This document shows positions 1 to 64,000 of a stretch of 64,000 bases of DNA, one piece after another (within the stretch, counting starts at the first letter, position 1; the number at the start of each line of letters is the position of its first letter). The notes under the pieces were generated by a model that saw nothing but the letters and a program-made list of their open reading frames with translations, had not been told where the DNA came from and ran no database searches. A program made the position numbers and the translations under genes. Source of the DNA: an uncultured Collinsella sp. (GTDB lineage: Bacteria; Actinomycetota; Coriobacteriia; Coriobacteriales; Coriobacteriaceae); assembly GCA_900541645.1 (NCBI GenBank), contig UQKQ01000001.1, positions 113,741-177,740 of the forward strand, written 5' to 3'.

Positions 1-776
1 CCAAGAAGGACCTGCGCAACGCGAACTGGCGCTGGCTCATGAGCGTGTGCACCTTCAACTACCAGACCCAGCAGGGCGCCTCAGTCGCCTACGCCCTCTC
101 GCCGGTCCTGAGGAAGATCTACACGAACGACGAGGACTATAAGCAAGCGCTCAACAACCACTTCCGCTACTACAACACCCAGCCTTGGCTCGCCGCCATC
201 ATCCTTGGCGCCTGCGTGGCCATGGAGGAGCGCGACGGCCTAGCGGCGGCGGACGCCGTCCAAGACCTGAAGATCGGCACCATGGGACCGCTCGCCGGCG
301 TCGGCGACTCCCTGCTCATGACCATGATCCCGACCATCATGGGTTCCATTGCCGCCTACATGGCCATCGAGGGCAACCCCGTGGGAGCCGGCATCTGGTT
401 CGCGCTCATCCTGGCCATCTTCTGGGTCCGCATGCACGCCCTCGAGTTCGGCTACAAGCAGGGCGTGAAGCTCGTCACCGACTTCAGCGAGAAGCTTCCC
501 AACCTCACTGCCGCCGCCTCCGTGCTCGGCCTCACCGTGGTCGGCTGCCTCATCGCCTCGGTCATCGGCGTCACCTGCCCGATTAGCTTCAGCTTCGGCG
601 ACGTCGCGATGGAGATTCAGCCGCTGCTCGACAAGATCCTGCCTGCCATGATCCCCGCCGCCATCACGGGAAGCGCGTATTACCTTCTTACCAAGAAGAA
701 CGCGAGCATGACGGCCCTCATCCTCGTGGTGATCGTCCTCGCGATGGTCGCCTCCGCCGCCGGCATCCTCGCCTAG
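1..776 (+). CDS. PTS mannose/fructose/sorbose-family EIID component (5' partial; reading frame open from window start)
   Basis: Frame open from nt 3 (KKDLRNANWRWLMSV...). EIID-like motifs (YNTQPWLAAIILGA..., multiple TM segments). Followed directly by an EIIA gene. Confidence 0.8.
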   Translation, partial: KKDLRNANWRWLMSVCTFNYQTQQGASVAYALSPVLRKIYTNDEDYKQALNNHFRYYNTQPWLAAIILGACVAMEERDGLAAADAVQDLKIGTMGPLAGVGDSLLMTMIPTIMGSIAAYMAIEGNPVGAGIWFALILAIFWVRMHALEFGYKQGVKLVTDFSEKLPNLTAAASVLGLTVVGCLIASVIGVTCPISFSFGDVAMEIQPLLDKILPAMIPAAITGSAYYLLTKKNASMTALILVVIVLAMVASAAGILA

Positions 777-802
777 CTTCGACCCAAGAGATTGGTGAAT
801 CA

Positions 803-1201
803 ATGAGAAAGATAGTTGTGGCGAGCCATTCCCTTCTCGCCCAGGGCTTCAAGGACACCCTCGAGTTCCTTACGGGTAAGGGCGACGCCGTCAACGCCGT
901 GTGCGCCTACGTGAACGACAACGGCGAGGGGCTCGACGCGGCGGTCGAGGCGGCTCTTTCGGGCACTGACGAGGTCGTCGTCCTCACCGACGCGTACGGC
1001 GGCAGCGTGAACCAGCGCTTTTCCCGCTTCGCCTCCGACCGGATCCACGTGATCGCGGGTGTCAACCTCCCGCTCGCCATGACGGTCGCGCTCGCGCGCC
1101 CCGACGAGAAACTCGACTTCGACGCCCTCGTCAACGAGGCGCGCCAGCAGATCATCTACGTGAACGGTGCCAGTTCCGCCGAGTGCGACGACGACGAATA
1201 G
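803..1201 (+). CDS. PTS mannose-family EIIA component
   Basis: 132 aa. Has the N-terminal MRKIVVASHS... block that includes the phospho-His (EIIA-Man fold). Good spacing after EIID. Confidence 0.8.
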   Translation: MRKIVVASHSLLAQGFKDTLEFLTGKGDAVNAVCAYVNDNGEGLDAAVEAALSGTDEVVVLTDAYGGSVNQRFSRFASDRIHVIAGVNLPLAMTVALARPDEKLDFDALVNEARQQIIYVNGASSAECDDDE

Positions 1202-1213
1202 AGGAGGTCGACG

Positions 1214-2338
1214 ATGAGAGAGTTCCTTAAGGACGTGTGGATGCACGGCGGTGAGGAAAGCCGCGCCATCACCCCCGAGAACATCACGGGCGAGAAGGGC
1301 CGCGCCGCCATGTCGGCCAGCCACCTCGGCGTCGGCCGCAAGGGCTCGTGCTGCGTGCCCCTTGAGTCCGGCGAGACCATCACGCTCGCGGACATCGAGG
1401 GCCCCGGCATCATCCGCCACATCTGGATGACCGTCCCCGACAAGACCGCCGCCGGCAGCTTCGTCATGCGTGACCTCGTGCTGCGCTTCTACTGGGACGA
1501 CGAGGAGACCCCCTCGGTCGAGTGCCCTGTCGGCGACTTCTTCTGCAACGGCTTCGGTGAGCGCGCCATCGTCAACTCGATGCCCATCTGCGTGAACCCG
1601 ACGGGCGGCATGAACTGCTACTTCGAGATGCCCTTCAGGAAGCACGCCAAGGTCACGCTTACGAGCGAGCACCCCGGGTTCATTAAGTACATCTTCTACA
1701 CGTTCAACTACGCGCTCACCGACGTGCCGGACGACGCCATGTACTTCCACGCCCGCTTTAACCGCGAGCGCAGCACCCGCAGGGGCGTCGACTACACCGT
1801 GCTCGACGGCGTGCGCGGCAAGGGCTACTACGTCGGCACCTACATGGCCCTGTGCGCCCTGGAGCGCTATTGGTGGGGCGAGGGCGAGATGAAGTTCTTC
1901 CTCGACGGCGACGAGGAGTTCCCCACGGTCACCTCGACGGGAGCCGAGGACTACTTCGGCGGTGCCTGGGCCTTCCTCGACAGGCCGCCCCACGCGCTGC
2001 CCGAGGCGCAGTGCTTCAACACGCTGTTCGCCGGCTACCCGTACCGCTCGACGCGCGACGCCACGCGCGACCGCTTCAGCGCGGGCAAGCCGAACCCGAA
2101 TCCGATGCTCGCGACTAACGACGACGCGCTGCCCAGGCACGGCCTCTACAGGTGGCACCTTCCCGACCCGATCTCGTTCAAGGAGGACCTGCGCGTGACG
2201 TTCCAGGACCTCGGCAACGACGACATCAAGCTCTACGAGCGCGAGGACGACATCTCCACCGTCGCCTACTGGTACCAAAGCGAGCCGCACGCGGTGCTCG
2301 CCCCGTTTGCCGCAAGGCAGGACCGCGTGCCCAGGTAG
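1214..2338 (+). CDS. GH172 / DUF2961 family glycoside hydrolase, cytoplasmic (no signal peptide)
   Basis: 374 aa with DUF2961-like conserved blocks (GDFFCNGFG, YFHARF, WGEGEMKFFLDGDEEFPT, TGAEDYFGGAWAF). The RBS GAGGAGG sits just upstream. Confidence 0.7.
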   Translation: MREFLKDVWMHGGEESRAITPENITGEKGRAAMSASHLGVGRKGSCCVPLESGETITLADIEGPGIIRHIWMTVPDKTAAGSFVMRDLVLRFYWDDEETPSVECPVGDFFCNGFGERAIVNSMPICVNPTGGMNCYFEMPFRKHAKVTLTSEHPGFIKYIFYTFNYALTDVPDDAMYFHARFNRERSTRRGVDYTVLDGVRGKGYYVGTYMALCALERYWWGEGEMKFFLDGDEEFPTVTSTGAEDYFGGAWAFLDRPPHALPEAQCFNTLFAGYPYRSTRDATRDRFSAGKPNPNPMLATNDDALPRHGLYRWHLPDPISFKEDLRVTFQDLGNDDIKLYEREDDISTVAYWYQSEPHAVLAPFAARQDRVPR

Positions 2339-2417
2339 GGTCGCCTCGAAACAAGCCAACGTTATGGGCGCCCGCGGTTGACCATGACTGCGGGCGTCCC
2401 TTTGTAAGGAGGATCAC

Positions 2418-3302
2418 ATGAGCGAAAAGCAAATGAGGCTCGGCGCCCTCGAAGCCGGCGGGACCAAGATGGTCTGTGCCGTGGTGTCCGGCGACGGCGA
2501 GGTCCTCGACCGTATGGAGACCCCGACGCTTACGCCCGCCGAGACCGTCCCGCAGATGATCGAGTGGTTCACCGCCCGCGATGTGGACGCGTTGGGCATC
2601 GGCGCCTTCGGCCCGACCTGCGTCAACCCCAACGACGAGCGCTACGGCTCCATCCTCCAGACGCCCAAGCTCGCGTGGCGAGGCCATGGTCTTCGCGCCG
2701 CGTTCGCCGACGCCCTCGGGATTCCGGTGGCCTACGACACGGACGTGAACGTTGCCTGCCTCGGCGAAGTGGTCTTCGGCTGCTGCAAGGGGCTCGAGGA
2801 CGCCGTCTACGTGACCATCGGCACCGGCGTGGGCGCGGGCGTCATGTGCGCGGGCAGACTCCTTCACGGCATGCTGCACCCCGAGGCCGGTCACATGCTG
2901 GTAAGGACCCGTCCCACCGAGGAGGGACGCTGCGTCTGCCCGAGCCACGCGAGCTGTCTCGAGGGGCTCGCCTCCGGCCCCGCCATCGCCGCGCGCTGGG
3001 GAAAGCCCGCGGCCGAGCTCGCGGACAACGATGAGGTGTGGGCGCTCGAGGGGGATTATCTGGGGCAGATGTGTGCGAACCTCGTGCTCATGTACTCGCC
3101 TCGCCGCATCGTCCTCGGCGGCGGCGTGATGCACCAGGAGCAGCTCTACGGCATCGTCCGCAAGAAGACCCTCGAATATCTGGGTGGCTACATCCAGACC
3201 GCCGAGCTTAAGGACATGGAGAGCTACATCTGCGCCCCGGGCTGCGGCGGCGACCAAGGAATCCTCGGCGCGGCCGAGCTGGCAAGAAGGGCGCTCGCGT
3301 AA
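2418..3302 (+). CDS. ROK-family sugar kinase (fructokinase/Mak-like)
   Basis: 294 aa. N-terminal LEAGGTKMVCAV ATP motif; ROK zinc motif CVCPSHASCLEG; GTGVGAGV. Confidence 0.8.
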   Translation: MSEKQMRLGALEAGGTKMVCAVVSGDGEVLDRMETPTLTPAETVPQMIEWFTARDVDALGIGAFGPTCVNPNDERYGSILQTPKLAWRGHGLRAAFADALGIPVAYDTDVNVACLGEVVFGCCKGLEDAVYVTIGTGVGAGVMCAGRLLHGMLHPEAGHMLVRTRPTEEGRCVCPSHASCLEGLASGPAIAARWGKPAAELADNDEVWALEGDYLGQMCANLVLMYSPRRIVLGGGVMHQEQLYGIVRKKTLEYLGGYIQTAELKDMESYICAPGCGGDQGILGAAELARRALA

Positions 3303-3334
3303 CTTGCGCTCTCTCCGCCATACAACGCGTTAAG

Positions 3335-3395
3335 AAAAGACGAGCGCTTCTTGCCAATTGAGCGGCAAGAAGTGCTCGTCTTTTGCATTTGTTTT
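3335..3395. terminator. Rho-independent terminator, possibly bidirectional
   Basis: 21-bp perfect stem AAAAGACGAGCGCTTCTTGCC / GGCAAGAAGTGCTCGTCTTTT, followed by TTTTGCATTTGTTTTT. Confidence 0.6.
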
Positions 3396-3418
3396 TGGGG
3401 CAGGACGCCCCGCCTCCG

Positions 3419-3739
3419 CTAGAGTCCCTGGACCGCCACACCCACGAGGTTTGGACCGGTGTGGACAAGAAGCGCGGGGCTGATGTCGGAGCGGACGACC
3501 TCCACCGCGTTGGCCACGCGCTCGCACAGGGCCTGCTCCATGCGGTCGTAGAGGTCGGCGTGGGCCGAGGTGCGGCTCGCGGCAAAGCGCACCTTGGGGT
3601 GCTTCTCGACGATGGCGGCGATGAGCTTGACCTCGGTGCGATGCGGTGCTTGCACAGCCATTTCGTGTACGCGAGGCTGTTGGCTTTCTGGGCCACAGCA
3701 ATCACCTCCCCCTAGTATGATGACCTGAACAATCCTCAT
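3419..3739 (-). CDS. Hypothetical small protein (doubtful)
   Basis: 106-aa ORF on the minus strand that ends next to the bidirectional terminator. No SD sequence, no recognisable domain; could be spurious in GC-rich DNA. Confidence 0.2.
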   Translation of the reverse strand: MRIVQVIILGGGDCCGPESQQPRVHEMAVQAPHRTEVKLIAAIVEKHPKVRFAASRTSAHADLYDRMEQALCERVANAVEVVRSDISPALLVHTGPNLVGVAVQGL

Positions 3740-3947
3740 GCTAGGGGGAAGGTTTTTGTCGCGTAGCGGAAATTGGCCTCCACCCGCTGAGCGGGTGGCT
3801 TTCTATGCCGCGCGTGCCGCGCGGCACGGACTAAAGTCCATGAATAAAAACGAGGAAGGCCACGTCCGGTCTCTCTCGCAAAGGGTCTCTGATTACTCCC
3901 ACTCATTGGGGACAGACTTAAATGAGTGCTCTTGAAATGCCGGCGCC

Positions 3948-4013
3948 TGGGGACGTTCTTTTTCTGTCTGCAGTTTGGAACGTTCCTTTTCTGTCGGCAG
4001 TTTGGGACGGTCC
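3948..4013. repeat. Tandem ~31-bp repeat (2.3 copies), unit GGGACGTTCYTTTTCTGTCKGCAGTTTGG; same family as 60218–60253
   Basis: Direct reading; a related copy lies 3' of the HAD gene at 60218–60253. Confidence 0.55.
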
Positions 4014-4212
4014 TTAGAGCTGCAGCGCGCCATGAGTGACGAGGCTAAGCGGATCATCCTGTCTTTTGAGTTCTAAGCATAAGCCCCTGTCTCTGAGCAA
4101 TGACCAGTGCGCATTTGTGCGTATTTGCGTGCGTGGGATTGCGTGAATATGCGTATAGAAGCGACGTTTACGGGGCAAAAATGACCATTTAGCGGTGAGA
4201 TACGCAAAAAAG

Positions 4213-4236
4213 CGCACAGACGCGCGTGTCTGTGCG
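4213..4236. promoter_or_regulatory. 24-bp near-perfect palindrome CGCACAGACGCG|CGTGTCTGTGCG, ~50 bp upstream of the oxidoreductase start; candidate operator
   Basis: Reverse-complement symmetry with one mismatch; the TGCGYA motif reiterates at 4100–4160. Confidence 0.35.
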
Positions 4237-4284
4237 AATATAGAGCTGTCCGAAATGCAAGACGTTCTATGACACAGGAGGCAC

Positions 4285-5367
4285 ATGATGGCAGATTCTA
4301 AGCAGGCTCCGCTCGACGCCGCGGCAGCCGCCAAAGCAGCGTTCGCTTCGGTCCAGGACAAGCCGTTCCCCGACGATATTTTTACGGCTCCCGAGCTCCA
4401 TTGGGCCGTCATCGGTTGCGGCGTTATCGCCAACCAGATGGCTCAGTCCCTTGCTCTTGCCGGTCGCAAGCTTGCGGGCGTCGCCAACCGTACGCTGTCC
4501 AAGGCTCAGGCTTTTGCCGAGCAGTATGGCATCGAGAAGGTCTACGACACGGTTGAGGACCTCTACGCCGATCCTGGCATCGACGCCGTCTACATCACTA
4601 CCCCGCACAACACTCATATCACCTATCTGCGCGCTGCCCTGGCAGCCGGCAAGCACGTGCTCTGCGAGAAGGCCATTACCCTCAATTCCGCTGAACTCGA
4701 TGAGGCCCGTGCCATTGCCGCCGAGCACAACGTGGTCCTTATGGACGCTACCACGGTGCTCCACATGCCCTTGTATCAAGAGCTGCGTCGCCGCATGGAT
4801 GCCGGCGAGTTCGGCCGCATGAACCTCGCTCAGCTCAACTTTGGTAGCTACAAGGAGTACGGCGACCTGACCAACCGTTTCTACAATCGCAACCTTGCCG
4901 GCGGTGCCATGCTCGACATTGGCGTGTATGCCCTGTCCGTCATGCGTCTCTTTATGGCAAGCCAGCCCATTGAGGTCGTTTCGTTGGGCAACACCTGTGA
5001 GACCGGTGTTGACGTTGCGGGCGGCATCGTCTGCCGTAATGCCGAGCAGCAGCTGGGTGTTGTGAGCCTCACGCTCCACTCCAAGCAACCCAAGCGCTCG
5101 ATTATTAGCTTCGATAAGTGCTATATCGAGGTCAACGAGTATCCGCGCGCCGATCACGCGACCATCGTGTGGACTGCGGACGGCCACCGCGAGGAGGTCC
5201 ACGCCGGCACCGAGGCTTACGCCCTTTGCTATGAGATGGCCGATCTTGAGAAGGCCGTTGCCGGCGACGACTCTAAGCGTGAGCTGCTGGATTATGCTTC
5301 TGATGTTATGGAGCTGATGACCAAGCTACGCGCCGACTGGGGAGTCGTGTACCCCGAGGAGGAGTAA
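4285..5367 (+). CDS. Gfo/Idh/MocA-family NAD(P)-dependent oxidoreductase
   Basis: 360 aa. Rossmann motif GCGVIANQ; EKA/ITL motif (LCEKAITL). RBS AGGAGG. Confidence 0.8.
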   Translation: MMADSKQAPLDAAAAAKAAFASVQDKPFPDDIFTAPELHWAVIGCGVIANQMAQSLALAGRKLAGVANRTLSKAQAFAEQYGIEKVYDTVEDLYADPGIDAVYITTPHNTHITYLRAALAAGKHVLCEKAITLNSAELDEARAIAAEHNVVLMDATTVLHMPLYQELRRRMDAGEFGRMNLAQLNFGSYKEYGDLTNRFYNRNLAGGAMLDIGVYALSVMRLFMASQPIEVVSLGNTCETGVDVAGGIVCRNAEQQLGVVSLTLHSKQPKRSIISFDKCYIEVNEYPRADHATIVWTADGHREEVHAGTEAYALCYEMADLEKAVAGDDSKRELLDYASDVMELMTKLRADWGVVYPEEE

Positions 5368-5370
5368 GCG

Positions 5371-6117
5371 ATGCTAGCGGAAGATAGGCTCAACGCGATC
5401 GTGTCGATGGTTCAGCAGACCGGCTCGGTTACCGTGCCGGAGCTTGCCGAAGCCCTGGGCGTGACGGCGTCTACCATTCGGCGCGACCTGCAGATGCTCA
5501 ATCGCGCACACCGTATCGCCAAGGTGCACGGTGGGGCGACGAGCCTTGAGCGCGCGCACGTGACGCGCGACCTAACGCTTAATGAGCGCAGCGATCTCCA
5601 TAACGACGACAAGGAACGTATCTGCGCCCGTGCGGCGGCACTTGTGGAGCCCGAGAACTTTGTATACATCGACTCGGGTTCGACGACGCTCAGGCTCATC
5701 GAGCATCTTCCACACCTTGAAGATGTCACCTATGTGACCGATTCCGTGCTCCATGCTCAACGCCTTGCTTTGCGCGGCATGCGTACCGTGGTGCTGGGTG
5801 GCGAGCTCAAACCCGAGACCGAGGCGCTCGTTGGCCCCGATGCCTTGGCAACCTTAGACCGCTACAACTTCAACTGTGGCTTTTGGGGCTCTAACGGCAT
5901 TGCCGCCGAGCAGGGCTTCACGGCGCCCGATATCGAGGAGGCGCAAGTAAAGCGTATCTCGATGCGCCATACGGCCAAGCGCTTCGTAATCTCGGACGCC
6001 AGTAAATTTGGCATGGTGGCGCCCGTCAAGTTCGCGGACTTCCGTGACGCAACGATTATTACCGCAGGCGATGTCCCTGCCAAGTACCGGGCAATGGACA
6101 ACGTCATCACGGTCTAA
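5371..6117 (+). CDS. DeoR-family transcriptional regulator
   Basis: 248 aa. N-terminal HTH (VTVPELAEALGVTASTIRRDL) followed by a DeoR C-terminal sugar-binding domain. Confidence 0.85.
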   Translation: MLAEDRLNAIVSMVQQTGSVTVPELAEALGVTASTIRRDLQMLNRAHRIAKVHGGATSLERAHVTRDLTLNERSDLHNDDKERICARAAALVEPENFVYIDSGSTTLRLIEHLPHLEDVTYVTDSVLHAQRLALRGMRTVVLGGELKPETEALVGPDALATLDRYNFNCGFWGSNGIAAEQGFTAPDIEEAQVKRISMRHTAKRFVISDASKFGMVAPVKFADFRDATIITAGDVPAKYRAMDNVITV

Positions 6118-6140
6118 CAGCAAGGGACGGGCTAAGACCA

Positions 6141-6178
6141 AAACCACCACAAAGGTGCCTGTCCCCATTGTGGTGGTT
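6141..6178. terminator. Terminator-like hairpin (AAACCACCACAAAGG…CCATTGTGGTGGTT), copy 1 of a ~40-bp direct repeat
   Basis: Sits immediately 3' of the DeoR gene; a near-identical copy lies at 6511–6549. Confidence 0.5.
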
Positions 6179-6261
6179 AGTAACGAAAACCGAGTAGTTT
6201 TCTCAATAGAAAAGCGGCAACGTCCATCACGGGCGTCGCCGCTTTCGTTGTCTGCCGGTTT

Positions 6262-6480
6262 GTCTAAGTCTGTAACAACTGGACCGTTAAAAGTGGGCTA
6301 GGTGTTACAGATCGAGATACTTACGAACCGCGCCGTCCCTTTGTCTCAATCTGTAACATCTGGGACTGATTTTGCCGAGTTACTGTTACAGATTGAGATT
6401 ATTCCCTTGAGGGGATTCGAATGTCTCGATCTGTAACAGATAGACCGGAAAATGGGTTCTAACTGTTACAGATCGAGACG
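6262..6480. repeat. Array of 5–6 copies of the 15-mer TGTTACAGATCGAGA in strictly alternating orientation (~40-bp spacing)
   Basis: Copies at 6304(+), 6345(-), 6384(+), 6424(-), 6464(+), with a partial copy at ~6268(-). Low-GC stretch between convergent genes. Confidence 0.6.
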
Positions 6481-6510
6481 TTTTGGGACCGCGGCTGAGC
6501 CATTGCGGCA

Positions 6511-6549
6511 AAACCACCATAAAGGTGCTTGTCCCCTTTGTGGTGGTTT
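6511..6549. terminator. Terminator hairpin, copy 2 (AAACCACCATAAAGG…CCTTTGTGGTGGTTT); overlaps the rluA stop codon
   Basis: Direct repeat of 6141–6178 with 4 mismatches. Confidence 0.5.
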
Positions 6550-7207
6550 AGGGCTCCCAGGGGCAGGGGGCTTCGATGTGGATGTGCTCGCCGGTTACGG
6601 GATGCGTAAAGGACACGCTGTGGGCATGGAGCATGAGGCCGCAGGGGCGCGGCGTTCCGTACAGGTCGTCGCCAACCAGGGGATGATGCTCGCTTGCCAG
6701 GTGCACGCGAATCTGATGCTTGCGGCCGGTGAGCAGCTCGACATCAATATACGAGCGCGTGGGCAGGCCTCGACGGCTCTTAAGACGCTTGAGCACCTTT
6801 ACGCGTGTTTGAGACGGCTTGCCGCTGGCGCCGACGCGCATCTTTCGACTGTCGTGACGGTCGCGGGCGATGGGCTTGTCGATGAGCTTTTCGTTCCAGT
6901 CGATCTTGCCCTCGGCCAGCGCCAGGTAGTGCTTTTCGAACGCGTGGTCGATGATCATCTGATCAAAGGCGGGCTGCGTCTGCTTGTCGAGTGAGAACAG
7001 CACCACGCCGGTGGTGTCACGGTCCAAGCGGTTGAGCGGCTGCATGTCGGTCGCGGCAAAGCCGTCGCCCATCGCCAGCAGCAGGTCGCTGGCGTAGTCG
7101 GTGAGCGTGCGCTCGCCGGTGCCATCGCCGTGGACGATCATACCGGCAGGCTTGTCGATGGCCATGAGCCAGGCGTCGCAGTAGAGGACTTGAGGTTCTT
7201 CGTTCAC
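6548..7207 (-). CDS. rluA: RluA-family pseudouridine synthase
   Basis: 219 aa. Has the catalytic motif region HRLDRDTTGVVLF and the GRKHQIRVHL block. Confidence 0.85.
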   Translation of the reverse strand: MNEEPQVLYCDAWLMAIDKPAGMIVHGDGTGERTLTDYASDLLLAMGDGFAATDMQPLNRLDRDTTGVVLFSLDKQTQPAFDQMIIDHAFEKHYLALAEGKIDWNEKLIDKPIARDRHDSRKMRVGASGKPSQTRVKVLKRLKSRRGLPTRSYIDVELLTGRKHQIRVHLASEHHPLVGDDLYGTPRPCGLMLHAHSVSFTHPVTGEHIHIEAPCPWEP

Positions 7208-7222
7208 GTGTAAGCCTTTCGG

Positions 7223-9718
7223 TTAGCTAATTCCCACAAACATGCAGCCCGAGGTCGCGCCGCGCAGGCGGGCAGCGGGCTTGCGGCCGGCTTGCGCGGC
7301 CTCGACGGCGCGACGGACGCGAGCGACGGCACGGCCAATCTCATCGGCCTCGAGCAAGGTTCCGTCGACCATAAGACGGCGTACGCCGGCGTCGAGCAGC
7401 TGTGGAACCTGCGGTGTGAGGTCGATGGGGTAGGCGTCGTACAGGCGAGAGCGGCCGTGGATGTCGGTGCGGACGGGCATGACCTTTCCGTCGATATTCT
7501 TGAGCGAGAGCTTGCGGGCACGCAGGCGGCAGTTGGCACAATCGTGGATGCAGCCGTTGGCAACCTGCAGAATGCAATGCTCGCTTGTCATGACGCGTGG
7601 GCGGCCAAAGACGGTGATGCCTAGAGCCGCGGGCGCGGCGGCGCCGAGCGAGACAATCTCGTTGAGCGTGATCTCGGGCGAGAGCCAAAACGCACCGGCT
7701 CCGCGCTCGGCAAGCGCCTCCATGCAGGGCGTGTTGTGCACCGGCAGGCAAGAGCGAATCTCGGTCGTGGCGCCAACCTGGGCGGCCAGGGCAAGCTCAG
7801 AGATGTTGCCAATAGCGACCGTGGCGCCGGCAACAACCCATGGGTCAACGCGGACGTGGTCAACGGCGCGGCAGACCTCATCGAGCACGGGTACGATGCC
7901 CTGCTCAAACGTATCGGCGGGGGAGAGCTTGGCCGCATCGAGCGCGTCGGTGGTCATGTAGATGCGCGTTGCACCCTCCGCCCGCGCTGCCTCGGCGGCC
8001 TCGAGCGAGGTGACGGTGGCGCAGATCTGCGGCTCGTCGCGGTAGTGCTCGGGCGCGGGGCGGGAATCACTGGTGACAATCGCCGGCAGCTCGAGCGTTT
8101 TCGCGCGCTCCTCGTACGGCGCAAGAATGGCCTCCTCCAATGCTTTACAGGCGGCGGCGCGCACCTTATGTACGGCGGAGAAACCCATGCCACAGCCCTC
8201 ATCGAGCGCCACCTCAAAGCTCGCAGCCTCAAAGGGAGAGGAACCCATGCGGCCGACGTGCTCAACCAGATCGGACGCCTCGACCGCACGGGTCTTGGCG
8301 GCTTCGACAGTAAAGCCCGTGGCCGTGGCCGTAAGCGAAGGGTCGTCGCAGCAGGTGAGTGTGACGGCAAACGGCTCGCCCAGGCGCGCCACGACGGATA
8401 CATCAACAGCTCGGCGGCGCAGCACATCGCGCTTGAGCGCGGCGCTGGCAGCGTCAATAGCGCGCTGGCTTCGAATCACACGCACGCGGCAGCCCTCGGG
8501 CATGCTGCGGGGCACGCGACACTCGATAACATCGCCGGCAGCGGCATCATCGGCGGCGATGGTGGTCAGGAACTGGTCGAACTCATCGTCGTGGCGAAGC
8601 TCCAGCAGGTCGCCCTTGCCCACGGGCTCAAACAACTCAATGCGGGCGATGGCGGCGCGGCGACGGCGGTCGTCGGGCTTGAGCCCGCGCACATCGCGGT
8701 TGGTCAGGCGGCTGCCGAGCACCGTGCCCACGATCTGGCCGCGGTTGTTGGAGCGCTCGTAACTCATCATCTCGTCGCCCGAGGTGCCGTCCTGATAGGC
8801 GTGCGTAAAGTCACGGTTAAAGCAGCGCTTGAGCTGGCGCTGGCGGGCGGCTTTCTCGTCCTTAGAGGTCGAAACATCGGCCAGCATATCGTCAATCTGA
8901 TGACGATACACGTCGACGATGGAATACACGTAATCGGGCGCCTTCATGCGGCCCTCGAGCTTGAGCGACGCGGCGCCGGCGTCATACAGGCGGCGAACAA
9001 GTTGTGAGGTGTTGGTGTCACGCGGGCACAGCGCGCGCTCGCGACCGGCAGGGGAGAGCGCGCGGCCGTTCTCGTCGATCAGCTCGTAGGGCAAGCGGCA
9101 GGGCTGGGCGCACATGCCACGGTTGGCCGAGCGGCCCGCCATGGCAAAGCTCGAAAGCAGACACAGGCCAGAGTAGCAAAAGCAGATGGCGCCATGGCTA
9201 AAGACCTCAAGGTTCACATCGGGCGCGGCATCGTGAATGGCGGCAATCTCGTCGATGGAAAGCTCGCGCGAGAGGGTCACGCGGTCGGCGCCCTGCTCGC
9301 GACACCAAAGGGTTCCGCGGTCGTCGTGGATGTTCGCCTGGGTCGAGATATGCGTCTCGATGCTGGGCATCGTGCGCTTGACCTCAAAGAACAGGCCCCA
9401 GTCCTGGATGATGAAGGCGTCGGCGCCCAGCGTGGAGCAGCGATGGATGAGCTGCAGCGCATCGGCCATCTCGGACTGCTTGATGACGATGTTGACCGTG
9501 ACGTAGACGCGCGAGCCGGCCAGATGCGCGGCGCGGCAGGCCTGCTCAAAGGCCTCGTCGGTAAAGTTGGTGGCCTTGCGGCGTGCGTTGAAGCTGCCCA
9601 TGCCGCAGTAGATGGCGTCTGCCCCGGCGGCGAGCGCGGCGGCAAAGGGCTCCGGGCCTCCGGCGGGGGCCAAGAGCTCGGGCCTGCGGTTGGTGGTTCG
9701 ACTGGCGATTGCGGTCAT
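7223..9718 (-). CDS. U32-family peptidase-like protein, long form (RlhA/YegQ-like RNA-modification-associated)
   Basis: 831 aa. N-terminal PELLAPAG start typical of U32; conserved E..R catalytic-region blocks; immediately upstream of rluA in the same orientation. Confidence 0.85.
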   Translation of the reverse strand: MTAIASRTTNRRPELLAPAGGPEPFAAALAAGADAIYCGMGSFNARRKATNFTDEAFEQACRAAHLAGSRVYVTVNIVIKQSEMADALQLIHRCSTLGADAFIIQDWGLFFEVKRTMPSIETHISTQANIHDDRGTLWCREQGADRVTLSRELSIDEIAAIHDAAPDVNLEVFSHGAICFCYSGLCLLSSFAMAGRSANRGMCAQPCRLPYELIDENGRALSPAGRERALCPRDTNTSQLVRRLYDAGAASLKLEGRMKAPDYVYSIVDVYRHQIDDMLADVSTSKDEKAARQRQLKRCFNRDFTHAYQDGTSGDEMMSYERSNNRGQIVGTVLGSRLTNRDVRGLKPDDRRRRAAIARIELFEPVGKGDLLELRHDDEFDQFLTTIAADDAAAGDVIECRVPRSMPEGCRVRVIRSQRAIDAASAALKRDVLRRRAVDVSVVARLGEPFAVTLTCCDDPSLTATATGFTVEAAKTRAVEASDLVEHVGRMGSSPFEAASFEVALDEGCGMGFSAVHKVRAAACKALEEAILAPYEERAKTLELPAIVTSDSRPAPEHYRDEPQICATVTSLEAAEAARAEGATRIYMTTDALDAAKLSPADTFEQGIVPVLDEVCRAVDHVRVDPWVVAGATVAIGNISELALAAQVGATTEIRSCLPVHNTPCMEALAERGAGAFWLSPEITLNEIVSLGAAAPAALGITVFGRPRVMTSEHCILQVANGCIHDCANCRLRARKLSLKNIDGKVMPVRTDIHGRSRLYDAYPIDLTPQVPQLLDAGVRRLMVDGTLLEADEIGRAVARVRRAVEAAQAGRKPAARLRGATSGCMFVGIS

Positions 9719-9900
9719 ATCCTGCCTTTCAAAATGCTCAGATACTCAAAAGTATAGTGGTGCCGTCGCGGCAGGCGATGCCCGTGCTCTAAGCGGGATA
9801 AAGTCTTCAGCAGCTTGGACTGGCTGCTCCACATGAGAACCGTTCAACGGTCCGGGGAAACCGTTGGGCGATAAAATATTCTCGCAACGTGATAATAATC

Positions 9901-9929
9901 TTGCATCGCGCGGAAACCTTGAGTACTAT
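9901..9929 (+). promoter_or_regulatory. Sigma70-like promoter TTGCAT-17-TACTAT upstream of ridA
   Basis: Hexamers with 17-nt spacing; followed by a leader hairpin at 9939–10001. Confidence 0.4.
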
Positions 9930-10016
9930 CCCAATCAAGCGCGGTGTTCAGACCGAACTGTGCCTCCCGGTGTGAACGCCGCGCTCCCGTTCCCTTTTAC
10001 TTGTAAGGAGAAAAAC

Positions 10017-10394
10017 ATGAGCAAGACCGTCGTGTCTTCCGATAACGCACCCGCAGCCATCGGCCCGTATTCCCCTGGTATCCAGGCCGGCAACATGGTG
10101 TTCCTGTCCGGCCAGCTGGGCATCGACCCCGCAACCGGTAAGATGCCCGAGGGCGTCGAGGCCCAGGCCAAGCAGTCCCTTGCTAACGTCGAGGCCCTGC
10201 TGACCGCTGCCGGCGCCACCTTTGCCGATGTCGTCAAGACCACAGTCTACCTGGCTGACATTGCCGACTTTGCCGCCGTGAACGAGATCTACGCCTCCAA
10301 GTTTGAGGCTCCGTTCCCCGCGCGCAGCGCTTTCCAGGTTGCCGCCCTTCCGGCTGGCGGTCTGGTCGAGATCGAGGTTGTCGCCGCTCTCTAA
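10017..10394 (+). CDS. ridA: RidA/YjgF-family reactive-intermediate deaminase
   Basis: 125 aa. RBS AAGGAG; conserved blocks AIGPYS, GQLGIDP, VKTTVYL, FPARSAFQVAALP. Confidence 0.85.
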   Translation: MSKTVVSSDNAPAAIGPYSPGIQAGNMVFLSGQLGIDPATGKMPEGVEAQAKQSLANVEALLTAAGATFADVVKTTVYLADIADFAAVNEIYASKFEAPFPARSAFQVAALPAGGLVEIEVVAAL

Positions 10395-10516
10395 GGCGTT
10401 GGCCACAACTAAACATGACATGCAAAAAGACCCTGCAGCGCGTGCGAGCTGCAGGGTCTTTTGTCAAGCGATGCGACAAAAATGATCCGTTTCCCTTCGT
10501 CCCCAAGGGATCACGT

Positions 10517-11173
10517 TTAGCCTTCCTTGCGGACTTTTTGCAGGTAGCGGTATACGCTGGGCTCCGAAATGCCCAGCGCGGTGGCGGCGCAGGCCACAGC
10601 GCCCTTGAGCATGAACACCCCGTTGCCGTTGAGGTGGCGAATGACGTCCACGCGGTCGCTCTGACCAAGCGACGCTACATCCAGCCCGCGCGCGCTCAGC
10701 AACTCGGTAATGCTGCGGTCGATGAGCTCCTGCGTGGACTCCGAAAGGCTTTCGACCTCGATAGGGGCGGGCTCCGTGCGCGTCGGCGCCGCGTCGAAGC
10801 ATGCCATGAGCTGCTGCGCCATGGTGTTGATGGAGCGCACGGTCGAGAGGTCGGTGTTGACGCAGAGCATACCGACGATCTCGTTATCCTCGCGGATAAA
10901 GTACGTCGCCGACTCCAGCGTTTTGCCGCCGGCGCCGCGGCCCTCGTAGCCCGTAATAAACGGCAGGTCGCAATACTTGGGGTCGTGCATGATCTTGAGC
11001 GCCAGATCGGTGGCGGGACCGCCGACCTTGCGGCCACTCACGATGCCGTTGCGAATATCGACGATGGCGTGGTCGGGATCCGAGAAATCGTGCAGCACGA
11101 TCTCGCTGTTCTTGCCGAGTATCTGCTCCAGGAAATCGACCATCGGCAAAAAGCGGCGTACGGTCTCGTTCAC
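10517..11173 (-). CDS. YheO-like PAS-domain transcriptional regulator (DauR/YheO family, C-terminal HTH)
   Basis: GTG start with AAGGAG 7 nt upstream (the ORF track over-extends the N-terminus). Has a PAS_6-like block (VLHDFSDPDHAIVDIRNG) and a C-terminal HTH (GISEPSVYRYLQ). Divergent from the NCS2 permease. Confidence 0.75.
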   Translation of the reverse strand: MNETVRRFLPMVDFLEQILGKNSEIVLHDFSDPDHAIVDIRNGIVSGRKVGGPATDLALKIMHDPKYCDLPFITGYEGRGAGGKTLESATYFIREDNEIVGMLCVNTDLSTVRSINTMAQQLMACFDAAPTRTEPAPIEVESLSESTQELIDRSITELLSARGLDVASLGQSDRVDVIRHLNGNGVFMLKGAVACAATALGISEPSVYRYLQKVRKEG

Positions 11174-11525
11174 GGGCAACTCCTTTGGGTGAAATCGGAA
11201 ATGTTCATAACAATTTTTTCTCATGGTAACACGCTGCTCATCATCTCGTATATCCGCAGGTACATTGCGTAATGCAGACGAACGGTATGATTTTGGCCGT
11301 AAACGGTCGACCAAAAGAAAAGTAAGATGTTATTTAGACCAGACACATTCCTGACCTGCGGAAACGAGTTATTTCAGCCGAAGAATAGTCTGATAACAAA
11401 AAATTATTATTGAGAATGAGAATCATCTTTAATACGATATGCAACGAAGGCACAACCTCAACCCCGCACTGCGTCACAATAGAGCGTTAGATGCGAAAAC
11501 AACTACTTCGAGGATTGGTGGTCAA

Positions 11526-12920
11526 ATGACCCAGGAGACGGTTACGAACGGCACTGAAGTCCTGTTCACTCGTGAAGGCATGCCTCCCGTTAAGGAAATG
11601 ATCCCGTGTGCCCTTCAGCACGTACTGGCTTCGTTTGCCGGTATCATCACCCCGGCTGTCATCATGGCCGGTGTCTACGGCTTTAATAGCCAGCAGAGCA
11701 CCGACATCATCCAGGTCGCGCTCATTCTTTCGGCGATCGACACGGCCCTTCAGGCCTTCGCTCCCTTCCGTCGCATCGGCGGCGGCCTGCCCATCGTCAT
11801 GGGCGTTTCGTTCGCGTTCCTGCCGGCCCTGCAGGCCATGGGTGCCTCGGGCTTTAGCTTTGGTGCGCTGCTGGGCGGCGAGATCGTCGGCGGCGCCGTC
11901 GCGGTCCTCTTTGGTCTGGCCTACAGCAAGATCAAGTGGCTGTTCCCGCCCGTCGTGACCGGTACGGTCATCTTCTCCATTGGCGTCTCTCTCTATCCCA
12001 CGGCCGTCAAGTACATGGCCGGCGGCATGGGCACGCCGCTGTGGGGCACCCCGCAGGCCTGGTGCGTCGCTCTTATCACCTTCGCCGTGGTCTTTGCGCT
12101 CGCCAACTTTGGCAAGGGCACGCTCAAGCTGGGCTCCGTGTTCTTTGGCATGATCGTTGGCATGATCGTCTCCATCCCCTTCGGCATGATCGACTTCTCC
12201 AGCGTCGCCACCGCTCAGGTCTTCGCCCTTCCCAAGCTCATGCCCTACGCGCTCGAGTTTGATCCCGAGGTCTGCATTACCCTCGCCGTCGTGTTCCCCA
12301 TGGTTGCCATCCAGGTTATCGGTGACGTCTCCGCCGCCTGCCTGGGCTCCATCGACCGTATGCCCACCGAGCGCGAGCTCTCCGGCGCTATCGTGTCGCA
12401 GGGCCTCACCTCTATGGTCGGCGGCCTGCTGGGCGGTCTTCCCACCAGCGCCCTTGGCCAGAACGTGGGCATCATCTGCTCCAACAAGGTCGTTAACAAG
12501 TGGGTCTTTGTGATCATCGCAGCCGTCTTTGCCATCGCCGGTCTGTTCCCGCAGCTCTCTGCCGTCCTTTCCGCTATCCCGCAGCCCGTTATCGGCGGCG
12601 CGACCGTCGGCGTCTTTGGCACCATTACCATGAACGGCGTGCGCATGTTCACCCGCGAGGGCCTCACGCAGCGCACTACCACCATCGTCGGTACCTCCGT
12701 CGTCTTTGGCCTGGGTATCTGGATGGCCAGCGGTTGCCTTGCCGGCGAGGGTATGCCCGCCTGGGTGTCCACCGTCATCGGCTCCAATGCCGTAACCCCC
12801 ACCGCCATCATGGCCATTGTCCTTAACCTGATCCTTCCGCAGACGCCGGTCGTGGCTCAGCACATCGATGCCGCCAAGGACGCTGCCGTGGATCTGGTCT
12901 TGCCCGAGAGCAAGAAGTAA
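11526..12920 (+). CDS. NCS2-family nucleobase:cation symporter (xanthine/uracil permease)
   Basis: About 464 aa with 12–14 TM segments and NCS2 signature blocks (QHVLASFAGIITPA, QNVGIICSNKV). Confidence 0.85.
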   Translation: MTQETVTNGTEVLFTREGMPPVKEMIPCALQHVLASFAGIITPAVIMAGVYGFNSQQSTDIIQVALILSAIDTALQAFAPFRRIGGGLPIVMGVSFAFLPALQAMGASGFSFGALLGGEIVGGAVAVLFGLAYSKIKWLFPPVVTGTVIFSIGVSLYPTAVKYMAGGMGTPLWGTPQAWCVALITFAVVFALANFGKGTLKLGSVFFGMIVGMIVSIPFGMIDFSSVATAQVFALPKLMPYALEFDPEVCITLAVVFPMVAIQVIGDVSAACLGSIDRMPTERELSGAIVSQGLTSMVGGLLGGLPTSALGQNVGIICSNKVVNKWVFVIIAAVFAIAGLFPQLSAVLSAIPQPVIGGATVGVFGTITMNGVRMFTREGLTQRTTTIVGTSVVFGLGIWMASGCLAGEGMPAWVSTVIGSNAVTPTAIMAIVLNLILPQTPVVAQHIDAAKDAAVDLVLPESKK

Positions 12921-13115
12921 CCAATTCGGTGCTATTCGTCGGCGGACGCATCGCCTCGTCCGCCGACGTCATGCGGCGCCAAGCCGCACTTCAAAGGGTT
13001 TGTCCCTTTGGTGAAGCGTTGGCGGGAGAGGGCCCGTTTCCGGTGTAGGCCGGCGCTTCGCACTCCACCATGTCAGAGGTGTCAAACCCCGCCTCTGATG
13101 TTGAAGGGAGCATCC

Positions 13116-14471
13116 ATGCTTCTGGTCGCTAACGGTTCCGTTTTTACCCGCAACGCTCAGACCCCGTTTATTCCAAACGGTGCGGTCGCCATTGACGGAG
13201 ATACGATCGTCGAAGTGGGCCCCGAGTGCGAGCTCAAGGCCAAGTACCCGGATGCCGAGTACGTCGACGCCCAGGGCAACCTCATCATGCCCGGACTCAT
13301 CAACTGCCACACCCACATCTACTCGGGTCTGGCCCGCGGCCTTGCCATTAAGGGCTGCAACCCCACCAACTTCCTGGAGAATCTTGAGCAGCAGTGGTGG
13401 AAGATCGATGACAACCTGACGCTCGACGGCACCAAGGCCAGCGCCTATGCCACGATTCTTGACTCCATCCGCGATGGCGTCACAACGATCTTCGATCACC
13501 ACGCGAGCTTCTGCGAGATCCCAGGCAGCCTCTTTACCATTAAGGATGCAGCTCAGGAGCTGGGCATGCGTTCGTGCCTGTGCTACGAGGTCTCCGACCG
13601 CCGCGGTCAGGAAAAATGCGACCAGGCCATTGCCGAGAACGCCGAGTTTGCCCAGTGGGCCGCCAAGGAGCGTCGCGATAACCACAACCACATGATCGCC
13701 GCCATGTTTGGCGGTCACGCCACCTTTACGCTGTCGGACGAGACCATGGATAAGATGGCCGAGGCCAACAACGGCCTGACCGGCTTCCACATCCATGTGT
13801 GCGAGGGCATGAATGACGTGTGGGACTCCCGCCTCAACCGCGGTGGCATCAGCCCCGTCGAGCGCCTGCTGCAGCACAATTTGCTGGGTCCCGACACCAT
13901 GCTCGGCCACTGCATCCACGTGACGCCTGCCGAGATGGATATCGTCAAGGAGTCCGGCACCTGGCTCGTCAACAACCCCGAATCCAATATGGGCAACGCC
14001 GTGGGCTGCGCTCCCGTGCTCGAGTTCTTCCGCCGCGGCATCCCCGTGTGCATGGGCACCGACGCCTACACCCACGATATGCTCGAGAGCCTCAAGGTCT
14101 TCCTGATCATTCAGCGCCACAACGCAGCCATGCCCAACGTGGGCTGGTGCGAGGCCATGACGATGCTGTTCGAGAACAACGCCAAGATGGCGAGCAAGTA
14201 CTTCGATCGCAAGCTCGGCGTGCTCGAGGCCGGCGCTGCCGCCGACGTCATCGTTATGGACTACAAGCCCTTTACGCCGCTGAGCGAGGAGAACATCGAC
14301 GGCCACATGCTCTTTGGCATGATGGGCAAAAACTGCCGCACCACCATCATCAACGGCCGCGTCCTGTACAAGGATCGCGAGTTTGTCGGTATCGATGAAG
14401 AAAAGATCAACGCGTGGACCATGGCTGAGTCCAAGAAGCTCTGGAGCACGCTCAACGATCGCACCTACTAA
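13116..14471 (+). CDS. ssnA: SsnA-like putative aminohydrolase (chlorohydrolase family), selenium-dependent hydroxylase cluster member
   Basis: Matches E. coli SsnA block-for-block: CHTHIYSGLARG (vs HNHFYSGLSRG), DHHASF, GVLEAGAAAD (vs GLLEAGYKAD), NGRVLYKDREF. RBS GAAGGGAG. Confidence 0.8.
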   Translation: MLLVANGSVFTRNAQTPFIPNGAVAIDGDTIVEVGPECELKAKYPDAEYVDAQGNLIMPGLINCHTHIYSGLARGLAIKGCNPTNFLENLEQQWWKIDDNLTLDGTKASAYATILDSIRDGVTTIFDHHASFCEIPGSLFTIKDAAQELGMRSCLCYEVSDRRGQEKCDQAIAENAEFAQWAAKERRDNHNHMIAAMFGGHATFTLSDETMDKMAEANNGLTGFHIHVCEGMNDVWDSRLNRGGISPVERLLQHNLLGPDTMLGHCIHVTPAEMDIVKESGTWLVNNPESNMGNAVGCAPVLEFFRRGIPVCMGTDAYTHDMLESLKVFLIIQRHNAAMPNVGWCEAMTMLFENNAKMASKYFDRKLGVLEAGAAADVIVMDYKPFTPLSEENIDGHMLFGMMGKNCRTTIINGRVLYKDREFVGIDEEKINAWTMAESKKLWSTLNDRTY

Positions 14472-14620
14472 TTACAAGTAGATTCACGCGCGTCGGATGT
14501 TTCGCCGCATCCGGCGCGCGCATAGGCGGCCTCCGCGGGGTCGCCGGCGCTTGTGCTAGCGCTACACCGTATTTGCGCCCGCCGCGCGGTCTCGCCGGGC
14601 GTTACAGAGAGGAGCTCACT

Positions 14621-17620
14621 ATGAGCGACATCATGAGGCCGATCCCGTTTTCGCAGCTGATGAACTGGATCATCGAGGAGCACAAGACCCAGGACGCCAT
14701 CTTTGGCGTGCGTAAGATGGTCACGACCAACCAGGAGGGTGCGCTTCCCATTTTTGACGAGCGCATCGAGACTCCGTTTGGCCCGGCTGCCGGTCCCAAT
14801 ACGCAGCTGGCCCAGAACATCGTGGCCTCTTATGTGGCCGGTTCTCGCTTCTTTGAGCTCAAGACCGTCCAGGTTATGGACGGCGAGGAGCTCTCCAAGT
14901 GCGTCAACAAGCCCTGCATCGTGGCTCAGGACGAGTGCTACAACTGCGAATGGTCGACCGAGCTCGAGGTTCCGCAGGCCTTTGCCGAGTACGTGAAGGC
15001 ATGGTTTGCCTGCCACCTGATCGCTCGCGAGTACGGCCTGGGCAGCCCGGACGGTTTTGTCTTTAACATGTCGGTGGGCTATGACCTCGAGGGTATCAAG
15101 AGCCCCAAGGTCGACGCCTACATCGAGGGCATGAAGGACGCCAGCGGCTCCGAGGTTTGGAACGAGTGCCGCACATGGGCGCTCGCTAACCTGGACAAGT
15201 TTGAGCATGTCGATGCCGCGTTTGTCGAGTCCATCCCGGCGCGCGTCTCCAACTCCATCACCGAGTCCACGCTGCATGGCTGCCCGCCGGCGGAGATCGA
15301 GCGCATCGCGACCTATCTGATCACCGAGAAGGGCCTCAACACCTACATCAAGTGCAACCCCACGCTGCTGGGCTATGAGTTTGCCCGCCAGCGTCTGAAC
15401 GAGCTGGGCTTTGACTACATCGTCTTCGACGATACGCACTTCCGCGAGGACCTGCAGTGGGCCGACGCCGTGCCCATGTTCGAGCGCCTGATTGCCCTGT
15501 GTGCCGAGCGTGGCCTGGAGTTTGGCGTCAAGCTGACCAACACGTTCCCCGTCGACGTGACGAGGAACGAGCTGCCTTCCACCGAGATGTACATGTCGGG
15601 CCGTTCGCTGTTCTCGCTGACCATCGAGGCCGCCCGTCGCATTACCGAGCAGTTCGATGGCAAGTTGCGTATCAGCTACTCCGGTGGTGCCACGGTCTAC
15701 AACATCCGTGCCCTGTACGATGCCGGCATTTGGCCCGTTACCCTGGCGACCGACGTGCTCAAGCCCGGTGGCTACGAGCGCTTTAGCCAGATGGCTGGCG
15801 AATTTACCGATCTGGACGGCAAGCCGTTCGCGGGCGTCTCGCTCGAGGCCGTGACTGCGATCCAGACCGACTCGCTCACCAACCCGCTCTACAAGAAGCC
15901 GCTGCGCCCGTTGCCCGACCGCAAGGTTGCCGGCAAGAGCCCGCTTTCCGACTGCTTTACCACGCCGTGCCGCACGAGCTGCCCCATCCAGCAGGATATT
16001 CCCGCCTATCTGGCGGCTGTTGACGAGGGCCGCTACGAGGACGCACTCAACATCATCATCGAGCGCAACGCCCTGCCGTTCATTACCGGCACCATCTGCC
16101 CGCATCCCTGCGGCCGTGCCTGCGAGCGTGCATTCTACGAGCCCGAGGGCGCCCAGATCCGCGCCAGCAAGCTCAAGGCCGCCCGCGAGGCCATGACCGC
16201 CGTGCTGCCCAAGCTGCGCGCCCAGACCATCACCAACGACGGCGAGCGCAACGTTGCCGTTATCGGCGGCGGCCCGGCCGGCCTGGCGACGGCGTTCTTC
16301 CTGACGCGCGCTGGCGTGCCCGTCACTATCTTTGAGGCCCGCGATTCGCTCGGCGGCGTGGTCCGTCACGTGATCCCCGAGTTCCGTATTGCCAGCGACG
16401 ATATCTCCCACGACGCTGAGCTTTGCCTGGCCTTTGGTGCCAAGGTTCAGCTCAACGCCCGCGTGGAGTCCATTGACGAGCTCAAGGCCCAGGGCTTTAC
16501 CGACGTGGTCGTGGCCACCGGTGCCTGGATGCCCGGCTCTGCGGGCCTAGGCGAGGGTGCCGAGCTCGATGTGCTGGAGTTCCTCGAGGCCGCCAAGAAG
16601 GGCGAGAAACTCGAGCTGGGCGAGGACGTCGTGGTCATTGGCGCCGGCAACACCGCCATGGACGCCGCCCGCGTGGCCAAGCGCCTGGCTGGCGTGAAGA
16701 ACGTGCGCCTGGTGTATCGCCGCACCAAGAAGCAAATGCCCGCCGACGAGGAAGAGCTCGATCTTGCTCTTGCTGACGGCGTTGAGTTCTGCGAGCTGCT
16801 GGCGCCCAAGGCGCTCAACGGCGCCGTGCTGACCTGCGATGTTATGGAGCTTGGCGAGCCGGATGCAAGCGGCCGTCGCAGCCCTGTCGCCACGGGCGAG
16901 ACCGTCGAGCTTCCCGCCACCACGGTGATCTGCGCCGTGGGCGAGGGCATCGATGCCAGCCTGTACGATGCCGCGGGCGTCGAGCACGACCGTCGCGGCC
17001 GCCTTGCCGCCACCTCCACCGGCGTCGAGGGCGTCTGGGCTGCCGGTGACTGCCGTCGCGGTCCGGCCACCGTGGTCGAGGCTATCGCCGACGCCGCCGA
17101 GGTCGCCCGTGCCATCGCTGGCGTGGACTTTAACAAGTACGCCGACCAGAATGCTCAGGCCGGTCGCGAGGACGCCTGCTACGAGCGCAAGGGGTCGCTG
17201 TGCCGCGACAAGCGCAATTGCACCAAGACCCGCTGCCTAGGCTGCGGCTCGGTGTGCGAGGTCTGCTGCGACGTATGCCCCAACCGCGCCAACGTGGCAA
17301 TTAAGGTGCCGGGCCTGGCCAAGCATCAGGTCGTCCATGTCGACGGCATGTGCAACGAGTGCGGCAACTGCGCCGTGTTCTGCCCCTACCAGGAGGGTCG
17401 TCCCTACAAGGACAAGCTCACCCTGTTCTGGAGCGAGCAGGACATGGAGAACTCCGAGAACGAGGGCTTCCTGGCCGTGGACGAGGATCACTTTAAGGTC
17501 CGCGTCGCCGGCACGGTCCGCACCGTCTCGGTCGATGCCGTCAACACCGGTCTGCCCGAGGCCGTCCGCCTGACCATCAAGGCCGTGCGCGACAGCTATC
17601 CGTACCTTCTTAAGAAATAG
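14621..17620 (+). CDS. ygfK: YgfK-like putative selenate reductase / molybdenum hydroxylase accessory oxidoreductase (DPD-like N-domain + GltD-like FAD/NAD domain + 4Fe-4S)
   Basis: The N-terminus MSDIMRPIPF…GPAAGPNTQLAQNIV…FELKTVQV matches E. coli YgfK. Has a GGGPAGL dinucleotide motif and C-terminal Cys-rich clusters. Confidence 0.85.
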   Translation: MSDIMRPIPFSQLMNWIIEEHKTQDAIFGVRKMVTTNQEGALPIFDERIETPFGPAAGPNTQLAQNIVASYVAGSRFFELKTVQVMDGEELSKCVNKPCIVAQDECYNCEWSTELEVPQAFAEYVKAWFACHLIAREYGLGSPDGFVFNMSVGYDLEGIKSPKVDAYIEGMKDASGSEVWNECRTWALANLDKFEHVDAAFVESIPARVSNSITESTLHGCPPAEIERIATYLITEKGLNTYIKCNPTLLGYEFARQRLNELGFDYIVFDDTHFREDLQWADAVPMFERLIALCAERGLEFGVKLTNTFPVDVTRNELPSTEMYMSGRSLFSLTIEAARRITEQFDGKLRISYSGGATVYNIRALYDAGIWPVTLATDVLKPGGYERFSQMAGEFTDLDGKPFAGVSLEAVTAIQTDSLTNPLYKKPLRPLPDRKVAGKSPLSDCFTTPCRTSCPIQQDIPAYLAAVDEGRYEDALNIIIERNALPFITGTICPHPCGRACERAFYEPEGAQIRASKLKAAREAMTAVLPKLRAQTITNDGERNVAVIGGGPAGLATAFFLTRAGVPVTIFEARDSLGGVVRHVIPEFRIASDDISHDAELCLAFGAKVQLNARVESIDELKAQGFTDVVVATGAWMPGSAGLGEGAELDVLEFLEAAKKGEKLELGEDVVVIGAGNTAMDAARVAKRLAGVKNVRLVYRRTKKQMPADEEELDLALADGVEFCELLAPKALNGAVLTCDVMELGEPDASGRRSPVATGETVELPATTVICAVGEGIDASLYDAAGVEHDRRGRLAATSTGVEGVWAAGDCRRGPATVVEAIADAAEVARAIAGVDFNKYADQNAQAGREDACYERKGSLCRDKRNCTKTRCLGCGSVCEVCCDVCPNRANVAIKVPGLAKHQVVHVDGMCNECGNCAVFCPYQEGRPYKDKLTLFWSEQDMENSENEGFLAVDEDHFKVRVAGTVRTVSVDAVNTGLPEAVRLTIKAVRDSYPYLLKK

Positions 17621-17631
17621 GCGAGTCTCTT

Positions 17632-18111
17632 ATGGCCAAATCCATTCAACATAACGTGGCCTACGTTGCCTGCGGAAGCGGCTGTGCCTCCGCAGGCGGC
17701 GACGCCCGCTGCAGCGAAGGCTGCATTGGCTGTGGCGCCTGCGTCACGGCCTGCCCCCACGGCGCCATTGCGCTGGTCGATGGCATCGCCCGCGTTGATC
17801 GCTCCAAGTGCACGGGCTGTGGCCTGTGCGGCATGGCGTGCCCGCAGCGCGTGATTGCCTTCGTTCCCGGCTACCAGAACATTCTGGTGCGCTGCAACAA
17901 CACCGATAAGGGCGCCATTGCGCGCAAGATCTGCGACACGAGCTGCATCGGTTGCGGTATGTGCGCCAAAAAGTGCCCTGCCGGCGCTATCCGCATCGAG
18001 GACAACTGCGCCCATATCGACGGCGCGGACTGCCTGTCGTGCGGCATGTGCGCCGTCGTCTGCCCGCATGGCGCCATTCACGACCGCACCGGCATCGCCG
18101 CCGGCGTGTAG
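17632..18111 (+). CDS. 4Fe-4S ferredoxin-domain protein (4 CxxCxxCxxxCP motifs)
   Basis: 159 aa with four canonical 4Fe-4S binding motifs. Sits between ygfK and xdhD, where E. coli has the FAD subunit ygfM. Confidence 0.8.
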   Translation: MAKSIQHNVAYVACGSGCASAGGDARCSEGCIGCGACVTACPHGAIALVDGIARVDRSKCTGCGLCGMACPQRVIAFVPGYQNILVRCNNTDKGAIARKICDTSCIGCGMCAKKCPAGAIRIEDNCAHIDGADCLSCGMCAVVCPHGAIHDRTGIAAGV

Positions 18112-18123
18112 AAGGGAATCACC

Positions 18124-20901
18124 ATGGCACAGGAATTCACTTTTACCGTTAACGGCGTGGAGCGCACAACGACCCAAAACAAACCGCTGCTGCGCTACCT
18201 GCGCGACGACCTGCATATCCATTCCGCCAAGGACGGCTGCTCCGAAGGTGCTTGTGGCACCTGCACCATCCATGTGGACGGCGCGGCCGTCAAGGCGTGC
18301 GTGCTGACCACCGCTCTTGCCGCCGGCCGCAACATCGTGACCGTCGAGGGCCTGCCCCAGGACGTGCGCGAGGCCTTTGTGTACGCCTTTGGCGCCGTGG
18401 GTGCCGTGCAGTGCGGTTTTTGCATCCCCGGCATGGTCATGGCGGGTGCGGCGCTCATCGCCGAGGACCCCGAGCCCACCGAGGAGCAGATCAAGTACGC
18501 CATCCGCGGCAACGTCTGCCGCTGCACCGGCTACAAGAAGATTATCGAGGGCATTTCGCTGGCCGCTGCGGTGCTCCGCGGCGAAAAGCAGATCGACGAG
18601 GATCTGGAGCGCGGCGACAACTACGGCGTAGGCAAGCGCGCCTTCCGTATCGACGTGCGCAAGAAGGTGCTCGGCGAGGGCAAGTACCCCGACGACATCG
18701 ACGAGATCGACCAGCCGGGCCTGACCTATGCCAGCGCCGTGCGCTCCAAGTACCCGCGCGCCCGTGTGCTCTCCATCGATACCTCCAAGGCCGAGGCCCT
18801 GCCCGGCGTGGTGGGCATTCTGCGCGCCGAGGACGTGCCGGTCAACCAGGTCGGCCACCTTATTCAGGACTGGGACGTCATGATCGCCCAGGGCGATATC
18901 ACCCGCTGCGTGGGCGATGCCATCGTGCTGGTGGTTGCCGAGGACGAGGCGACGCTCGAGAAGGCCAAGAAGCTCGTAAAGATCGATTACGAGCCGCTGG
19001 AGCCCGTGCGCAACATTGTCGAGGCCAAGGCCGCCGACGCCCCACGCCTGCATGACAGCTTCTTTGCCTTTGGCAACACGGTGGAGCTCAAGGACAACGT
19101 GTGCCAGAGCCGCCATGTGACGCGCGGCGACGCCGCCAAGGCGCTGGCAGAGAGCGCGTTCACCGTGACGCAGCGCTTTACCACGCCCTTTACCGAGCAT
19201 GCCTTCTTGGAGCCTGAGTGCGCCGTCGCCTTCCCGTACAAGAACGGCGTCAAGGTGCAGTCGACCGACCAGGGCGCCTACGACACGCGCAAAGAGTGTG
19301 CCCACATGTTTGGCTGGGACAACGAGCCCGAGCGTGTGGTCGTCGAGACCATGCTCGTGGGTGGCGGCTTTGGCGGTAAGGAGGACGTATCCATCCAGCA
19401 CCTGGCCGCGCTCGCCGCATATAAGTTCCAGCGTCCTGTGAAGTGCAAGCTCACGCGTGCCGAGTCGCTCGCTTTCCATCCCAAGCGTCATGCGATGGAC
19501 GGCACCTTTACGCTGGGCTGCGACGCCGAGGGCATCTTTACCGGCCTGGACTGCGAGATCATCTTTGACACCGGCGCCTACGCGTCGCTGTGCGGCCCGG
19601 TGCTCGAGCGCGCCTGCACGCATGCCGTCGGCCCCTACAAGTACCAGAACACCGACATCCGCGGCTTCGGCTACTACACTAACAACCCGCCTGCCGGCGC
19701 GTACCGCGGCTTTGGCGTTTGCCAGTCCGAGTTTGCACTCGAGAGCCTGATCGACCTACTGGCCGAGAAGGTCGGCCTGGATCCGTGGGAGATCCGCTAC
19801 CGTAACGCCATCGAGCCGGGCGAGGTTTTGCCCAACGGCCAGATCGCCGATTGCTCCACGGCGCTTAAGGAGACGCTGCTCGAGGTCAAGGATGCCTATT
19901 ACGCGCATCCCGGACACGCCGGTATCGCCTGCGCCATGAAGAACGCCGGCGTGGGCGTGGGCCTGCCCGACGCCGGTCGCTGCAAGATTCGCGTCGAGGA
20001 CGGCGTGGCTGTGGTCTATGCCGCCACGTCCGACATCGGCCAGGGCTGCAACACGGTCTTTTTGCAGGATGTTGCCGAGGCCTGCGGTCTGCCGCTGAGC
20101 TGCATCGCCAACGGCGAGTGCTCCACCGAGAACGCTCCCGACTCCGGCACCACGTCTGGTTCGCGTCAGACGGTCGTGACCGGCGAGGCCGTGCGCGGCG
20201 CCGCCTTCTTGCTGCGCGATGCCATGGTTGGCATCGAGGCCGGTAAGCCTGCGCCTACCGCCCCGGTGAGCGCGCACGGCGACGGCGTCAAGATCGAGTA
20301 TGACGACGGTCGCGCCTATCAGTTGCGCACGCAGGAGCTCGTCGCCGGTCAGGGTATGCATCCTCAGGATCCTGCGACCGCCATCAAGGCGCTCGAGGGA
20401 TGCGAGTTTGGCTACGTGTACCTGGAGCCGACCGACAAACTGGGCGCGGATGTTCCCAACCCCAAGAGCCACATCTGCTACGGCTTTGCCACACATGTGG
20501 TCATTTTGGACGACGACGGCCGCGTGAGCGAGGTCTACGCTGCGCACGATTCCGGCAAGGTGGTCAACCCCATCTCCATCCAGGGTCAGATTGAGGGCGG
20601 CGTGCTCATGGGTATGGGCTATGCGCTTACCGAGGACTGGCCGCTCAAGGACTGCATGCCCCAGGCCAGGTACGGTACGCTCGGACTGTTCCGCGCGCCC
20701 GAGATTCCGGATATCCACGCCATCTATGTGGAGAAGGACGAGCTACTGCCTGTGGCATACGGCGGCAAGGGTATCGGCGAGATCGCAACGATCCCCACGG
20801 CGCCCGCCGTGCAGAACGCCTATCGCGCATTCGACGGCAAGCTGCGTCCGGATCTACCCATGGTGGATACGCCTTACAGCCGCGCCCGTCACCGCGGGTA
20901 G
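18124..20901 (+). CDS. xdhD: Selenium-dependent molybdenum hydroxylase, fused [2Fe-2S] + MoCo-binding subunit (XdhD-like xanthine dehydrogenase family)
   Basis: 925 aa. The N-terminal 2Fe-2S domain has CSEGACGTCT and CGFCIPG motifs. It is followed by an aldehyde oxidase/xanthine dehydrogenase a/b hammerhead and a MoCo-binding domain (GGGFGGKED). Confidence 0.85.
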   Translation: MAQEFTFTVNGVERTTTQNKPLLRYLRDDLHIHSAKDGCSEGACGTCTIHVDGAAVKACVLTTALAAGRNIVTVEGLPQDVREAFVYAFGAVGAVQCGFCIPGMVMAGAALIAEDPEPTEEQIKYAIRGNVCRCTGYKKIIEGISLAAAVLRGEKQIDEDLERGDNYGVGKRAFRIDVRKKVLGEGKYPDDIDEIDQPGLTYASAVRSKYPRARVLSIDTSKAEALPGVVGILRAEDVPVNQVGHLIQDWDVMIAQGDITRCVGDAIVLVVAEDEATLEKAKKLVKIDYEPLEPVRNIVEAKAADAPRLHDSFFAFGNTVELKDNVCQSRHVTRGDAAKALAESAFTVTQRFTTPFTEHAFLEPECAVAFPYKNGVKVQSTDQGAYDTRKECAHMFGWDNEPERVVVETMLVGGGFGGKEDVSIQHLAALAAYKFQRPVKCKLTRAESLAFHPKRHAMDGTFTLGCDAEGIFTGLDCEIIFDTGAYASLCGPVLERACTHAVGPYKYQNTDIRGFGYYTNNPPAGAYRGFGVCQSEFALESLIDLLAEKVGLDPWEIRYRNAIEPGEVLPNGQIADCSTALKETLLEVKDAYYAHPGHAGIACAMKNAGVGVGLPDAGRCKIRVEDGVAVVYAATSDIGQGCNTVFLQDVAEACGLPLSCIANGECSTENAPDSGTTSGSRQTVVTGEAVRGAAFLLRDAMVGIEAGKPAPTAPVSAHGDGVKIEYDDGRAYQLRTQELVAGQGMHPQDPATAIKALEGCEFGYVYLEPTDKLGADVPNPKSHICYGFATHVVILDDDGRVSEVYAAHDSGKVVNPISIQGQIEGGVLMGMGYALTEDWPLKDCMPQARYGTLGLFRAPEIPDIHAIYVEKDELLPVAYGGKGIGEIATIPTAPAVQNAYRAFDGKLRPDLPMVDTPYSRARHRG

Positions 20902-20970
20902 GGTAGGGTGCGGACGGCCATTGTTGACGGGCCGTCCGCGCTCAACGCCAACTGCATATGCTGTGCCTTT

Positions 20971-21008
20971 GGCCCCGGCTCCATCGCGAACCGGGGCCTT
21001 TTGTTTGG
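20971..21008 (+). terminator. Rho-independent terminator after xdhD (GGCCCCGG…CCGGGGCC TTTTGTTTGG); this ~35-bp segment recurs at 22955–22992
   Basis: 8-bp GC stem plus a T-rich tail. An upstream perfect hairpin, GCGGACGGCC…GGCCGTCCGC, lies at ~20910–20940. Confidence 0.5.
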
Positions 21009-21009
21009 A

Positions 21010-21350
21010 GCGGAAACTGCGTCCCGGAATAGGCGCTCAGAATGGGATGCGCTTTCCGGAACGGCCTTCAAGCGGAAATTGCACCCCATTCTGAGTCTTC
21101 ATTCTGGGACACGCTTTCCGCAAGGAGCTTCGTCGGGAAAGCGCATCCCATTCCGAGCGCCTATTCCGGGACGCGCTTTCCGGCTGTCGTTCACTTGGAA
21201 ACTGCGGCCCAGTTTGAGCGTCTATTCCGGGATGCAGTTTCCGCAGTCCCATGCCATCTGGAAAGCGCATCCCATTTTGAGCACTCAGTCTGGGACATGG
21301 TTTCCGCGGGTGCTGCCAACCGGAAAGTGTGTCCCGGTTTGGCAGGCAGA
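21010..21350. repeat. Tandem array 1: ~6 degenerate ~62-bp units, each an imperfect palindrome (GGAAA-N9-loop18-N9'-TTTCC) plus a ~16-bp spacer
   Basis: Unit lengths are 62–64 bp, not multiples of 3, and the loop orientation flips between units. The overlapping ORFs on both strands are therefore non-coding artefacts. Confidence 0.7.
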
Positions 21351-21371
21351 CGGGCATAAGCTCAGCAGCCC

Positions 21372-22372
21372 CTACAGCTCAATATCGTTGAGCCATGTCG
21401 GGAGCATGGTCTGGCGGATGCCTGCCGTCTGCAGCTTTTTCGCGAGCATGCCTGCCGAACGGACTTCGATCATGGTAAAGCGGATGAGCGGATGGCCGTA
21501 GAGCGATAGGTGCGCCTCGCGCTGTCGTTCGGCAACGAGCGCCTCGGCGGTGGTGCGTCCGGCCAGCATGGTCTGGTCGGTATATTTGATGAGCCCGTCG
21601 AGCTCGCCCAGCGTGAGTTCCTGCGCCTGGCGCTCCCAGGCAAAGTCCGTTCGTATGGGTTTGGCCGAATCGAAGGGGTCCGTCAGCTCGTATTGAAGCC
21701 AGTCGGGTGCAAAGCCCGTCTCGATCATGACGGCTCGGGCGACCGATTCCCCGCCGCTCTCGGCGCGGGCGTCGGCATATCGAAGCGTTGTGAGGGCGGT
21801 GCGAATCGCGCGCCCATTGCGGGCAGTCACTCGTTGCTCAACGGCCTTCATCAGCTGTTCCGGCGCAAGGCCGAGCTTTGAGATCGCCGAATCGGCAATG
21901 GGCATGCCGTCGGCAAAACCAGTTTGCAGCAGGCAATCTGTGACCGTTTGGATGGGCGGTGTTACCGATACGCCGGCTCTGCGTATTGCTCCGACCGGCT
22001 CGATCTGATGCCGCTGAATATGCGCGCCCGGGCGAGCCGACGGCTTGGTGGCGCTGCAGACATGCACGACATTCAGGTGTCGCCACGAGACCTCGAGCCC
22101 CAGCAGGCAGGCGGCCGAAAACGAGCAGAATGTCCGATTGGGGTGGATGATCGCAAGGGCGCGAATAATCTCGCAATGACGCTGCGCCCGGTTGAGTTCA
22201 TCCCAGCTCATTTTGCGTGCGAACAGTCCCGGCATGGGCGAGACGACCGTGCTACCAGTGCGCCGAAGGAGCGCTTTTCGGATCGCCGTGCTCGGGGGGG
22301 GATCAGACAGCGCCCCTCTTGTTCGGCTTGAGTGAGCAGTTGGTCGATGAGCTGGTCATTGCAATGGGTCAT
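21372..22372 (-). pseudogene. DUF559 / AbiEi-like endonuclease-domain protein, frameshifted at a G8 (C8) homopolymer (22294–22301); intact ~333-aa ORF requires G9
   Basis: The upstream frame reads ATG at 22372, MTHCNDQLIDQLLTQAEQEGRCLIPP… The main frame is open from 22355 down to 21372. A +1 base in the tract fuses them into one N-terminus (…CLIPPPSTAIRKALLRRTGSTVVSPMPGLF…). The C-terminal region has a DUF559-like E.DG…ER.RE motif (FAWERQAQELTLGELDGLIKY). Confidence 0.55.
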
Positions 22373-22666
22373 GAGCTACCGCCTCCTTTTGGGTAGCAAA
22401 AACGTATCAGCTGGAACTTGCCGCTCAGCTGACCAAAAGCTGACCAAAATCTAACCATGCAGGTAGATGACCTGCTTTTGGCGACATATTTCTTGTTTGA
22501 ATCGGTGGGCGGTAATCGGCGACCGTGAACGGTGGCTGGATATGAAGTCTTGGTAAGTTTCGGGACGTGTACTTTTTGAAAAAGAGCATTCTATCTGCTG
22601 TTTTGTGTTTCTGGATCGCATATTTGAAGGCATGTGATAAGGGCGGCGGACTGTCGCCTTGTATCT

Positions 22667-23015
22667 GCGGAAACTGTGACCCGGAATTGCCACTCGGAAT
22701 GGGACGTGCTTTCCGGATCGCCCTTCAAGCGGAAACTACATCCCAGATTTCGGCTCCAAACCGGGATGTGCTTTCCCGGCGGCGTCTCTGGCGGAAATTG
22801 CACCCCGGAATGAGCGCTCAGAGTGGAACATGCTTTCCTAACGAAGCCGCATGCGGAAACTACGTCCCGGATTCGATGCTCAGGACGGGATGCCGTTTCC
22901 GATAGAGACATGGGGTGGAAAGCCTCCCATTTCTAATGTTCAAGAAATGGGAGGCAGCTCATCGCGAGCTGGGGCCTTTTGTTTGGAGCGGAGGCAGCAT
23001 CCCGGAATTCGGGTA
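22667..23015. repeat. Tandem array 2: ~5 units of the same ~62-bp hairpin repeat family, ending with a perfect 12-bp-stem hairpin (22923–22953) and a second copy of the 35-bp xdhD-terminator segment (22955–22992)
   Basis: Units begin GCGGAAAYT…CCCGGAAT…GCTCAG…GGGAYRYGCTTTCC. Same strand orientation as array 1, so the two arrays flank the DUF559 gene as direct repeats. Confidence 0.7.
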
Positions 23016-23072
23016 ATCCGGTGGTCAGGGGTTGAGCGAGCGTCGCGCTAAGGATGCCAAGCTTAAAACCTT

Positions 23073-23141
23073 CAATGAGAATGGCGTAAAAACTACATTG
23101 AAAGTAGCGTAAAATCCGCATTGAGAATGGCGTAATTTCGC
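23073..23141. repeat. Three tandem 23-bp direct repeats (CATTGAGAATGGCGTAAWWW…), iteron-like
   Basis: Copies at 23073, 23096 and 23119 with exact 23-bp periodicity. Immediately upstream of the truncated ATPase ORF. Confidence 0.6.
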
Positions 23142-23176
23142 ATATCGCATGATCGCCCGAGCTTGCACACGGCCTT

Positions 23177-23803
23177 TTGCGAGCTCTTGCCATGAACGAG
23201 AGCCAGGTTGTCACGTACAAGACGCTCATAAAGGTCGCCTCGTACGGTGAGGCGGGCCCCGACGAGAGGACCATCGCTGCGTACTTGAACCTCTTCAACA
23301 GGCTCAAGCTGACCGAGGACCTGTGCGGATGGGAGCCGCCCATGCGCTCGAAGGCCCGCGTTCGCGTGCGCCCCAAGCGCTGTTTCTGCGACCCGTCACT
23401 TGCGGCGGCGTTGCTGGGGGCTACCCCTGAGCGGCTGCTTGGCGATATACAAACGTTGGGGATGCTCTTTGAGAACCTCGTTCTGCGCGATGTGCGCGTG
23501 TTCCTTTCCACCTACGGCGGTGTCGACAACAGTGTCCATTATTTCCGAGATGAGAAGGGCCTTGAGGTCGATCCGGTCGTTGAGCACGACGGGCGCTGGG
23601 GAGCCATCGAGGTCAAGCTGAGTGATGCGAAAGCAGACGATAGAGCGAGAAATCTCAAGGCGCTGGAGAGGAAAATGCTCTCCAATCCTGCCGTCCAGAA
23701 TGCCGCGCCGGCGTTTTTGGCGGTCGTGGTTGGAAAGGGGAGCATTGCCTACACACGCGACGACGGCATGGCGGTGATCCCCATGATGGCACTTGGGGCG
23801 TAG
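23177..23803 (+). pseudogene. C-terminal fragment (DUF4143 domain) of an AAA-family ATPase (COG1373-like); N-terminal AAA domain missing
   Basis: 208 aa with DUF4143 blocks (KRCFCDPSLAAALLG, GMLFENLV, YFRDEKGLEVDPVVEHDGRWGAIEVK). No Walker A motif or N-terminal domain in any frame upstream. Confidence 0.65.
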
Positions 23804-23926
23804 TGTTTTTGCGGGCGTGCCGTGCTTCCTTTACCGAAAAACCATTTGGTAAACCCGGCGCCCGTGGGTAAAATAAGGTCGACGGCAGCCCAAGTAGTGA
23901 AGAGCTGGGCAGCGCCGTTGCTTGGA

Positions 23927-23965
23927 TTAAGGGGTCATCGCCTTAGCGGCGTCGACCCCTCTTTT
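23927..23965 (+). terminator. Rho-independent terminator on + strand (GGGGTCGACGCCGC…GCGGCGTCGACCCC TCTTTTTAT)
   Basis: 14-bp stem plus a T-run. It overlaps the 3' codons of the convergent small ORF at 23943–24068. Confidence 0.45.
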
Positions 23966-24068
23966 TATGCTTCGTACGCTGCTTGAGTGCCTCGGTAAGT
24001 CCGATAAGCGCCGTGAGGAGCGAGGCCAAAGCGGTCAGGAGCTTCACAAAATCAGTCAGATCGGTCAT
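23943..24068 (-). CDS. Possible 41-aa small membrane peptide (acidic N-terminus, one TM helix, poly-basic tail KHKKRGRRR); speculative type I toxin-like
   Basis: GGAGG lies 8 nt upstream of the ATG. AT-rich surroundings. Its 3' end is encoded inside the +-strand terminator stem. No homology claimed. Confidence 0.2.
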   Translation of the reverse strand: MTDLTDFVKLLTALASLLTALIGLTEALKQRTKHKKRGRRR

Positions 24069-24326
24069 GGGCATCACCTCCCGTCGCATGGAGGGCGCTG
24101 CCCGGCACATGGAACTGCCGTCAACAATAACCAGTCTATCAAACTGCAGCCATAAATACGAATATATGTTCGATAATAACAGCGACGTGACCATCGCACA
24201 GTGCAGCTTTACGCAAGGATGCCGGAAAGCTGCACTGTGCGATTTCATGTCCGCACGGACACTTATCCTTACGGCAATGTAGCTGCCTGTGAAACAGGCG
24301 GCAGTTGACGAAGAAAGGCTCTAACC

Positions 24327-25148
24327 GTGTCAGCTGAAAAGACGCCGTGCATCTCGGCTATCGATACGACGAACTTTGCGCGCCAGATCGTGCTGGACTT
24401 TGCGTTTGCGCCGGTGCCAAAGCAGCGCCAGCGCCGTGGACTGCGCAATGAGATTATCGAGGTCGGTGCCGTCAAGCTCGATTACCACGGCAACGTTATG
24501 GGCGAGTTCTCGCAGTTTGTGCAGACAGAATTTACCGAAGGCGTTGCGTTCCCCGTCCGCGAGCTTACGGGGATATCGGCCGTGGACACCGCGATGGCCG
24601 ATTCGCTCTATGTGGTGATTAAAAGGCTCGGTGATTGGATTGGTCGCTACTCCGCCCAGGTGGTCTGTTGGAGCGGGGCGGGCCGTTGACAGCTTTTGAC
24701 CGAGTGCCAGGCAAAGCGCATCGACCTTTCCGCATTTCCTACGGACTGGGCCGACCTGCAGGCGTTTTACACCTCGATTATGGACGTGGGCAGCCACGGG
24801 TGCGTCTCACTGGGTGACGCGGCGACGTGGTTTGGCATCGAGTTCGACGAGTCGACGGGCCACGCCCACAGCGCCCTGGCAGATGCGCGCGTGACCGCCA
24901 AGCTACTCAAGCAGATGATGGAGGGGGACTATCACGTGAGTCCGCACGCCCAAGAGATCCGCCAGCGGTGGGGGATGGGCGAGCGGCCCCAGACGCGCCT
25001 TTCCAGCAAGTGCCCCGAGCTGGGAGACCTGCTGCTGAAGCTGAAGGCGGAGGGGGTAGGCCTTTTGAGAACGCCATTCGGTTTGGCATGGCGGGGCTGT
25101 AAGCGCGAGCCCGCCCTGCTGTTTGAATCGAAGCGTCAACCAGTATGA
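24327..25148 (+). pseudogene. DnaQ-like (DEDDh) 3'-5' exonuclease-domain gene interrupted by an in-frame TGA (24687–24689); Exo I motif degenerate
   Basis: ORFs 24327–24689 and 24696–25148 are in the same frame (369 nt apart). Exo III motif HSALADARVTAKLL is present. The Exo I region reads LDFAFAPV…EIIEVGAV, where the catalytic Glu is replaced. Confidence 0.55.
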
Positions 25149-25169
25149 CGAGCTGTCTGGTCTGTCTGC

Positions 25170-25592
25170 CTACGCCCCCGCAATCCCGCGTGCCACGCTC
25201 AGCAGCTCGTACTCCCTTTGACTCCACTGGCGCAGCTCGACAGCCTCGACGGCATCGCGGCACAGGTCCAGGAACACCTCGGCTCCCTCACAGAAGTACT
25301 CACGGGCAAAGGCTCCGGACCCGCTTGCGACACACGCGCCGTCGGCAAAGAGCTTCCAGCTAGACGGCTCGCGCGAGTCGTCTCCGAGCAGCTGAATCTG
25401 CAGTACGTGCGGATTGCCGGTAGTGCAAAGCACTTCCTCGAGCTTCTGCACCGTAAAGCGCATCTGGTGGGAGAGGCTGCTCTTGACCATGGCCGAGGCG
25501 TAGCCATTTGGCTTATCCAGAAGATGCATTCGTTTTGGCTTGACGATCAGGTTGTGGAAATTGCGCTCGCTGCGCACGGAGAAATTGTCCAT
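25170..25592 (-). CDS. Hypothetical protein (140 aa), no recognised domain
   Basis: ATG with AAAGGAG 6 nt upstream (the track ORF starts further up at a TTG). Convergent with the exonuclease gene. Confidence 0.45.
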   Translation of the reverse strand: MDNFSVRSERNFHNLIVKPKRMHLLDKPNGYASAMVKSSLSHQMRFTVQKLEEVLCTTGNPHVLQIQLLGDDSREPSSWKLFADGACVASGSGAFAREYFCEGAEVFLDLCRDAVEAVELRQWSQREYELLSVARGIAGA

Positions 25593-25810
25593 ACGGACTC
25601 CTTTCATCGATGTTGGCAGGGCCACCGTGCCTCTTGGCCGGTTGGCGTCGGGATCGTGGAGCCAACTCTCTACCCCGACTCTGGATAAAACGCGCCCGCT
25701 CCTTGCGGGCAAGAGGAAGTCTATCAACGTGTACGGACAGAAATCAAGCGCCATCCGCGAAATGACGCGCGGATGGCGTTGGTTTCCCAAGTGATTATTC
25801 GGCTTTCATC

Positions 25811-25942
25811 CGGAAAAGTGTCGAAATCAGCCGTTTAAAAGTACGGAAAAGTGTCGAAATAGGCACCTTAAAACTTCGGAAAAGTGTCAAATTCGATAGG
25901 CAAATTATCCGGAAAAGTGTAGCTGGATGACAAAACAGCACT
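25811..25942. repeat. Four tandem direct repeats with exact 33-bp periodicity; conserved 17-mer CGGAAAAGTGTCGAAAT plus a variable AT-rich 16-mer
   Basis: Copies at 25811, 25844, 25877 and 25910; iteron- or operator-array-like. Confidence 0.7.
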
Positions 25943-25990
25943 TAGAAGCCAGTGCTGGATGCGGGATCCTGCGGCCGCCTTCAGCTCTCG

Positions 25991-26971
25991 CTACTCATCG
26001 TCTCCGTCGTTGGGGTCGCCTTTGAGGGTGTTGATGTCCAGGTGCTGGTTGTCGTCCTCTTTTTGCTGGGTCTCCGACTCCGCTTGGGTGGGGCCGCGGA
26101 ACAGCTGGAATCCCTCAAACGCAATGACGCCGAGCAGGGCAATGACAATGGCGATAAAGGCAACCTTGACTGCCTGCGGAAATTCCGAGAAACGCAGCGC
26201 CTTTTCCTCGGCGTAATAATCGGCGAAGCGCTCTTCGCCCGTGCTTTTGGTATACGCCGGCGCGGACGCGGCCTCCGGGTCATATTCCGGTGCAGGTGTG
26301 GCAGTGTACGGATCGTTGAGATAATCGCTCGATGCGGTGCCATAATCCTCGGTCTCGATGCGACCGGTGCCAGCATAGCTATCGGAATAATCGGAATATG
26401 CCGCACCGCCCTCATAATCCGCGGCGCTCGTGTTGGCGGCAAAAAGCGGGTTAACTGGAACGTCGAGCGCCGGCATGCCGGTAGAGGTCTCATCCAGATC
26501 GGCTGCAGCCCAGAAATCGTAGGCAACCTGATGGGCAACGGGCTCATCGAGCCTTGTGACCGGAGGCTTGCGTGCCGCAGGAACAGGCAACTGCTGGGCG
26601 CTGTACATAACGGTGCTGTCGGCCGATTTGCCCTGCGTCGCCGCAGCGAGAAATGCCGCCGTCTCGGACGGGTCGCTTGCGGGGCGGGGAGTGGGCGTGG
26701 GCGCCGAAGTGGGCGCAGACGCGGGCGTCGAAACAGGCGGCTGCGCAGGAGTCGGCGCAGATGCGGGCTTAGGCGCAAGTGCGGGATTGGGGCTTGACGG
26801 GCGAGCCCCACCGCCCATGAGTTCGTCGGCGGTCCACGGGCGATCATCCATCACGTCGTCAAGGCTCAGCGAAAACAGGTCGTCTTCACCCTCATCGAAC
26901 ATGCGGTGCACATGTCCACCAATTGCCGGAATCAATCCGCGACCGGTGCATGATGCCTTGCTCAACGCCAT
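25991..26971 (-). CDS. Pro/Ala/Thr-rich low-complexity protein with a single C-terminal TM helix (tail-anchored), hypothetical
   Basis: ATG with GAAAGGGTGG upstream. Repeats of APTPAQPPVSTPASAPTSAPTPTP. TM segment VKVAFIAIVIALLGVIAF near the C-terminus. Same strand as the YheO-like regulator, downstream of it. Confidence 0.55.
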   Translation of the reverse strand: MALSKASCTGRGLIPAIGGHVHRMFDEGEDDLFSLSLDDVMDDRPWTADELMGGGARPSSPNPALAPKPASAPTPAQPPVSTPASAPTSAPTPTPRPASDPSETAAFLAAATQGKSADSTVMYSAQQLPVPAARKPPVTRLDEPVAHQVAYDFWAAADLDETSTGMPALDVPVNPLFAANTSAADYEGGAAYSDYSDSYAGTGRIETEDYGTASSDYLNDPYTATPAPEYDPEAASAPAYTKSTGEERFADYYAEEKALRFSEFPQAVKVAFIAIVIALLGVIAFEGFQLFRGPTQAESETQQKEDDNQHLDINTLKGDPNDGDDE

Positions 26972-27094
26972 TCTGTTCCACCCTTTCGAAATACTAATGA
27001 CATCGATTATATGGAACTTCCCAAGCGGCTCGGTCTTGGATTCGAGCTTTCCAGAACTCGCGCCCAAAAGGGGAGGGGCAATCTAGGCGAGTGC

Positions 27095-27748
27095 CTACTT
27101 GTCGTCGGCCGCCGCCTTGGCCTCATTGAGGTAGCTATAGAAGCTGTACTTGGAGATGCCAAAGAACTCGCAGGCGCGCTCGCTCGACTTGGAAATGAGG
27201 AAGGCGCCGCGACGGTCGAGGTAGCCAATGGCGCGAATGCGCTCATCTTTGGTCATGAGCGCCGCGGGCTTGCCCACAAACTGCTCGCACTCGTGCAGCA
27301 GGTCCTCGAGCAGGTCGCCGATGTTCTTGGTAATGGGCTCGGGCTCGGTATAGCCCGTGCCGCCGGTGCCGGTAAAGGCATCGAGCGAGCGCTCAAAAGC
27401 CTTCATGAGCGTAATGTCAAAGTTGATGCCTAAAATGCCGACGGGCTTGCCCTCGTCGTTGCGGATAAAGATCGTCGACGATTTGAGCAGCTTACCGTCG
27501 GTGGTTTTAGTGAGGTACGGCTCGCGGTCGTGTACATCGGTGGCGCCCTCGTGCATGGACTCAAACACGATATGGCTGGGGCCGTCACCCAGTTTGCGCC
27601 CGCTGACGTGGCCGTTTTCGATCACTACGATGGAGTGGTCTACGTCCTCGGTCTCCAGATCGTGGACGACGACTTCGCAGTTGGGGCCAAATTGGAGCGC
27701 CAGGCCGTGTGCGAGGCGCTTGTAAAACTCAATCTGTGCGGGTGTCAT
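27095..27748 (-). CDS. YheO-like PAS-domain transcriptional regulator (second paralog)
   Basis: 217 aa. RBS AGGAAGG. Blocks homologous to 10517–11173 (VVHDLETEDVDHSIVVIENGHVSGRK; C-terminal HTH). Divergent from dpaL. Confidence 0.75.
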   Translation of the reverse strand: MTPAQIEFYKRLAHGLALQFGPNCEVVVHDLETEDVDHSIVVIENGHVSGRKLGDGPSHIVFESMHEGATDVHDREPYLTKTTDGKLLKSSTIFIRNDEGKPVGILGINFDITLMKAFERSLDAFTGTGGTGYTEPEPITKNIGDLLEDLLHECEQFVGKPAALMTKDERIRAIGYLDRRGAFLISKSSERACEFFGISKYSFYSYLNEAKAAADDK

Positions 27749-28025
27749 GTGTACCTTCCTAAAAATTAGTTTGGGCTCACTGTGCCATAAACCACACCTG
27801 TTCGCAAATAACGAAAGCGTCGCTGCGTTGTGTGACCGTTCGGCGGCGAAAAGGTACCGATTACGGCAACAAACAATTTGTTAGGTTTGCCAATCAAAAA
27901 GTGTGATAGAACAGTGCTAACAAACTTTTTGTTTGGCATCCACATAAAAGTTCAGTCGCATGAATGGGAATGGGCTGAAACGCGTATGCGGGGGCCGGCA
28001 AGAGAGAACTTAAGGAGTTCACCGT

Positions 28026-29240
28026 ATGGCCGATAAGATCCAGTGGGCGGGCAACACGATGCCCAAGAGCGATGACAAGCACTTGGGAATCATGAGCCTC
28101 GACCACGTGAAGAAGGCCCGCGCCTTCCACCAGTCGTTCCCCCAATATACCGTCACTCCGCTTGCCCGCCTGGATGGTCAGGCTGCGCGCCTGGGCCTTT
28201 CCAACCTGTGCGTTAAGGACGAGAGCTATCGCTTTGGCCTCAACGCCTTTAAGGTCCTGGGCGGTTCGTTTGCCATGGCCAACTACATTGCCGACGAGAC
28301 CGGCAAGGACGTTGCCGACTGCACCTTCGATTACCTGACCTCCGATCAGCTGGCCGAGGACTTTGGCCAGGCCACCTTCTTTACCGCCACCGACGGCAAC
28401 CATGGCCGCGGCGTGGCATGGGCTGCCAACAAGCTGGGCCAGAAGGCCGTCGTGCACATGCCCAAGGGTTCCACCAAGCCCCGCTTCGATAACATTGCCG
28501 CCGAGGGCGCCACGGTGACCATCGAAGAGGTCAACTACGACGAGTGCGTGCGCATGGCCGCCGCCGAGGCCGACGCCTGCGAGCGCGGCGTCATCGTTCA
28601 GGACACCGCCTGGGAGGGCTACGAGAAGATCCCGTCCTGGATCATGGAGGGTTACGGCACCATGGCCTCCGAGGCTGCCGAGCAGCTGCGTGAGATGGCC
28701 ATCAACCGCCCGACGCACGTGTTTGTCCAGGCTGGCGTGGGCTCGCTGGCTGGCGCCGTGGTGGGCTACTTCACCAACCTGTATCCCGATAACCCGCCCA
28801 CCTTCGTCGTGGTTGAGTGCGCGCCTGCCGCCTGTCTGTACAAGGGCGCTGCCGCCGGCGACGGCGACCCGCGCATCGTGGACGGCGACATGCCCTCCAT
28901 CATGGCCGGCCTGTGCTGCGGCGAGCCCAACATTCTGGGCTGGGATATCCTGCGCAACCACACCACCGCCTTCGTGTCCTGCCCCGACTGGGTCACCGCT
29001 CGCGGCATGCGCACCCTGGGCGCTCCCGAGAAGGGCGACCCGCGCGTCATCTCCGGCGAGTCCGGCGCTGTGACCACCGGCCTAGTCGAGACCCTCATGC
29101 TCGATCCCGAGTACGCCGAGCTCAAGGAACTCATCGGCCTGGACAAGACGAGCTCCGTGCTCTGCTTCTCCACCGAGGGCGACACCGATCCGGATCAGTA
29201 CCGTCGCATCGTCTGGGAGGGCGAGTACCCGACTTGCTAG
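28026..29240 (+). CDS. dpaL: Diaminopropionate ammonia-lyase (PLP-dependent), YgeX/DpaL
   Basis: Extensive block identity with E. coli YgeX (VKDESYRFGLNAFKVLGG, TDGNHGRGVAWAA, VQDTAWEGYEKIPSWIMEGY, MAGLCCGEPN, ISGESGAV, STEGDTD). Confidence 0.85.
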   Translation: MADKIQWAGNTMPKSDDKHLGIMSLDHVKKARAFHQSFPQYTVTPLARLDGQAARLGLSNLCVKDESYRFGLNAFKVLGGSFAMANYIADETGKDVADCTFDYLTSDQLAEDFGQATFFTATDGNHGRGVAWAANKLGQKAVVHMPKGSTKPRFDNIAAEGATVTIEEVNYDECVRMAAAEADACERGVIVQDTAWEGYEKIPSWIMEGYGTMASEAAEQLREMAINRPTHVFVQAGVGSLAGAVVGYFTNLYPDNPPTFVVVECAPAACLYKGAAAGDGDPRIVDGDMPSIMAGLCCGEPNILGWDILRNHTTAFVSCPDWVTARGMRTLGAPEKGDPRVISGESGAVTTGLVETLMLDPEYAELKELIGLDKTSSVLCFSTEGDTDPDQYRRIVWEGEYPTC

Positions 29241-29477
29241 CAGACTGACCTGTCCGGAGGCAGCCGGAGGACTTTACTCCCTGCTCGGACAGTCCTGCTC
29301 GCACGGAGAGCACATTAAGTGCTCTCCGGCTCGTGCGGAACTCGCGACGGAGCAAAGTCTTCCGTCCGCCTCCTATGGTTACTTGCTTGTGGGGTGCTCA
29401 ACCTCACGCTGCTTGGCACAAGTGATCTATCTGAAATATCTACCTGTAGGTAAACCCTTGTAGAAAGGTTGACTGTT

Positions 29478-30863
29478 ATGACTAAAGAACTCGATTTTGA
29501 TGCCATTAAGGCTGCTGCGGAGTCCCATCGTGCTGATATGACTCGCTTCCTGCGCGCCATGATCTCTCACCCCTCTGAGTCCTGCGAGGAGGGTGAGGTT
29601 GTCGCCTGCATCAAGGCCGAGATGGAGAGCCTTGGCTATGACGAGGTCAAGGTCGACGGCCTGGGCAACGTCATGGGCTTTATGGGCGAGGGCGACAAGA
29701 TCATCGCCATCGACTCCCACATCGACACCGTCGGCATCGGCAACATCGAGAACTGGGATGCCGATCCCTATGAGGGCTACGAGACCGACGAGATCATCTA
29801 CGGCCGCGGCGGCTCCGACCAGGAGGGTGGCATGGCTTCTGCTACCTACGCTGCCAAGATGATGAAGGACATGGGCCTCATCCCCGAGGGCTACAAGATC
29901 ATGGTCGTCGGCACCGTCCAGGAAGAGGACTGCGACGGCATGTGCTGGCAGTACATCTACAACAAGGACGGCATTAAGCCCGAGTTCGTCATTTCCACTG
30001 AGCCCACCGACGGCGGCATCTATCGCGGTCACCGCGGCCGCATGGAGATCCGCGTCGACGTTCACGGCACCTCCTGCCACGGTTCCGCTCCCGACCGCGG
30101 CGACAACGCCATCTACAAGATGGCCGACATCATCGCCGACGTCCGCGCCCTCAACAACAACGGCTGCGACGAGTCGACCGACATCAAGGGCCTCGTCAAG
30201 ATGCTCGACCCCAAGTACAACCCCGAGCACTTTGAGGACGCCCGCTTCCTGGGCCGCGGCACCTGCACCGTCAGCCAGATCTTCTACACCAGCCCCAGCC
30301 GCTGCGCTGTCGCTGACTCCTGCGCCATCTCCATCGACCGTCGCATGACCGCCGGCGAGACCTGGGAGTCCTGCCTGGACGAGATCCGCAACCTGCCGGC
30401 CGCCAAGAAGTACGGCGACGACGTGAAGGTCTCCATGTACATGTACGACCGTCCGTCCTGGACCGGCGAGGTCTACGAGACCGAGGCTTACTTCCCCACG
30501 TGGATCAACAAGGAGACCGCTCCGCACGTCAAGGCCCTCGTCGACGCCCACAAGGCCATGTTCGGTGACGAGCGCATCGGCTGCGAGCCCAGCATGGACA
30601 AGCGCACCGGTCGTCCGCTGTGCGACAAGTGGACCTTCTCCACGAACTGCGTTTCCATCCAGGGCCGCTATGGCATCCCCTGCGTTGGCTTTGGCCCGGG
30701 TGCCGAGTCTCAGGCTCACGCTCCCAACGAGGTCACCTACAAGGACGACCTGGTCACCGCTGCCGCCATGTATGTTGCTGCTTTGAACCTCTACGATCCG
30801 AGCCAGGCCGATGGCGACGCTACCGTGTTCCGCGCTGGTCTGACCAACAACAAGATCGACTAG
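29478..30863 (+). CDS. ygeY: YgeY-family M20 peptidase (putative selenium-metabolism hydrolase)
   Basis: Matches E. coli YgeY blocks (ADMTRFLR.M…[70 protein letters not shown]). Confidence 0.85.
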
Positions 30864-31065
30864 TCCCATTCCTTGATCTTGTTGAGCCGGGGACAGCCTG
30901 TGTCCCCGGCACCCCCTGTTGACTTGGGGCCCGCGGTCGTTATCTCCCATGCTTCCTCAACGGTAGCGGGTCCTCGTCATAGCGCTCTGCATGTTCTAGC
31001 CACACGCGCATGCCGGAGCACATCTACTCATTGCGATCGTTTCATCTATGGAAAGGATATTTACA

Positions 31066-32267
31066 TGGACGCCAAGTTTACCGAGCTCGTCGAGCAGCTG
31101 AACGGCCTCGATTTTAAGGGCATGTACGGCAGCGACTTCCTGCACACCTGGGATAAGACCACCGATGAGCTCAAGGCTCTCTACATCGTTGCCGACGCCC
31201 TGCGCGAGCTGCGCGAGAACAACGTTTCGTCCAAGATCTTCGATTCGGGCCTGGCCGTCTCTCTGTTCCGCGACAACTCCACCCGTACGCGCTTCTCCTT
31301 CTCTAAGGCCGCCAACCTGCTCGGCCTCGAGCTGCAGGACCTGGACGAGAAGAAGTCCCAGATCGCTCACGGCGAGACCGTCCGCGAGACCGCTACCATG
31401 ATCTCCTTCATGGCCGACGTCATCGGCATCCGCGACGACATGTACATCGGCAAGGGCGACGCCTACATGGCCGAGGTCTCCGAGTCTGTCCAGCAGGCCT
31501 ACGAGGACGGCGTTCTGGATCACCGTCCCACGCTCATCTCCCTGCAGTCCGACTCCGATCACCCCACGCAGTCCTCTGCCGACATGCTCTACCTCATCAA
31601 CGAGTTTGGCGGTCTTGAGAACCTCAAGGGCAAGAAGGTTGCCGTCACCTGGGCCTATTCGCCCTCTTACGGCAAGCCGCTGTCCTGCCCGCAGTCGCTG
31701 ATCAGCCTGCTGCCCCGCTTTGGCATGGACGTCACCCTGGCCCACCCCGAGGGCTACGACCTCATGCCCGAGGTCGTCGAGCGCGCCAAGGGCTATGCCG
31801 CCGAGTCCGGCACCACCTTTAAGCAGGTCAACACCATGGCCGAGGCCTTCGAGGGCGCCGACATCGTGATCCCCAAGAGCTGGGCTCCGTTTGCCGCCAT
31901 GGAGAAGCGTACCAACCTGTACGCCGAGGGCGACGACGCCGGCATCGCAGCGCTCGAGAAGGAGCTGCTCGCTCAGAACGCCACCCATCAGGACTGGTGC
32001 TCCACGACCGAGCTCATGGAGAAGACCGCCAACGGCCAGGACACCATCTTTATGCACCCGCTGCCCGCCGACATCTCCGGTGTCTCCTGCGAGCACGGCG
32101 AGGTCAACGCCGACGTCTTTGACATGCACCGCGTGGGCATGTACAAGGAGGCCAGCTACAAGCCGTACGCCATCGCAGCCATGATGTTCCTGCAGAAGGT
32201 TGCCGATCCCGCCGCTACCCTCAAGGCCCTCGACGAGCGCAACACCGCCCGTTGGTTCCAGGCCTAA
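31066..32267 (+). CDS. ygeW: YgeW-family knotted carbamoyltransferase
   Basis: Matches E. coli YgeW blocks (KIFDSGLAVSLFRDNSTRTRFS, DEKKSQIAHGETVRETATMISF, WAYSPSYGKPLS, TLAHPEGYDL, HPLPADISGVSCEHGEV). RBS GAAAGGA. Confidence 0.85.
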
Positions 32268-32417
32268 AGCCGCGCTGAGGTAAGCCATGTAAAGGGGGCG
32301 CTCTGCCAACCGGCGGGGTGCCCCTTTTTGCATCGTGGGCGTGCGGGATAAGCGCTTTCGATGTAGATGCCCCGCGACGCGAGTTATGGGTACGATGGTT
32401 TCAGGGGAGGTATCGCC

Positions 32418-33032
32418 ATGAAACTCGGTTGCGTCATTATGGCTTCGGGCGAGGGCAAGCGGTTTGGCTCTAACAAGATGCTTGCCGATATCTATGGCAA
32501 GCCGCTGATTGCCCGGACTATCGATTCGGTTCCCCGGGGCTTTGACGTCGTGGTTTCGACGCGTTGGCCCGAGGTCGCCCAGATTTGCGAGGACAAGCAT
32601 TGCCCGTGCGTGCTGCACGATGGCAAGCTCAGGAGCGAAAGCGTCCGTGCGGGCCTTTCGTGGGGGGCGAGCCGCGGCTGGAAGGGTTGCCTCTTTTTGC
32701 CGGGCGACCAGCCGCTCGTGAGTTCGGATTCTTTTGAGGCCATGGTTCGCGCGTTTGATGAGCGTGGCCGCAAGTATCCGGTGCGTCTTGCGTGCAACGG
32801 TGAGCCTTCGAGCCCGGTGCTCTTTCCGGCGGAACTGTTCGATGCACTTATGTGTCTTGAGGGTAAGGACGGCGGCGGTTCGATCCTCAAGGACCGTACC
32901 GACGTGGTGCTGGTCGAGGCGCGTGCCTACGAGCTGTGGGACGTCGATACCGTCAAGGGACAGCGACGCATAACGGAGCATATCGCCGCCTGCTCGTATT
33001 TTGATCGCGTGGCCAACTGCATCAATCAATAA
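32418..33032 (+). CDS. MobA-like NTP transferase (molybdenum cofactor cytidylyl/guanylyltransferase, YgfJ/MocA-like)
   Basis: GGAGG RBS. N-terminal nucleotide-binding block LGCVIMASGEGKRFG…K.L and MobA-like fold. Confidence 0.7.
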   Translation: MKLGCVIMASGEGKRFGSNKMLADIYGKPLIARTIDSVPRGFDVVVSTRWPEVAQICEDKHCPCVLHDGKLRSESVRAGLSWGASRGWKGCLFLPGDQPLVSSDSFEAMVRAFDERGRKYPVRLACNGEPSSPVLFPAELFDALMCLEGKDGGGSILKDRTDVVLVEARAYELWDVDTVKGQRRITEHIAACSYFDRVANCINQ

Positions 33033-33041
33033 GGAGCAATT

Positions 33042-34409
33042 ATGATCATCATCAAAAACGGCGCACTCGTGACGCCACAGGGGCTTCGTCGCGCCGATCT
33101 TGCCATGGAGGGTGACAAGATTGTGCGGATTGCCGCGGCAATCGAGCCGGGCGAGGGCGATACCGTCCAGGACGCCACCGACTGCTGGGTGTTTCCCGGC
33201 TTTATCGACGGCCACACGCACATGCAGTGCTGGACCGGTATGGACTGGACGGCCGATAGCTTTGAGACGGGCACGCGCGCGGCGGCGTGCGGCGGCACCA
33301 CCACGATCGTGGACTATGCCACGGCCGACCGCGGCGTGACCATGCCCGATGCCCTGGCCGAGTGGCATCATCGCGCCGACGGCACCTGCACCGCCAACTA
33401 TGCCTTCCATATGGCGCTTGCCGAGTGGAATGAGCGCAACCGCGCCGATCTTTCGGCCATGCGCGAGGCGGGCGTGTCGTCGTTTAAGACCTACTTTGCC
33501 TACGACCATCTGCGCCTGGACGATGCCGAGACGCTCGAGGTGCTGGAGGAGCTCAAGCGCGTGGGCGGTATCCTGTGCGTGCATTGCGAGAACGGTACGC
33601 TGGTGAATGAGCTGCAGAAGCGCGTGTTTGAGCAGGGTATCCACGGGCCCGAGGGCCATGCGCTCAGCCGTCCGGATGTGTGCGAGGCCGAGGCAGTGAG
33701 CCGTCTGCTATATCTGGCGCACTTGGCCGGGGATGCTCCGGTCAACGTGGTGCACCTTTCGACCAAGCTGGGGCTCGAGGCCATTCGCGCTGCCAAGGCG
33801 CGCGGGCAGAAGAACATCTATGTCGAGACCTGCCCTCAGTATCTGATGCTCGACGATACCTGCTATCTGGAGCAGGGCGAGGACGGCTTTGCGGGCGCCA
33901 AGTATGTGATGAGCCCGCCGCTGCGCCATGCGGGTGACCGTGCGGCACTGCGCGAGGCGCTTGTGGCCGGCGAGATCGATACGATTGCGACCGACCACTG
34001 CAGCTTTAACCTGCACGGGCAAAAGGACCGCGGGCGCGATGACTTCCGCGCGATTCCCAACGGCGGGCCCGGTGTGGAGCATCGCCCCGTCGCGATCGCT
34101 ACGAGTTTTGAGGGACAGCTGGGCCCCGAGGATCTGTGCCGCTTGATGAGCGAGAACCCGGCGCGCGTCTTTGGCATGTATCCGCGCAAGGGCTGTCTTG
34201 CCGAGGGCTCCGATGCCGACGTGTGCGTGTGGGATCCCAAGGCGCGCTGGACGATTAGCGCCGCGACGCAGCATCAGGCTGTGGACTATACGCCGCTCGA
34301 GGGCTTTGAGGCGCACGGCCGCGCCAAGGCCGTGTTTGTGAACGGCGTGCTGGCTGCGCGCGACGGCGAGCCCACCGGAGCCCAACCCGGCCGCTACGTG
34401 CCCCGCTAA
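33042..34409 (+). CDS. Cyclic amidohydrolase: D-hydantoinase/dihydropyrimidinase family (HyuA-like)
   Basis: 455 aa. Metal-binding block GFIDGHTHM near the N-terminus, carboxylated-Lys region (SFKTYFAY), and a C-terminal DxD…WDP block. Confidence 0.8.
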   Translation: MIIIKNGALVTPQGLRRADLAMEGDKIVRIAAAIEPGEGDTVQDATDCWVFPGFIDGHTHMQCWTGMDWTADSFETGTRAAACGGTTTIVDYATADRGVTMPDALAEWHHRADGTCTANYAFHMALAEWNERNRADLSAMREAGVSSFKTYFAYDHLRLDDAETLEVLEELKRVGGILCVHCENGTLVNELQKRVFEQGIHGPEGHALSRPDVCEAEAVSRLLYLAHLAGDAPVNVVHLSTKLGLEAIRAAKARGQKNIYVETCPQYLMLDDTCYLEQGEDGFAGAKYVMSPPLRHAGDRAALREALVAGEIDTIATDHCSFNLHGQKDRGRDDFRAIPNGGPGVEHRPVAIATSFEGQLGPEDLCRLMSENPARVFGMYPRKGCLAEGSDADVCVWDPKARWTISAATQHQAVDYTPLEGFEAHGRAKAVFVNGVLAARDGEPTGAQPGRYVPR

Positions 34410-34488
34410 CGGGAAGACCGCCGGGGTAGCTAATTTGGGAGATGTTTTTTTGGGACGGGGCAGCAAAAAGAGCCCCGTCCCAAATTTG

Positions 34489-35226
34489 CTACCCCTGGAG
34501 GCTGGTGGCGATGAGGGGGCGGCCGAGGGCTGCCTCGAAGCAATCTGCCATCGTTGGATCGGCAAGCGTGTCGACTTGGTTGAGCATAATGCGGGCATTG
34601 CTGAGGTTCAGCATCTGCAGCTCGGCATTGAGCGCCATAGCGACGCGCTCTGGGGTGGCGGTGTCGGTGGGCTCGCAGCCGCAGCGCTCGCAGAAGACCT
34701 CGGGGCGGTGGACAACCTCGGCGACGGGCTTGCCCAGCCCCGAGGCGCCGACGACCCAGACAACGTTTGCCGTGCCGGCGGGAACGACCGGCTCCCAGGC
34801 GGCGTGGGCCTTGAGCGGGAGCCGCTTGCTGCCGTCCGCCTCGGCCAGGACGTAGTCAAAGCACTGTGCCAGCTCGCCGAGCGGCTCGGCGGGGGCGGAG
34901 AGCTTGCCCGTCTGGGGGTTCAAGACGCCTGCCTGGCAGATGCTTCCGCGCGCAAGGCCCGCGCAGGCCTCGCAAGTGCAACCGGGGACATGTGCGGCGC
35001 CCGGCTTCCAAGGCGCGGCGTCCAGACGACGGCTCGACCCGTCCCATGGCACGCCGGCGACGGGAAACATGTGCGTGGTGGTACAGAGGAGCACGCGGCC
35101 GCCAGCGCGCATGAGCTCGAGCCCCAGCGTCTTCAGCAACGTCGACTTGCCGCCACTGCCGATAATCGCGGTAATGCCCGGCTCGATCCTGAGCGCCGAG
35201 GCAAGATTGCCGCCAACCGTTTCCAT
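34489..35226 (-). CDS. yqeC: YqeC-family selenium-dependent hydroxylase accessory protein (P-loop)
   Basis: 245 aa with an N-terminal P-loop (IIGSGGKSTLL) and the YqeC size/pattern. The only minus-strand gene in the block, as in E. coli-type clusters. Confidence 0.7.
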   Translation of the reverse strand: METVGGNLASALRIEPGITAIIGSGGKSTLLKTLGLELMRAGGRVLLCTTTHMFPVAGVPWDGSSRRLDAAPWKPGAAHVPGCTCEACAGLARGSICQAGVLNPQTGKLSAPAEPLGELAQCFDYVLAEADGSKRLPLKAHAAWEPVVPAGTANVVWVVGASGLGKPVAEVVHRPEVFCERCGCEPTDTATPERVAMALNAELQMLNLSNARIMLNQVDTLADPTMADCFEAALGRPLIATSLQG

Positions 35227-35328
35227 CTGTTCACCGCCGTATAATACTGTGATAATAAATAATCATCAGAGTAGCGGTCGAACCGCTTTTGCTCTGCTCA
35301 AACCGTAGCACAGGGAGGTGCCCCGGGA

Positions 35329-36123
35329 ATGCTCGTTTATGTTCGCGGCGCCGGCGATATCGCCACGGGCGTCGCCGCTCGCTTGGTGCGCTCCGGCGTG
35401 TCGGTCGTTATGGCCGATATCGCGGTTCCCACGTGCATCCGCCGCACAATCAGTTTTTGCGAGGCCATTCGCCTGGGCGAGGTCCAGGTCGAGGGCATTC
35501 GCGCTCGCTTGGCACAGACGCCGGCTGAGGCGCTCGAGATTACCCAAGCGGGAGACGTCGCCGTTGTGGTGGACCCTCAGGCCAAGATGCTCGGCGAGCT
35601 GAAACCCGCTGCCGTGGTCGACGCGATTCTGGCCAAGCGCAACTTGGGCACCACGCGCGACATGGCGCCTGCCGTCATCGCTGTGGGGCCGGGCTTTACC
35701 GCGCCGGTTGACTGCGACGCCGTGGTCGAGACCATGCGCGGGCATTTTCTCGGCCGTGTCATTACCCAAGGTTCGCCCCAGCCCAACACGGGCGTGCCGG
35801 GCATTATCGCCGGCTATGGCAAGGAACGTGTTATCCACAGCCCCGCCGCCGGCGTGTTTCGGTCCGACCGCGCAATCGGCGACATCGTGAGCGCCGGAGA
35901 CGTGATTGGCTACGCGGGTGATACGCCCATGTGCACGCAGATCGATGGCTGTCTGCGCGGGCTTTTGGCGAACGGCGTGCAGGTGACTGAGGGCTTTAAA
36001 TGCGCCGATGTCGATCCGCGCGGCGACGCCAGCTACATCAACTATATTTCGGACAAGGCGACATCGGTCGGCGGCGGCGTGCTCGAGGCACTCGCTATGC
36101 TCACCGATGTCTTTAGAGGATAG
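35329..36123 (+). CDS. yqeB: YqeB-family (EF2563-like) selenium-dependent molybdenum hydroxylase maturation protein
   Basis: 264 aa. Family assignment from my recall of the short YqeB-family architecture; sits directly upstream of an XdhC-family ORF. Confidence 0.55.
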   Translation: MLVYVRGAGDIATGVAARLVRSGVSVVMADIAVPTCIRRTISFCEAIRLGEVQVEGIRARLAQTPAEALEITQAGDVAVVVDPQAKMLGELKPAAVVDAILAKRNLGTTRDMAPAVIAVGPGFTAPVDCDAVVETMRGHFLGRVITQGSPQPNTGVPGIIAGYGKERVIHSPAAGVFRSDRAIGDIVSAGDVIGYAGDTPMCTQIDGCLRGLLANGVQVTEGFKCADVDPRGDASYINYISDKATSVGGGVLEALAMLTDVFRG

Positions 36124-36132
36124 AAGGCGGCA

Positions 36133-37176
36133 ATGGAAAAGCTCGATGTTGTGAATGCGGCGCTTGCCGCCCTGCGTGCTGGCGAGACGTGCGAGCTCGT
36201 GGTCGTGGCCGGTACGGCGGGGTCATCACCACGCGGCGTGGGCGCCTGGATGGCCGTCTTTGCCGATGGCAGCCAAGCGGGCACCATCGGCGGCGGCAAG
36301 ATTGAGCTTTTTGCGCTGGACGAGGCGCGCGAGCTGCTGGCCGCAGGGCAATCGCGTCTGGTCCGCTACACCATGGGCGGCGAGAACTCCGATACCGGCA
36401 TGATCTGCGGCGGAGCCATCTGCCTGTGCTACCTGCATTTGGATGCGACTCAGGCACCGTTGTTCCAGTCGGTTGCCGACGTCTTGGCCTATCGGCGCAT
36501 CGGCGACTTCGTCATCGACTTTGAGCCGTTTATCGCGAGCGCGCTCGAGGGCGATGTGGTTGAGTACCATGGCGAGACATCGCGCCATACCATTGCCGGC
36601 TGCCCCGAGCTTTCGCTGGTGGAGGAGGGGAGTAAGGTCACCTACACCAACGCCGCCTCCGAGATTCCCCCGGCGCACATCGAGACGCTCTGCCCCGAGG
36701 GCCTGACCTATATCTTTGGCTGCGGCCACGTGGGCGCTGCGACGGCGCGGGTGCTCACGGCGGCGGGCTTTGCCGTCGTGGCTTGCGACGACCGCCCCGG
36801 CACGCTGACCCCCGAATGGGTGCCCGGCGTCTACGACCGTCGTCTGGTCGATTATAAGAACCTGAGCGAGCTGTGTCCCATCGGCCCGCGCGACTTGGTG
36901 GTCGTCGCCACGGCGGGTCACAAGTCCGATATCGACGTGGTGATTCAGGCCATGCGCGCTAAACCCGCCTATCTGGGCTGCCTGGGTTCGCGCCGCAAGA
37001 CCGCCTTTGTGCGCGCCCGCCTGGAGCAGGAGGGCTTCACGCAGGGCCAGATCGACGAGCTGCACCTGCCGATCGGTGTCGCCATCGAGGCCGAGGATCC
37101 CGAGGAGATTGCCATCTCCATCGCCGCCGAGATGATCCACCTGCGCCGCACCAAACTCGTCCCCCGCAAGCGATAG
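36133..37176 (+). CDS. xdhC: XdhC/CoxI-family molybdenum hydroxylase accessory (MoCo insertion) protein
   Basis: 347 aa. N-terminal XdhC_CoxI block and a C-terminal Rossmann-like segment (YIFGCGHVGAATARVLTAAGFAVVACDDRP). Confidence 0.8.
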   Translation: MEKLDVVNAALAALRAGETCELVVVAGTAGSSPRGVGAWMAVFADGSQAGTIGGGKIELFALDEARELLAAGQSRLVRYTMGGENSDTGMICGGAICLCYLHLDATQAPLFQSVADVLAYRRIGDFVIDFEPFIASALEGDVVEYHGETSRHTIAGCPELSLVEEGSKVTYTNAASEIPPAHIETLCPEGLTYIFGCGHVGAATARVLTAAGFAVVACDDRPGTLTPEWVPGVYDRRLVDYKNLSELCPIGPRDLVVVATAGHKSDIDVVIQAMRAKPAYLGCLGSRRKTAFVRARLEQEGFTQGQIDELHLPIGVAIEAEDPEEIAISIAAEMIHLRRTKLVPRKR

Positions 37177-37303
37177 TCGTATCCCAAATGAGCTGCCCCA
37201 GCCCTCTGCCGCATGCGGGTCAAAATGCTACCTGTGCCATATGCCCTATAATGTCCGACCGTTGAGCGGCATGGGGCCGCTGCCTAGGGTATGGGAGGCG
37301 CAA

Positions 37304-38617
37304 ATGGCAGAGTCGGCAGCAGGGGATGCCCTGTTCGAGCGTACGGGAAAAGTTTCGTTTGTGCAGGTATTACCCCATGCACTGCAGCATGTGCTGGCGG
37401 CATTCGCGGGTATCGTCACGCCCGCCATCATTATCGCGTCGGTCTGTGGCTTTACCCCTCAAGAGGAAGCCGCTGTCATCCAGGCGTCGCTCGTCCTCTC
37501 GGCGCTCGACATTTTCCTTCAACAGTTCCCCATAAAAGGTGTCGTCGGTTCGGGCCTGCCCATCGTGATGGGCGCGAGCTTCACCTTCGTGCCGGCGCTC
37601 AAGGCAGTCGGTCTTGAGCTTGGTTTTGCGGCCGTACTGGGCGCCCAGGTAATCGGCGGCGCGCTCGTCGCGCTCTTCGGCCTACTGTTTAGGCGCGTGA
37701 GTTTTCTGTTTCCGGCCCCGGTGCTTGGCACCGTCATCTTTGTCATTGGCCTGTCGCTATGCCCAGTGGCAGTTGCCTCCATGGCGGGCGGGGAGGGCGC
37801 GGCCGATTTTGGCAGTGTCACCAACTGGGCCGTCGCGCTCGTGATGTTTGTCGTCACCTTTGTGGCCGGTAACTACGGCAAGGGCGCGCTTAGGCTAGGC
37901 AGCATCCTGGCCGGTATCTGCGCGGGCTTTGTTTTGGCGGCGGTGCTGGGCATGGTCGACTTCTCGGCTGTCGCGACCGCAAGCTGGTTTGCCCCGCCGG
38001 CGCTTGGCGCCCATCGCCTGGTGTTTGACCCGGCGGCGTGTGCCGTGGTGGGCGTTGTGGCCATTGTTAACGCCGTGCAGGTTATGGGCGAGTTTGCCGC
38101 TGTGTCCTCCGCCGCGCTCGATACCCCTGCGACCGATAGCCAGATCTCGGGTGGCCTGATCGCCAACGGCCTGGTCGGTATGCTGTCGGGCTTTTTGGGC
38201 GGCGTCCCCACGGCAACCTTTGGCCAGAATGTGGGCATTATCGCCGAGAACAAGGTCGTCAACCGCATGGTCTTTACGCTTGCCGCCGTCATCTTGCTCA
38301 TCGCGGGCCTGCTGCCCAAGTGTGCGGCGGTACTCACGTCCATTCCGCAGCCGGTCATCGGTGGCGCCACGATCGGCGTGTTCGCGACCATCGGCATGAA
38401 CGGTGTGGTCATGTTTGCCCGCCACGGCTTGTCTCAGCGCGATACCACGCTCATGGGTCTCTCTATCGCCTTTGGCACGGGCATTGAGCGCACGGCCGGC
38501 GCGCTTGCCGGCGCTGGATTCCCCGCATGGGTTGGCACCGTCTTTGGCGGATCCTCCATTGCCGTCGCCGCGCTCGTTGCTGTGATTCTCAACCTGGTCC
38601 TCCCGCGCCAAAAATAA
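37304..38617 (+). CDS. NCS2-family nucleobase permease (second copy)
   Basis: 437 aa; paralog of 11526–12920 (QHVLAAFAGIVTPA, QNVGIIAENKV). RBS GGGAGG. Confidence 0.85.
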   Translation: MAESAAGDALFERTGKVSFVQVLPHALQHVLAAFAGIVTPAIIIASVCGFTPQEEAAVIQASLVLSALDIFLQQFPIKGVVGSGLPIVMGASFTFVPALKAVGLELGFAAVLGAQVIGGALVALFGLLFRRVSFLFPAPVLGTVIFVIGLSLCPVAVASMAGGEGAADFGSVTNWAVALVMFVVTFVAGNYGKGALRLGSILAGICAGFVLAAVLGMVDFSAVATASWFAPPALGAHRLVFDPAACAVVGVVAIVNAVQVMGEFAAVSSAALDTPATDSQISGGLIANGLVGMLSGFLGGVPTATFGQNVGIIAENKVVNRMVFTLAAVILLIAGLLPKCAAVLTSIPQPVIGGATIGVFATIGMNGVVMFARHGLSQRDTTLMGLSIAFGTGIERTAGALAGAGFPAWVGTVFGGSSIAVAALVAVILNLVLPRQK

Positions 38618-38631
38618 CGCCCCATATATGA

Positions 38632-38706
38632 GTTGCGGTGGAATAGGGACTGTTTAAGCCTTTTAAGCCATCAAACAGTCCCTATCTCACCGCAACTGCT
38701 GTTTTC
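38632..38706 (+). terminator. Long imperfect hairpin terminator (GTTGCGGTG…ATAGGGACTGTTT / AAACAGTCCCTAT…CACCGCAAC) plus TGCTGTTTTCC
   Basis: Symmetry read directly; it separates the permease from the ribosomal operon. Confidence 0.55.
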
Positions 38707-38938
38707 CTCCGTGCCCTAGGGATCAATTTGTGCGGGGGAGTTGTGGAGTTGTGCAGGCAGACGAGGTTTTTCTGGAAATACGCTCCCGATGCGCGTATAG
38801 TACCGATTGTTTTGTCGGCTCCTGCTGCGTCGAGTCCAAACCGCGAAATGCCATGAGCGGCGCGGATGCAGTCAGGAGGCACGAGGACAACCCATCGTGG
38901 CCACGCCCCGTGCTTAAAACCCCAAGAAGGAGTGAACA

Positions 38939-39496
38939 ATGGCAGAAGAGAAGTATGTGCCGCGTCTGAAGACCAAGTACAACAACGAGGTCAAGCAGCA
39001 GCTTCAGGACAAGTTCCAGTACGAGAACGTCATGATGATCCCCAAGTTTGAGAAGATCGTCGTGAACATGGGTGTCGGCGAGGCCGCTACCGATTCCAAG
39101 GCCATCGACGGTGCCGTGCGCGACCTGCGCGCCATCACCGGCCAGCAGCCGATGATCACCCGTGCCCGCAAGTCCATCGCTACCTTCCGCCTGCGCGCTG
39201 GTATGCCGATCGGCTGCAAGGTTACCCTGCGTGGCGACCGTATGTGGGAGTTCTTCGATCGTCTGACCTCCGTCGCGATTCCCCGTATCCGCGACTTCCG
39301 CGGCATCTCCGCCAAGAGCTTCGACGGCCGTGGTAACTTCTCCATGGGCGTCACCGAGCAGCTCATCTTCCCCGAGATCGACTTCGACTCTGTCGATCAC
39401 CAGCGTGGTATGGACATCACTTTCGTGACCACCGCCAATACCGATGAGGAGGCCAAGGCCCTTCTGGACGCCTTCGGTTTCCCGTTCAAGAAATAG
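38939..39496 (+). CDS. rplE: 50S ribosomal protein L5
   Basis: 185 aa; canonical L5 sequence; AAGGAG RBS. Confidence 0.95.
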
Positions 39497-39575
39497 GTTC
39501 ACCTGCCCTATGAGCGCCGTTCCCAGAAGGGGGCGGCGCTTGGGGCGAACAATACTCTATGTGAGGAGGATATAA

Positions 39576-39761
39576 GTGGCTAAGACATCGATGATCGTCA
39601 AGTGCAATCGCAAGCAGAAGTTCTCTACTCGTGAGTACACGCGCTGCCAGCGCTGCGGCCGTCCGCACTCTGTGTACCGCAAGTTCGGCCTGTGCCGTGT
39701 CTGCTTCCGCGAGCTTGCACTCAAGGGCGAGCTTCCCGGCGTTAAGAAGGCCAGCTGGTAA
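39576..39761 (+). CDS. rpsZ: 30S ribosomal protein S14 type Z (zinc-binding, CxxC…CxxC)
   Basis: 61 aa; GTG start with GAGGAGGA RBS; [20 protein letters not shown]. Confidence 0.93.
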
Positions 39762-39880
39762 GTCACTACCAGCGTTTCAAGCATCCGTTTGGAACAGGGA
39801 AAACGCGCTAGTTAGGCTTTGCCGTTAAGGGCGGCGAAGAACCAAGAGCACGTGTTCATCAAGAACGAAGGAGAATCTGT

Positions 39881-40279
39881 ATGAACCTTACAGACCCGAT
39901 CGCAGATATGCTTACGCGCATCCGTAACGCTAACTCTGTGAACAAGGCCACGGTCTCCATGCCGAGCAGCAAGAAGCTCGTCGAGATCGCTCGTGTTCTG
40001 CACGAGGAGGGCTACATCGAGGGCTACGATGTCGAGGACACCGTTCCCCAGAAGACTCTGCACATCACGCTTAAGTATGGTCCCAAGAAGGCTAAGGTCA
40101 TCAACGGCATCCGCCGCATTTCCAAGCCGGGCCTGCGTAAGTACACCGGCGTTGCCGACATGCCCCGCGTCCGCGGTGGCCTTGGTACCGCCATTATTTC
40201 CACCAGCCATGGCGTCATGACCGACCGCGATGCTCGCAAGCACAACGTCGGCGGCGAGATCATCGCTTACGTCTGGTAA
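39881..40279 (+). CDS. rpsH: 30S ribosomal protein S8
   Basis: 132 aa canonical S8. Confidence 0.95.
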
Positions 40280-40312
40280 TTCGCTCGGTAGGTAGAAGGA
40301 AAGGAGATCACC

Positions 40313-40849
40313 GTGTCTCGTATCGGTAATAAGCCTGTCCAGATTCCCGCCGGAGTCGAAGTGGCAGTCAACGGCAACAACGTTGTCGTCAAGGGCCCCA
40401 AGGGCCAGCTCGAGCTCGATGTCTTTGAGAAGCTCGCTATCAACGTCGAGGACAACGTCCTCACCGTTTCCCGTCCCGACGACGAGCGTGAGACCCGTGC
40501 CCGCCACGGCCTCACCCGCGCCCTCATCCACAACATGGTTGTTGGCGTTTCCGAGGGCTTCGAGAAGAAGCTCGAGCTCGCCGGCGTCGGTTACCGCGTG
40601 CAGCAGAAGGGCAAGAACCTCGAGTTCTCCCTGGGCTTCTCGCACCCCGTGATCGTCGAGGCTCCCGAGGGCATCACCTTCGAGGTTCCCGACAACACCC
40701 ACGTGAACGTCAAGGGTATCAACAAGCAGCAGGTCGGTCAGATCGCCGCTGAGATTCGCGGCCATCGTCCTCCCGAGCCTTACAAGGGCAAGGGTATCCA
40801 CTATGTCGGCGAGCACATCCGCCGCAAGCTGGGTAAGGCCGCCAAGTAG
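40313..40849 (+). CDS. rplF: 50S ribosomal protein L6
   Basis: 178 aa; GTG start. Confidence 0.95.
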
Positions 40850-40924
40850 TCGTAACCGACTTACTCGCATAAGACCAGCACCCCGTTAGGTGCTGGCAAG
40901 ATCAACCTTTTTAGGAGTTTACGT

Positions 40925-41293
40925 ATGAACAAGCATAAGGCGAAGCTGGAAGGCCTCAAGCGTCGTCAGCGTCGTGTTCGCGGCAAGGTCTCGGGTACCG
41001 CCGAGCGTCCGCGTCTTCGCGTGACCCGTACTAACGCCAACATCTATGCCCAGATCATCGACGACAGCAAGGGCTCCAGCCTGACGCTCGTCTCCGCCTC
41101 GACCCTCGAGGCCGAGTTCAAGGGCACCCACACCTCGAACAAGGAGGCTGCGGAGAAGGTCGGTCAGCTCGTTGGCAAGCGTGCCATCGAGGCCGGCATC
41201 ACCAAGGTCGCTTTCGATCGTGGTGGCCGTATCTACCATGGCCGCGTCAAGGCCCTCGCCGACGGTGCTCGTGCCGCCGGTCTCGAGTTCTAG
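40925..41293 (+). CDS. rplR: 50S ribosomal protein L18
   Basis: 122 aa canonical L18. Confidence 0.95.
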
Positions 41294-41307
41294 GAGGTAT
41301 GTAGCAC

Positions 41308-41832
41308 ATGGCTCGTAATCAGAAGCAGCAGCGCGAGGCCTCCGAGTTCGAGGAGCGCGTCGTTTACATCAACCGCGTGTCGAAGACCGTCAAGGGTGGT
41401 CGTCGCATGAGCCTCGTCGCTCTCGTCGTCGTTGGCGACGGCAAGGGCAACGTCGGCGTTGGCATGGGCAAGTCCGCTGAGGTGCCCATGGCCATCTCCA
41501 AGGCATCTCTCGATGCCAAGAAGAACATGTTCCACGTGCCGGTGACCGAGCAGGGCACCATCCCGCACGAGGTTCTCGGCCACTTTGGTGCCGGCCGCAT
41601 CATCATCAAGCCCGCTGTCGAGGGTACCGGCGTTATCGCCGGCGGCGCTGTGCGTCCCCTCTTTGAGCTTGCTGGCATCAAGAACGTCCTGTCCAAGTCC
41701 CTCGGTACCGACAACGGCCTCAACATCATCAAGGCTGCCGTCGAGGGCCTCAAGGAGCTCTCCAGCCCTGAGGACGTCGCGGCTCGCCGTGGCCTGACGG
41801 TCTCCGAGATGTTCGTCGGTAAGGAGAACTAA
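41308..41832 (+). CDS. rpsE: 30S ribosomal protein S5
   Basis: 174 aa canonical S5. Confidence 0.95.
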
Positions 41833-41834
41833 GC

Positions 41835-42017
41835 ATGGCTGACACCATCAAGATCAAGCAGGTCCGCAGCACCAACGGTTGCAAGCAGGACCAGGTCCGT
41901 ACTGTCCGTGCCCTCGGTCTCCACAGGATCCGCGAGGTTCGCGAGATTGCTGACAACGAGTCCGTCCGTGGCATGATCTTCAAGGTCAAGCACCTTGTCG
42001 AGATTGTAGAGGAGTAG
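41835..42017 (+). CDS. rpmD: 50S ribosomal protein L30
   Basis: 60 aa. Confidence 0.9.
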   Translation: MADTIKIKQVRSTNGCKQDQVRTVRALGLHRIREVREIADNESVRGMIFKVKHLVEIVEE

Positions 42018-42020
42018 CAA

Positions 42021-42470
42021 ATGCAGCTTCACGATCTTACTCCCGCGCCCGGTTCCACCAAGAACCGTAAGCGCGTCGGCCGTGGCAATTCTTCGGGTCA
42101 CGGCACCACTTCTGGCCGCGGCCAGAAGGGCCAGGGTTCCCGCTCTGGCGGCACCAAGGGTGCCGGCTTCGAGGGTGGCCAGACTCCGCTGGCTATGCGC
42201 CTGCCCAAGCTTCCGGGCTTCCGTAACCCCCGTCGTATCGAGTACACCGCTGTTAACGTTGAGCGTCTCGAGCGTAAGTTCGAGGACGGCGCTGTGATCG
42301 ACGGTGCCGCTCTTAAGGCCGCTCGCATCACCAAGAGCGAGTTCGAGCCCGTCAAGGTGCTCGGCAATGGTGAGCTCACCAAGAAGTTCACGGTCAAGGT
42401 CGACAAGGTCAGCGCTTCTGCGCAGGCCAAGATCGAGGCCGCCGGCGGAAAGGTCGAGCTGCCGTGCTAA
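42021..42470 (+). CDS. rplO: 50S ribosomal protein L15
   Basis: 149 aa; Gly-rich N-terminal region. Confidence 0.95.
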
Positions 42471-43750
42471 ATGGTCTTAAGAATGCTTTCCGCATCAAAG
42501 AATTGCGCGAAAAGATTCTTTTTACCATAGCTATGCTCGTCGTGTACCGCATTGGTGCGCACGTTCCTGTGCCCGGCATTCCCTTCCAGGGGATGCTGGG
42601 CCTTTTCTCGACCGATAACAATTCGGTCGCCGCAGGTGCTATGGCCCTCCTGAATCTTTTCTCTGGCGGCGCTTTGAGCTATGTGTCGGTGTTTTCGCTG
42701 GGCATCATGCCTTACATCACCAGCTCGATCATCCTCCAGATGCTCCAGGCCGTCGTGCCTTCCCTGCATGAGCTTGCCCGCGAGGGCGAGGTCGGTCAGA
42801 CCAAGATTACGCAGTATTCGCGTTACCTCACCCTGGCTCTGGCAATCCTCAACTCCGTGGGTTACCTCTTCCTCTTTAAGAGCTTCGGCATCAGCTTTAA
42901 TGGCGCCGGCGCTCCCGAGATCATCTTCGACCTCATGATCGTCGGTACGCTCACTGCGGGCGCCATGCTGATCATGTGGATTGGTGAGCTCATCACCCAG
43001 CGCGGTATCGGCAATGGCATGTCGCTGATCATCTTCGCGAACATCATGGCCGGTCTGCCGCAGGCTATCTTCTCCAGCACTGAGGGCAACGCCGGTGGCA
43101 TCATCACCATGGTGATCATCTGCGCCATCATCCTGCTGGTTATCCCGCTGATTGTTTTCCTTGAGCGCGGCCAGCGCCGCATCCCGGTCTCCTACGCCAA
43201 ACGCGTCGTGGGCCGTCGTATGATGGGTGGCCAGACCACCTACCTGCCCATCAAGGTCAACACCGCGGGTGTCGTGCCGATCATCTTCGCTTCGGCGCTG
43301 CTGTACTTCCCGGCTCAGATTGCCGTGTTCTTCCCCGGCATCGGCTGGATCCAGGCAGTTGCCTCCGCGCTTTCGACCGGTTGGCTCAACTGGGTGCTTA
43401 ACGTTGTCCTCATCGTGTTCTTCGCGTACTTCTACACCTCCATGGTGTTCAACCCCGATGACACGGCCGACAACCTTAAGAAGCAGGGCGGCTTTATTCC
43501 GGGCGTGCGTCCGGGTAGGGCTACCGCGGCCTACATCAAGAACGCGCTCAACAAGATTACGCTTCCCAGCGCTGTCTTTTTGGCGCTCATCGCCATCGTG
43601 CCTTCGATCATCTTCTCCTTCACGGGTAACCAGCTGATCCAGGCGTTTGGCGGCACGTCCATCCTCATCATGGTCGGCGTCGTGCTCGACACGGTCGATA
43701 AGCTCGAAGGCCAGATCAAGATGTATGATTACGATGGATTCTTTAAATAG
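42464..43750 (+). CDS. secY: Preprotein translocase subunit SecY
   Basis: 428 aa, 10 TM segments; GTG start overlapping the rplO stop. Confidence 0.95.
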
Positions 43751-43768
43751 GCTAGAGGAGGATTGCTC

Positions 43769-44395
43769 ATGAACCTCGTATTGCTCGGAGCTCCGGGTGC
43801 CGGTAAGGGCACCGTCGCACAGGAGCTCGTCGCCGAGTTTGGCGTCGCTCACATTTCCACGGGCGACCTGCTGCGTGCTGCTGTCAAGGGTGGCACCGAG
43901 CTTGGTATTCAGGCTAAGAAGTACATGGACGCTGGCGAGCTCGTTCCCGACCAGCTCGTAATCGACCTTGTCAAGGAGCGCCTTGCCGCCGATGACGCCC
44001 AGCAGGGCTTCATCCTCGACGGCTTCCCGCGCAACACCGCCCAGGCTGTGACGCTCGATTCCGAGCTCTCCGCTATGGGTCGCGAGATCGACTGCGCTCT
44101 TCTGGTCGATGTGGCCCCCGAGGTCATCATCGATCGTCTGTCTTCGCGTCGCACCTGCCGCGCCTGCGGTTACACCGGCACCGCTGCCGATGCCACCTGC
44201 CCCAAGTGCGGCGGCGAGATGTATCAGCGCGACGACGACAAGCCCGAGACCATCAAGAATCGTCTCGACGTCTACGAGAAGTCCACGAGCCCGCTCGTCG
44301 ACTACTATCGTGGCCAGGGTCTGCTCAAGTCGGTCAACGGTGACCAGGCTCGCGAGACCGTGTACGGGGATGTCAAAGAGGCTCTCGGTCTATGA
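43769..44395 (+). CDS. adk: Adenylate kinase (with Zn-ribbon lid CxxC…CxxC)
   Basis: ATG preceded by GAGGAGGA (the track start at 43763 is a TTG). Has GAPGAGKGT and a lid CRACG…CPKCG. Confidence 0.93.
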   Translation: MNLVLLGAPGAGKGTVAQELVAEFGVAHISTGDLLRAAVKGGTELGIQAKKYMDAGELVPDQLVIDLVKERLAADDAQQGFILDGFPRNTAQAVTLDSELSAMGREIDCALLVDVAPEVIIDRLSSRRTCRACGYTGTAADATCPKCGGEMYQRDDDKPETIKNRLDVYEKSTSPLVDYYRGQGLLKSVNGDQARETVYGDVKEALGL

Positions 44396-45180
44396 TCAAG
44401 ATTAAGTCTGCAACGCAAATTGAGCAGATGAAGAAGGCAGGAGCGCTATCTAAGATGGCGCTCCGCCACGTTGGAGCCATGGTTCGCCCCGGCGTGTCGA
44501 CCTTCGAGCTCGACCAGCTTGCCGAGCAGATTATCCGCATGCATGGCGGCACCCCTGCCTTTAAGGGTTACGGCGGGTTCCCCGGAACCATTTGCGCATC
44601 AATAAACGATGCCGTGGTCCACGGTATTCCCAACCCCGATATGATCCTGCGCGATGGCGATATCATCTCCATCGATACGGGAGCTGTCGTCGACGGTTGG
44701 GTCGGCGATAACGCTTGGACGTTTTTCGTCGGCACGCCCACGCCCGAGGCCAAGGCCCTGTGCGAGGTTACGCGCGATTGCCTAAAGGCTGCCATCGAGC
44801 AGGCTGTTCCCGGTAACCATATCGGGGACGTCGGGTATGCTGTTCAGTCCCTCGCCGAGTCTCACGGTTACGGCGTGCTTCGCGATTACGTGGGCCATGG
44901 CATTGGCCGCGTGATGCACGAGGACCCCAACGTTCCTAACTATGGAAAGAAGGGGAGGGGCGTTCGCCTCCAGGCTGGAATGGTCATCGCTATCGAGCCG
45001 ATGGTAACGATGGGTTCCAATCATGTGAGCACGGGCTCCGATGGTTGGATCGTTACGACCAACGACCACCTGCCCGCCGCGCACTACGAGAACACCGTCG
45101 CCATTACCAATGACGGTCCGGTGATTCTCACCACGGATGCCCAAGGTGCTTGGTGTTCGCTCCAAGGCGGAGAAATGTAA
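44392..45180 (+). CDS. map: Type I methionine aminopeptidase
   Basis: 262 aa; ATG overlaps the adk stop. Confidence 0.93.
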   Translation: MIKIKSATQIEQMKKAGALSKMALRHVGAMVRPGVSTFELDQLAEQIIRMHGGTPAFKGYGGFPGTICASINDAVVHGIPNPDMILRDGDIISIDTGAVVDGWVGDNAWTFFVGTPTPEAKALCEVTRDCLKAAIEQAVPGNHIGDVGYAVQSLAESHGYGVLRDYVGHGIGRVMHEDPNVPNYGKKGRGVRLQAGMVIAIEPMVTMGSNHVSTGSDGWIVTTNDHLPAAHYENTVAITNDGPVILTTDAQGAWCSLQGGEM

Positions 45181-45278
45181 CAAGTTCCGCTTAGTTGTGG
45201 AGCCATTACGAAGTTATTACGATGCGTGCATACGTGTTGTAGAATACTCAATCGCTGTCGTTTTCTAGAGAAAGATGA

Positions 45279-45503
45279 TTGCTTGTGAAGAAGGAAGACG
45301 CAATTGAGCTCGAGGGTACGGTAAAGGAGCCGCTGCCCAACGCCATGTTTAAGGTTGAGCTCGAGAACGGTCATTCGGTTCTGTGCAACATTTCTGGCAA
45401 GATCCGAATGAATTACATCCGTATTCTCCCCGGTGACAGGGTTGTCGTGGAGCTTTCCCCGTACGACCTGACCCGTGGCCGCATCACCTATCGCTACAAA
45501 TAG
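45279..45503 (+). CDS. infA: Translation initiation factor IF-1
   Basis: Aligns with E. coli IF-1 (KEDNIEMQGTV… vs [12 protein letters not shown]…). Start is TTG at 45279 or GTG at 45285. Confidence 0.9.
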
Positions 45504-45653
45504 CGGCACGCATACACGCACTCCATTTCCGGCTGCAGGCTTAGCTCAACCTACGGTCGGATTGTGTGTGAAGACCAGCCATAGTTTTAAACGCCTGCGG
45601 CTGGGCGAGTAGATAGTAGGGAAGTAGTTTGAGCGCTACCGAAAGGAAGAACG

Positions 45654-45767
45654 ATGAAGGTACGTCCTTCGGTCAAGAAGATGTGCGATAAGTGCAAAAT
45701 CATTAGGCGCCATGGCAAGGTACTCGTCATTTGCGAGAACCCCCGTCATAAGCAGCGTCAGGGTTAA
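45654..45767 (+). CDS. rpmJ: 50S ribosomal protein L36 (zinc-ribbon type)
   Basis: 37 aa [37 protein letters not shown], read by eye (too short for the ORF track). Confidence 0.9.
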
Positions 45768-45781
45768 GAGAGGAGACTACG

Positions 45782-46156
45782 TTGGCCCGTATTAATGGTG
45801 TCGACCTCCCGCGTGAGAAGCGCGTTGAGATCGGTCTGACCTACATTTACGGCATCGGCCGCACCACTGCGACGAAGATCTGCGTCGAGTGCAACGTTAA
45901 CGTGGATACGCGCGTTAAGGACCTCACCGAGGATGAGGTTAACGCCATCCGCGATTATATCGATAAGAACCAGATCATGGTTGAGGGTGACCTCCGCCGT
46001 GAGCGCAACCAGAACGTCAAGCGCCTTATGGACATCGGCTGCAACCGCGGCCTTCGTCACCGCAAGGGCCTCCCGGTCCGCGGCCAGCGCACCCACACTA
46101 ACGCTCGTACCCGCAAGGGCCCGAAGCGTCAGATCGGTGCTAAGAAGAAGAAATAA
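45782..46156 (+). CDS. rpsM: 30S ribosomal protein S13
   Basis: 124 aa; TTG start after AGAGGAG. Confidence 0.93.
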
Positions 46157-46170
46157 GGAGCGCTAGATAG

Positions 46171-46575
46171 ATGGCTACTGCTAAGAAGAACGTTCGCGCT
46201 GCCCGTCTGAAGCGCGCGGACCGTAAGAACATTTCCGTGGGCCAGGCTCACATTCGTTCTACGTTCAACAACACGATCGTTTCGATCACCGATCCCCAGG
46301 GCAACGTCATTTCCTGGAAGTCGGCTGGCCAGGTGGGCTTCAAGGGCTCCCGTAAGTCCACGCCGTTCGCTGCCCAGATGGCTGCCGAGGCTGCTGCCAA
46401 GCAGGCCATGGAGCACGGTATGAAGAAGGTTTCCGTCTTCGTCAAGGGCCCCGGCTCCGGTCGTGAGACCGCCATCCGCTCCCTCCAGGCTGCTGGCCTC
46501 GAGGTCTCGAGCATCCAGGACAAGACCCCCATTCCGCACAACGGCTGCCGCCCCAAGAAGCGTCGCCGCGTGTAA
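46171..46575 (+). CDS. rpsK: 30S ribosomal protein S11
   Basis: 134 aa canonical S11. Confidence 0.95.
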
Positions 46576-46594
46576 CTGAAAGGATCGTATCAAT

Positions 46595-47191
46595 ATGGCA
46601 ATCGACAGGACTCCTGTTCTTAAGCGCTGCCGTCAGCTCGGGATCGATCCCGCTGAGCTCGGTTACAGCAGCAAGAAGGAATCTATCCGTCAGCCCAAGC
46701 GCCGTCGCAAGGAATCTGAGTACGGCATGCAGCTGCGCGAGAAGCAGAAGGTCAAGTTCATCTATGGCGTTCTGGAGAAGCAGTTCCACGGCTACTTCAA
46801 CAAGGCCCGCAAGATGAACGGCGTCACCGGTGAGAACCTCATGATCATCCTTGAGTCTCGCCTTGACAACGTCGTCTTCCGTCTTGGCTTCGCCCGCACC
46901 CGCAAAGAGGCTCGTCAGTCCGTCCGTCACGGTCACTTCACCGTGAACGGCAAGCGCGTGGACATCCCGTCCTACCGCGTCAAGGCCGGCGACGTCGTCG
47001 CTGTCGGCGAGAAGTTCCGTGACCTCCTCCCCATCAAGGAGGCCCTGATTTCCTCCGAGCGCTTTGAGGTCCCTGGCTGGCTCGAGGTCGATATCGAGAA
47101 GCTGTCTGGTAACGTGCTCGCTCTGCCGACGCGTGAGCAGATCAGCGGTGATATCAACGAGCAGCTCATCGTCGAGCTCTACTCTAAGTAG
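46595..47191 (+). CDS. rpsD: 30S ribosomal protein S4
   Basis: 198 aa canonical S4. Confidence 0.95.
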   Translation: MAIDRTPVLKRCRQLGIDPAELGYSSKKESIRQPKRRRKESEYGMQLREKQKVKFIYGVLEKQFHGYFNKARKMNGVTGENLMIILESRLDNVVFRLGFARTRKEARQSVRHGHFTVNGKRVDIPSYRVKAGDVVAVGEKFRDLLPIKEALISSERFEVPGWLEVDIEKLSGNVLALPTREQISGDINEQLIVELYSK

Positions 47192-47223
47192 TCCATCCGG
47201 GCTGCTGAGGCTGGAGGTAATAC

Positions 47224-48165
47224 ATGTCAGAATTCATTAGGCCTCAGGTTCAGGTCGAAGAGATCAACGAGACGTCTGCTCGTGTCTCCGTCGAGCCGCT
47301 CGAGCGTGGTTACGGCGATACGCTGGGTAACTCCCTTCGTCGCGTTCTTCTGTCCTCGCTCGAGGGTGCCGCCGTCGAGGCTATTCAGATCGATGGTGCG
47401 CAGCACGAGTTCATGACCATCCCTAACATGGTCGAGGATGTCACCGACATCGTCCTGAATGTCAAGGGTCTTGTCTTCAGGGCTCTCGGCACGACCGACG
47501 AGGCGACCGCCACCATCTCGGTTGACGGCCCCTGCGAGGTCACCGGTGCGGACTTCTTTATTCCGTCCGAGTTTGAGCTGGTCAACCCCGAGCAGCACAT
47601 TGCTACGCTCACCGAGGGTGGCCATCTCACCATGAGCATGCGCATCGGCTATGGCCGCGGCTATGTTTCTGGCGAGGCAAACAAGCGCGACAACGATCCC
47701 ATCGGTGTGATCCACGTCGACTCGCTGTACTCGCCGGTTTCCCGTTGCGCCAAGCTCGTTGAGGCTTGCCGTGTCGGTCAGCACACCGACTACGACCGCC
47801 TTGTCCTCGAGATCGAGACCAACGGCTCCATCGCCCCGCGCGACGCCGTGGTCCAGGCTGCCAATATCATCAACCAGCATATGGCCGCCTTTATGAACCT
47901 TGCCGAGACCCCCGAGGTCGAGGAGGAGGCTTCGATCTTCGCTCCCGAGGTCACCAACGACAACGCCGAGCTGGACAAGCAGATCGAGGATCTGGACCTT
48001 TCCGTCCGTTCCTACAACTGCCTTAAGCGCGCCAGCATTCACTCGGTCCGTCAGCTCGTTGAGTTCTCGGAGAACGATCTGCTCAACATCCGTAACTTCG
48101 GTGTTAAGTCGATCGAGGAAGTGAAGGACAAGCTTGAGTCCATGGGCCTGAGCCTGAAGGCTTAA
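47224..48165 (+). CDS. rpoA: DNA-directed RNA polymerase subunit alpha
   Basis: 313 aa; N-terminal domain plus alpha-CTD. Confidence 0.95.
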   Translation: MSEFIRPQVQVEEINETSARVSVEPLERGYGDTLGNSLRRVLLSSLEGAAVEAIQIDGAQHEFMTIPNMVEDVTDIVLNVKGLVFRALGTTDEATATISVDGPCEVTGADFFIPSEFELVNPEQHIATLTEGGHLTMSMRIGYGRGYVSGEANKRDNDPIGVIHVDSLYSPVSRCAKLVEACRVGQHTDYDRLVLEIETNGSIAPRDAVVQAANIINQHMAAFMNLAETPEVEEEASIFAPEVTNDNAELDKQIEDLDLSVRSYNCLKRASIHSVRQLVEFSENDLLNIRNFGVKSIEEVKDKLESMGLSLKA

Positions 48166-48195
48166 TGCTTCGCATATTTGAGGAGAAACTAGACC

Positions 48196-48663
48196 ATGCG
48201 TCACAACGTTAAGAAGGGCCTGAAGCTCGGCACCGATGCGAGCCACACCAAGGCCATGAAGAAGAGCCTTGCTAAGGCCCTCTTCGAGAACGACCGCATC
48301 AAGACCACCGAGACCCGCGCTAAGGCGCTGCGTTCGGTCGTCGACCCGATCATCACTTGGGCCAAGAAGGGCGACCTGCACTCTCGTCGTCTGGCTATCG
48401 CCAAGCTCGGCGATAAGCAGCTCGTTGCCGAGATCTTCGACAAGGCTGCCCAGGGCATGTGGCAGGACCGCAACGGCGGTTACACCCGCATCATGAAGCT
48501 CGGTAACCGCAAGGGCGACAACGCTCCCATTGTTATCATGGAGCTCGTCACCGAGCCTTGCACGCCTAAGGCTAAGAAGACTGCTCCGGCCCCCAAGAAG
48601 GCCGCTGCTCCCAAGAAGGTCGAGGCTGCCGAGGAGGCTCCTGCTGAGGAGACCGCTGAGTAG
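48196..48663 (+). CDS. rplQ: 50S ribosomal protein L17 (with Ala/Lys-rich C-terminal extension)
   Basis: 155 aa. Confidence 0.93.
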   Translation: MRHNVKKGLKLGTDASHTKAMKKSLAKALFENDRIKTTETRAKALRSVVDPIITWAKKGDLHSRRLAIAKLGDKQLVAEIFDKAAQGMWQDRNGGYTRIMKLGNRKGDNAPIVIMELVTEPCTPKAKKTAPAPKKAAAPKKVEAAEEAPAEETAE

Positions 48664-48689
48664 ACAATCCGTCTGCATAGGCTATATTC

Positions 48690-48722
48690 GAGGGGTACGT
48701 TCGCGTACCCCTCTTTTTTTGT
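48690..48722 (+). terminator. Rho-independent terminator of the ribosomal operon (GAGGGGTACG ttcg CGTACCCCTC TTTTTTT)
   Basis: Perfect 10-bp stem plus a T7 run. Confidence 0.75.
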
Positions 48723-48755
48723 CGCGATACCGTTGCTTGTTTGTTGGGAGCGCCC

Positions 48756-49580
48756 ATGACTGCGCCGTCTGATTTCAATTCGATTTCCGAGCTTGACGCC
48801 ACGCTCGTATTTCGCGTGGCCTATGATGGCTCGTCGTATAGCGGATTTGCCGAGCAGCCGGGACAGACGACGGTTGCGGGTGAGCTACGTCGAGCTATTG
48901 AGACGCTCCTGCGCCGTCCGATCGACCTGACGTGTGCGGGACGTACCGATGCCGGCGTGCATGCGGTGGCACAGTTTATCAGCGTGCCCGTAACGGACGC
49001 TGAGTTGGCTTTGACGCGCCGTAGGTGGCTGAGGGCTATGGATGCCCTCCTGCCCAAAGATATCGCCATAAACGAGGTCTACAAGGCCCGTAAAGGCTTT
49101 TCTGCACGCTTTGATGCGCGTTCCCGTACGTATACGTACCGTATTGCCGATCGCGACGCGCGCCCTGTGCTTTCGCGCGGTGCGGTGTGGTGGCATCGCT
49201 ACCCATTGGATGTTGAGGCGATGTCTGCGGCCTGTCCCGCGCTGCTGGGCGAGCAGGACTTCAAGAGCTTTTGCAAGGTGGCGTCTGCCGTGGGCAAGCC
49301 CACGCACCGCTGCGTGATGCGTGCCGAGTTTGGCCATGAGGTTGCGTTTGGCGAGGACATCCTGACGTTTACCATCGAGGGCAATGCGTTTCTGCATTCG
49401 ATGGTCCGTACGATCGTGGGCACGCTTGTCGAGATTGGCATGCATCGCCGTGAACCCGAGTGGATGCGCGAGGTCATCGATGCTTGCGACCGTACCGCTG
49501 CGGGCCCCACGGCTCCTGCCTGCGGCCTTACGTTTATGGGCGTGGATTACGATCCCGCCGAGCTTGTCGTGCTCGACTAG
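48756..49580 (+). CDS. truA: tRNA pseudouridine(38-40) synthase TruA
   Basis: ATG with GGGAG upstream; catalytic region RTDAGVHA. Confidence 0.88.
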   Translation: MTAPSDFNSISELDATLVFRVAYDGSSYSGFAEQPGQTTVAGELRRAIETLLRRPIDLTCAGRTDAGVHAVAQFISVPVTDAELALTRRRWLRAMDALLPKDIAINEVYKARKGFSARFDARSRTYTYRIADRDARPVLSRGAVWWHRYPLDVEAMSAACPALLGEQDFKSFCKVASAVGKPTHRCVMRAEFGHEVAFGEDILTFTIEGNAFLHSMVRTIVGTLVEIGMHRREPEWMREVIDACDRTAAGPTAPACGLTFMGVDYDPAELVVLD

Positions 49581-49732
49581 GGGAGGGCTCGACGCGTCGT
49601 GTGTCGACACCCGTCATCTGTGGGCTGCGCGTGTTCAACATCTGTTCTTGGCGTGCAATACAACCGGTGTCTCATTGCTTTTATTGCTGGGGTGTACCAT
49701 GAACCACGGTTTGATTCATTGCTGTCGAGAGG

Positions 49733-50782
49733 ATGGATAACTTGGTTCGACGTGGCTCGCATCCGCGACTTTCGGTGATCCTTGTGGTAGAAGGTTCGCC
49801 CAGCTATGCGATGCGTGCGCTCGAGAGTATCCAGAACCAAGACCTCTATGATTTGCAGATTGTTGTTGTCTGCCGCGATGCTGCGCCCGGTGTGCGCCAT
49901 TCGCTTCAAGTTGCTGCCGACAGGGACATCCATATTGATTTGATTGACGTCGAGGACGCGAAGCGCGGTGCTTGTCTTCGTGCCGGTTTTGCTGCCTCGC
50001 GTGGCTCTCAAATCATCGCTATGAACGCCGATGAGTGGTTAGCTCCGCAGTCCCTTTCCAAGATGGTCGATATCGCGTGCGATACTGCGGCAGACATAGT
50101 GTTCCCCACGGTGTCGCTCGACCGCTATGATGCACACCGAGAGCGCCATTCGCGCGTCTTGGATGTTGCCCCTATTGTCATTGAAGACAAGTCTTCGATG
50201 GTGACCGGGCTGTCCCAGTTGATTTTAGGCGGCCTAGTCGCTCAGACCTCTGGCGTGATGTACAGCCGCTCGCTGTTTGAGGCATGCCTTTTGTGCGACA
50301 AGGTGTTTCGCACAGTTGGGTTTATGGCGTGCGCGCTCTCGCGGGCGCAGTGCGTCTCCGGCTGCGGCGACGCTTGTTTCCACGCCGCGGCACCTAAGCT
50401 TACAGATGCCTTTGATCCCACCATGTATGCCAAGGTATCCGATGACATCCGAGCACTCGACGAGCTTGCGGACTCACTCTCGGAAGCAGATAGCGGTGGT
50501 CGGCTCAAGCTGGCAAGCCAAAAGTTCTACTTTGCCGGACTGGTCGCCTGCATCGAGAATTTGTGCCTGAGCCCGCACGGGTTGTCGTCAATCGAGCGTT
50601 CCGCCCGCATGCGTGATATGCTCGATGCGCCTCGAACCCGTCAGATGGTCGCCGCGCTCAAGGACAACCATCGGGGACTCGGTCTGTTGTTTGGGCCGAT
50701 TGCCAGCGCCAAGCCCGCGCGCTGCGTGATGTGTACGCATCTGGCAGCTTTTCTTAACCGGACGGGCGCAAAAACCGCCTAA
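49733..50782 (+). CDS. Glycosyltransferase family 2-like protein
   Basis: 349 aa; N-terminal GT-A-like fold start (LSVILVVEGSPSYAMRALESIQNQ); weak assignment. Confidence 0.55.
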   Translation: MDNLVRRGSHPRLSVILVVEGSPSYAMRALESIQNQDLYDLQIVVVCRDAAPGVRHSLQVAADRDIHIDLIDVEDAKRGACLRAGFAASRGSQIIAMNADEWLAPQSLSKMVDIACDTAADIVFPTVSLDRYDAHRERHSRVLDVAPIVIEDKSSMVTGLSQLILGGLVAQTSGVMYSRSLFEACLLCDKVFRTVGFMACALSRAQCVSGCGDACFHAAAPKLTDAFDPTMYAKVSDDIRALDELADSLSEADSGGRLKLASQKFYFAGLVACIENLCLSPHGLSSIERSARMRDMLDAPRTRQMVAALKDNHRGLGLLFGPIASAKPARCVMCTHLAAFLNRTGAKTA

Positions 50783-50866
50783 ACGGCTCATTACGAAACA
50801 AACTTGCATAGAATTGTTTCGAAATGCGTTCTTATACACAAAAGCCTTCAAATAGCGTTAAACTAT

Positions 50867-50881
50867 TCAATCACTGATTGA
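50867..50881. promoter_or_regulatory. 15-bp palindrome TCAATCA-C-TGATTGA, 35 bp upstream of argR; candidate ARG-box-like autoregulatory operator
   Basis: Perfect 7-bp arms around a central C. Confidence 0.35.
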
Positions 50882-50915
50882 TTGTCTCCGCCATCTTTTG
50901 GAGAGAGGGTTTGTA

Positions 50916-51352
50916 TGGCTAAAAAACGCAATGGGCGCCAGGATGCCATTAGAGATATTGTGCGCAATAAGGACGTCCGTACGCAACGCGTGCTGGTCGA
51001 TGAGCTCCGTGCCATGGGCTTTGATTGCACGCAGGCGACTGTCTCTCGCGATATTGCCGACATGGGGCTGCGTAAGCTCCCTGAGGGCATCTATGTTCTG
51101 GCAGAGGACCTGCACCTGCAGCGTATGGTTTCCGAGCTCGTAACGGGCGTTCTACGTACCGATAATCTGGTCATGATCAAGGCTCAGCCTGGCACGGCTT
51201 CCGGCATCGCCGCCGCCGTTGATGCGGCAGAGTTGCCCGATGTGCTTGGCTCGCTTGCCGGCAACGATACGATTTTGGTTATTGCCCAGACGGCCGAGGA
51301 CGGCGAGCGTCTCGAGGCGCTGATCAATAAGCTGAGCAATTCTCGCAAGTAG
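50916..51352 (+). CDS. argR: Arginine repressor ArgR
   Basis: 145 aa. N-terminal winged-helix DNA-binding region (RQDAIRDIV…TQATVSRDI) and a C-terminal oligomerisation/arginine-binding domain. Confidence 0.85.
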
Positions 51353-51540
51353 GCGTGCGGGTCGTACGCTCGGCACTGTGCGCGCTGACATCGTGGCTTG
51401 TAAGGGGTATCGACGTTGGTCGGTACTCCCTTTTTGTTTGCCGGTATAAAGAACGCTCACCAGGTCGCTTTAAACTAAAAGGCCCCCGAGCAGTTTAATA
51501 AGCTGCTCGGGGGCCTTGTTGCTTATGGCCGGATGACTTT

Positions 51541-53739
51541 CTAGCCGACCGTATCGTCAGGCGTGGGCGAGGGATCGGGAGTGGGCGTAGGCGTAGGCGT
51601 AGGCGTGCCGCCATCGCCGCCGGTCGAACCACCAGTGGAGCCGCCCGTCGAGCCACCGGTCGTACCGGTGCCGCCGGTGGTGTCGCCGCCCGTGGTTTCG
51701 GTGGTCGTGGTCGTCGTGGTAGTCGTTGTGGTGGTTTCCTCTTCGTCCTCGTTCTCGTCCTTGTCGTCGTTCTCCGTCTTCTTGGTGTTGTTGGTGCCGT
51801 AGAACTTCCAGACGCTGTTGTTCTTGTAGGTGGGCGCCGTTCCGGTCGCAAACTCCTCGCGTTCGGTACCGGTCAGAACGGTGTTCATAAACCGCTTAAA
51901 GACAGGCAGGTTGGTGCTGTCGCCCAGCAGGTCCGTGCCGTATTTTTGGATGGGGATCTCGCCCGCGGAATAGCCGGTCCACAGGGCGCACGCCAGCTGC
52001 GGGGTATAGCCGCAGAACCACAGGTTAGTGGTGTTGTCGGTGGTGCCCGTTTTGCCGGCATAGGGCTGGTTGACGCTCAGGGCGCCAGCAGCACCCGTAC
52101 CGCCGCCCTGCATGACGCCGGACAGAACATCGGTGACCGCGGCGGCCTCGCCCTCGGTAAGCACCTGTGAGGGATTGTCGGTGTGCTGGTACAGCACCGA
52201 ACCGGTACGAGAGTCAATCTCGGTGATGGCGATCGGCTGGCGATAGTAGCCGCCGTTGGCAAACGTCGCGTAGGCGGCGGCCATCTCGAGCGGCGAGATC
52301 GAGCCGGTGCCGAGCGTCATGACGGGAACGTCCTCGATGTTGTCCTTGGCGGGATCGATGCCGAGCTTTTTGACGAGCGAGATGATCTTGCTGTTGCCGA
52401 CGGCTTCCGCCACCTGGATGTAGCCGGTGTTGGAGGAGTATGCCGTTGCCTGCTTAAGCGTGATGTTGCCATAGCTATGGTTGGCGTAGTTTTGGACCTC
52501 GGTCGTGGTGCCCTTAGCCTTGAGCGGCGAGTTGCAGTTGAGGGTGACGTTGGGGTTCATGCCGTTTTGGATGGCAGTTGCCAGCGTAAAGGCCTTAAAG
52601 GTGGAGCCGACGGGACGCTTGGCCGTGGCATGGTTTACGTGGTTCTCGTCGGCGTTGTAGTCGTAGCCGCCCACCATGCACTTGATGTAGCCGGTCTTGG
52701 GGTCGACGACGACCATGCCCATATCCAGGCCGTCGAGTGAGAGCGTGTCGAGCTGCTGGCGGACGGCATTCTCTGCCACCTGCTGCATCGTGGGGTCGAT
52801 GGTGGTCTTGACGGTCAGACCGCCCTTAAAGAGCACGTCGGTCGAGAACTCCTGCTCCAGCAGCTGCTTAACATAGGCGACAAAGTAGGGCTGCGAGTAT
52901 ACGTCGACGCCGCTGCCCGAAATCTCGGTCACGTTGAGGGTGATGGGCTCGGCCTGTGCGGCATCGTGCTCCTCCTGCGTAATGTGGCCCAGACGCAACA
53001 TGTTGTCGAGGACCTTGTTGCGACGGGACAGCGCCAGGTCGGGGTTGACCGTGGGGTCGTACTGCGAGGGCGAGTTGGGAAGGCCGATGAGCAGCGCGGC
53101 CTCGCTCAGGGTGAGGTCGGCGGCGCTCTTGGACAGATAGGTCTCGGCTGCGGCCTCGATGCCGTAGGCGCCGTGGCCGTAATAGATGGTGTTGAGGTAC
53201 ATCATGAGGATCTCGTCTTTGGAGTACATGTCCTCCATCTTGACGGCGATGTAGGCCTCGCGCACCTTACGCTCGATGGTCGAGTCGAACTGCTCCTCCT
53301 GCAGGATGGTGTTGCGCACCAGCTGCTGGGTGATAGTCGAGGCGCCTTCGTGCCCGCCGCCGAGGGTTGCCACCGCAGCACGCGCGATACCCCACAGGTC
53401 GATACCGCCGTGCTCGTAGAAGCGCTCGTCCTCGACGTCAACGGTGCCCTGCAGCACGTAGGGGGAGACCTCGTCCTTGGTGATGGACTTGCGGTTTTGC
53501 GTGTAGAAGCTTGCGATCTTGTTGCCGTTGCAGTCGACGATCTCGGTGGGCTCGCTCACCAGATACGCGTTGGCGTCGGTGTAGTCGGGCAGATCGGACA
53601 GCCAGCGGTTGACGTTGCCGACCATGCCGATGCCAAACGCGACGCCCGCAATCAGCAGAAAGCCCAAAAACGAGAGCAGGATTATGGGCAGAGCATGCGT
53701 CTTTGAACGGCTGCGTCCCTGTCGTTGGCGAGGACCCAT
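51541..53739 (-). CDS. Class A penicillin-binding protein (PBP1A: transglycosylase + transpeptidase) with Thr/Gly/Pro-rich C-terminal tail
   Basis: ATG with GGAGG upstream. Single N-terminal TM segment, a GT51 domain (EDERFYEHGGID), and a transpeptidase domain (STFK, SSN, KTGTT). Tail reads TTTTTTTTTTTTETTGGDTTGG…TPTPTPTPTP. Confidence 0.85.
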   Translation of the reverse strand: MGPRQRQGRSRSKTHALPIILLSFLGFLLIAGVAFGIGMVGNVNRWLSDLPDYTDANAYLVSEPTEIVDCNGNKIASFYTQNRKSITKDEVSPYVLQGTVDVEDERFYEHGGIDLWGIARAAVATLGGGHEGASTITQQLVRNTILQEEQFDSTIERKVREAYIAVKMEDMYSKDEILMMYLNTIYYGHGAYGIEAAAETYLSKSAADLTLSEAALLIGLPNSPSQYDPTVNPDLALSRRNKVLDNMLRLGHITQEEHDAAQAEPITLNVTEISGSGVDVYSQPYFVAYVKQLLEQEFSTDVLFKGGLTVKTTIDPTMQQVAENAVRQQLDTLSLDGLDMGMVVVDPKTGYIKCMVGGYDYNADENHVNHATAKRPVGSTFKAFTLATAIQNGMNPNVTLNCNSPLKAKGTTTEVQNYANHSYGNITLKQATAYSSNTGYIQVAEAVGNSKIISLVKKLGIDPAKDNIEDVPVMTLGTGSISPLEMAAAYATFANGGYYRQPIAITEIDSRTGSVLYQHTDNPSQVLTEGEAAAVTDVLSGVMQGGGTGAAGALSVNQPYAGKTGTTDNTTNLWFCGYTPQLACALWTGYSAGEIPIQKYGTDLLGDSTNLPVFKRFMNTVLTGTEREEFATGTAPTYKNNSVWKFYGTNNTKKTENDDKDENEDEEETTTTTTTTTTTTETTGGDTTGGTGTTGGSTGGSTGGSTGGDGGTPTPTPTPTPDPSPTPDDTVG

Positions 53740-53901
53740 ATATTGACCTCCAGGTATGTCGTGCCGGGCGGCGGATGTGCCGTCGAGGCAGGATGGACAT
53801 AAGTGATTACACGATAAACCAAACGGGGCGCGCGATGCCTCGTGTATGCTGGAAGACGGCATTTTTCAGAGTGAATGCATACCTTGGTAAGGAGTTTGCC
53901 G

Positions 53902-55860
53902 ATGGCGATTCGGGCGATGGGGCCGAGCGGACAATACGAGACTGGATTGGATGCTGCCGGTGCGGCGCTGCCCGAGCTGCTGGCGCCGGCGGGCGGGCTC
54001 GACCAGATGCTTGCGGCCATCGCCGCGGGCGCCGATGCCATCTATGCGGGGTTGGGCGGCTTTAACGCCCGCGTGAGCGCGCATGGTTTTACGGATGACG
54101 AGTTTGCGCGCGGCTGCGCCGTGGCGCATGCCCATGGCGTGCGCGTGTACGTGACGCTCAACGTGTTCGTGTTTGACGATGAGTTATCCGACGCGGTGGC
54201 GTTGGGAGCTCATGCACTGGAGCTGGGCGCCGATGCTCTGATTGTCGCCGATGCCGGGCTGGCTTGTGTACTGCGCGCGGCGATTCCCGGGGTCGAGATT
54301 CACCTGTCCACGCAGGCGGGCGCTCATAGCGAAGGCGCCGTGCGGCTTGCCGCCGATGGGCTGGGGGTCGAGCGCGTGACGACGGCACGCGAGCTGACGG
54401 TCGACGAGATTGCGGCGCTATGTGCCACGGGCGTGCCCATCGAGGTATTCTGCCACGGTGCGATTTGCATCGGCTATTCGGGGGCGTGCGAGTTCTCGGC
54501 CCTGCGGCGTGGGCGCTCGGCGATGCGCGGCGACTGCACGCAGCCGTGCCGTCTGGCGTACGACCTGGTGGACGAGGCGGGGCAGAGCGTTGTCGCCGTC
54601 GAGGGAGATCGCCTGCTGTGTCCGCGTGACTATCTGGGTATTGCGCATCTGCCCGAGCTTGTAGATGCCGGCGTGGCGTCGCTCAAGATCGAGGGGCGCA
54701 TGAAGAACCCCGATTACGTATTCAACGTGGTGCGGGTGTGGCGCCGGGCACTCGATATGCTGTGCGACGGCGCGTGGGACCCCGATGCCGTGGAAGAGCT
54801 TGAGCGCGAGCTGGGGAGGTCGTTTAACCGTGGGTTTACCGATGCGTACCTGCGAGGGCGTTCGGGTGCCGAGCTGATGAGCTTTGAGCGCGCAATTAAC
54901 CAGGGCGTGCGCGTGGGGCGCTTGGTCGCTGTGGGCCACGAAGAGGTGACCGTTGAGCTCGACGCCGCCGTGGCGGCGGGTGACACGCTCGAGATTCGGT
55001 TCTATCCGGGTGTCGACGCGCGTCCCGATGTGCCCAAGCGCTGGCCGCAGGTGCCCTGCCCGGTGGATGCCGCAGCGGGGGAGCGCGTCGTCGTGCATTG
55101 CAAGCGTAAGGTGGGCACGGGCTGCGAGGTATACCTGATTCGCAGCGCCGGCGTGTTGGATCAGACGGCGGCGGTGTTGGAGTGCATGCGGGCCGAGGCG
55201 GATGCGATTGCGCCCGTTGCTCGTGCCGTTGAGGTGCTGCCCTTTGAGGACGTTGCGGTGGATGGCGGTGCGTCGACGGAGTTGGTGGAGTGCGCGGTTC
55301 CCACTCGCATGGTTTTTGCTTGGCAGCTGATGGATGCCGACCCGCGCGGGGAACTCGATTTGTCCGACGCCGTTGTGGTGCTTGACGAGGTGTGCCGCGC
55401 GAGTGACGCTGACTGGACCCGCTCACTGATGCAGCGTGCCGGGCGCGTCGTCTGCCGCAACCTGGGACAGGTGGTGATCGCTCGCGAGCTGGGCGTGACG
55501 TTTGACGTGGCGGCGCCGGTGTTCTGCGCGAATCGGGCCACGCTTACCTGGCTGCGCGGACTCGGTGCGGGGCGGGTGTACTTGCCGGCCGAGTTGCTCG
55601 GCAATGATAGGGGGCGTATTGCCGAACTGGCCGCTGAACCCGGCGTCTTGGGTCCGGTCGACGCCGACCGTCCCGAGCTTATGGTGTGCGAGCACTGCCT
55701 GCTGACCGCCGAGGGCGTCTGCGCCACCGATGCGACGGGACAGGTCCGTTGCCGCGACTGCTTGCGTCGTCGGCAGGCACGCTATCTGGTCGAGCGTGAC
55801 GGTACACGTCTGCCAGTTGCCATTGACGCATGCGGCAGGACGAGGATTTTCCTGTCGTAG
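53902..55860 (+). CDS. U32-family peptidase-like protein (second paralog)
   Basis: ATG after AAGGAG; blocks PELLAPAGG, YVTLNVFVFDDE and EVFCHGAICIGYSG parallel those of 7223–9718. Confidence 0.85.
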   Translation: MAIRAMGPSGQYETGLDAAGAALPELLAPAGGLDQMLAAIAAGADAIYAGLGGFNARVSAHGFTDDEFARGCAVAHAHGVRVYVTLNVFVFDDELSDAVALGAHALELGADALIVADAGLACVLRAAIPGVEIHLSTQAGAHSEGAVRLAADGLGVERVTTARELTVDEIAALCATGVPIEVFCHGAICIGYSGACEFSALRRGRSAMRGDCTQPCRLAYDLVDEAGQSVVAVEGDRLLCPRDYLGIAHLPELVDAGVASLKIEGRMKNPDYVFNVVRVWRRALDMLCDGAWDPDAVEELERELGRSFNRGFTDAYLRGRSGAELMSFERAINQGVRVGRLVAVGHEEVTVELDAAVAAGDTLEIRFYPGVDARPDVPKRWPQVPCPVDAAAGERVVVHCKRKVGTGCEVYLIRSAGVLDQTAAVLECMRAEADAIAPVARAVEVLPFEDVAVDGGASTELVECAVPTRMVFAWQLMDADPRGELDLSDAVVVLDEVCRASDADWTRSLMQRAGRVVCRNLGQVVIARELGVTFDVAAPVFCANRATLTWLRGLGAGRVYLPAELLGNDRGRIAELAAEPGVLGPVDADRPELMVCEHCLLTAEGVCATDATGQVRCRDCLRRRQARYLVERDGTRLPVAIDACGRTRIFLS

Positions 55861-55956
55861 GTGCCGCGTCGCGTCAGTTTGTTATCATAAGAGAGTTTAT
55901 GGACTTCCAGCACCGCCGTTTTCGGCGAGGGTGCTATAGCAAAAGGAGGATACCCA

Positions 55957-57168
55957 ATGCTGTCTGTTGACGAGCAAATGCGTATCATCACCTCGGGCGC
56001 CGCGCAGATCGTCCCCGAGGCCGACCTTCGCAAGAAGCTTGAGAAGGGCGAGCCCCTCAACATCAAGCTCGGCGTCGATCCCACCAGCCCCGACCTGCAC
56101 CTGGGCCACGCCGTGCCGCTGCGCAAGATGCGTCAGTTCCAGGACCTGGGCCACAACGTTACCCTCATCATCGGCAACGGCACCGCGCTGATCGGCGACC
56201 CCTCGGGCAAGAACTCCACGCGTCCGCAGCTTTCGCAGGAGCAGATCGAGGCCAATGCCGAGACCTACGTGAGCCAGGCTATGAAGATCCTGGATCCCGA
56301 GAAGACCACCATCGTGCACAACGGTGACTGGATCCTTTCGATGGACCTGGCCGGTCTGCTGCAGGTATGCTCCAAGTTCACCGTCGCCCGCATCCTTGAG
56401 CGCGACGACTTTACTAAGCGCTACCAGTCTCAGACGCCGATCGCCCTGCACGAGTTCCTGTACCCCGTGATGCAGGCCTTCGACTCCGTTCAGATCAAGG
56501 CCGACGTGGAGATGGGCGGCACCGACCAGCTCTTCAACCTGCTCGCCGGCCGCGAGCTCATGGAGAAGATGGGCATGGAGCCGCAGATCGCGCTCACCAT
56601 GCCGCTGCTCGAGGGCACCGACGGCGTGCGCAAGATGTCCAAGTCCTATGGCAACTACATCGGCCTGACCGACGCTCCCAAGGATATGTTCGGCAAGACC
56701 ATGTCCATCCCCGACGAGATGATCGGCAAGTACTACCGCCTGGCGAGCTCGCTCACCCCGGCCGAGGTCGACAAGATCGACGCTGCCCTGGCCGATGGTT
56801 CTGCCGACCCCTACGAGCTCAAGCGCGCTCTGGGTCGCGACCTGTGCGACACCTACCACGGCGCCGGTGCCGGCGACGAGGCTCAGGCCGAGTTCGACCG
56901 CGTATTCAAGGAGGGCCAGCTCGCCGACTTCCCCGAGAAGCACGTTGAGCTGACCGTCAACGACGAGGGCCAGATCTACCTCGCCGGTCTGCTCAAGGAC
57001 CTGGGTCTTTCGGCGAGCGCCGGCCAGGCTCGTCGCGATATCGACGGCGGCGGCGTCAAGATCAACGGCAAGGCCGTGGCTCCCAAGAGCTACAACATCG
57101 ACCCAAGCGCCCTCAAGCTGGGCGACATCCTCTCCGTAGGCAAGCGCAAGGGTTTTAAGTTGGTCTAA
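55957..57168 (+). CDS. tyrS: Tyrosine--tRNA ligase
   Basis: HIGH-type motif (DLHLGH), KMSKS, and a C-terminal S4 domain. Confidence 0.92.
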   Translation: MLSVDEQMRIITSGAAQIVPEADLRKKLEKGEPLNIKLGVDPTSPDLHLGHAVPLRKMRQFQDLGHNVTLIIGNGTALIGDPSGKNSTRPQLSQEQIEANAETYVSQAMKILDPEKTTIVHNGDWILSMDLAGLLQVCSKFTVARILERDDFTKRYQSQTPIALHEFLYPVMQAFDSVQIKADVEMGGTDQLFNLLAGRELMEKMGMEPQIALTMPLLEGTDGVRKMSKSYGNYIGLTDAPKDMFGKTMSIPDEMIGKYYRLASSLTPAEVDKIDAALADGSADPYELKRALGRDLCDTYHGAGAGDEAQAEFDRVFKEGQLADFPEKHVELTVNDEGQIYLAGLLKDLGLSASAGQARRDIDGGGVKINGKAVAPKSYNIDPSALKLGDILSVGKRKGFKLV

Positions 57169-57197
57169 CGAGCGAGTTGACCTCACAAGTGCAATAA

Positions 57198-57235
57198 GGC
57201 CGCAGCCGGGAATCCCGACTGCGGCCTTTTTTGGT
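57198..57235 (+). terminator. Rho-independent terminator (GGCCGCAGCCGGG aatc CCGACTGCGGCC TTTTTTGG)
   Basis: 13-bp stem plus a T6 run. Confidence 0.7.
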
Positions 57236-57392
57236 TACGACGATCCCTTGGGGACGGAGGGATCATTTGGCGGTGCCGTTAAGCGGAAGGGGTGTTATCG
57301 GTGGCCTTCTTTTGGGCATACAATGGCTATTGGTTTGCTGCGGTGAAGGCCTGTCCGCTCCGCAGCTTTTTTCTACGGTTAAAGGAGTATGT

Positions 57393-59213
57393 ATGTCCGT
57401 TGAGGTCATGAGGTCTGTGATCGATGCTGCCGAGGGGCGCGTGCCCGTCGACACGCTGTTTACCAATGCGCAGATTGTCGACGTGTATGGCCAGCGTGTG
57501 GCGCCCGGCAGCGTTGCCGTCAAGGACGGTGTGATCGTCGGCGTGCTCTACGACGGTCGCGACGATGCCGCCGGCACCTACGAGGCGACCGAGGTCATTG
57601 ACTGCCAGGGCCGCTATCTCGCCCCCGGCTTTATCGACGGACATCTGCACATTGAGTCCTCGAACATCCGTCCCGCCGAGTATGCGCGCATGGCGGCGAC
57701 GCGCGGTACCACCACCGCTATTGCCGACAGCCACGAGATCGCCAACGTTTCCGGCCTGGACGGCCTGCGCTTTATGATCGAGGACGGCCGTCGCGCACCC
57801 ATCTCCATCAAGTACATGATGCCCTCGTGCGTGCCCGCGCTGCCCGATGAGCAAGCAGGCGCTGTGATTACCGCCGCTGACATGCAGGCGTTTTTTGCCG
57901 AGCATCCGGGCGATGTCTTTGGCCTGGGCGAAATGATGAACTTGCCGGGCGTCTTTATGGCCGATCCCGAGACCTGCGCTCGCATCGATGCTGCTAACCA
58001 GACGCCGTCCAAGCAAGTCGACGGTCATGCCCCGCTCGTTGCCGGCAAGGACCTCAACGCCTATGCTGCAGCAGGCATTATCGCCGACCACGAGTCGACG
58101 ATTCCCGAGGAGGCGCTCGACAAGCTGTCTCGCGGCATGTACGTGATGCTGCGCGAGGGTACGTGCAGCCATGATCTGGCCAACCTGTCGCCGATGCTGC
58201 TGGAGAATCCCGCGCGCGCCCGCCGCTGCTGCTTTGCGACTGACGACCGCGCTCCTTCCGATGCGCTTGCAACCGGCATGATCGACAATGCCTGCCGCGT
58301 GGCGATTGAGGCCGGTATCGACCCCGTGGTCGCTATCTCTATGGCGTCCCTCTCCACGGCCGAGGCGTTTGGCCTGGATCACGGCTGCCGCGACCCGCAC
58401 GAGCTCCGCGGTGCGATTGCCCCGGGCAAGCGTGCCGACCTGCTGGTGCTCAATGACCTGACGTTTGCCACGGCTCCGCATCGTGTATATGCCGCCGGTG
58501 CCCTGGTGGCGCAGGACGGCACCTTTGTGGGCGAGATCGCACCCGAGATGGCCGAGGTTGCGGCCCTTGCCGATGAGCTGCGCGCCTCCGTTAAGCTGCC
58601 GAATCTTTCGCTCGACGTATTCGACTATGCCTTTAAGCCGGGCGAGGCCGTGATTGACGTGGTGCCGGGCAAGGCCATCACGGGCATGGTTCGTCCCGAG
58701 AGCGCCGAGGGCCTGCGCCGTATTATGCTGATCGAGCGCCACGGCCGCGGTGTGTCACTGCAGGCCGGGGGCGCCGACGGTGATGGTCCTGCGGGCCTGG
58801 GACTCGTTGGCAAGCATATCGGCCGCGGCTGGGTGCGCGGCTTTACCATCACGGGTGGTGCCATCGCCTCGACGATCGGACACGACTCGCACAACGTGTG
58901 CGTCGTGGGCGACAATGCGGCGGATATGATGACTGCCGTTGAGGCCGTGGGCCAGGGCGGTCACGTGCTGGTGCGCAACGGCGAGGTCGTGGCGCGCATT
59001 CCGCTGGCGCTCGGTGGCCTTATGAGCGAGGGCACGGCCGAGGACGTTGCCGCGCAGCACGACGACTTTATGATCAAGGCGCGTGCCATGGGCATCGAGC
59101 CGCCGCTCGACCCCATCATGGGCATCATTTTCCTGCCCCTGCCGGTGATCCCGACGCTCCGCATCCGCCCCGAGGGCATGTTCGACGTCACGACCTTCAC
59201 CTACGCCGACTAG
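57393..59213 (+). CDS. ade: Adenine deaminase
   Basis: ATG 6 nt after AAAGGAG; amidohydrolase metal site (FIDGHLHIESS) and Ade-family length (~606 aa). Confidence 0.85.
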   Translation: MSVEVMRSVIDAAEGRVPVDTLFTNAQIVDVYGQRVAPGSVAVKDGVIVGVLYDGRDDAAGTYEATEVIDCQGRYLAPGFIDGHLHIESSNIRPAEYARMAATRGTTTAIADSHEIANVSGLDGLRFMIEDGRRAPISIKYMMPSCVPALPDEQAGAVITAADMQAFFAEHPGDVFGLGEMMNLPGVFMADPETCARIDAANQTPSKQVDGHAPLVAGKDLNAYAAAGIIADHESTIPEEALDKLSRGMYVMLREGTCSHDLANLSPMLLENPARARRCCFATDDRAPSDALATGMIDNACRVAIEAGIDPVVAISMASLSTAEAFGLDHGCRDPHELRGAIAPGKRADLLVLNDLTFATAPHRVYAAGALVAQDGTFVGEIAPEMAEVAALADELRASVKLPNLSLDVFDYAFKPGEAVIDVVPGKAITGMVRPESAEGLRRIMLIERHGRGVSLQAGGADGDGPAGLGLVGKHIGRGWVRGFTITGGAIASTIGHDSHNVCVVGDNAADMMTAVEAVGQGGHVLVRNGEVVARIPLALGGLMSEGTAEDVAAQHDDFMIKARAMGIEPPLDPIMGIIFLPLPVIPTLRIRPEGMFDVTTFTYAD

Positions 59214-59218
59214 TCATC

Positions 59219-59249
59219 GGGGACGTTCTTAAACGACTAGTCGTCGGGG
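59219..59249. repeat. Inverted-repeat partner L (GGGGACGTTCTTAAACGACTAGTCGTCGGGG), flanking the HAD gene with 60277–60305
   Basis: The reverse complement of 60277–60305 is GGGGATGTTCTTAAGACTAGTCACTGGGG. Confidence 0.55.
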
Positions 59250-59411
59250 TGGCGTGTCGCCTGGCGTCGCGACCGTAGGACCTCTAGCATGTGTGAGCTA
59301 TTTGCCAGGTCCTTGTAACGTTTACGCCCGCGGAGTCTTATTTGAGCTCCCTTTGGGTACGTTGGAATTGGATATACGTCCGATTCCATCAAGCCCGAAG
59401 GGAGCTTTTCT

Positions 59412-60206
59412 ATGTTTAAACTGATTGCATCCGATATGGACGGCACGTTGCTTGACGAAAACAGCCAGGTGCCTCCCGAGACCTACGAACTGATTCTGGC
59501 GCTACACGAGCATGGCGTGCATTTCGCCGCATCGTCAGGCCGTCGTTACGACCGCCTGTGCGAGTTCTTTGCACCTGTTCGCGACAAGATGGACTTTGTC
59601 GCCGCTAACGGCGCCCAGGTCTACGCCGACGGTAAGATGGTAGACCGCGAGGTGTATTCGCACCTGGCGATTCGAAGGCTCGCCCAGGCCGTCGCGACGT
59701 TTCCCAATCTGCATCTTGCACTTTTTGACCGAACCAAGTCCTTCTTGCTCGATGACGAGTGCAAGTTCGTGCGTGAGGTCGATAAGGACCTTCCCAATGC
59801 CGAGCGCATTTGGGAGCTGCCCGATCCCAGCGTAAATATCATCAAGGCGAGTATCTTTTGCGATGACGGTGCCGTTATGGACAGCGCTTACGTACTACAG
59901 CGCGAACTCGGTCAGCTCTTTACTTTTGCGCCTTCGGGCAACGCGTGGATCGATGCCATGCAGCCCGGCGTGTCGAAGGCCTCGGGCATCGCGCAGCTCG
60001 CGGAGCATTACGAGATTGGACGCGACGAGGTCATGGCGTTTGGCGACTCGATGAACGACTACGAGATCATTCGCTTTGTCGGCACGGGCTGCGCGATGGA
60101 AAACGCGCGTCCCGCGCTCAAGGCGGTGGCCGATCGTGTCGTAGGCTGCAACCGCGACCACGCCGTTCAGCATGAGCTCCGTCGCGTGCTGGAGAGTCTC
60201 TCCTAA
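59412..60206 (+). CDS. Cof-type HAD-IIB family hydrolase
   Basis: N-terminal DMDGTLL, and a C-terminal GDSMNDYEI. Confidence 0.8.
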   Translation: MFKLIASDMDGTLLDENSQVPPETYELILALHEHGVHFAASSGRRYDRLCEFFAPVRDKMDFVAANGAQVYADGKMVDREVYSHLAIRRLAQAVATFPNLHLALFDRTKSFLLDDECKFVREVDKDLPNAERIWELPDPSVNIIKASIFCDDGAVMDSAYVLQRELGQLFTFAPSGNAWIDAMQPGVSKASGIAQLAEHYEIGRDEVMAFGDSMNDYEIIRFVGTGCAMENARPALKAVADRVVGCNRDHAVQHELRRVLESLS

Positions 60207-60217
60207 TCCGGCAGCTG

Positions 60218-60253
60218 GCGACGTTCCTTTTCTGCCGACAGTGGGGGACAGTC
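60218..60253. repeat. 31-bp repeat-family copy (GACGTTCCTTTTCTGCCGACAGTGGGGGACAGTCC), related to 3948–4013
   Basis: Direct comparison with the tandem copies upstream of the oxidoreductase. Confidence 0.55.
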
Positions 60254-60276
60254 CTTGCAGCTTTTTGCGAAGAGTG

Positions 60277-60305
60277 TCCCCAGTGACTAGTCTTAAGAAC
60301 ATCCC
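60277..60305. repeat. Inverted-repeat partner R (CCCCAGTGACTAGTCTTAAGAACATCCCC)
   Basis: See 59219–59249. Confidence 0.55.
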
Positions 60306-60322
60306 CAGTGACTGGCCAATGA

Positions 60323-61165
60323 CTAGGCGAGGGCGGCCATGATGGTGCGGGCGACGCCGTCGTGGTCGTTGTCGTATTCGGTGATGGCGTCGGCGGCCTC
60401 GCGGTCTTCGGACTCGGCGTTGATCATGGCCATGCCGTGGCCCGCTGCCTGCAGCATGGGGATGTCGTTGATGTTGTCGCCGAACGCCCAGGCGTCGGCG
60501 AGACGCTCGCCCAGATGCTCACATAGCCACGTGAGGGCTGTCCCCTTGGTGGCGCCCTCACCCATGACCTCGATATTCATGGCGTAAGAACGCGTGATCT
60601 CAATGCCTCCGAGCGTGTCGAGCGCCGCCGCGATGGCGTCGCGATCGGCCGGGTCGTGCCAGTACATGGCGATGCGTTCGAGCGTCTCGACCTCGTCGAT
60701 CTTGCTGTCGATATCCATGTCGATCGGTGTTCGTGTGCGCTTGAGCGAAGCCGCGATGTGGGGGTCGCCGCCGCAGAACTCATCCAGGCGCCCGTAAAGC
60801 GAGCGGGGGAGGAAGCACTGTCCATCCGCGAAGATATCGAAGGTCACATCGTGGCCGGCGGCAATGCGATGGATGCGGTGGGCAATGCCGCAATCGAGCG
60901 GACGGCTCAAGATGCGCGTGGCGCACGAGGCGTCGGTGGGCACATCGTCGTCGAGTTGCCAGACGCTGGCGCCGTTGGCACAGACCGCGTAGTGTACGGC
61001 GGAATGGGCGAGAATGGGCTCAAAGATGCCCGACAGCGGACGCCCCGTGCAGGGAACAAACTCGATGCCACGACGTGCGAGCTCGTCGAGCATTGCCCAA
61101 GTGGCGTCGCTCATCTGCTTATCGCTCGTCAGCAGTGTTCCGTCCATATCGGAAAACACAATCAT
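60323..61165 (-). CDS. Cof-type HAD-IIB family hydrolase (second, convergent)
   Basis: MIVFSDMDGTLL…; C-terminal GDNINDIPM. Confidence 0.8.
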   Translation of the reverse strand: MIVFSDMDGTLLTSDKQMSDATWAMLDELARRGIEFVPCTGRPLSGIFEPILAHSAVHYAVCANGASVWQLDDDVPTDASCATRILSRPLDCGIAHRIHRIAAGHDVTFDIFADGQCFLPRSLYGRLDEFCGGDPHIAASLKRTRTPIDMDIDSKIDEVETLERIAMYWHDPADRDAIAAALDTLGGIEITRSYAMNIEVMGEGATKGTALTWLCEHLGERLADAWAFGDNINDIPMLQAAGHGMAMINAESEDREAADAITEYDNDHDGVARTIMAALA

Positions 61166-61250
61166 TTGATGCAGCCCTTTCTATTGGCAAAAAAGCGTGG
61201 CCAAGGGCTTGGGTCCCTGGCCACGCTCAAGATCTATAACGGTCCGCGTC

Positions 61251-62669
61251 CTATCGGTCGGCGAGTGGCTTGTACTCCAGCGGCTCGATCACCGGACGAT
61301 AGGCCGGGCGAATAATACGGTGCGCGCAGAAGAGCTCTTCCATGCGGTGCGCCGACCAGCCGGCCATGCGGGCGACGGCGAATAGCGGCGTAAAGAGCGT
61401 CTCGGGCACGCCGAGCATCTTGTAGATAAAGCCTGTGTACAGGTCGATGTTGGCGCAGATGGGCTTGGTCATGCCGTGGTCGCGCATGACCTGGGGTGCC
61501 AGGCGCTCGATACGCTCGATGAGTGCGAATTCCTCGCCCAGGTCCTTCTTGGCGGCAAGTGTGCGCGCGTAACGGCGGCATACCTCGGCGCGCGGGTCGC
61601 TGAGCGTATAGACGGCGTGGCCCATGCCGTAGATGAGGCCCGTGCCGTCGAAGGCCTGCTTGTCGAGGATCTTGCCCAGGTAGGCCGCGACCTCGTCCTC
61701 GTCCTCCCAATTGGAGACATGCGCACGGATGTCCTCGTGCATGGACACGACCTTGGCATTGGCACCGCCGTGGCGCGGGCCCTTGAGCGAGCCGATAGCC
61801 GCGGCGTAGGCGGAATACGGGTCGGTGGCCGAAGACGACAGCACGCGGCAAGCGAAGGTGGAGTTGTTGCCGCCGCCGTGCTCGGCATGCAGCATGAGCA
61901 TCACGTCGAGCAGCATCGCCTCATCGCGGGTGAACGCCATGCCGCCGCGCAGGACCTGTAGGATGGTCTCGGCGGTGGAGAGACCGGGCGTGGGGTGCGG
62001 CACGTGAACCTCGGAGCCGCGAAGCTTGGCGACCGAGGCCATGTGTGCGAAGGCGGCGATGCGCGGGAGACGTGCGAGCATGGAAATGGCGACGTCGATC
62101 TCATGCTCGGGCGTAATCGCGTCGGGCTCGGCGTCGAAGGCGTAAAGCAGCAACACGGCGCGCTGGAGCACATTCATGATGCTCGACGACACCGTGGTCA
62201 TGGGGAACTCTTTGACGTATTCGTCGCTCAGATGCCTAAAGGCGCCCAAGCGCTCGCAAAAACCGTCGAGCTCCTCTTTGTTGGGCAGCGAGCCCGTGAT
62301 AAGCAGATAGGCGACTTCTTCGTAGCCATAGCGATTCTCGGACTGGGCATTGTTGACCAGATCCTCGATGCTATAGCCGCGCAGCGTGAGCTTGCCCTGG
62401 TCGGGCACGACTTTGCCGTCGACCTTGTTGTAGCCGTGCACGTCCGAGATACGGGTAAGGCCCGCGACCACGCCCGAGCCGTCGGCATTGCGCAGGCCGC
62501 GCTTGACGTTATGCTCGACGAACAGACCCTCGTCGTACGGATCAGTCGGCAGGCCGTGGTAGAGGTTTTCGCTTTCGGGCGAAATCTGGCGGCTCGCCTC
62601 ATAATCCAAGACCAGGCGGCTCAGATGGTCATCGAAGCGGTAGTAGATTTTCTTGGCGTCGTAAGCCAT
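61251..62669 (-). CDS. Citrate synthase
   Basis: 472 aa with the conserved catalytic His/Asp region (GYGHAVY-like: GMGHAVY). Confidence 0.85.
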   Translation of the reverse strand: MAYDAKKIYYRFDDHLSRLVLDYEASRQISPESENLYHGLPTDPYDEGLFVEHNVKRGLRNADGSGVVAGLTRISDVHGYNKVDGKVVPDQGKLTLRGYSIEDLVNNAQSENRYGYEEVAYLLITGSLPNKEELDGFCERLGAFRHLSDEYVKEFPMTTVSSSIMNVLQRAVLLLYAFDAEPDAITPEHEIDVAISMLARLPRIAAFAHMASVAKLRGSEVHVPHPTPGLSTAETILQVLRGGMAFTRDEAMLLDVMLMLHAEHGGGNNSTFACRVLSSSATDPYSAYAAAIGSLKGPRHGGANAKVVSMHEDIRAHVSNWEDEDEVAAYLGKILDKQAFDGTGLIYGMGHAVYTLSDPRAEVCRRYARTLAAKKDLGEEFALIERIERLAPQVMRDHGMTKPICANIDLYTGFIYKMLGVPETLFTPLFAVARMAGWSAHRMEELFCAHRIIRPAYRPVIEPLEYKPLADR

Positions 62670-62748
62670 GCGCGCTCCTCTCGGGGCCGTATGGGGGGCG
62701 GCGTGCTTGGGTGCAGATGCGCCGGCCTGTTCCCGTACGGCCTGTTCG

Positions 62749-63036
62749 CTACAGGCGGTACATAAAGTTAAAGACGTCCTCGCGCTGGATGGACACGTTG
62801 ACGCCCGAAAGCTCGCCGGCCTCGGCCAGCGCCTTCTGCAGCTCGGCGAAGTCGAGCTTGGACTCGGCGGTGTCGGCCAGCATGGTCATGGTGAAGATGT
62901 CCTCGATAATGGACTGCGTGATGTCGCGGATGTCGACATTGGCCTCGCCCAAAACGCGGGTGACGCCGGCGACGATGCCGGGGCGGTTCTTGCCAAGGAC
63001 GGTGATGACGATGCGGGAGGACGAGATCTCGGCCAT
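62749..63036 (-). CDS. ACT-domain protein (UPF0237-like)
   Basis: 95 aa; ACT-domain pattern (VITVLGKNRPGIVAGVTRVL). Confidence 0.7.
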   Translation of the reverse strand: MAEISSSRIVITVLGKNRPGIVAGVTRVLGEANVDIRDITQSIIEDIFTMTMLADTAESKLDFAELQKALAEAGELSGVNVSIQREDVFNFMYRL

Positions 63037-63432
63037 GGGAAACCCTTTCGCGTGGTTGCGGCGCGCGCGGGGCGCTCCGCTACGGTACAGTGTTCATCAT
63101 TGTACCTGTCTGGCGCAAAAAAGGCGCGCTCGCTGCGGCGTTACATGCCTGCAACATGAGCGTAAGGGGGAAGGCCGTACGGGGAAGAGCCGTCTGGCGC
63201 GTGTCCGGCTCGTGTTGGGTTGATTTCCGATCTCAGCCGAACACATTGAGCGGACAGGCCGTTCCCGCAGTCAGCCGAACGCCTCCGACGGCTGATTCCG
63301 AACTGGAAGCGGAGGGCATCCCCGCCCTTCGGTAGGGGATACCGCTCCGCGGCGCATGCCGCGGGCGGCGCCCCTATCGGACCACCGTGACCTCAGTTGG
63401 GATGGGCCCAGCACTGCCGCGTACTCGGTGAG

Positions 63433-64000
63433 CTAGAGCCAACTGTTCGTCTTCACGGCGCGTATGGCGATATTTCGGTCGTCCGGCTCGGTGATGCCGT
63501 AGCCGAACGCCTGGAGCGTCTCGATGGACTCCTGGATCCTCTGTTGGAACATGGGACCCGGATCGACCCTCGGCCCGAGGTGCCCGCGCCAAAGGCACGG
63601 CGTGGCGTGCAGCATGTTATGGATTTTGGAGATGGGCTCGATGTCGGCGTAGACGTTGAGCGTCGCCATGGCGTCCTTGTGGCCGAGGATCGATTGGAGC
63701 GCCTTGATATCGCCGCCTTGGCGGATCCACTGCGTTGCGAACGTGTGGCGAAGGCCGTGGAACGTGATCAGCTCGTCGTTGGTGCCCATGAGGCCGTTGG
63801 TCTCCGAGAACGTCTTGAACGCCCTGCGGATATAGCTTGTCGTCGCGAAGGTCGCGCCCGGCTCCGACAGGATGTAGCAGTCCCCGATCTCGACCGCCCC
63901 GGTAAGGCCGCGCAAGCGCAGCTTTCCGCAGTCGATCTCGTGGGTCTCCTTCAGGAAGGGGAGTAGGCCGACCGGGTCGATGGGGATACCCCTGGCGTCA
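63433..64000 (-). CDS. Tyrosine-type site-specific recombinase/integrase (C-terminal catalytic domain; 5' end beyond window)
   Basis: R..HGLRHTFAT…LGH….Y catalytic tetrad region, with an unusually long ~70-aa tail after the catalytic Tyr. The frame is open to the window edge. Confidence 0.7.
   Translation of the reverse strand, partial: DARGIPIDPVGLLPFLKETHEIDCGKLRLRGLTGAVEIGDCYILSEPGATFATTSYIRRAFKTFSETNGLMGTNDELITFHGLRHTFATQWIRQGGDIKALQSILGHKDAMATLNVYADIEPISKIHNMLHATPCLWRGHLGPRVDPGPMFQQRIQESIETLQAFGYGITEPDDRNIAIRAVKTNSWL

Follow-up and report, generated by a model that had tools for sequence, protein, structure and literature searches.

What kind of element occupies the gap between the convergent genes of a DeoR/GlpR-family regulator and an RluA-family pseudouridine synthase in this Collinsella genome? 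The genus Collinsella is abundant in the human gut and very diverse, and its non-coding genome has hardly been described. An initial annotation of the locus had proposed an inserted non-coding element, either a MITE with duplication of the target terminator or a structured small-RNA gene. We found that the locus belongs to a Collinsella repeat family with a few dozen copies per genome, so that the inserted-element proposal stands as far as a non-coding repeat with further genomic copies is concerned. The array family is apparently undescribed, as literature searches on the motif and on Collinsella or Coriobacteriia repeats found no description of it.

Architecture of the locus

The window, by which we mean the whole 64-kb stretch of DNA analyzed, contains six copies of the 15-mer TGTTACAGATCGAGA within 6263-6478 that follow the pattern TGTTACAGAT[CT]GAGA. 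They start at 6263, 6303, 6344, 6384, 6424 and 6464 on strands -, +, -, +, -, +, a strict alternation with copies 40 or 41 nt apart, and carry between them 0, 0, 0, 1, 1 and 3 mismatches. The alternating 15-mers of the initial annotation are thus confirmed, and across the window we counted 7 matches versus 1.06 expected, a number reached by 0 of 100 shuffles. As had also been noted, the segment is low in GC (0.47-0.50 versus about 0.60 in the flanks), and both neighboring genes end here, with the 3' end of the DeoR/GlpR-family gene facing the repeat element and the two genes converging on the array (Table 1). The three long hairpins described earlier are present but consecutive rather than nested, and their loops, previously given as 25–28 nt, measure exactly 25 nt, with linkers of 26 and 25 nt.

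Two near-identical hairpins in the same orientation enclose the array, CAAAACCACCACAAAGGTGCCTGTCCCCATTGTGGTGGTT on the left and a direct copy on the right that is 93% identical and lies 370 nt away from start to start; a hairpin pair of such quality arose in 0 of 100 shuffles. On the minus strand TTTTG follows the right copy, which is a plausible, putative terminator of rluA. The further terminator-like hairpin annotated at ~6211–6248 was recovered at 6211-6245, with 15-nt arms that are 87% complementary. It is part of the insertion/deletion described below, is kept in orthologs and was BLAST-matched at this locus only; a simple terminator scan made no call there because the T-run is short.

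Table 1. Features of the array locus, in window coordinates.
Feature	Position	Strand	Details
DeoR/GlpR-family regulator gene, left neighbor	5371..6117	+	ORF; Pfam HTH_DeoR and DeoRC; C. aerofaciens ortholog annotated likewise
Left 40-nt hairpin, CCTGTCCC-loop family	6139..6178	+	Stem AACCACCACAAAGG / CCATTGTGGTGGTT
Linker, locus-specific	6179..6210	.	BLAST matches at orthologous loci only; missing from empty alleles
Second hairpin, AAAGCGGCAACGTCC...GGGCGTCGCCGCTTT	6211..6245	.	GC-rich; terminator-like on both strands
Unit 1	6263..6317	.	Degenerate left arm TCTAAGTCTGTAACA (3 mismatches), 25-nt spacer with central AAAA, right arm TGTTACAGATCGAGA
Linker 1	6318..6343	.	26 nt; length fixed, sequence variable
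Unit 2	6344..6398	.	TCTCAATCTGTAACA, 25 nt with central TTTT, TGTTACAGATTGAGA; arms 100% complementary
Linker 2	6399..6423	.	25 nt
Unit 3	6424..6478	.	TCTCGATCTGTAACA, 25 nt with central AAAA, TGTTACAGATCGAGA
Right flank, array to hairpin	6479..6508	.	Locus-specific
Right 40-nt hairpin copy	6509..6548	+	Abuts rluA stop codon
RluA-family pseudouridine synthase gene, right neighbor	6548..7207	-	ORF, Pfam, C. aerofaciens ortholog

A family of phased arrays in Collinsella

The unit of the family is a 55-bp inverted pair (TCTCRATCTGTAACA, 25 bp, TGTTACAGATYGAGA) that recurs every 80 bp, with 1-8 units per array and a unit number that varies between species. A genome scan requiring an exact match to an 18-nt core yielded at least 120 loci, all on Collinsella-like contigs. 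Its output comprised Collinsella-like high-GC contigs with arrays plus low-GC chance matches and nothing else, and viral contigs were on this ground rejected as array carriers. The family has been found so far in Collinsella only; when we took a dxs homologue as a route to sister genera, the best 120 matches were all Collinsella proteins, at least 97% identical.

Across loci the motifs are invariably spaced by 40 (39-41) nt, the motif 'tail' is always outermost at both array ends, and conservation is at least 95% at 13 of the 15 positions, whereas the 352 loops include 306 distinct ones. All arrays are intergenic. They occupy about 37 conserved sites across the genus, few of them seen only once, and every one of the 12 sites that could be mapped to a 900-kb piece of C. 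aerofaciens TSDC17.2-1.1 was filled. This replichore piece holds 13 arrays with 62 motif copies, confined to 402-877 kb (55% of its length). Single motif matches in the 900 kb numbered 18 versus about 22 expected by chance in our own calculation, and because single copies are not above chance, we consider the pair to be the functional unit. Divergent, convergent and tandem gene settings are found in about equal numbers, a mixture that points to no single role.

Neither TGTTACAGATYGAGA nor its extended form CTAgnTGTTACAGATYGAGAYa is self-complementary, and hairpin potential exists only between two separate 15-mer copies 25 nt apart. Each 55-bp unit is bounded by 15-19-bp inverted repeats, and the flanks of units and arrays prolong the inverted symmetry (WWTR / YAWW); neither direct repeats nor a consistent target-site duplication was found at these flanks. 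Loops and linkers have different consensus sequences, kcTAG..AAAA..CTAgn and YAWW..WWTR, respectively. Spacer identity was 0.53 within an array versus 0.51 between sites, and the between-site values of 0.51 for loops and 0.39 for linkers are the same as those within arrays. What all sites have in common is the 15-mer, the spacing and a weak consensus of the spacers, and no more. The 15-mer arrays recur in the genome; in a BLAST search, as suggested in the initial annotation, the non-array part (6179-6262) was found at this locus and its orthologs only.

Selection on the 15-mer sequence

At orthologous sites we observed 0.036 substitutions per site in the motif versus 0.133 in the spacers, and motif positions 12-14, which lie outside the search pattern, had 0-0.024 substitutions per site. 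Among 44 alleles of the present locus chosen through RluA, diversity (pi) was 0.0365 in the motif and 0.123 in the spacers (Mann-Whitney p = 8e-9); for rluA in those alleles, pi was 0.165 at fourfold sites and 0.015 at codon position 1. These values indicate that the 15-mers are under purifying selection in place, about as strong as that on protein-coding positions.

We found no covariation of the arms in 77 non-redundant units. Of all cells, 77.3% pair versus 79.0% in shuffles, and the arm covariation score was 0.135 versus 0.153 in shuffles, with 497 of 500 shuffles as high. The C/T position of the motif assorts independently between the two arms, and mirror positions in the loop are less complementary than chance. 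By these measures, selection appears to act on the sequence of the 15-mer and not on helix pairing. The A-tract of the loop can be on one strand or the other, and both orientations occur together in individual arrays. Fourier analysis of spacer A/T content gave its strongest term at 10.0 bp (permutation p = 0.001), a signal of one averaged profile that includes orthologous units.

A candidate protein-binding array

We tentatively infer from these patterns that the arrays may be duplex-DNA protein-binding arrays, BIME-like in logic without being members of REP/BIME. In this model the 15-mers would be candidate sites for a sequence-specific protein that reads duplex DNA, probably as a dimer across each inverted pair, and touches its neighbors along the array. 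The spacers would count only for their length and for helix-phased A/T tracts, including the central A3-5 tract, which would make the DNA curve around the protein. In this way the array would form a phased nucleoprotein structure between transcription units, like E. coli BIME arrays in logic, with topology, insulation and chromosome organization as candidate roles. BIMEs bind proteins such as gyrase and IHF, and BIME-1 has an A/T-rich IHF site between inverted REPs.

Among the neighbors examined we found no gene consistently linked to arrays and no candidate binder; flanking genes are unrelated. Genes enclosed by two arrays encode Nramp, an AAA ATPase, a kinase with DUF6273, FHA proteins and unknowns, for which Pfam, NCBIfam and PDB sequence searches returned nothing, and a linked effector gene was rejected given this diversity. 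Operator sites for the DeoR neighbor were rejected as well, the locus being just 1 of about 37 with unrelated neighbors at the others. Against the protein model, a simple helix-turn-helix protein would be expected to have a shorter half-site than 15 fully conserved bp.

Plasmid centromere and operator arrays, such as F sopC with its 12 units of 43 bp containing an inverted repeat, are similarly phased tandem binding units for one protein, on which a higher-order nucleoprotein complex is built. Those, however, are single loci beside partition genes, whereas the Collinsella arrays occupy dozens of chromosomal loci with no linked protein gene.

Flanking hairpins and array-less alleles

The 40-nt hairpins are not part of the array unit and form a separate structured, terminator-like family with an invariant CCTGTCCC loop. 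Like Rho-independent or REP-like terminators, they have a GC-rich stem between an A-run and a T-run, stand directly after stop codons and are usable on both strands. Unlike plain terminators, they share the invariant 8-nt loop across three stem types, with compensatory changes at 7 of 9 pairs, and form chimeras joined within the loop. As judged from the compensatory stem, the T-run and the gene-end position, the hairpins appear to fit an intrinsic-terminator or structured-hairpin family; termination alone does not explain the invariant loop across three stems or the in-loop chimeras.

About 20 copies of the hairpin family occur in the 900 kb of C. aerofaciens, mostly solitary at gene ends. Of the copies in array loci (8-kb windows around arrays), 40 of 42 adjoin arrays, and the notion that the hairpin is almost exclusive to array neighborhoods was discarded as an artefact of sampling these windows, most copies being solitary in the full 900 kb. 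Hairpins adjoin 29 of 124 arrays, about ten times chance placement by our estimate. Near arrays elsewhere they are mostly inverted, single or absent, and the direct 40-nt duplication is specific to this locus. In relatives, the left copy is sometimes inverted or missing, and the right-hand position holds H1, H2 or H1/H2 chimeras.

The empty-site comparison proposed in the initial annotation turned out as expected. Array-less relatives show one hairpin in place of hairpin, 330 nt, hairpin, and the difference between filled and empty alleles is precisely the insert together with one copy of the hairpin. The array is missing at 23 of 74 loci chosen through RluA, exactly one hairpin is kept in 10 of those 23, and partial deletion forms exist. 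On the rluA tree, empty alleles fall in scattered places. At the dxs site, where no direct hairpins flank the array, 11 of 11 contigs picked by way of the flanking gene were filled. The two direct hairpin copies would make the present locus unstable, and recombination between them would remove the array and one hairpin to give single-hairpin alleles. Such a deletion accounts for the polymorphism no less well than insertion does, and we consider loss by such recombination more likely than insertion of a MITE, while leaving the direction, loss or gain, undecided.

The reverse history is a possibility to which we give somewhat guarded weight. Here the single-hairpin allele would be ancestral, and a cassette of terminator, array and hairpin would have been inserted next to or into the resident hairpin, making the filled allele derived. 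The exact difference between alleles, the dispersal of empty alleles on the tree and the enrichment of hairpins beside arrays all fit this account. In addition, right hairpins are uniform, and a 'GCG' stem variant occurs in left copies and empty alleles and never in right copies, which also fits an inserted cassette that brought its own right-hand hairpin. Against insertion, the non-array parts of the insert occur nowhere else, so no donor is known, and the array is present at the site in more distant species (deoR 88-95% identical). The 40-base direct repeats, with intermediate deletion forms on record, favor deletion; the dxs site, free of such repeats, is fixed; and a 40-bp target duplication would be unlike any common transposase.

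Mobile DNA and RNA alternatives

A broader alternative, which we regard as unlikely, is that the 55-bp unit or the whole array is a selfish or relic element of the non-autonomous MITE or REPIN type, with the 15-mers as putative sites of a transposase encoded elsewhere. Arrays would grow by repeated insertion beside units and decay by deletion, and any effect on the host would be incidental. The family is multi-copy, strictly intergenic and so far known from Collinsella only, and its conserved inverted termini around a variable interior follow the classic MITE pattern. Unit number varies between species and presence varies at this locus, and the genomes carry many insertion sequences, including IS200/IS605, one copy of which lies inside an array. 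The terminal inverted repeats are as in a MITE, but near-identical copies at non-orthologous sites were not seen: spacers are saturated while the 15-mers remain under purifying selection at orthologous sites. Because selfish DNA does not predict such selection, selection in place argues against it, as do array positions conserved across species with few singletons. Nor is there a consistent target-site duplication around units or arrays, a transposase linked to arrays or an excess of single motif copies over chance. A MITE with duplication of the target terminator is likewise not the best reading of the present locus, given that different sites share only 15-mers, spacing and a weak spacer consensus.

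An action at the RNA level seems to us improbable. The arrays would be transcribed with neighboring mRNAs or alone, and their units would fold into 15-20 bp hairpins that would shield 3' ends, serve as RNase III substrates or retain a protein specific for the stem sequence. E. coli REP sequences stabilize upstream mRNA. Consistent with an RNA element, folding is far stronger on both strands of the array than in shuffles (z = -11.8 and -10.6), many arrays come right after a gene, and the stem is the same in transcripts of either strand because the unit is an inverted repeat. Pairing of the arms, however, is no better than column composition predicts and lacks covariation, G.A or T.C is found systematically at the position immediately inside the stem, and loops avoid complementarity. 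The units lack a following U-run, divergent genes border about a quarter to a third of the arrays, one array can contain A-tracts of both orientations, and a conserved sequence is not needed to protect mRNA ends.

Database searches gave no match beyond chance level to any Rfam family at E <= 10. Rfam 15 at gathering thresholds called only a SAM riboswitch in the whole window, away from the array, and the E-value search of 6000-6700 (E <= 10) returned chance-level microRNA-like matches only; the Collinsella-1 motif (RF01700) does not match the array. A consensus scan around the array found two weak promoter-like sites and no terminator. The structured small-RNA gene of the initial annotation is therefore disfavored, with arms that do not covary, an A-tract on either strand, no Rfam match and no convincing promoter or terminator framing the array. 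A sequence-specific protein that reads a hairpin of RNA or single-stranded DNA would also be compatible with the sequence.

We dismissed a coding function, since the 44-aa ORFs on both strands of the array are by-products of inverted repeats and a repeated peptide cannot be kept at a 40/80-nt period that is not a multiple of 3, and shufflon-like inversion of the 25-bp segments, since loop orientation is identical in all orthologous arrays examined. Short repeats, strictly regular spacing and constant-length spacers resemble CRISPR, but CRISPR has direct repeats of about 23-50 nt with unrelated spacers, a leader and cas genes, whereas these repeats alternate and measure only 15 nt, their spacers follow a consensus and are retained from species to species, and about 13 arrays occur per 900 kb; no cas genes were found beside the arrays examined.

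Relation to known intergenic repeats

The arrays resemble the BIME/REP clusters of E. coli and other Enterobacteria in being extragenic clusters of a short conserved sequence of alternating orientation, with head-to-head and tail-to-tail junctions that each have their own linker type and with copy numbers that vary per cluster (one to about a dozen in BIMEs). A REP, in contrast, is by itself an imperfect palindrome, measures about 35 nt, has a GTAG end, occurs in hundreds of copies and is linked to RAYT transposases, whereas the Collinsella 15-mer is not self-complementary, its linkers vary in sequence, and its arrays number tens per genome at conserved positions. In the 900 kb of C. aerofaciens no RAYT was seen, and the one Y1 transposase there, present twice, is the tnpA of an ordinary IS200/IS605 that has end hairpins of its own. 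One of its copies interrupts an array; considered as a RAYT, it was rejected as an ordinary insertion.

Pseudomonas REPINs also consist of two conserved short inverted sequences around a less conserved spacer, single or clustered between genes. REPIN copies, however, are alike over their whole length, as recent replicative spread predicts, and flank the RAYT gene, whereas in Collinsella conservation is confined to the 15-mers and is kept up in place among orthologous sites. BOX of Streptococcus pneumoniae and MIRU of Mycobacterium are likewise modular intergenic repeats whose internal unit number varies between strains, but these are direct repeats conserved throughout, unlike an inverted pair with an unconserved interior.

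Implications for Collinsella biology

The strong purifying selection on this family makes the arrays a handle for a candidate new DNA-binding protein. They also allow the long-standing question of the function of BIME-like arrays to be asked cleanly, in a lineage that probably lacks the REP/RAYT system. Arrays and hairpin modules give rise to strain-level length polymorphisms that are possible typing markers, and both are likely to mislead assemblers and the programs that look for repeats or CRISPR in metagenomes.

A more far-reaching proposal, which we consider rather doubtful, is that Collinsella may carry a genus-specific chromosomal nucleoprotein system that wraps or bridges DNA at phased 15-bp arrays, with the CCTGTCCC-loop hairpins as recombination-prone module borders. 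If this is true, a dedicated sequence-specific protein would act on a few dozen arrays between transcription units, with sites 40 bp and units 80 bp apart and with helix-phased A-tracts in the spacers, as an architectural or insulating device.

Organization of the array locus

Between the convergent genes for a DeoR regulator and an RluA-type pseudouridine synthase, we found six alternating copies of a 15-mer bracketed by two direct copies of a 40-nt hairpin that share 93% identity. Across the 64-kb window the 15-mer pattern matches 7 times, where 1.06 matches are expected; none of 100 shuffles reached 7. Start-to-start distances of 40, 41, 40, 40 and 40 nt resolve the array into three consecutive units in which a 25-nt spacer separates two 15-nt arms, with linkers of 26 and 25 nt between the units. 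The initial annotation had recognized this overall arrangement, including the additional hairpin near 6211 and the low GC of the segment, which drops to 0.47-0.50; its description of three nested hairpins with loops of 25-28 nt is replaced by consecutive units with 25-nt spacers.

Features of the array locus in window coordinates
Feature	Position	Strand	Basis or remark
DeoR regulator gene	5371-6117	+	converges on array region
40-nt hairpin, left copy	6139-6178		sequence
Further hairpin	6211-6245		sequence
15-mer TGTTACAGAT[CT]GAGA, six copies	6263, 6303, 6344, 6384, 6424, 6464	-,+,-,+,-,+
40-nt hairpin, right copy	6509-6548		direct orientation relative to left copy
RluA-type pseudouridine synthase gene	6548-7207	-	converges on array region

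The whole intergenic spacer is identical among contigs of the same species. On one metagenome contig (L002, 3279-4616), the 205-aa RluA is replaced after the array by a predicted 445-aa protein lacking any Pfam match, which may reflect a frameshift, a fusion or a misassembly. Elsewhere in the window, the sole Rfam match over the gathering score is a SAM riboswitch (RF00162, 25601-25691, minus strand, 45.1 bits). Short tandem repeats at 3953-4015 (27 bp x 2.3), 23076-23135 (23 bp x 2.6) and 25811-25892 (33 bp x 2.5), the last adjoining the riboswitch, bear no sequence relation to the array.

A family of phased arrays in Collinsella

Scanning one genome per species with the pattern TCTGTAACA-N23-27-TGTTACAGA identified at least 120 loci, bearing out the earlier suggestion of a repeated element. 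Among the matches listed, nearly all are labelled Collinsella and the remainder are unnamed bins or one differently labelled bin; the family has so far been found only in Collinsella. Typical Collinsella arrays lie on a contig of a bin labelled Acutalibacteraceae (CAVCBD010000014.1), a label that is probably an error of binning or labelling. Every listed locus has its motif copies grouped into arrays of 2 to 16, alternating as -+-+ with a spacing of 40 (39-41) nt. Arrays always start and end on the motif's tail side, which makes the head-to-head pair the unit; arrays of a single unit occur too. Conservation of the motif is at least 95% at 13 of 15 positions, with C or T at position 10 and mostly G at position 11. 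The spacers are largely distinct in sequence (306 of 352 loops and 202 of 229 linkers), but despite this variability they follow the consensus kcTAG-nnGcc-AAAA-cgGgt-CTAgn in loops and YAWW...WWTR in linkers. The 142 arrays among the matches listed group into about 22 neighbourhood families with about 37 distinct flank pairs, and few sites were met just once. Several arrays (L008, L014, L028, L030, L036, L049 and others) include an additional motif-like copy shifted by 8 nt, giving the pattern -+-++ with distances of 8 and 32; this variant of one unit recurs at particular sites.

For genomic context we analysed the whole of NZ_OY725717.1 (899,693 bp), a PLSDB record titled 'plasmid 6' of C. 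aerofaciens TSDC17.2-1.1 and described as circular. Ribosomal protein operons, rpoBC, dnaE, recA and ftsK mark it plainly as a chromosome fragment, not a plasmid; its cumulative GC skew is monotonic, placing it inside one replichore. We counted 13 arrays on it, comprising 62 motif copies; single motif matches (up to 3 mismatches) number 18, about the chance level of roughly 22 by our calculation. The 13 arrays are confined to 402,740-876,830 (55% of the record) and missing from the first 402 kb, a distribution with an estimated probability of about 5e-4 under uniform placement. Six array sites fall within 21 kb (402.7-422.7 kb) among FHA/DUF6273, P-type ATPase, gltB and Nramp genes. One of these six is a further array, downstream of the Nramp gene, that is interrupted by an IS200/IS605 copy (422,690-423,500) and reduced to the left arm and loop of a single unit; the tnpA of this element (WP_055287554.1) has an identical second copy at 533,435-533,893. 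The 13 arrays lie between divergent (3), convergent (5) and tandem (5) genes of unrelated functions, and a cruder count over all listed loci gave 39, 38 and 38, respectively. Every genus-wide array site that could be mapped to this record is occupied.

Selection acts on the 15-mer sequence

Point mutations distinguish orthologous arrays, whose spacers are conserved to the same degree as the flanks. Unit number at one site varies from 1 to 8 among species, and the shorter arrays are deletion derivatives carrying chimeric loops. Spacers are no more alike within an array than between sites (loops 0.53 vs 0.51; linkers 0.39 vs 0.39); it follows that the arrays neither arose by recent tandem duplication nor were recently copied from each other. 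At orthologous sites we counted 0.036 differences per site in the 15-mer and 0.133 in spacers, with 0-0.024 at motif positions 12-14, which lie outside the search pattern. An ascertainment-free sample of 44 three-unit alleles of the window locus, picked through the RluA protein, gave a pi of 0.0365 for the motif and 0.123 for spacers (Mann-Whitney p = 8e-9), with 32 of 90 and 87 of 126 sites segregating. Benchmarked against rluA (0.165 at fourfold sites, 0.015 at first codon positions), the motif is nearly as constrained as coding sequence, and the spacers evolve almost neutrally.

We then compared 77 non-redundant units, modelled as a 26-pair hairpin, to controls with shuffled 3' letters. Paired cells made up 77.3% of the units and 79.0% of the shuffles, and the covariation score was 0.135 compared to 0.153 in shuffles, of which 497 of 500 scored equal or higher. 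The two arms are independent of each other at the variable motif position, the pair immediately inside them is systematically G.A or T.C, and complementarity at mirror positions of the loops is below chance. The window array region folds equally well on either strand, a trivial consequence of inverted repeats. Selection is thus on the 15-mer sequence and not on a helix.

An independent hairpin family and probable array loss

The 40-nt hairpins belong to a separate element. Their loop, CCTGTCCC, is shared by at least three unrelated stems (CCACCAC/GTGGTGG, CCTGCC/GGCAGG and TGGTGCA/TGCACCA), and an alignment of 25 such hairpins has compensatory changes at 7 of 9 pairs, demonstrating a genuinely structured family. 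About 20 occur in NZ_OY725717.1, mostly solitary, directly past gene ends and bordered by A-runs and T-runs; only two adjoin an array. Genus-wide, 29 of 124 arrays among the matches listed have such a hairpin within 150 nt, about tenfold above chance by our estimate, and the association is partial yet real. Three CCTGTCCC/GGGACAGG loop motifs with TGGTGCA-type stems within about 90 nt (NZ_OY725717.1, 409,787-409,880) appear to form a small group of hairpins of the third type. The foot of the IS200/IS605 end hairpin (AACCACC...GGTGGTT) is similar to that of the 40-nt hairpin. We also observed chimeric hairpins, at 510,838-510,877 of the same record and in metagenome alleles L154-L233, that combine the left arm of one stem type with the right arm of another, with the junction exactly inside CCTGTCCC and loss of arm pairing, which points to the loop as a site of recombination or template switching.

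Searching metagenomes with RluA recovered 80 loci (98-100% protein identity), 74 of them with enough downstream DNA to judge. Three units were present at 44, other unit numbers at 7 and no array at 23, confirming that empty sites exist. Ten of the 23 retain merely about 25 nt and one hairpin copy between both stop codons (type-1 empty), 11 have a hairpin with inverted loop followed by a second-type hairpin, and in 2 the left neighbour gene differs. Filled and type-1 empty alleles differ by exactly a 330-nt insert plus one hairpin copy, and empty alleles are spread across the rluA tree. Across alleles, the left hairpin is present, absent or inverted, and the right end is either hairpin type or a chimera with its junction within the loop. 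We somewhat favor array loss through recombination of the two direct hairpin copies over insertion, because the non-array parts of the insert are found nowhere else, more distant species have the array at this locus, intermediate deletion forms are known, and the dxs site, a second array site that lacks flanking direct hairpins, is filled in all 11 contigs picked through its flanking gene. The same alleles might instead reflect gain of a cassette bringing its own hairpin.

Classification and proposed mechanism

The arrays are not CRISPR arrays. Nor are they a known or covarying RNA, and the small-RNA gene proposed in the initial annotation is probably incorrect. Its other proposal, a MITE with duplication of the target terminator, is also improbable, as target duplications and near-identical copies, expected of a MITE in the usual sense, are absent. 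Among known systems, the BIME/REP clusters of enterobacteria come closest: they likewise lie outside genes, alternate in orientation, have two types of linker, vary in copy number and bind proteins (putative in Collinsella). A defining feature of that system, a repeat that is itself a palindrome, is lacking in the Collinsella 15-mer, and we saw no RAYT in the 900-kb NZ_OY725717.1. Our literature search found no description of the family. We class it as an interspersed intergenic repeat array, marked unusually sharply by strong selection on the site, strict 40-bp phasing and spacers free to vary.

The central A3-5 tract of the loops occurs on both strands, mixed inside single arrays, and the strongest periodic term in spacer A/T content is 10.0 bp (permutation p = 0.001). 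Together with a motif conserved without covariation, these features fit a protein that reads duplex DNA, although a sequence-specific protein may instead recognize the hairpin form of the unit. Our best, still tentative, mechanism is the duplex one: a putative sequence-specific protein would read each 15-mer on duplex DNA, with spacers providing length and phased bendability, such that the array may constitute a series of phased protein-binding sites. At the window locus, the array is flanked by a duplicated terminator-like hairpin of independent family, which probably makes the locus prone to deletion.

Follow-up and report, generated by a model that had tools for sequence, protein, structure and literature searches.

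A two-block gene cluster that probably encodes anaerobic reductive uric-acid degradation in a gut bacterium of the Collinsella aerofaciens group

Gut anaerobes, Collinsella aerofaciens ATCC 25986 among them, degrade urate by the 2,8-dioxopurine pathway (Liu et al., bioRxiv 10.1101/2022.07.24.501321; 10.1101/2025.04.24.650524). In the 2022-2025 literature of these authors, C. aerofaciens consumed urate in a screen, RNA-seq showed that urate induces genes from both blocks of its cluster, its carbamate kinase was encoded outside the cluster, elsewhere on the chromosome, and YqeBC and SelD were present in every cluster-carrying strain of the authors' gut library. Biochemical work of 2025 reconstituted the steps from urate to pyruvate in vitro, using enzymes of E. 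coli and Clostridium. According to that work, orthologues of what we call block A convert urate reductively to 2,8-dioxopurine, carry out a second reduction on this product and open the first ring, the ring opening being the task of the SsnA orthologue. The molybdenum (Mo) enzyme encoded beside ygfK and ssnA in E. coli and C. sporogenes is a urate reductase, and the entry point of the pathway is 2,8-dioxopurine, not xanthine. The corresponding ygeW-xdhD cluster of E. coli has been described separately (Li et al., bioRxiv 10.1101/2025.05.19.654654).

Here we analyzed a 64-kb stretch of DNA (the window) from the C. aerofaciens group; in 80 Collinsella species representatives the Mo enzyme is 98-99% identical to that of the window at the amino-acid level, and block A is the same. 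Every plausible gene in the window was scanned against curated NCBIfam equivalogs and Pfam, and bit scores are given below against the NCBIfam cut-offs. All seven pathway enzymes, together with YqeB and YqeC, exceeded these cut-offs. This bears out a preliminary description that had read the two blocks as a purine-catabolism cluster around a selenium-linked Mo hydroxylase, with homology to the ygeW-xdhD region of E. coli; its calls of SsnA, YgfK, selenium-dependent xanthine dehydrogenase (XDH), YgeX, YgeY, YgeW, HyuA, YqeC and YqeB all held, whereas YgfJ, the XdhC-family protein and the two NCS2 permeases fell short of their equivalogs, each retaining a clear Pfam domain. We consider it very likely (probability roughly 0.88) that with this region a C. 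aerofaciens-group bacterium of the human gut degrades uric acid anaerobically and reductively, by the 2,8-dioxopurine pathway. The region shares with the cluster of Liu et al. the species group, the XdhAC-type Mo enzyme, YgfK, SsnA, HyuA, YgeW, YgeY, YgeX, a permease, YqeBC and a carbamate kinase outside the cluster, exactly as in C. aerofaciens, and differs from it in nothing essential. Counting against this reading, Olsenella uli DSM 7084 consumed no urate in the published screen, although block A is present in the O. uli MAG whose locus we examined. The cluster itself is already published; what we add as leads concerns a ferredoxin conserved as a partner, the pair of regulators and the variable island that separates the blocks. 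The words ferredoxin, regulator and permease have no match in the main texts of the Liu et al. papers, whose figures may still show such genes or the inter-block island.

Compared with the E. coli cluster, the window contains orthologues of YgeW (61% identity), YgeY (59%), YgeX (48%), YgfK (44%), HyuA (38%), SsnA (32%), the C-terminal half of YqeB (54%) and YqeC (32%), plus a MocA-like gene called by HMM only. Whereas E. coli uses XdhD (TIGR03313) with the FAD subunit YgfM and NADH, the window has an XdhAC/TIGR03311-type enzyme and a polyferredoxin. The E. coli cluster further differs in containing yqeA, an XdhC-YqeB fusion and a sigma-54 regulator, YgeV, where the window has YheO-type regulators.

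The Mo enzyme, a selenium-dependent Mo hydroxylase (18124..20901, + strand), scored 1128.7 vs 830.45 for TIGR03311 and consists of N-terminal 2x[2Fe-2S] and Mo domains, with no FAD domain. The preliminary description had assigned it to the xdhD type, a name that we correct because it scored 225.4 vs 1101.9 for TIGR03313; residue E606 of E. coli XdhD falls in an insertion that the Mo enzyme lacks. It is 51-52% identical to XdhAC genes of ~860 aa that lie beside ssnA-ygfK. The ~51% identity to these context-matched homologues, together with its domain architecture, its length and its gene neighborhood, makes the Mo enzyme a probable 2,8-dioxopurine dehydrogenase (urate 6-dehydroxylase). The closest solved structure by sequence is the Desulfovibrio aldehyde oxidoreductase (MOP; PDB 1dgj, 1sij/1vlb; E = 1.9e-80), likewise a single FAD-less chain with 2x[2Fe-2S] and a Mo domain, but one with an aldehyde substrate, another genomic context and a different NCBIfam family.

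The preliminary description had taken block A for an oxidation module. In such a module a classical selenium-dependent XDH would convert hypoxanthine or xanthine to urate, with the ferredoxin as acceptor, in general purine oxidation. Such a reading gains from the NCBIfam family name ("selenium-dependent xanthine dehydrogenase"), from BLAST scores that marginally favor E. coli XdhA over XdhD (249 vs 219 bits) and from the published reversibility of the XdhAC enzyme in vitro, yet we judge it unlikely. The orthologues act reductively in the 2025 biochemistry, the ygfK-ssnA-linked enzymes of E. coli and C. sporogenes are urate reductases, C. aerofaciens itself consumes urate, and O. uli has a conventional XdhA-plus-FAD-subunit XDH separate from its orthologue of the Mo enzyme. 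A Mo enzyme with dual activity is a further reading.

Directly 5' of the Mo enzyme gene, in the place that ygfM occupies in E. coli, lies a gene for a soluble 4x[4Fe-4S] polyferredoxin of 159 aa (17632..18111, + strand) with four CxxCxxCxxxCP motifs and four Fer4 stretches, as the preliminary description had recognized. The gene is present in 79 of the 80 Collinsella loci, and homologues (47-56% identity) adjoin the XdhAC-type gene in 8/8 non-Collinsella contexts, upstream of it in Coriobacteriales and downstream in other lineages, where the genes are 60 bp or less apart and in some cases overlap. Given this consistent adjacency, and given that the published XdhAC enzyme uses no NAD(P)H, we propose that the ferredoxin is probably the electron donor or transfer partner of the Mo enzyme. 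A dedicated ferredoxin is not universal, since purE, and not a ferredoxin gene, adjoins xdhAC in C. sporogenes. Among solved structures the protein comes nearest to RnfB of the Rnf complex (PDB 9eri_B, 7zc6_B), with whose C-terminal polyferredoxin part (residues 124-261) it aligns at E = 2.3e-34; however, it lacks the N-terminal part of RnfB and scored 119.5 vs a cut-off of 437, and its gene adjoins that of a Mo hydroxylase instead of belonging to an rnf operon.

The enzyme roles that follow come from published work on orthologues in Clostridium and E. coli, and their transfer to the organism of the window is an inference. Urate would be imported by NCS2 permeases, one of which was found in each block as previously claimed, both below the pbuX cut-off of 414.15. 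The first, perm1 (11439..12920, + strand; 340.6), is a nucleobase:cation symporter that exceeded the NF037981 cut-off (65.1 vs 40); its identity is 26-28% with UacT and XanQ of E. coli but 59% with the Olsenella block A permease, and it is the probable urate importer. The second, perm2 (37241..38617, + strand; 331.6), is 50% identical to perm1. The FAD-less Mo enzyme would then remove the C6 oxygen of urate, with electrons supplied by the ferredoxin, to give 2,8-dioxopurine. Ring reduction by YgfK, an Fe-S flavoenzyme 2,8-dioxopurine reductase (14573..17620, + strand; TIGR03315 1287.6 vs 835.3, full length), and hydrolysis by the amidohydrolase SsnA (13008..14471, + strand; NF005540 631.7 vs 444) would yield a ureidomethyl-hydantoin. 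Several ORF starts in the region appear over-extended, with better starts at ATG 14621 for ygfK and ATG 13116 for ssnA.

The second half of the pathway would be carried out by block B. HyuA, a D-hydantoinase (33042..34409, + strand; TIGR02033 507.3 vs 393.25), would open the hydantoin ring. YgeW, a knotted carbamoyltransferase (30873..32267, + strand; TIGR03316 728.4 vs 500), would take off one ureido group by phosphorolysis as carbamoyl phosphate, from which a carbamate kinase encoded at another place on the chromosome would make ATP; its true start is ATG 31065, giving ~400 aa in line with homologues of 399-400 aa. The other ureido group would be cleaved by the M20 hydrolase YgeY (29469..30863, + strand; NF009555 621.6 vs 321), leaving 2,3-diaminopropionate, which YgeX, a 2,3-diaminopropionate ammonia-lyase (28026..29240, + strand; TIGR03528 611.2 vs 532.25), would convert to pyruvate and ammonia as the last step. 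The 2-aminoacrylate made by YgeX would probably be cleared by a RidA-family enamine/imine deaminase (10017..10394, + strand; TIGR00004 160.3 vs 106.25; Pfam Ribonuc_L-PSP, 6e-41), whose ATG at 10017 has an AAGGAGA ribosome-binding site. In two Atopobiaceae loci a RidA gene comes directly 3' of hyuA in block B. The RidA gene of the window probably belongs to the cluster, the left border of which thereby moves outward.

Block B also holds genes that would build the Mo/Se cofactor. The MocA/YgfJ-like molybdenum cofactor cytidylyltransferase (32367..33032, + strand, with a probable start at ATG 32418) scored below TIGR03310 (100.2 vs 186.45) with a clear Pfam NTP_transf_3 domain (3.7e-29), and its gene position is kept in Atopobiaceae. 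YqeC, a selenium-cofactor maturation protein (34489..35226, - strand), scored 141.3 vs 73.05 for TIGR03172 (Pfam YqeC, 5e-32). As had been claimed, YqeB is divided over two ORFs. The stand-alone 264-aa YqeB, a selenium-dependent Mo-cofactor maturation protein (35329..36123, + strand; TIGR03309 345.1 vs 220), corresponds to residues 270-526 of E. coli YqeB at 54% identity, and the XdhC-family Mo-cofactor insertion chaperone (36133..37176, + strand; Pfam XdhC_C 1.8e-35, XdhC_CoxI 1.7e-19; below the NCBIfam equivalog cut-offs at 217.7 vs 350 and 140.1 vs 161.6) to residues 22-253. A stand-alone YqeB is not peculiar to the window, since locus L093 has separate genes for YqeC, an XdhC-family protein and a 270-aa ORF without Pfam hits that is probably YqeB. 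The XdhC-YqeB fusion of E. coli is an unusual form. Neither a carbamate kinase (yqeA), nor SelD, nor a FAD_binding_5 protein (YgfM) was found among all plausible genes scanned in the 64 kb, in agreement with the preliminary description as to yqeA and selD; from the literature on related strains, we infer that carbamate kinase and SelD, the latter also taking part in the proposed cofactor synthesis, are encoded elsewhere in the genome.

Each block has a divergently transcribed YheO-like regulator with PAS_6 and HTH_22 domains, as described before. The first, reg1 (10517..11314, - strand; PAS_6 3.9e-34, HTH_22 9.2e-18), is divergent from block A and probably starts at GTG 11173, giving 218 aa; the second, reg2 (27095..27748, - strand; PAS_6 3.5e-37, HTH_22 3.6e-15), is divergent from ygeX. 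The two are only 30% identical to each other. In relatives the orthologue of reg2 stands at block A, and reg2 shares 55%, 51% and 44% identity with the regulators of loci L082, L083 and L084, respectively. Between reg2 and ygeX lie two palindromes, AACAAAC-N3-TTTGTT, with 51 bp spacing (27867..27934), which form a candidate reg2 operator. Against an expectation of 0.03 matches, the 64 kb hold these two and no other; in 1.43 Mb of Collinsella loci there are 46 matches, every one in the reg2-ygeX intergenic region, and in O. uli the motif also adjoins the reg2 orthologue. The block A promoter lacks the palindrome, which occurs only at block B. One regulator would serve the reductive block and a different one the hydrolytic and maturation block. 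Of the earlier proposal that the blocks are separately regulated, the low identity of the two regulators and the block B-specific palindrome speak in favor and the induction of genes from both blocks by urate in C. aerofaciens speaks against.

We also considered that the blocks might be independent neighboring pathways, block B being a general operon for the utilization of hydantoins, diaminopropionate or carbamoyl-amino acids. The differing regulators and the lack of a reg2-type operator at the block A promoter fit such independence, as does the arrangement in the sister family Atopobiaceae, where the other block was not within 10 kb in the four loci examined. It is nevertheless highly improbable: urate induces genes of both blocks, the seven enzymes jointly reconstitute the conversion of urate to pyruvate in vitro, the maturation genes needed by the block A enzyme sit in block B, and loci L088 and L092, from other lineages, have ssnA-ygfK-xdhAC-fdx with ygeX, ygeW and ygeY as immediate neighbors.

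The layout in two blocks is consistent in Collinsella. Among the 80 species representatives, 26 loci reach both blocks, with an inter-block gap of 4.1-9.6 kb and mosaic content (minimum 4.08 kb), and in 18 further loci the 10 kb that follow the Mo enzyme gene do not yet arrive at block B. The split is therefore seen in every informative locus (4.1 to >10 kb), none of which has abutting blocks or an uninterrupted cluster. The earlier phrase "rearranged and split" stands as to the two blocks but needs changing otherwise, because it assumed the E. coli order as reference. In the window the intervening DNA (20902..27094) contains 62-bp palindromic repeat arrays, orf287 and remnants of an ATPase and a DEDDh exonuclease gene, at a GC content of 0.57-0.58 vs 0.62-0.66. 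Many assemblies break inside it. The intervening DNA also holds a gene for a Pro-rich membrane protein and a SAM riboswitch accompanied by a small ORF. The repeats and remnants, the lower GC and the assembly breaks could mean that a natively contiguous cluster was interrupted recently in this strain alone, or only by faulty assembly, a reading that is scarcely credible against a gap of at least 4.08 kb in 26/26 loci. The intervening DNA would rather be an accessory island, variable in content and taking no part in the pathway.

Every plausible gene of the 64-kb window was scored against curated NCBIfam models with their family cut-offs and scanned with Pfam; GC content across the window is 57-66%, and codon-position GC picks one coding frame per gene. 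Block A begins with the YheO-like regulator reg1 (10517-11314, -) and continues on the plus strand with an NCS2 permease, perm1 (11439-12920), SsnA (13008-14471; NF005540, 631.7 versus a cut-off of 444; TIGR03314, 552.7 versus 455.5), the adjoining YgfK (14573-17620; TIGR03315, 1287.6 versus 835.3, full length), a 159-aa ferredoxin (17632-18111) and a Mo enzyme that matches the Se-dependent xanthine dehydrogenase family (18124-20901; TIGR03311, 1128.7 versus 830.45). Block B comprises a second YheO-like regulator, reg2 (27095-27748, -), YgeX (28026-29240, +; 611.2 versus 532.25), YgeY (29469-30863, +; 621.6 versus 321), YgeW (30873-32267, +; 728.4 versus 500), a MocA-like protein (32367-33032, +; 100.2, under the cut-off of 186.45), HyuA (33042-34409, +; 507.3 versus 393.25), YqeC (34489-35226, -; TIGR03172, 141.3 versus 73.05), YqeB (35329-36123, +; TIGR03309, 345.1 versus 220), an XdhC-family protein with clear Pfam domains that scores under the equivalog cut-offs (36133-37176, +) and a second NCS2 permease, perm2 (37241-38617, +).

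The preliminary description had read these genes as a purine cluster of the ygeW-xdhD type, rearranged and split in two. Its observations were confirmed, and its interpretation was partly right. SsnA, YgfK, YgeX, YgeY, YgeW, HyuA, YqeB and YqeC all exceed their curated cut-offs, no score for ygfK, ssnA, yqeB, yqeC, ygeW or ygeY falling under the family threshold. SsnA is the marker of reductive uric-acid clusters, and HyuA, YgeW, YgeY and YgeX are the four downstream enzymes. The regulator and permease assigned to each block were also recovered, with PAS_6 and HTH_22 above Pfam gathering thresholds in both reg1 and reg2. YqeB does appear as two ORFs: the 264-aa YqeB matches the C-terminal half of E. 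coli K-12 YqeB and the XdhC-family ORF matches its N-terminal half. YqeB and YqeC, markers of the Se-cofactor trait, are both above cut-off and lie near the Mo hydroxylase gene. The strand of yqeC was corrected to minus. perm1 passes NF037981 (65.1 versus 40) and falls under the cut-offs for pbuX (TIGR03173; 340.6 versus 414.15) and the NCS2 superfamily (281.8 versus 291.8), while perm2 is under all three (37.1, 331.6 and 274.2, respectively). By their profile matches both clearly belong to the NCS2 fold family, with xanthine and uric acid as putative substrates only.

Several of these ORFs are over-extended, and revised starts with ribosome-binding sites were placed at 13116 for ssnA, 14621 for ygfK, 31065 for ygeW and 32418 for mocA. 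Starting reg1 at GTG 11173 gives a protein of 218 aa, equal in length to reg2. A weak zinc-ribbon match at the reg1 N-terminus (E = 2.5e-4) was rejected, as no cysteine pairs are present there; given the better start, that stretch is probably untranslated. Scans for promoter and terminator consensus sequences returned no more sites than in shuffled sequence, so operon borders were drawn solely from the spacing between genes and from visible hairpins. When the entire window was scanned with Rfam, no riboswitch, purine, xanthine or other, was found in the cluster.

The cluster is the published reductive uric-acid cluster, in the same species group. Urate is converted to 2,8-dioxopurine by XdhAC in C. 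sporogenes or by XdhD-YgfM in E. coli, chemistry established in 2025 by two groups; YgfK reduction and SsnA ring opening follow, then HyuA, YgeW, YgeY and YgeX lead to pyruvate, and the YgeW step together with carbamate kinase yields ATP (Liu et al., bioRxiv 10.1101/2025.04.24.650524; Li et al., bioRxiv 10.1101/2025.05.19.654654). Uric acid induces genes of both blocks in RNA-seq of C. aerofaciens ATCC 25986, and 4_8_47FAA is among the urate consumers in a screen of gut strains (Liu et al., bioRxiv 10.1101/2022.07.24.501321 and 10.1101/2025.04.24.650524). On the strength of this chemistry and the C. aerofaciens data, block A is, by analogy, the reductive half of the pathway, and not the "oxidation module" of the preliminary description. 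Knock-outs of cluster genes have been published only for C. sporogenes and E. coli, and the supplementary files of the two Liu et al. papers contain no C. aerofaciens gene table.

Among all plausible genes in the 64 kb we found no carbamate kinase (AA_kinase), SelD or YgfM-like FAD_binding_5 protein, in agreement with the reported lack of yqeA and selD. The absence of yqeA had been noticed before: the C. aerofaciens carbamate kinase is encoded elsewhere on the chromosome, and YqeBC and SelD accompany the cluster throughout the authors' strain library (Liu et al.). Carbamate kinase lies within the cluster in 33/39 strains in the literature; the six strains without it indicate that it is not a strict requirement for cluster membership.

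As the cluster is already published, the value of the present analysis lies in details. It adds the Mo-enzyme subtype, the assignment of block A to the reductive half, a likely place for RidA in the cluster, the variable island between the blocks, an exchange of regulators compared with Atopobiaceae together with a candidate operator, and a ferredoxin-XdhAC pairing as a testable answer to the electron-donor question. Collinsella is abundant in the human gut, and urate breakdown by gut bacteria is being explored as a treatment for hyperuricaemia and gout.

The Mo enzyme is not of the xdhD type. It fails TIGR03313, the model for that type (225.4 versus 1101.9), is marginally nearer to XdhA than to XdhD when compared with E. 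coli K-12 proteins, and is missing the XdhD-specific 11-residue insertion that carries E606. We considered E606 of E. coli XdhD as a urate-reductase marker and rejected it, since a residue in an XdhD-only insertion is uninformative for XdhAC-type enzymes. The window enzyme resembles the FAD-less aldehyde oxidoreductase of Desulfovibrio. Its TIGR03311 score and its gene context agree, and both fit a putative role as a reductase of urate to 2,8-dioxopurine. The Mo enzyme of Collinsella and Atopobiaceae (924-929 aa) also carries an insertion of ~41 residues (residues 704-745) relative to the 855-860-aa XdhAC of other lineages, which coincides with lineages having the ferredoxin gene upstream and not downstream. 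O. uli has two Mo hydroxylases; the Collinsella window shows one only.

A four-cluster ferredoxin had been placed in the cluster by the preliminary description, and the window protein indeed has four CxxCxxCxxxCP motifs. Liu et al. (10.1101/2025.04.24.650524) report that XdhAC does not use NAD(P)H and describe its physiological donor as unknown. Reduced ferredoxin has been suggested for clostridial enzymes, with Fdx named only as a generic reductant (Li et al., 10.1101/2025.05.19.654654); the word "ferredoxin" is absent from the main texts of Liu et al. (10.1101/2022.07.24.501321; 10.1101/2025.04.24.650524). Our survey of ferredoxin homologues, at 47-56% identity, covered eight independent contexts outside Collinsella. 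Without exception, the ferredoxin gene there directly adjoins a gene for an 855-929-aa protein with Fer2_2, Ald_Xan_dh_C and MoCoBD domains. It lies upstream of the Mo-enzyme gene in Coriobacteriales. In the other lineages, one of them annotated Faecousia, it lies downstream, separated by no more than 60 bp and in some cases overlapping. The pair is preceded by ssnA-ygfK in five of these contexts, and in a sixth a contig end cuts ygfK. The two genes stay adjacent although their order differs between lineages, which argues for a functional ferredoxin-XdhAC pair. In C. sporogenes the neighbour of xdhAC is purE (Liu et al.), which makes the pairing a common one rather than a universal one. The ferredoxin resembles the polyferredoxin part of RnfB, but it is not a full-length RnfB: the match spans profile positions 124-267 of 293 only (119.5 versus 437), and PF04060, present in the full RnfB homologues of the match list (263-278 aa), was not found in it.

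The two regulators share only 30% identity. Orthologues of reg2 accompany block A in O. uli, in another Coriobacteriales genome and in a more distant cluster (55%, 51% and 44% identity, respectively), and these same proteins are only 27-31% identical to reg1. In the window, two AACAA-N4-6-TTGTT palindromes lie 51 bp apart in the reg2-ygeX spacer, with no others in the 64 kb and 0.03 expected; all 46 matches in 1.43 Mb of Collinsella loci likewise fall in this spacer, and CTAACAAACAGTTTGTTAGG adjoins the reg2 orthologue in O. uli. Even with up to 3 mismatches allowed, the 17-mer palindrome does not occur in the promoter region of block A. The sequence TAACAAAAAATTATTA there, a loose variant defined post hoc, was rejected as a reg2-type operator because it has more than 3 mismatches to the 17-mer. 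The difference in cis and trans elements between the blocks fits the separate control proposed earlier, but the published RNA-seq shows a urate response in both. More speculatively, each regulator may sense a different intermediate of the pathway.

We give about an even chance to a reading in which a soluble 4x[4Fe-4S] polyferredoxin, similar to the RnfB C-terminus, would be the dedicated donor, in effect the third subunit, of FAD-less XdhAC-type 2,8-dioxopurine dehydrogenases, and in which YheO-type PAS/HTH proteins acting on the candidate operator AACAAAC-N3-TTTGTT would be the sensors for the urate pathway in Coriobacteriales and some Firmicutes. A ferredoxin conserved as a partner could account for the electrons of the FAD-less urate reductase and would ease transfer of the pathway to other hosts, while the candidate regulator/operator pair could account for urate induction in Gram-positive bacteria.

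Searching with the Mo enzyme gave 80 loci with 98-99% amino-acid identity, from different species representatives of Collinsella, and we mapped the window segments onto these. In the 26 loci that span both blocks, reg2 lies 4.08-9.64 kb from the xdh stop codon (6.2 kb in the window), and in 18 further loci ~10 kb 3' of xdh is visible with block B still not reached; abutting blocks were seen in none of the 80. Gap content is mosaic: orf287 occurs in 44/80 loci, an exonuclease remnant in 43, a DUF4143 remnant in 22, an orf206 segment with a SAM riboswitch in 28, and a Pro-rich membrane protein in 27, including all 26 that link both blocks. These gap sizes and contents show that the split occurs in every informative Collinsella locus, and that the island (20902-27094) is accessory DNA.

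Within the island, an imperfect palindrome of 62-bp period (GCGGAAAnTGCnTCCC...GGGAnGCnnTTTCCGC) forms two arrays, at 21009-21318 (5 units) and 22666-22913 (4 units), that flank orf287; an HMM search found the repeat nowhere else in the 64 kb. A 49-bp direct repeat (20982-21030 and 22960-23008, 88% identical) brackets the arrays and orf287. Many Collinsella assemblies break at the array, and many contigs stop 150-250 bp past the xdh stop codon. As this repeat-rich island breaks many metagenome assemblies, gene-cluster surveys based on contiguity may undercount Collinsella. Further along are the C-terminal half of a DUF4143/PDC-S01-type (AAA-type) ATPase (23177-23803, +; profile positions 228-417 of 422) and a DEDDh exonuclease in two ORFs (24327-25148, +), broken by a stop or frameshift near 24690. 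A coherent defence system was rejected, PADLOC and Pfam giving weak or partial matches only; orf287 has a weak AbiEi match (7.8e-4). The sole Rfam match in the window is a SAM-I riboswitch (25601-25691, -; 45.1 bits versus a gathering score of 44.4), which precedes an ORF of ~145 aa (25170-25607, -) without a family match and scores 45.1-45.6 bits in all six Collinsella loci checked. Because it overlaps the riboswitch, the 206-aa ORF called mechanically is too long.

Outside Collinsella, block A of O. uli and the other Coriobacteriales genome runs from a YheO regulator, divergently, to ssnA, ygfK, the ferredoxin gene and xdh, with a permease before ssnA in O. uli only and a nucleoside ABC transporter after xdh in both (Bmp-type in O. 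uli). Block B was absent within 10 kb of block A in these two genomes. Parolsenella and another Olsenella have block B in the order ygeX, ygeY, ygeW, carbamate kinase, mocA, hyuA and RidA, with no regulator or yqeBC in it and no block A within 10 kb. With the blocks at least 10 kb apart in the Atopobiaceae genomes examined, a two-module layout also occurs outside Collinsella. Collinsella lacks carbamate kinase at exactly its Atopobiaceae position, between ygeW and mocA, where the window has a spacer of 99 bp between the listed ORFs, which grows to about 150 bp once the mocA start is revised. RidA, encoded directly left of reg1 in the window (10017-10394, +), is repeatedly associated with the pathway and is likely a cluster member. 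RidA clears the aminoacrylate produced by diaminopropionate ammonia-lyase, a role that this association fits.

After block A, O. uli also encodes an FAD subunit and a conventional Mo subunit that is XdhA-like and shares 43% identity with the E. coli protein (20232-22775 of that locus); strain DSM 7084 was negative for urate consumption in the published screen (Liu et al.). Around the window cluster, within 38618-39496, a ribosomal protein operon opens with rplE (L5) 320 bp after perm2, with no rplN or rplX ORF upstream, which is unusual for a spc-type operon; its HMM-checked members are L5, SecY and L17 only. Two U32-peptidase/TrhP-like paralogues flank the wider region (7223-9718, -; 53875-55860, +). 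An adenine deaminase-like gene (57231-59213, +; TIGR01178, 458.2, slightly under 472.5) follows 19 kb downstream, as a further purine salvage or catabolism gene near the cluster, and a truncated tyrosine recombinase (63433-63915, -) lies close to the right end of the window.
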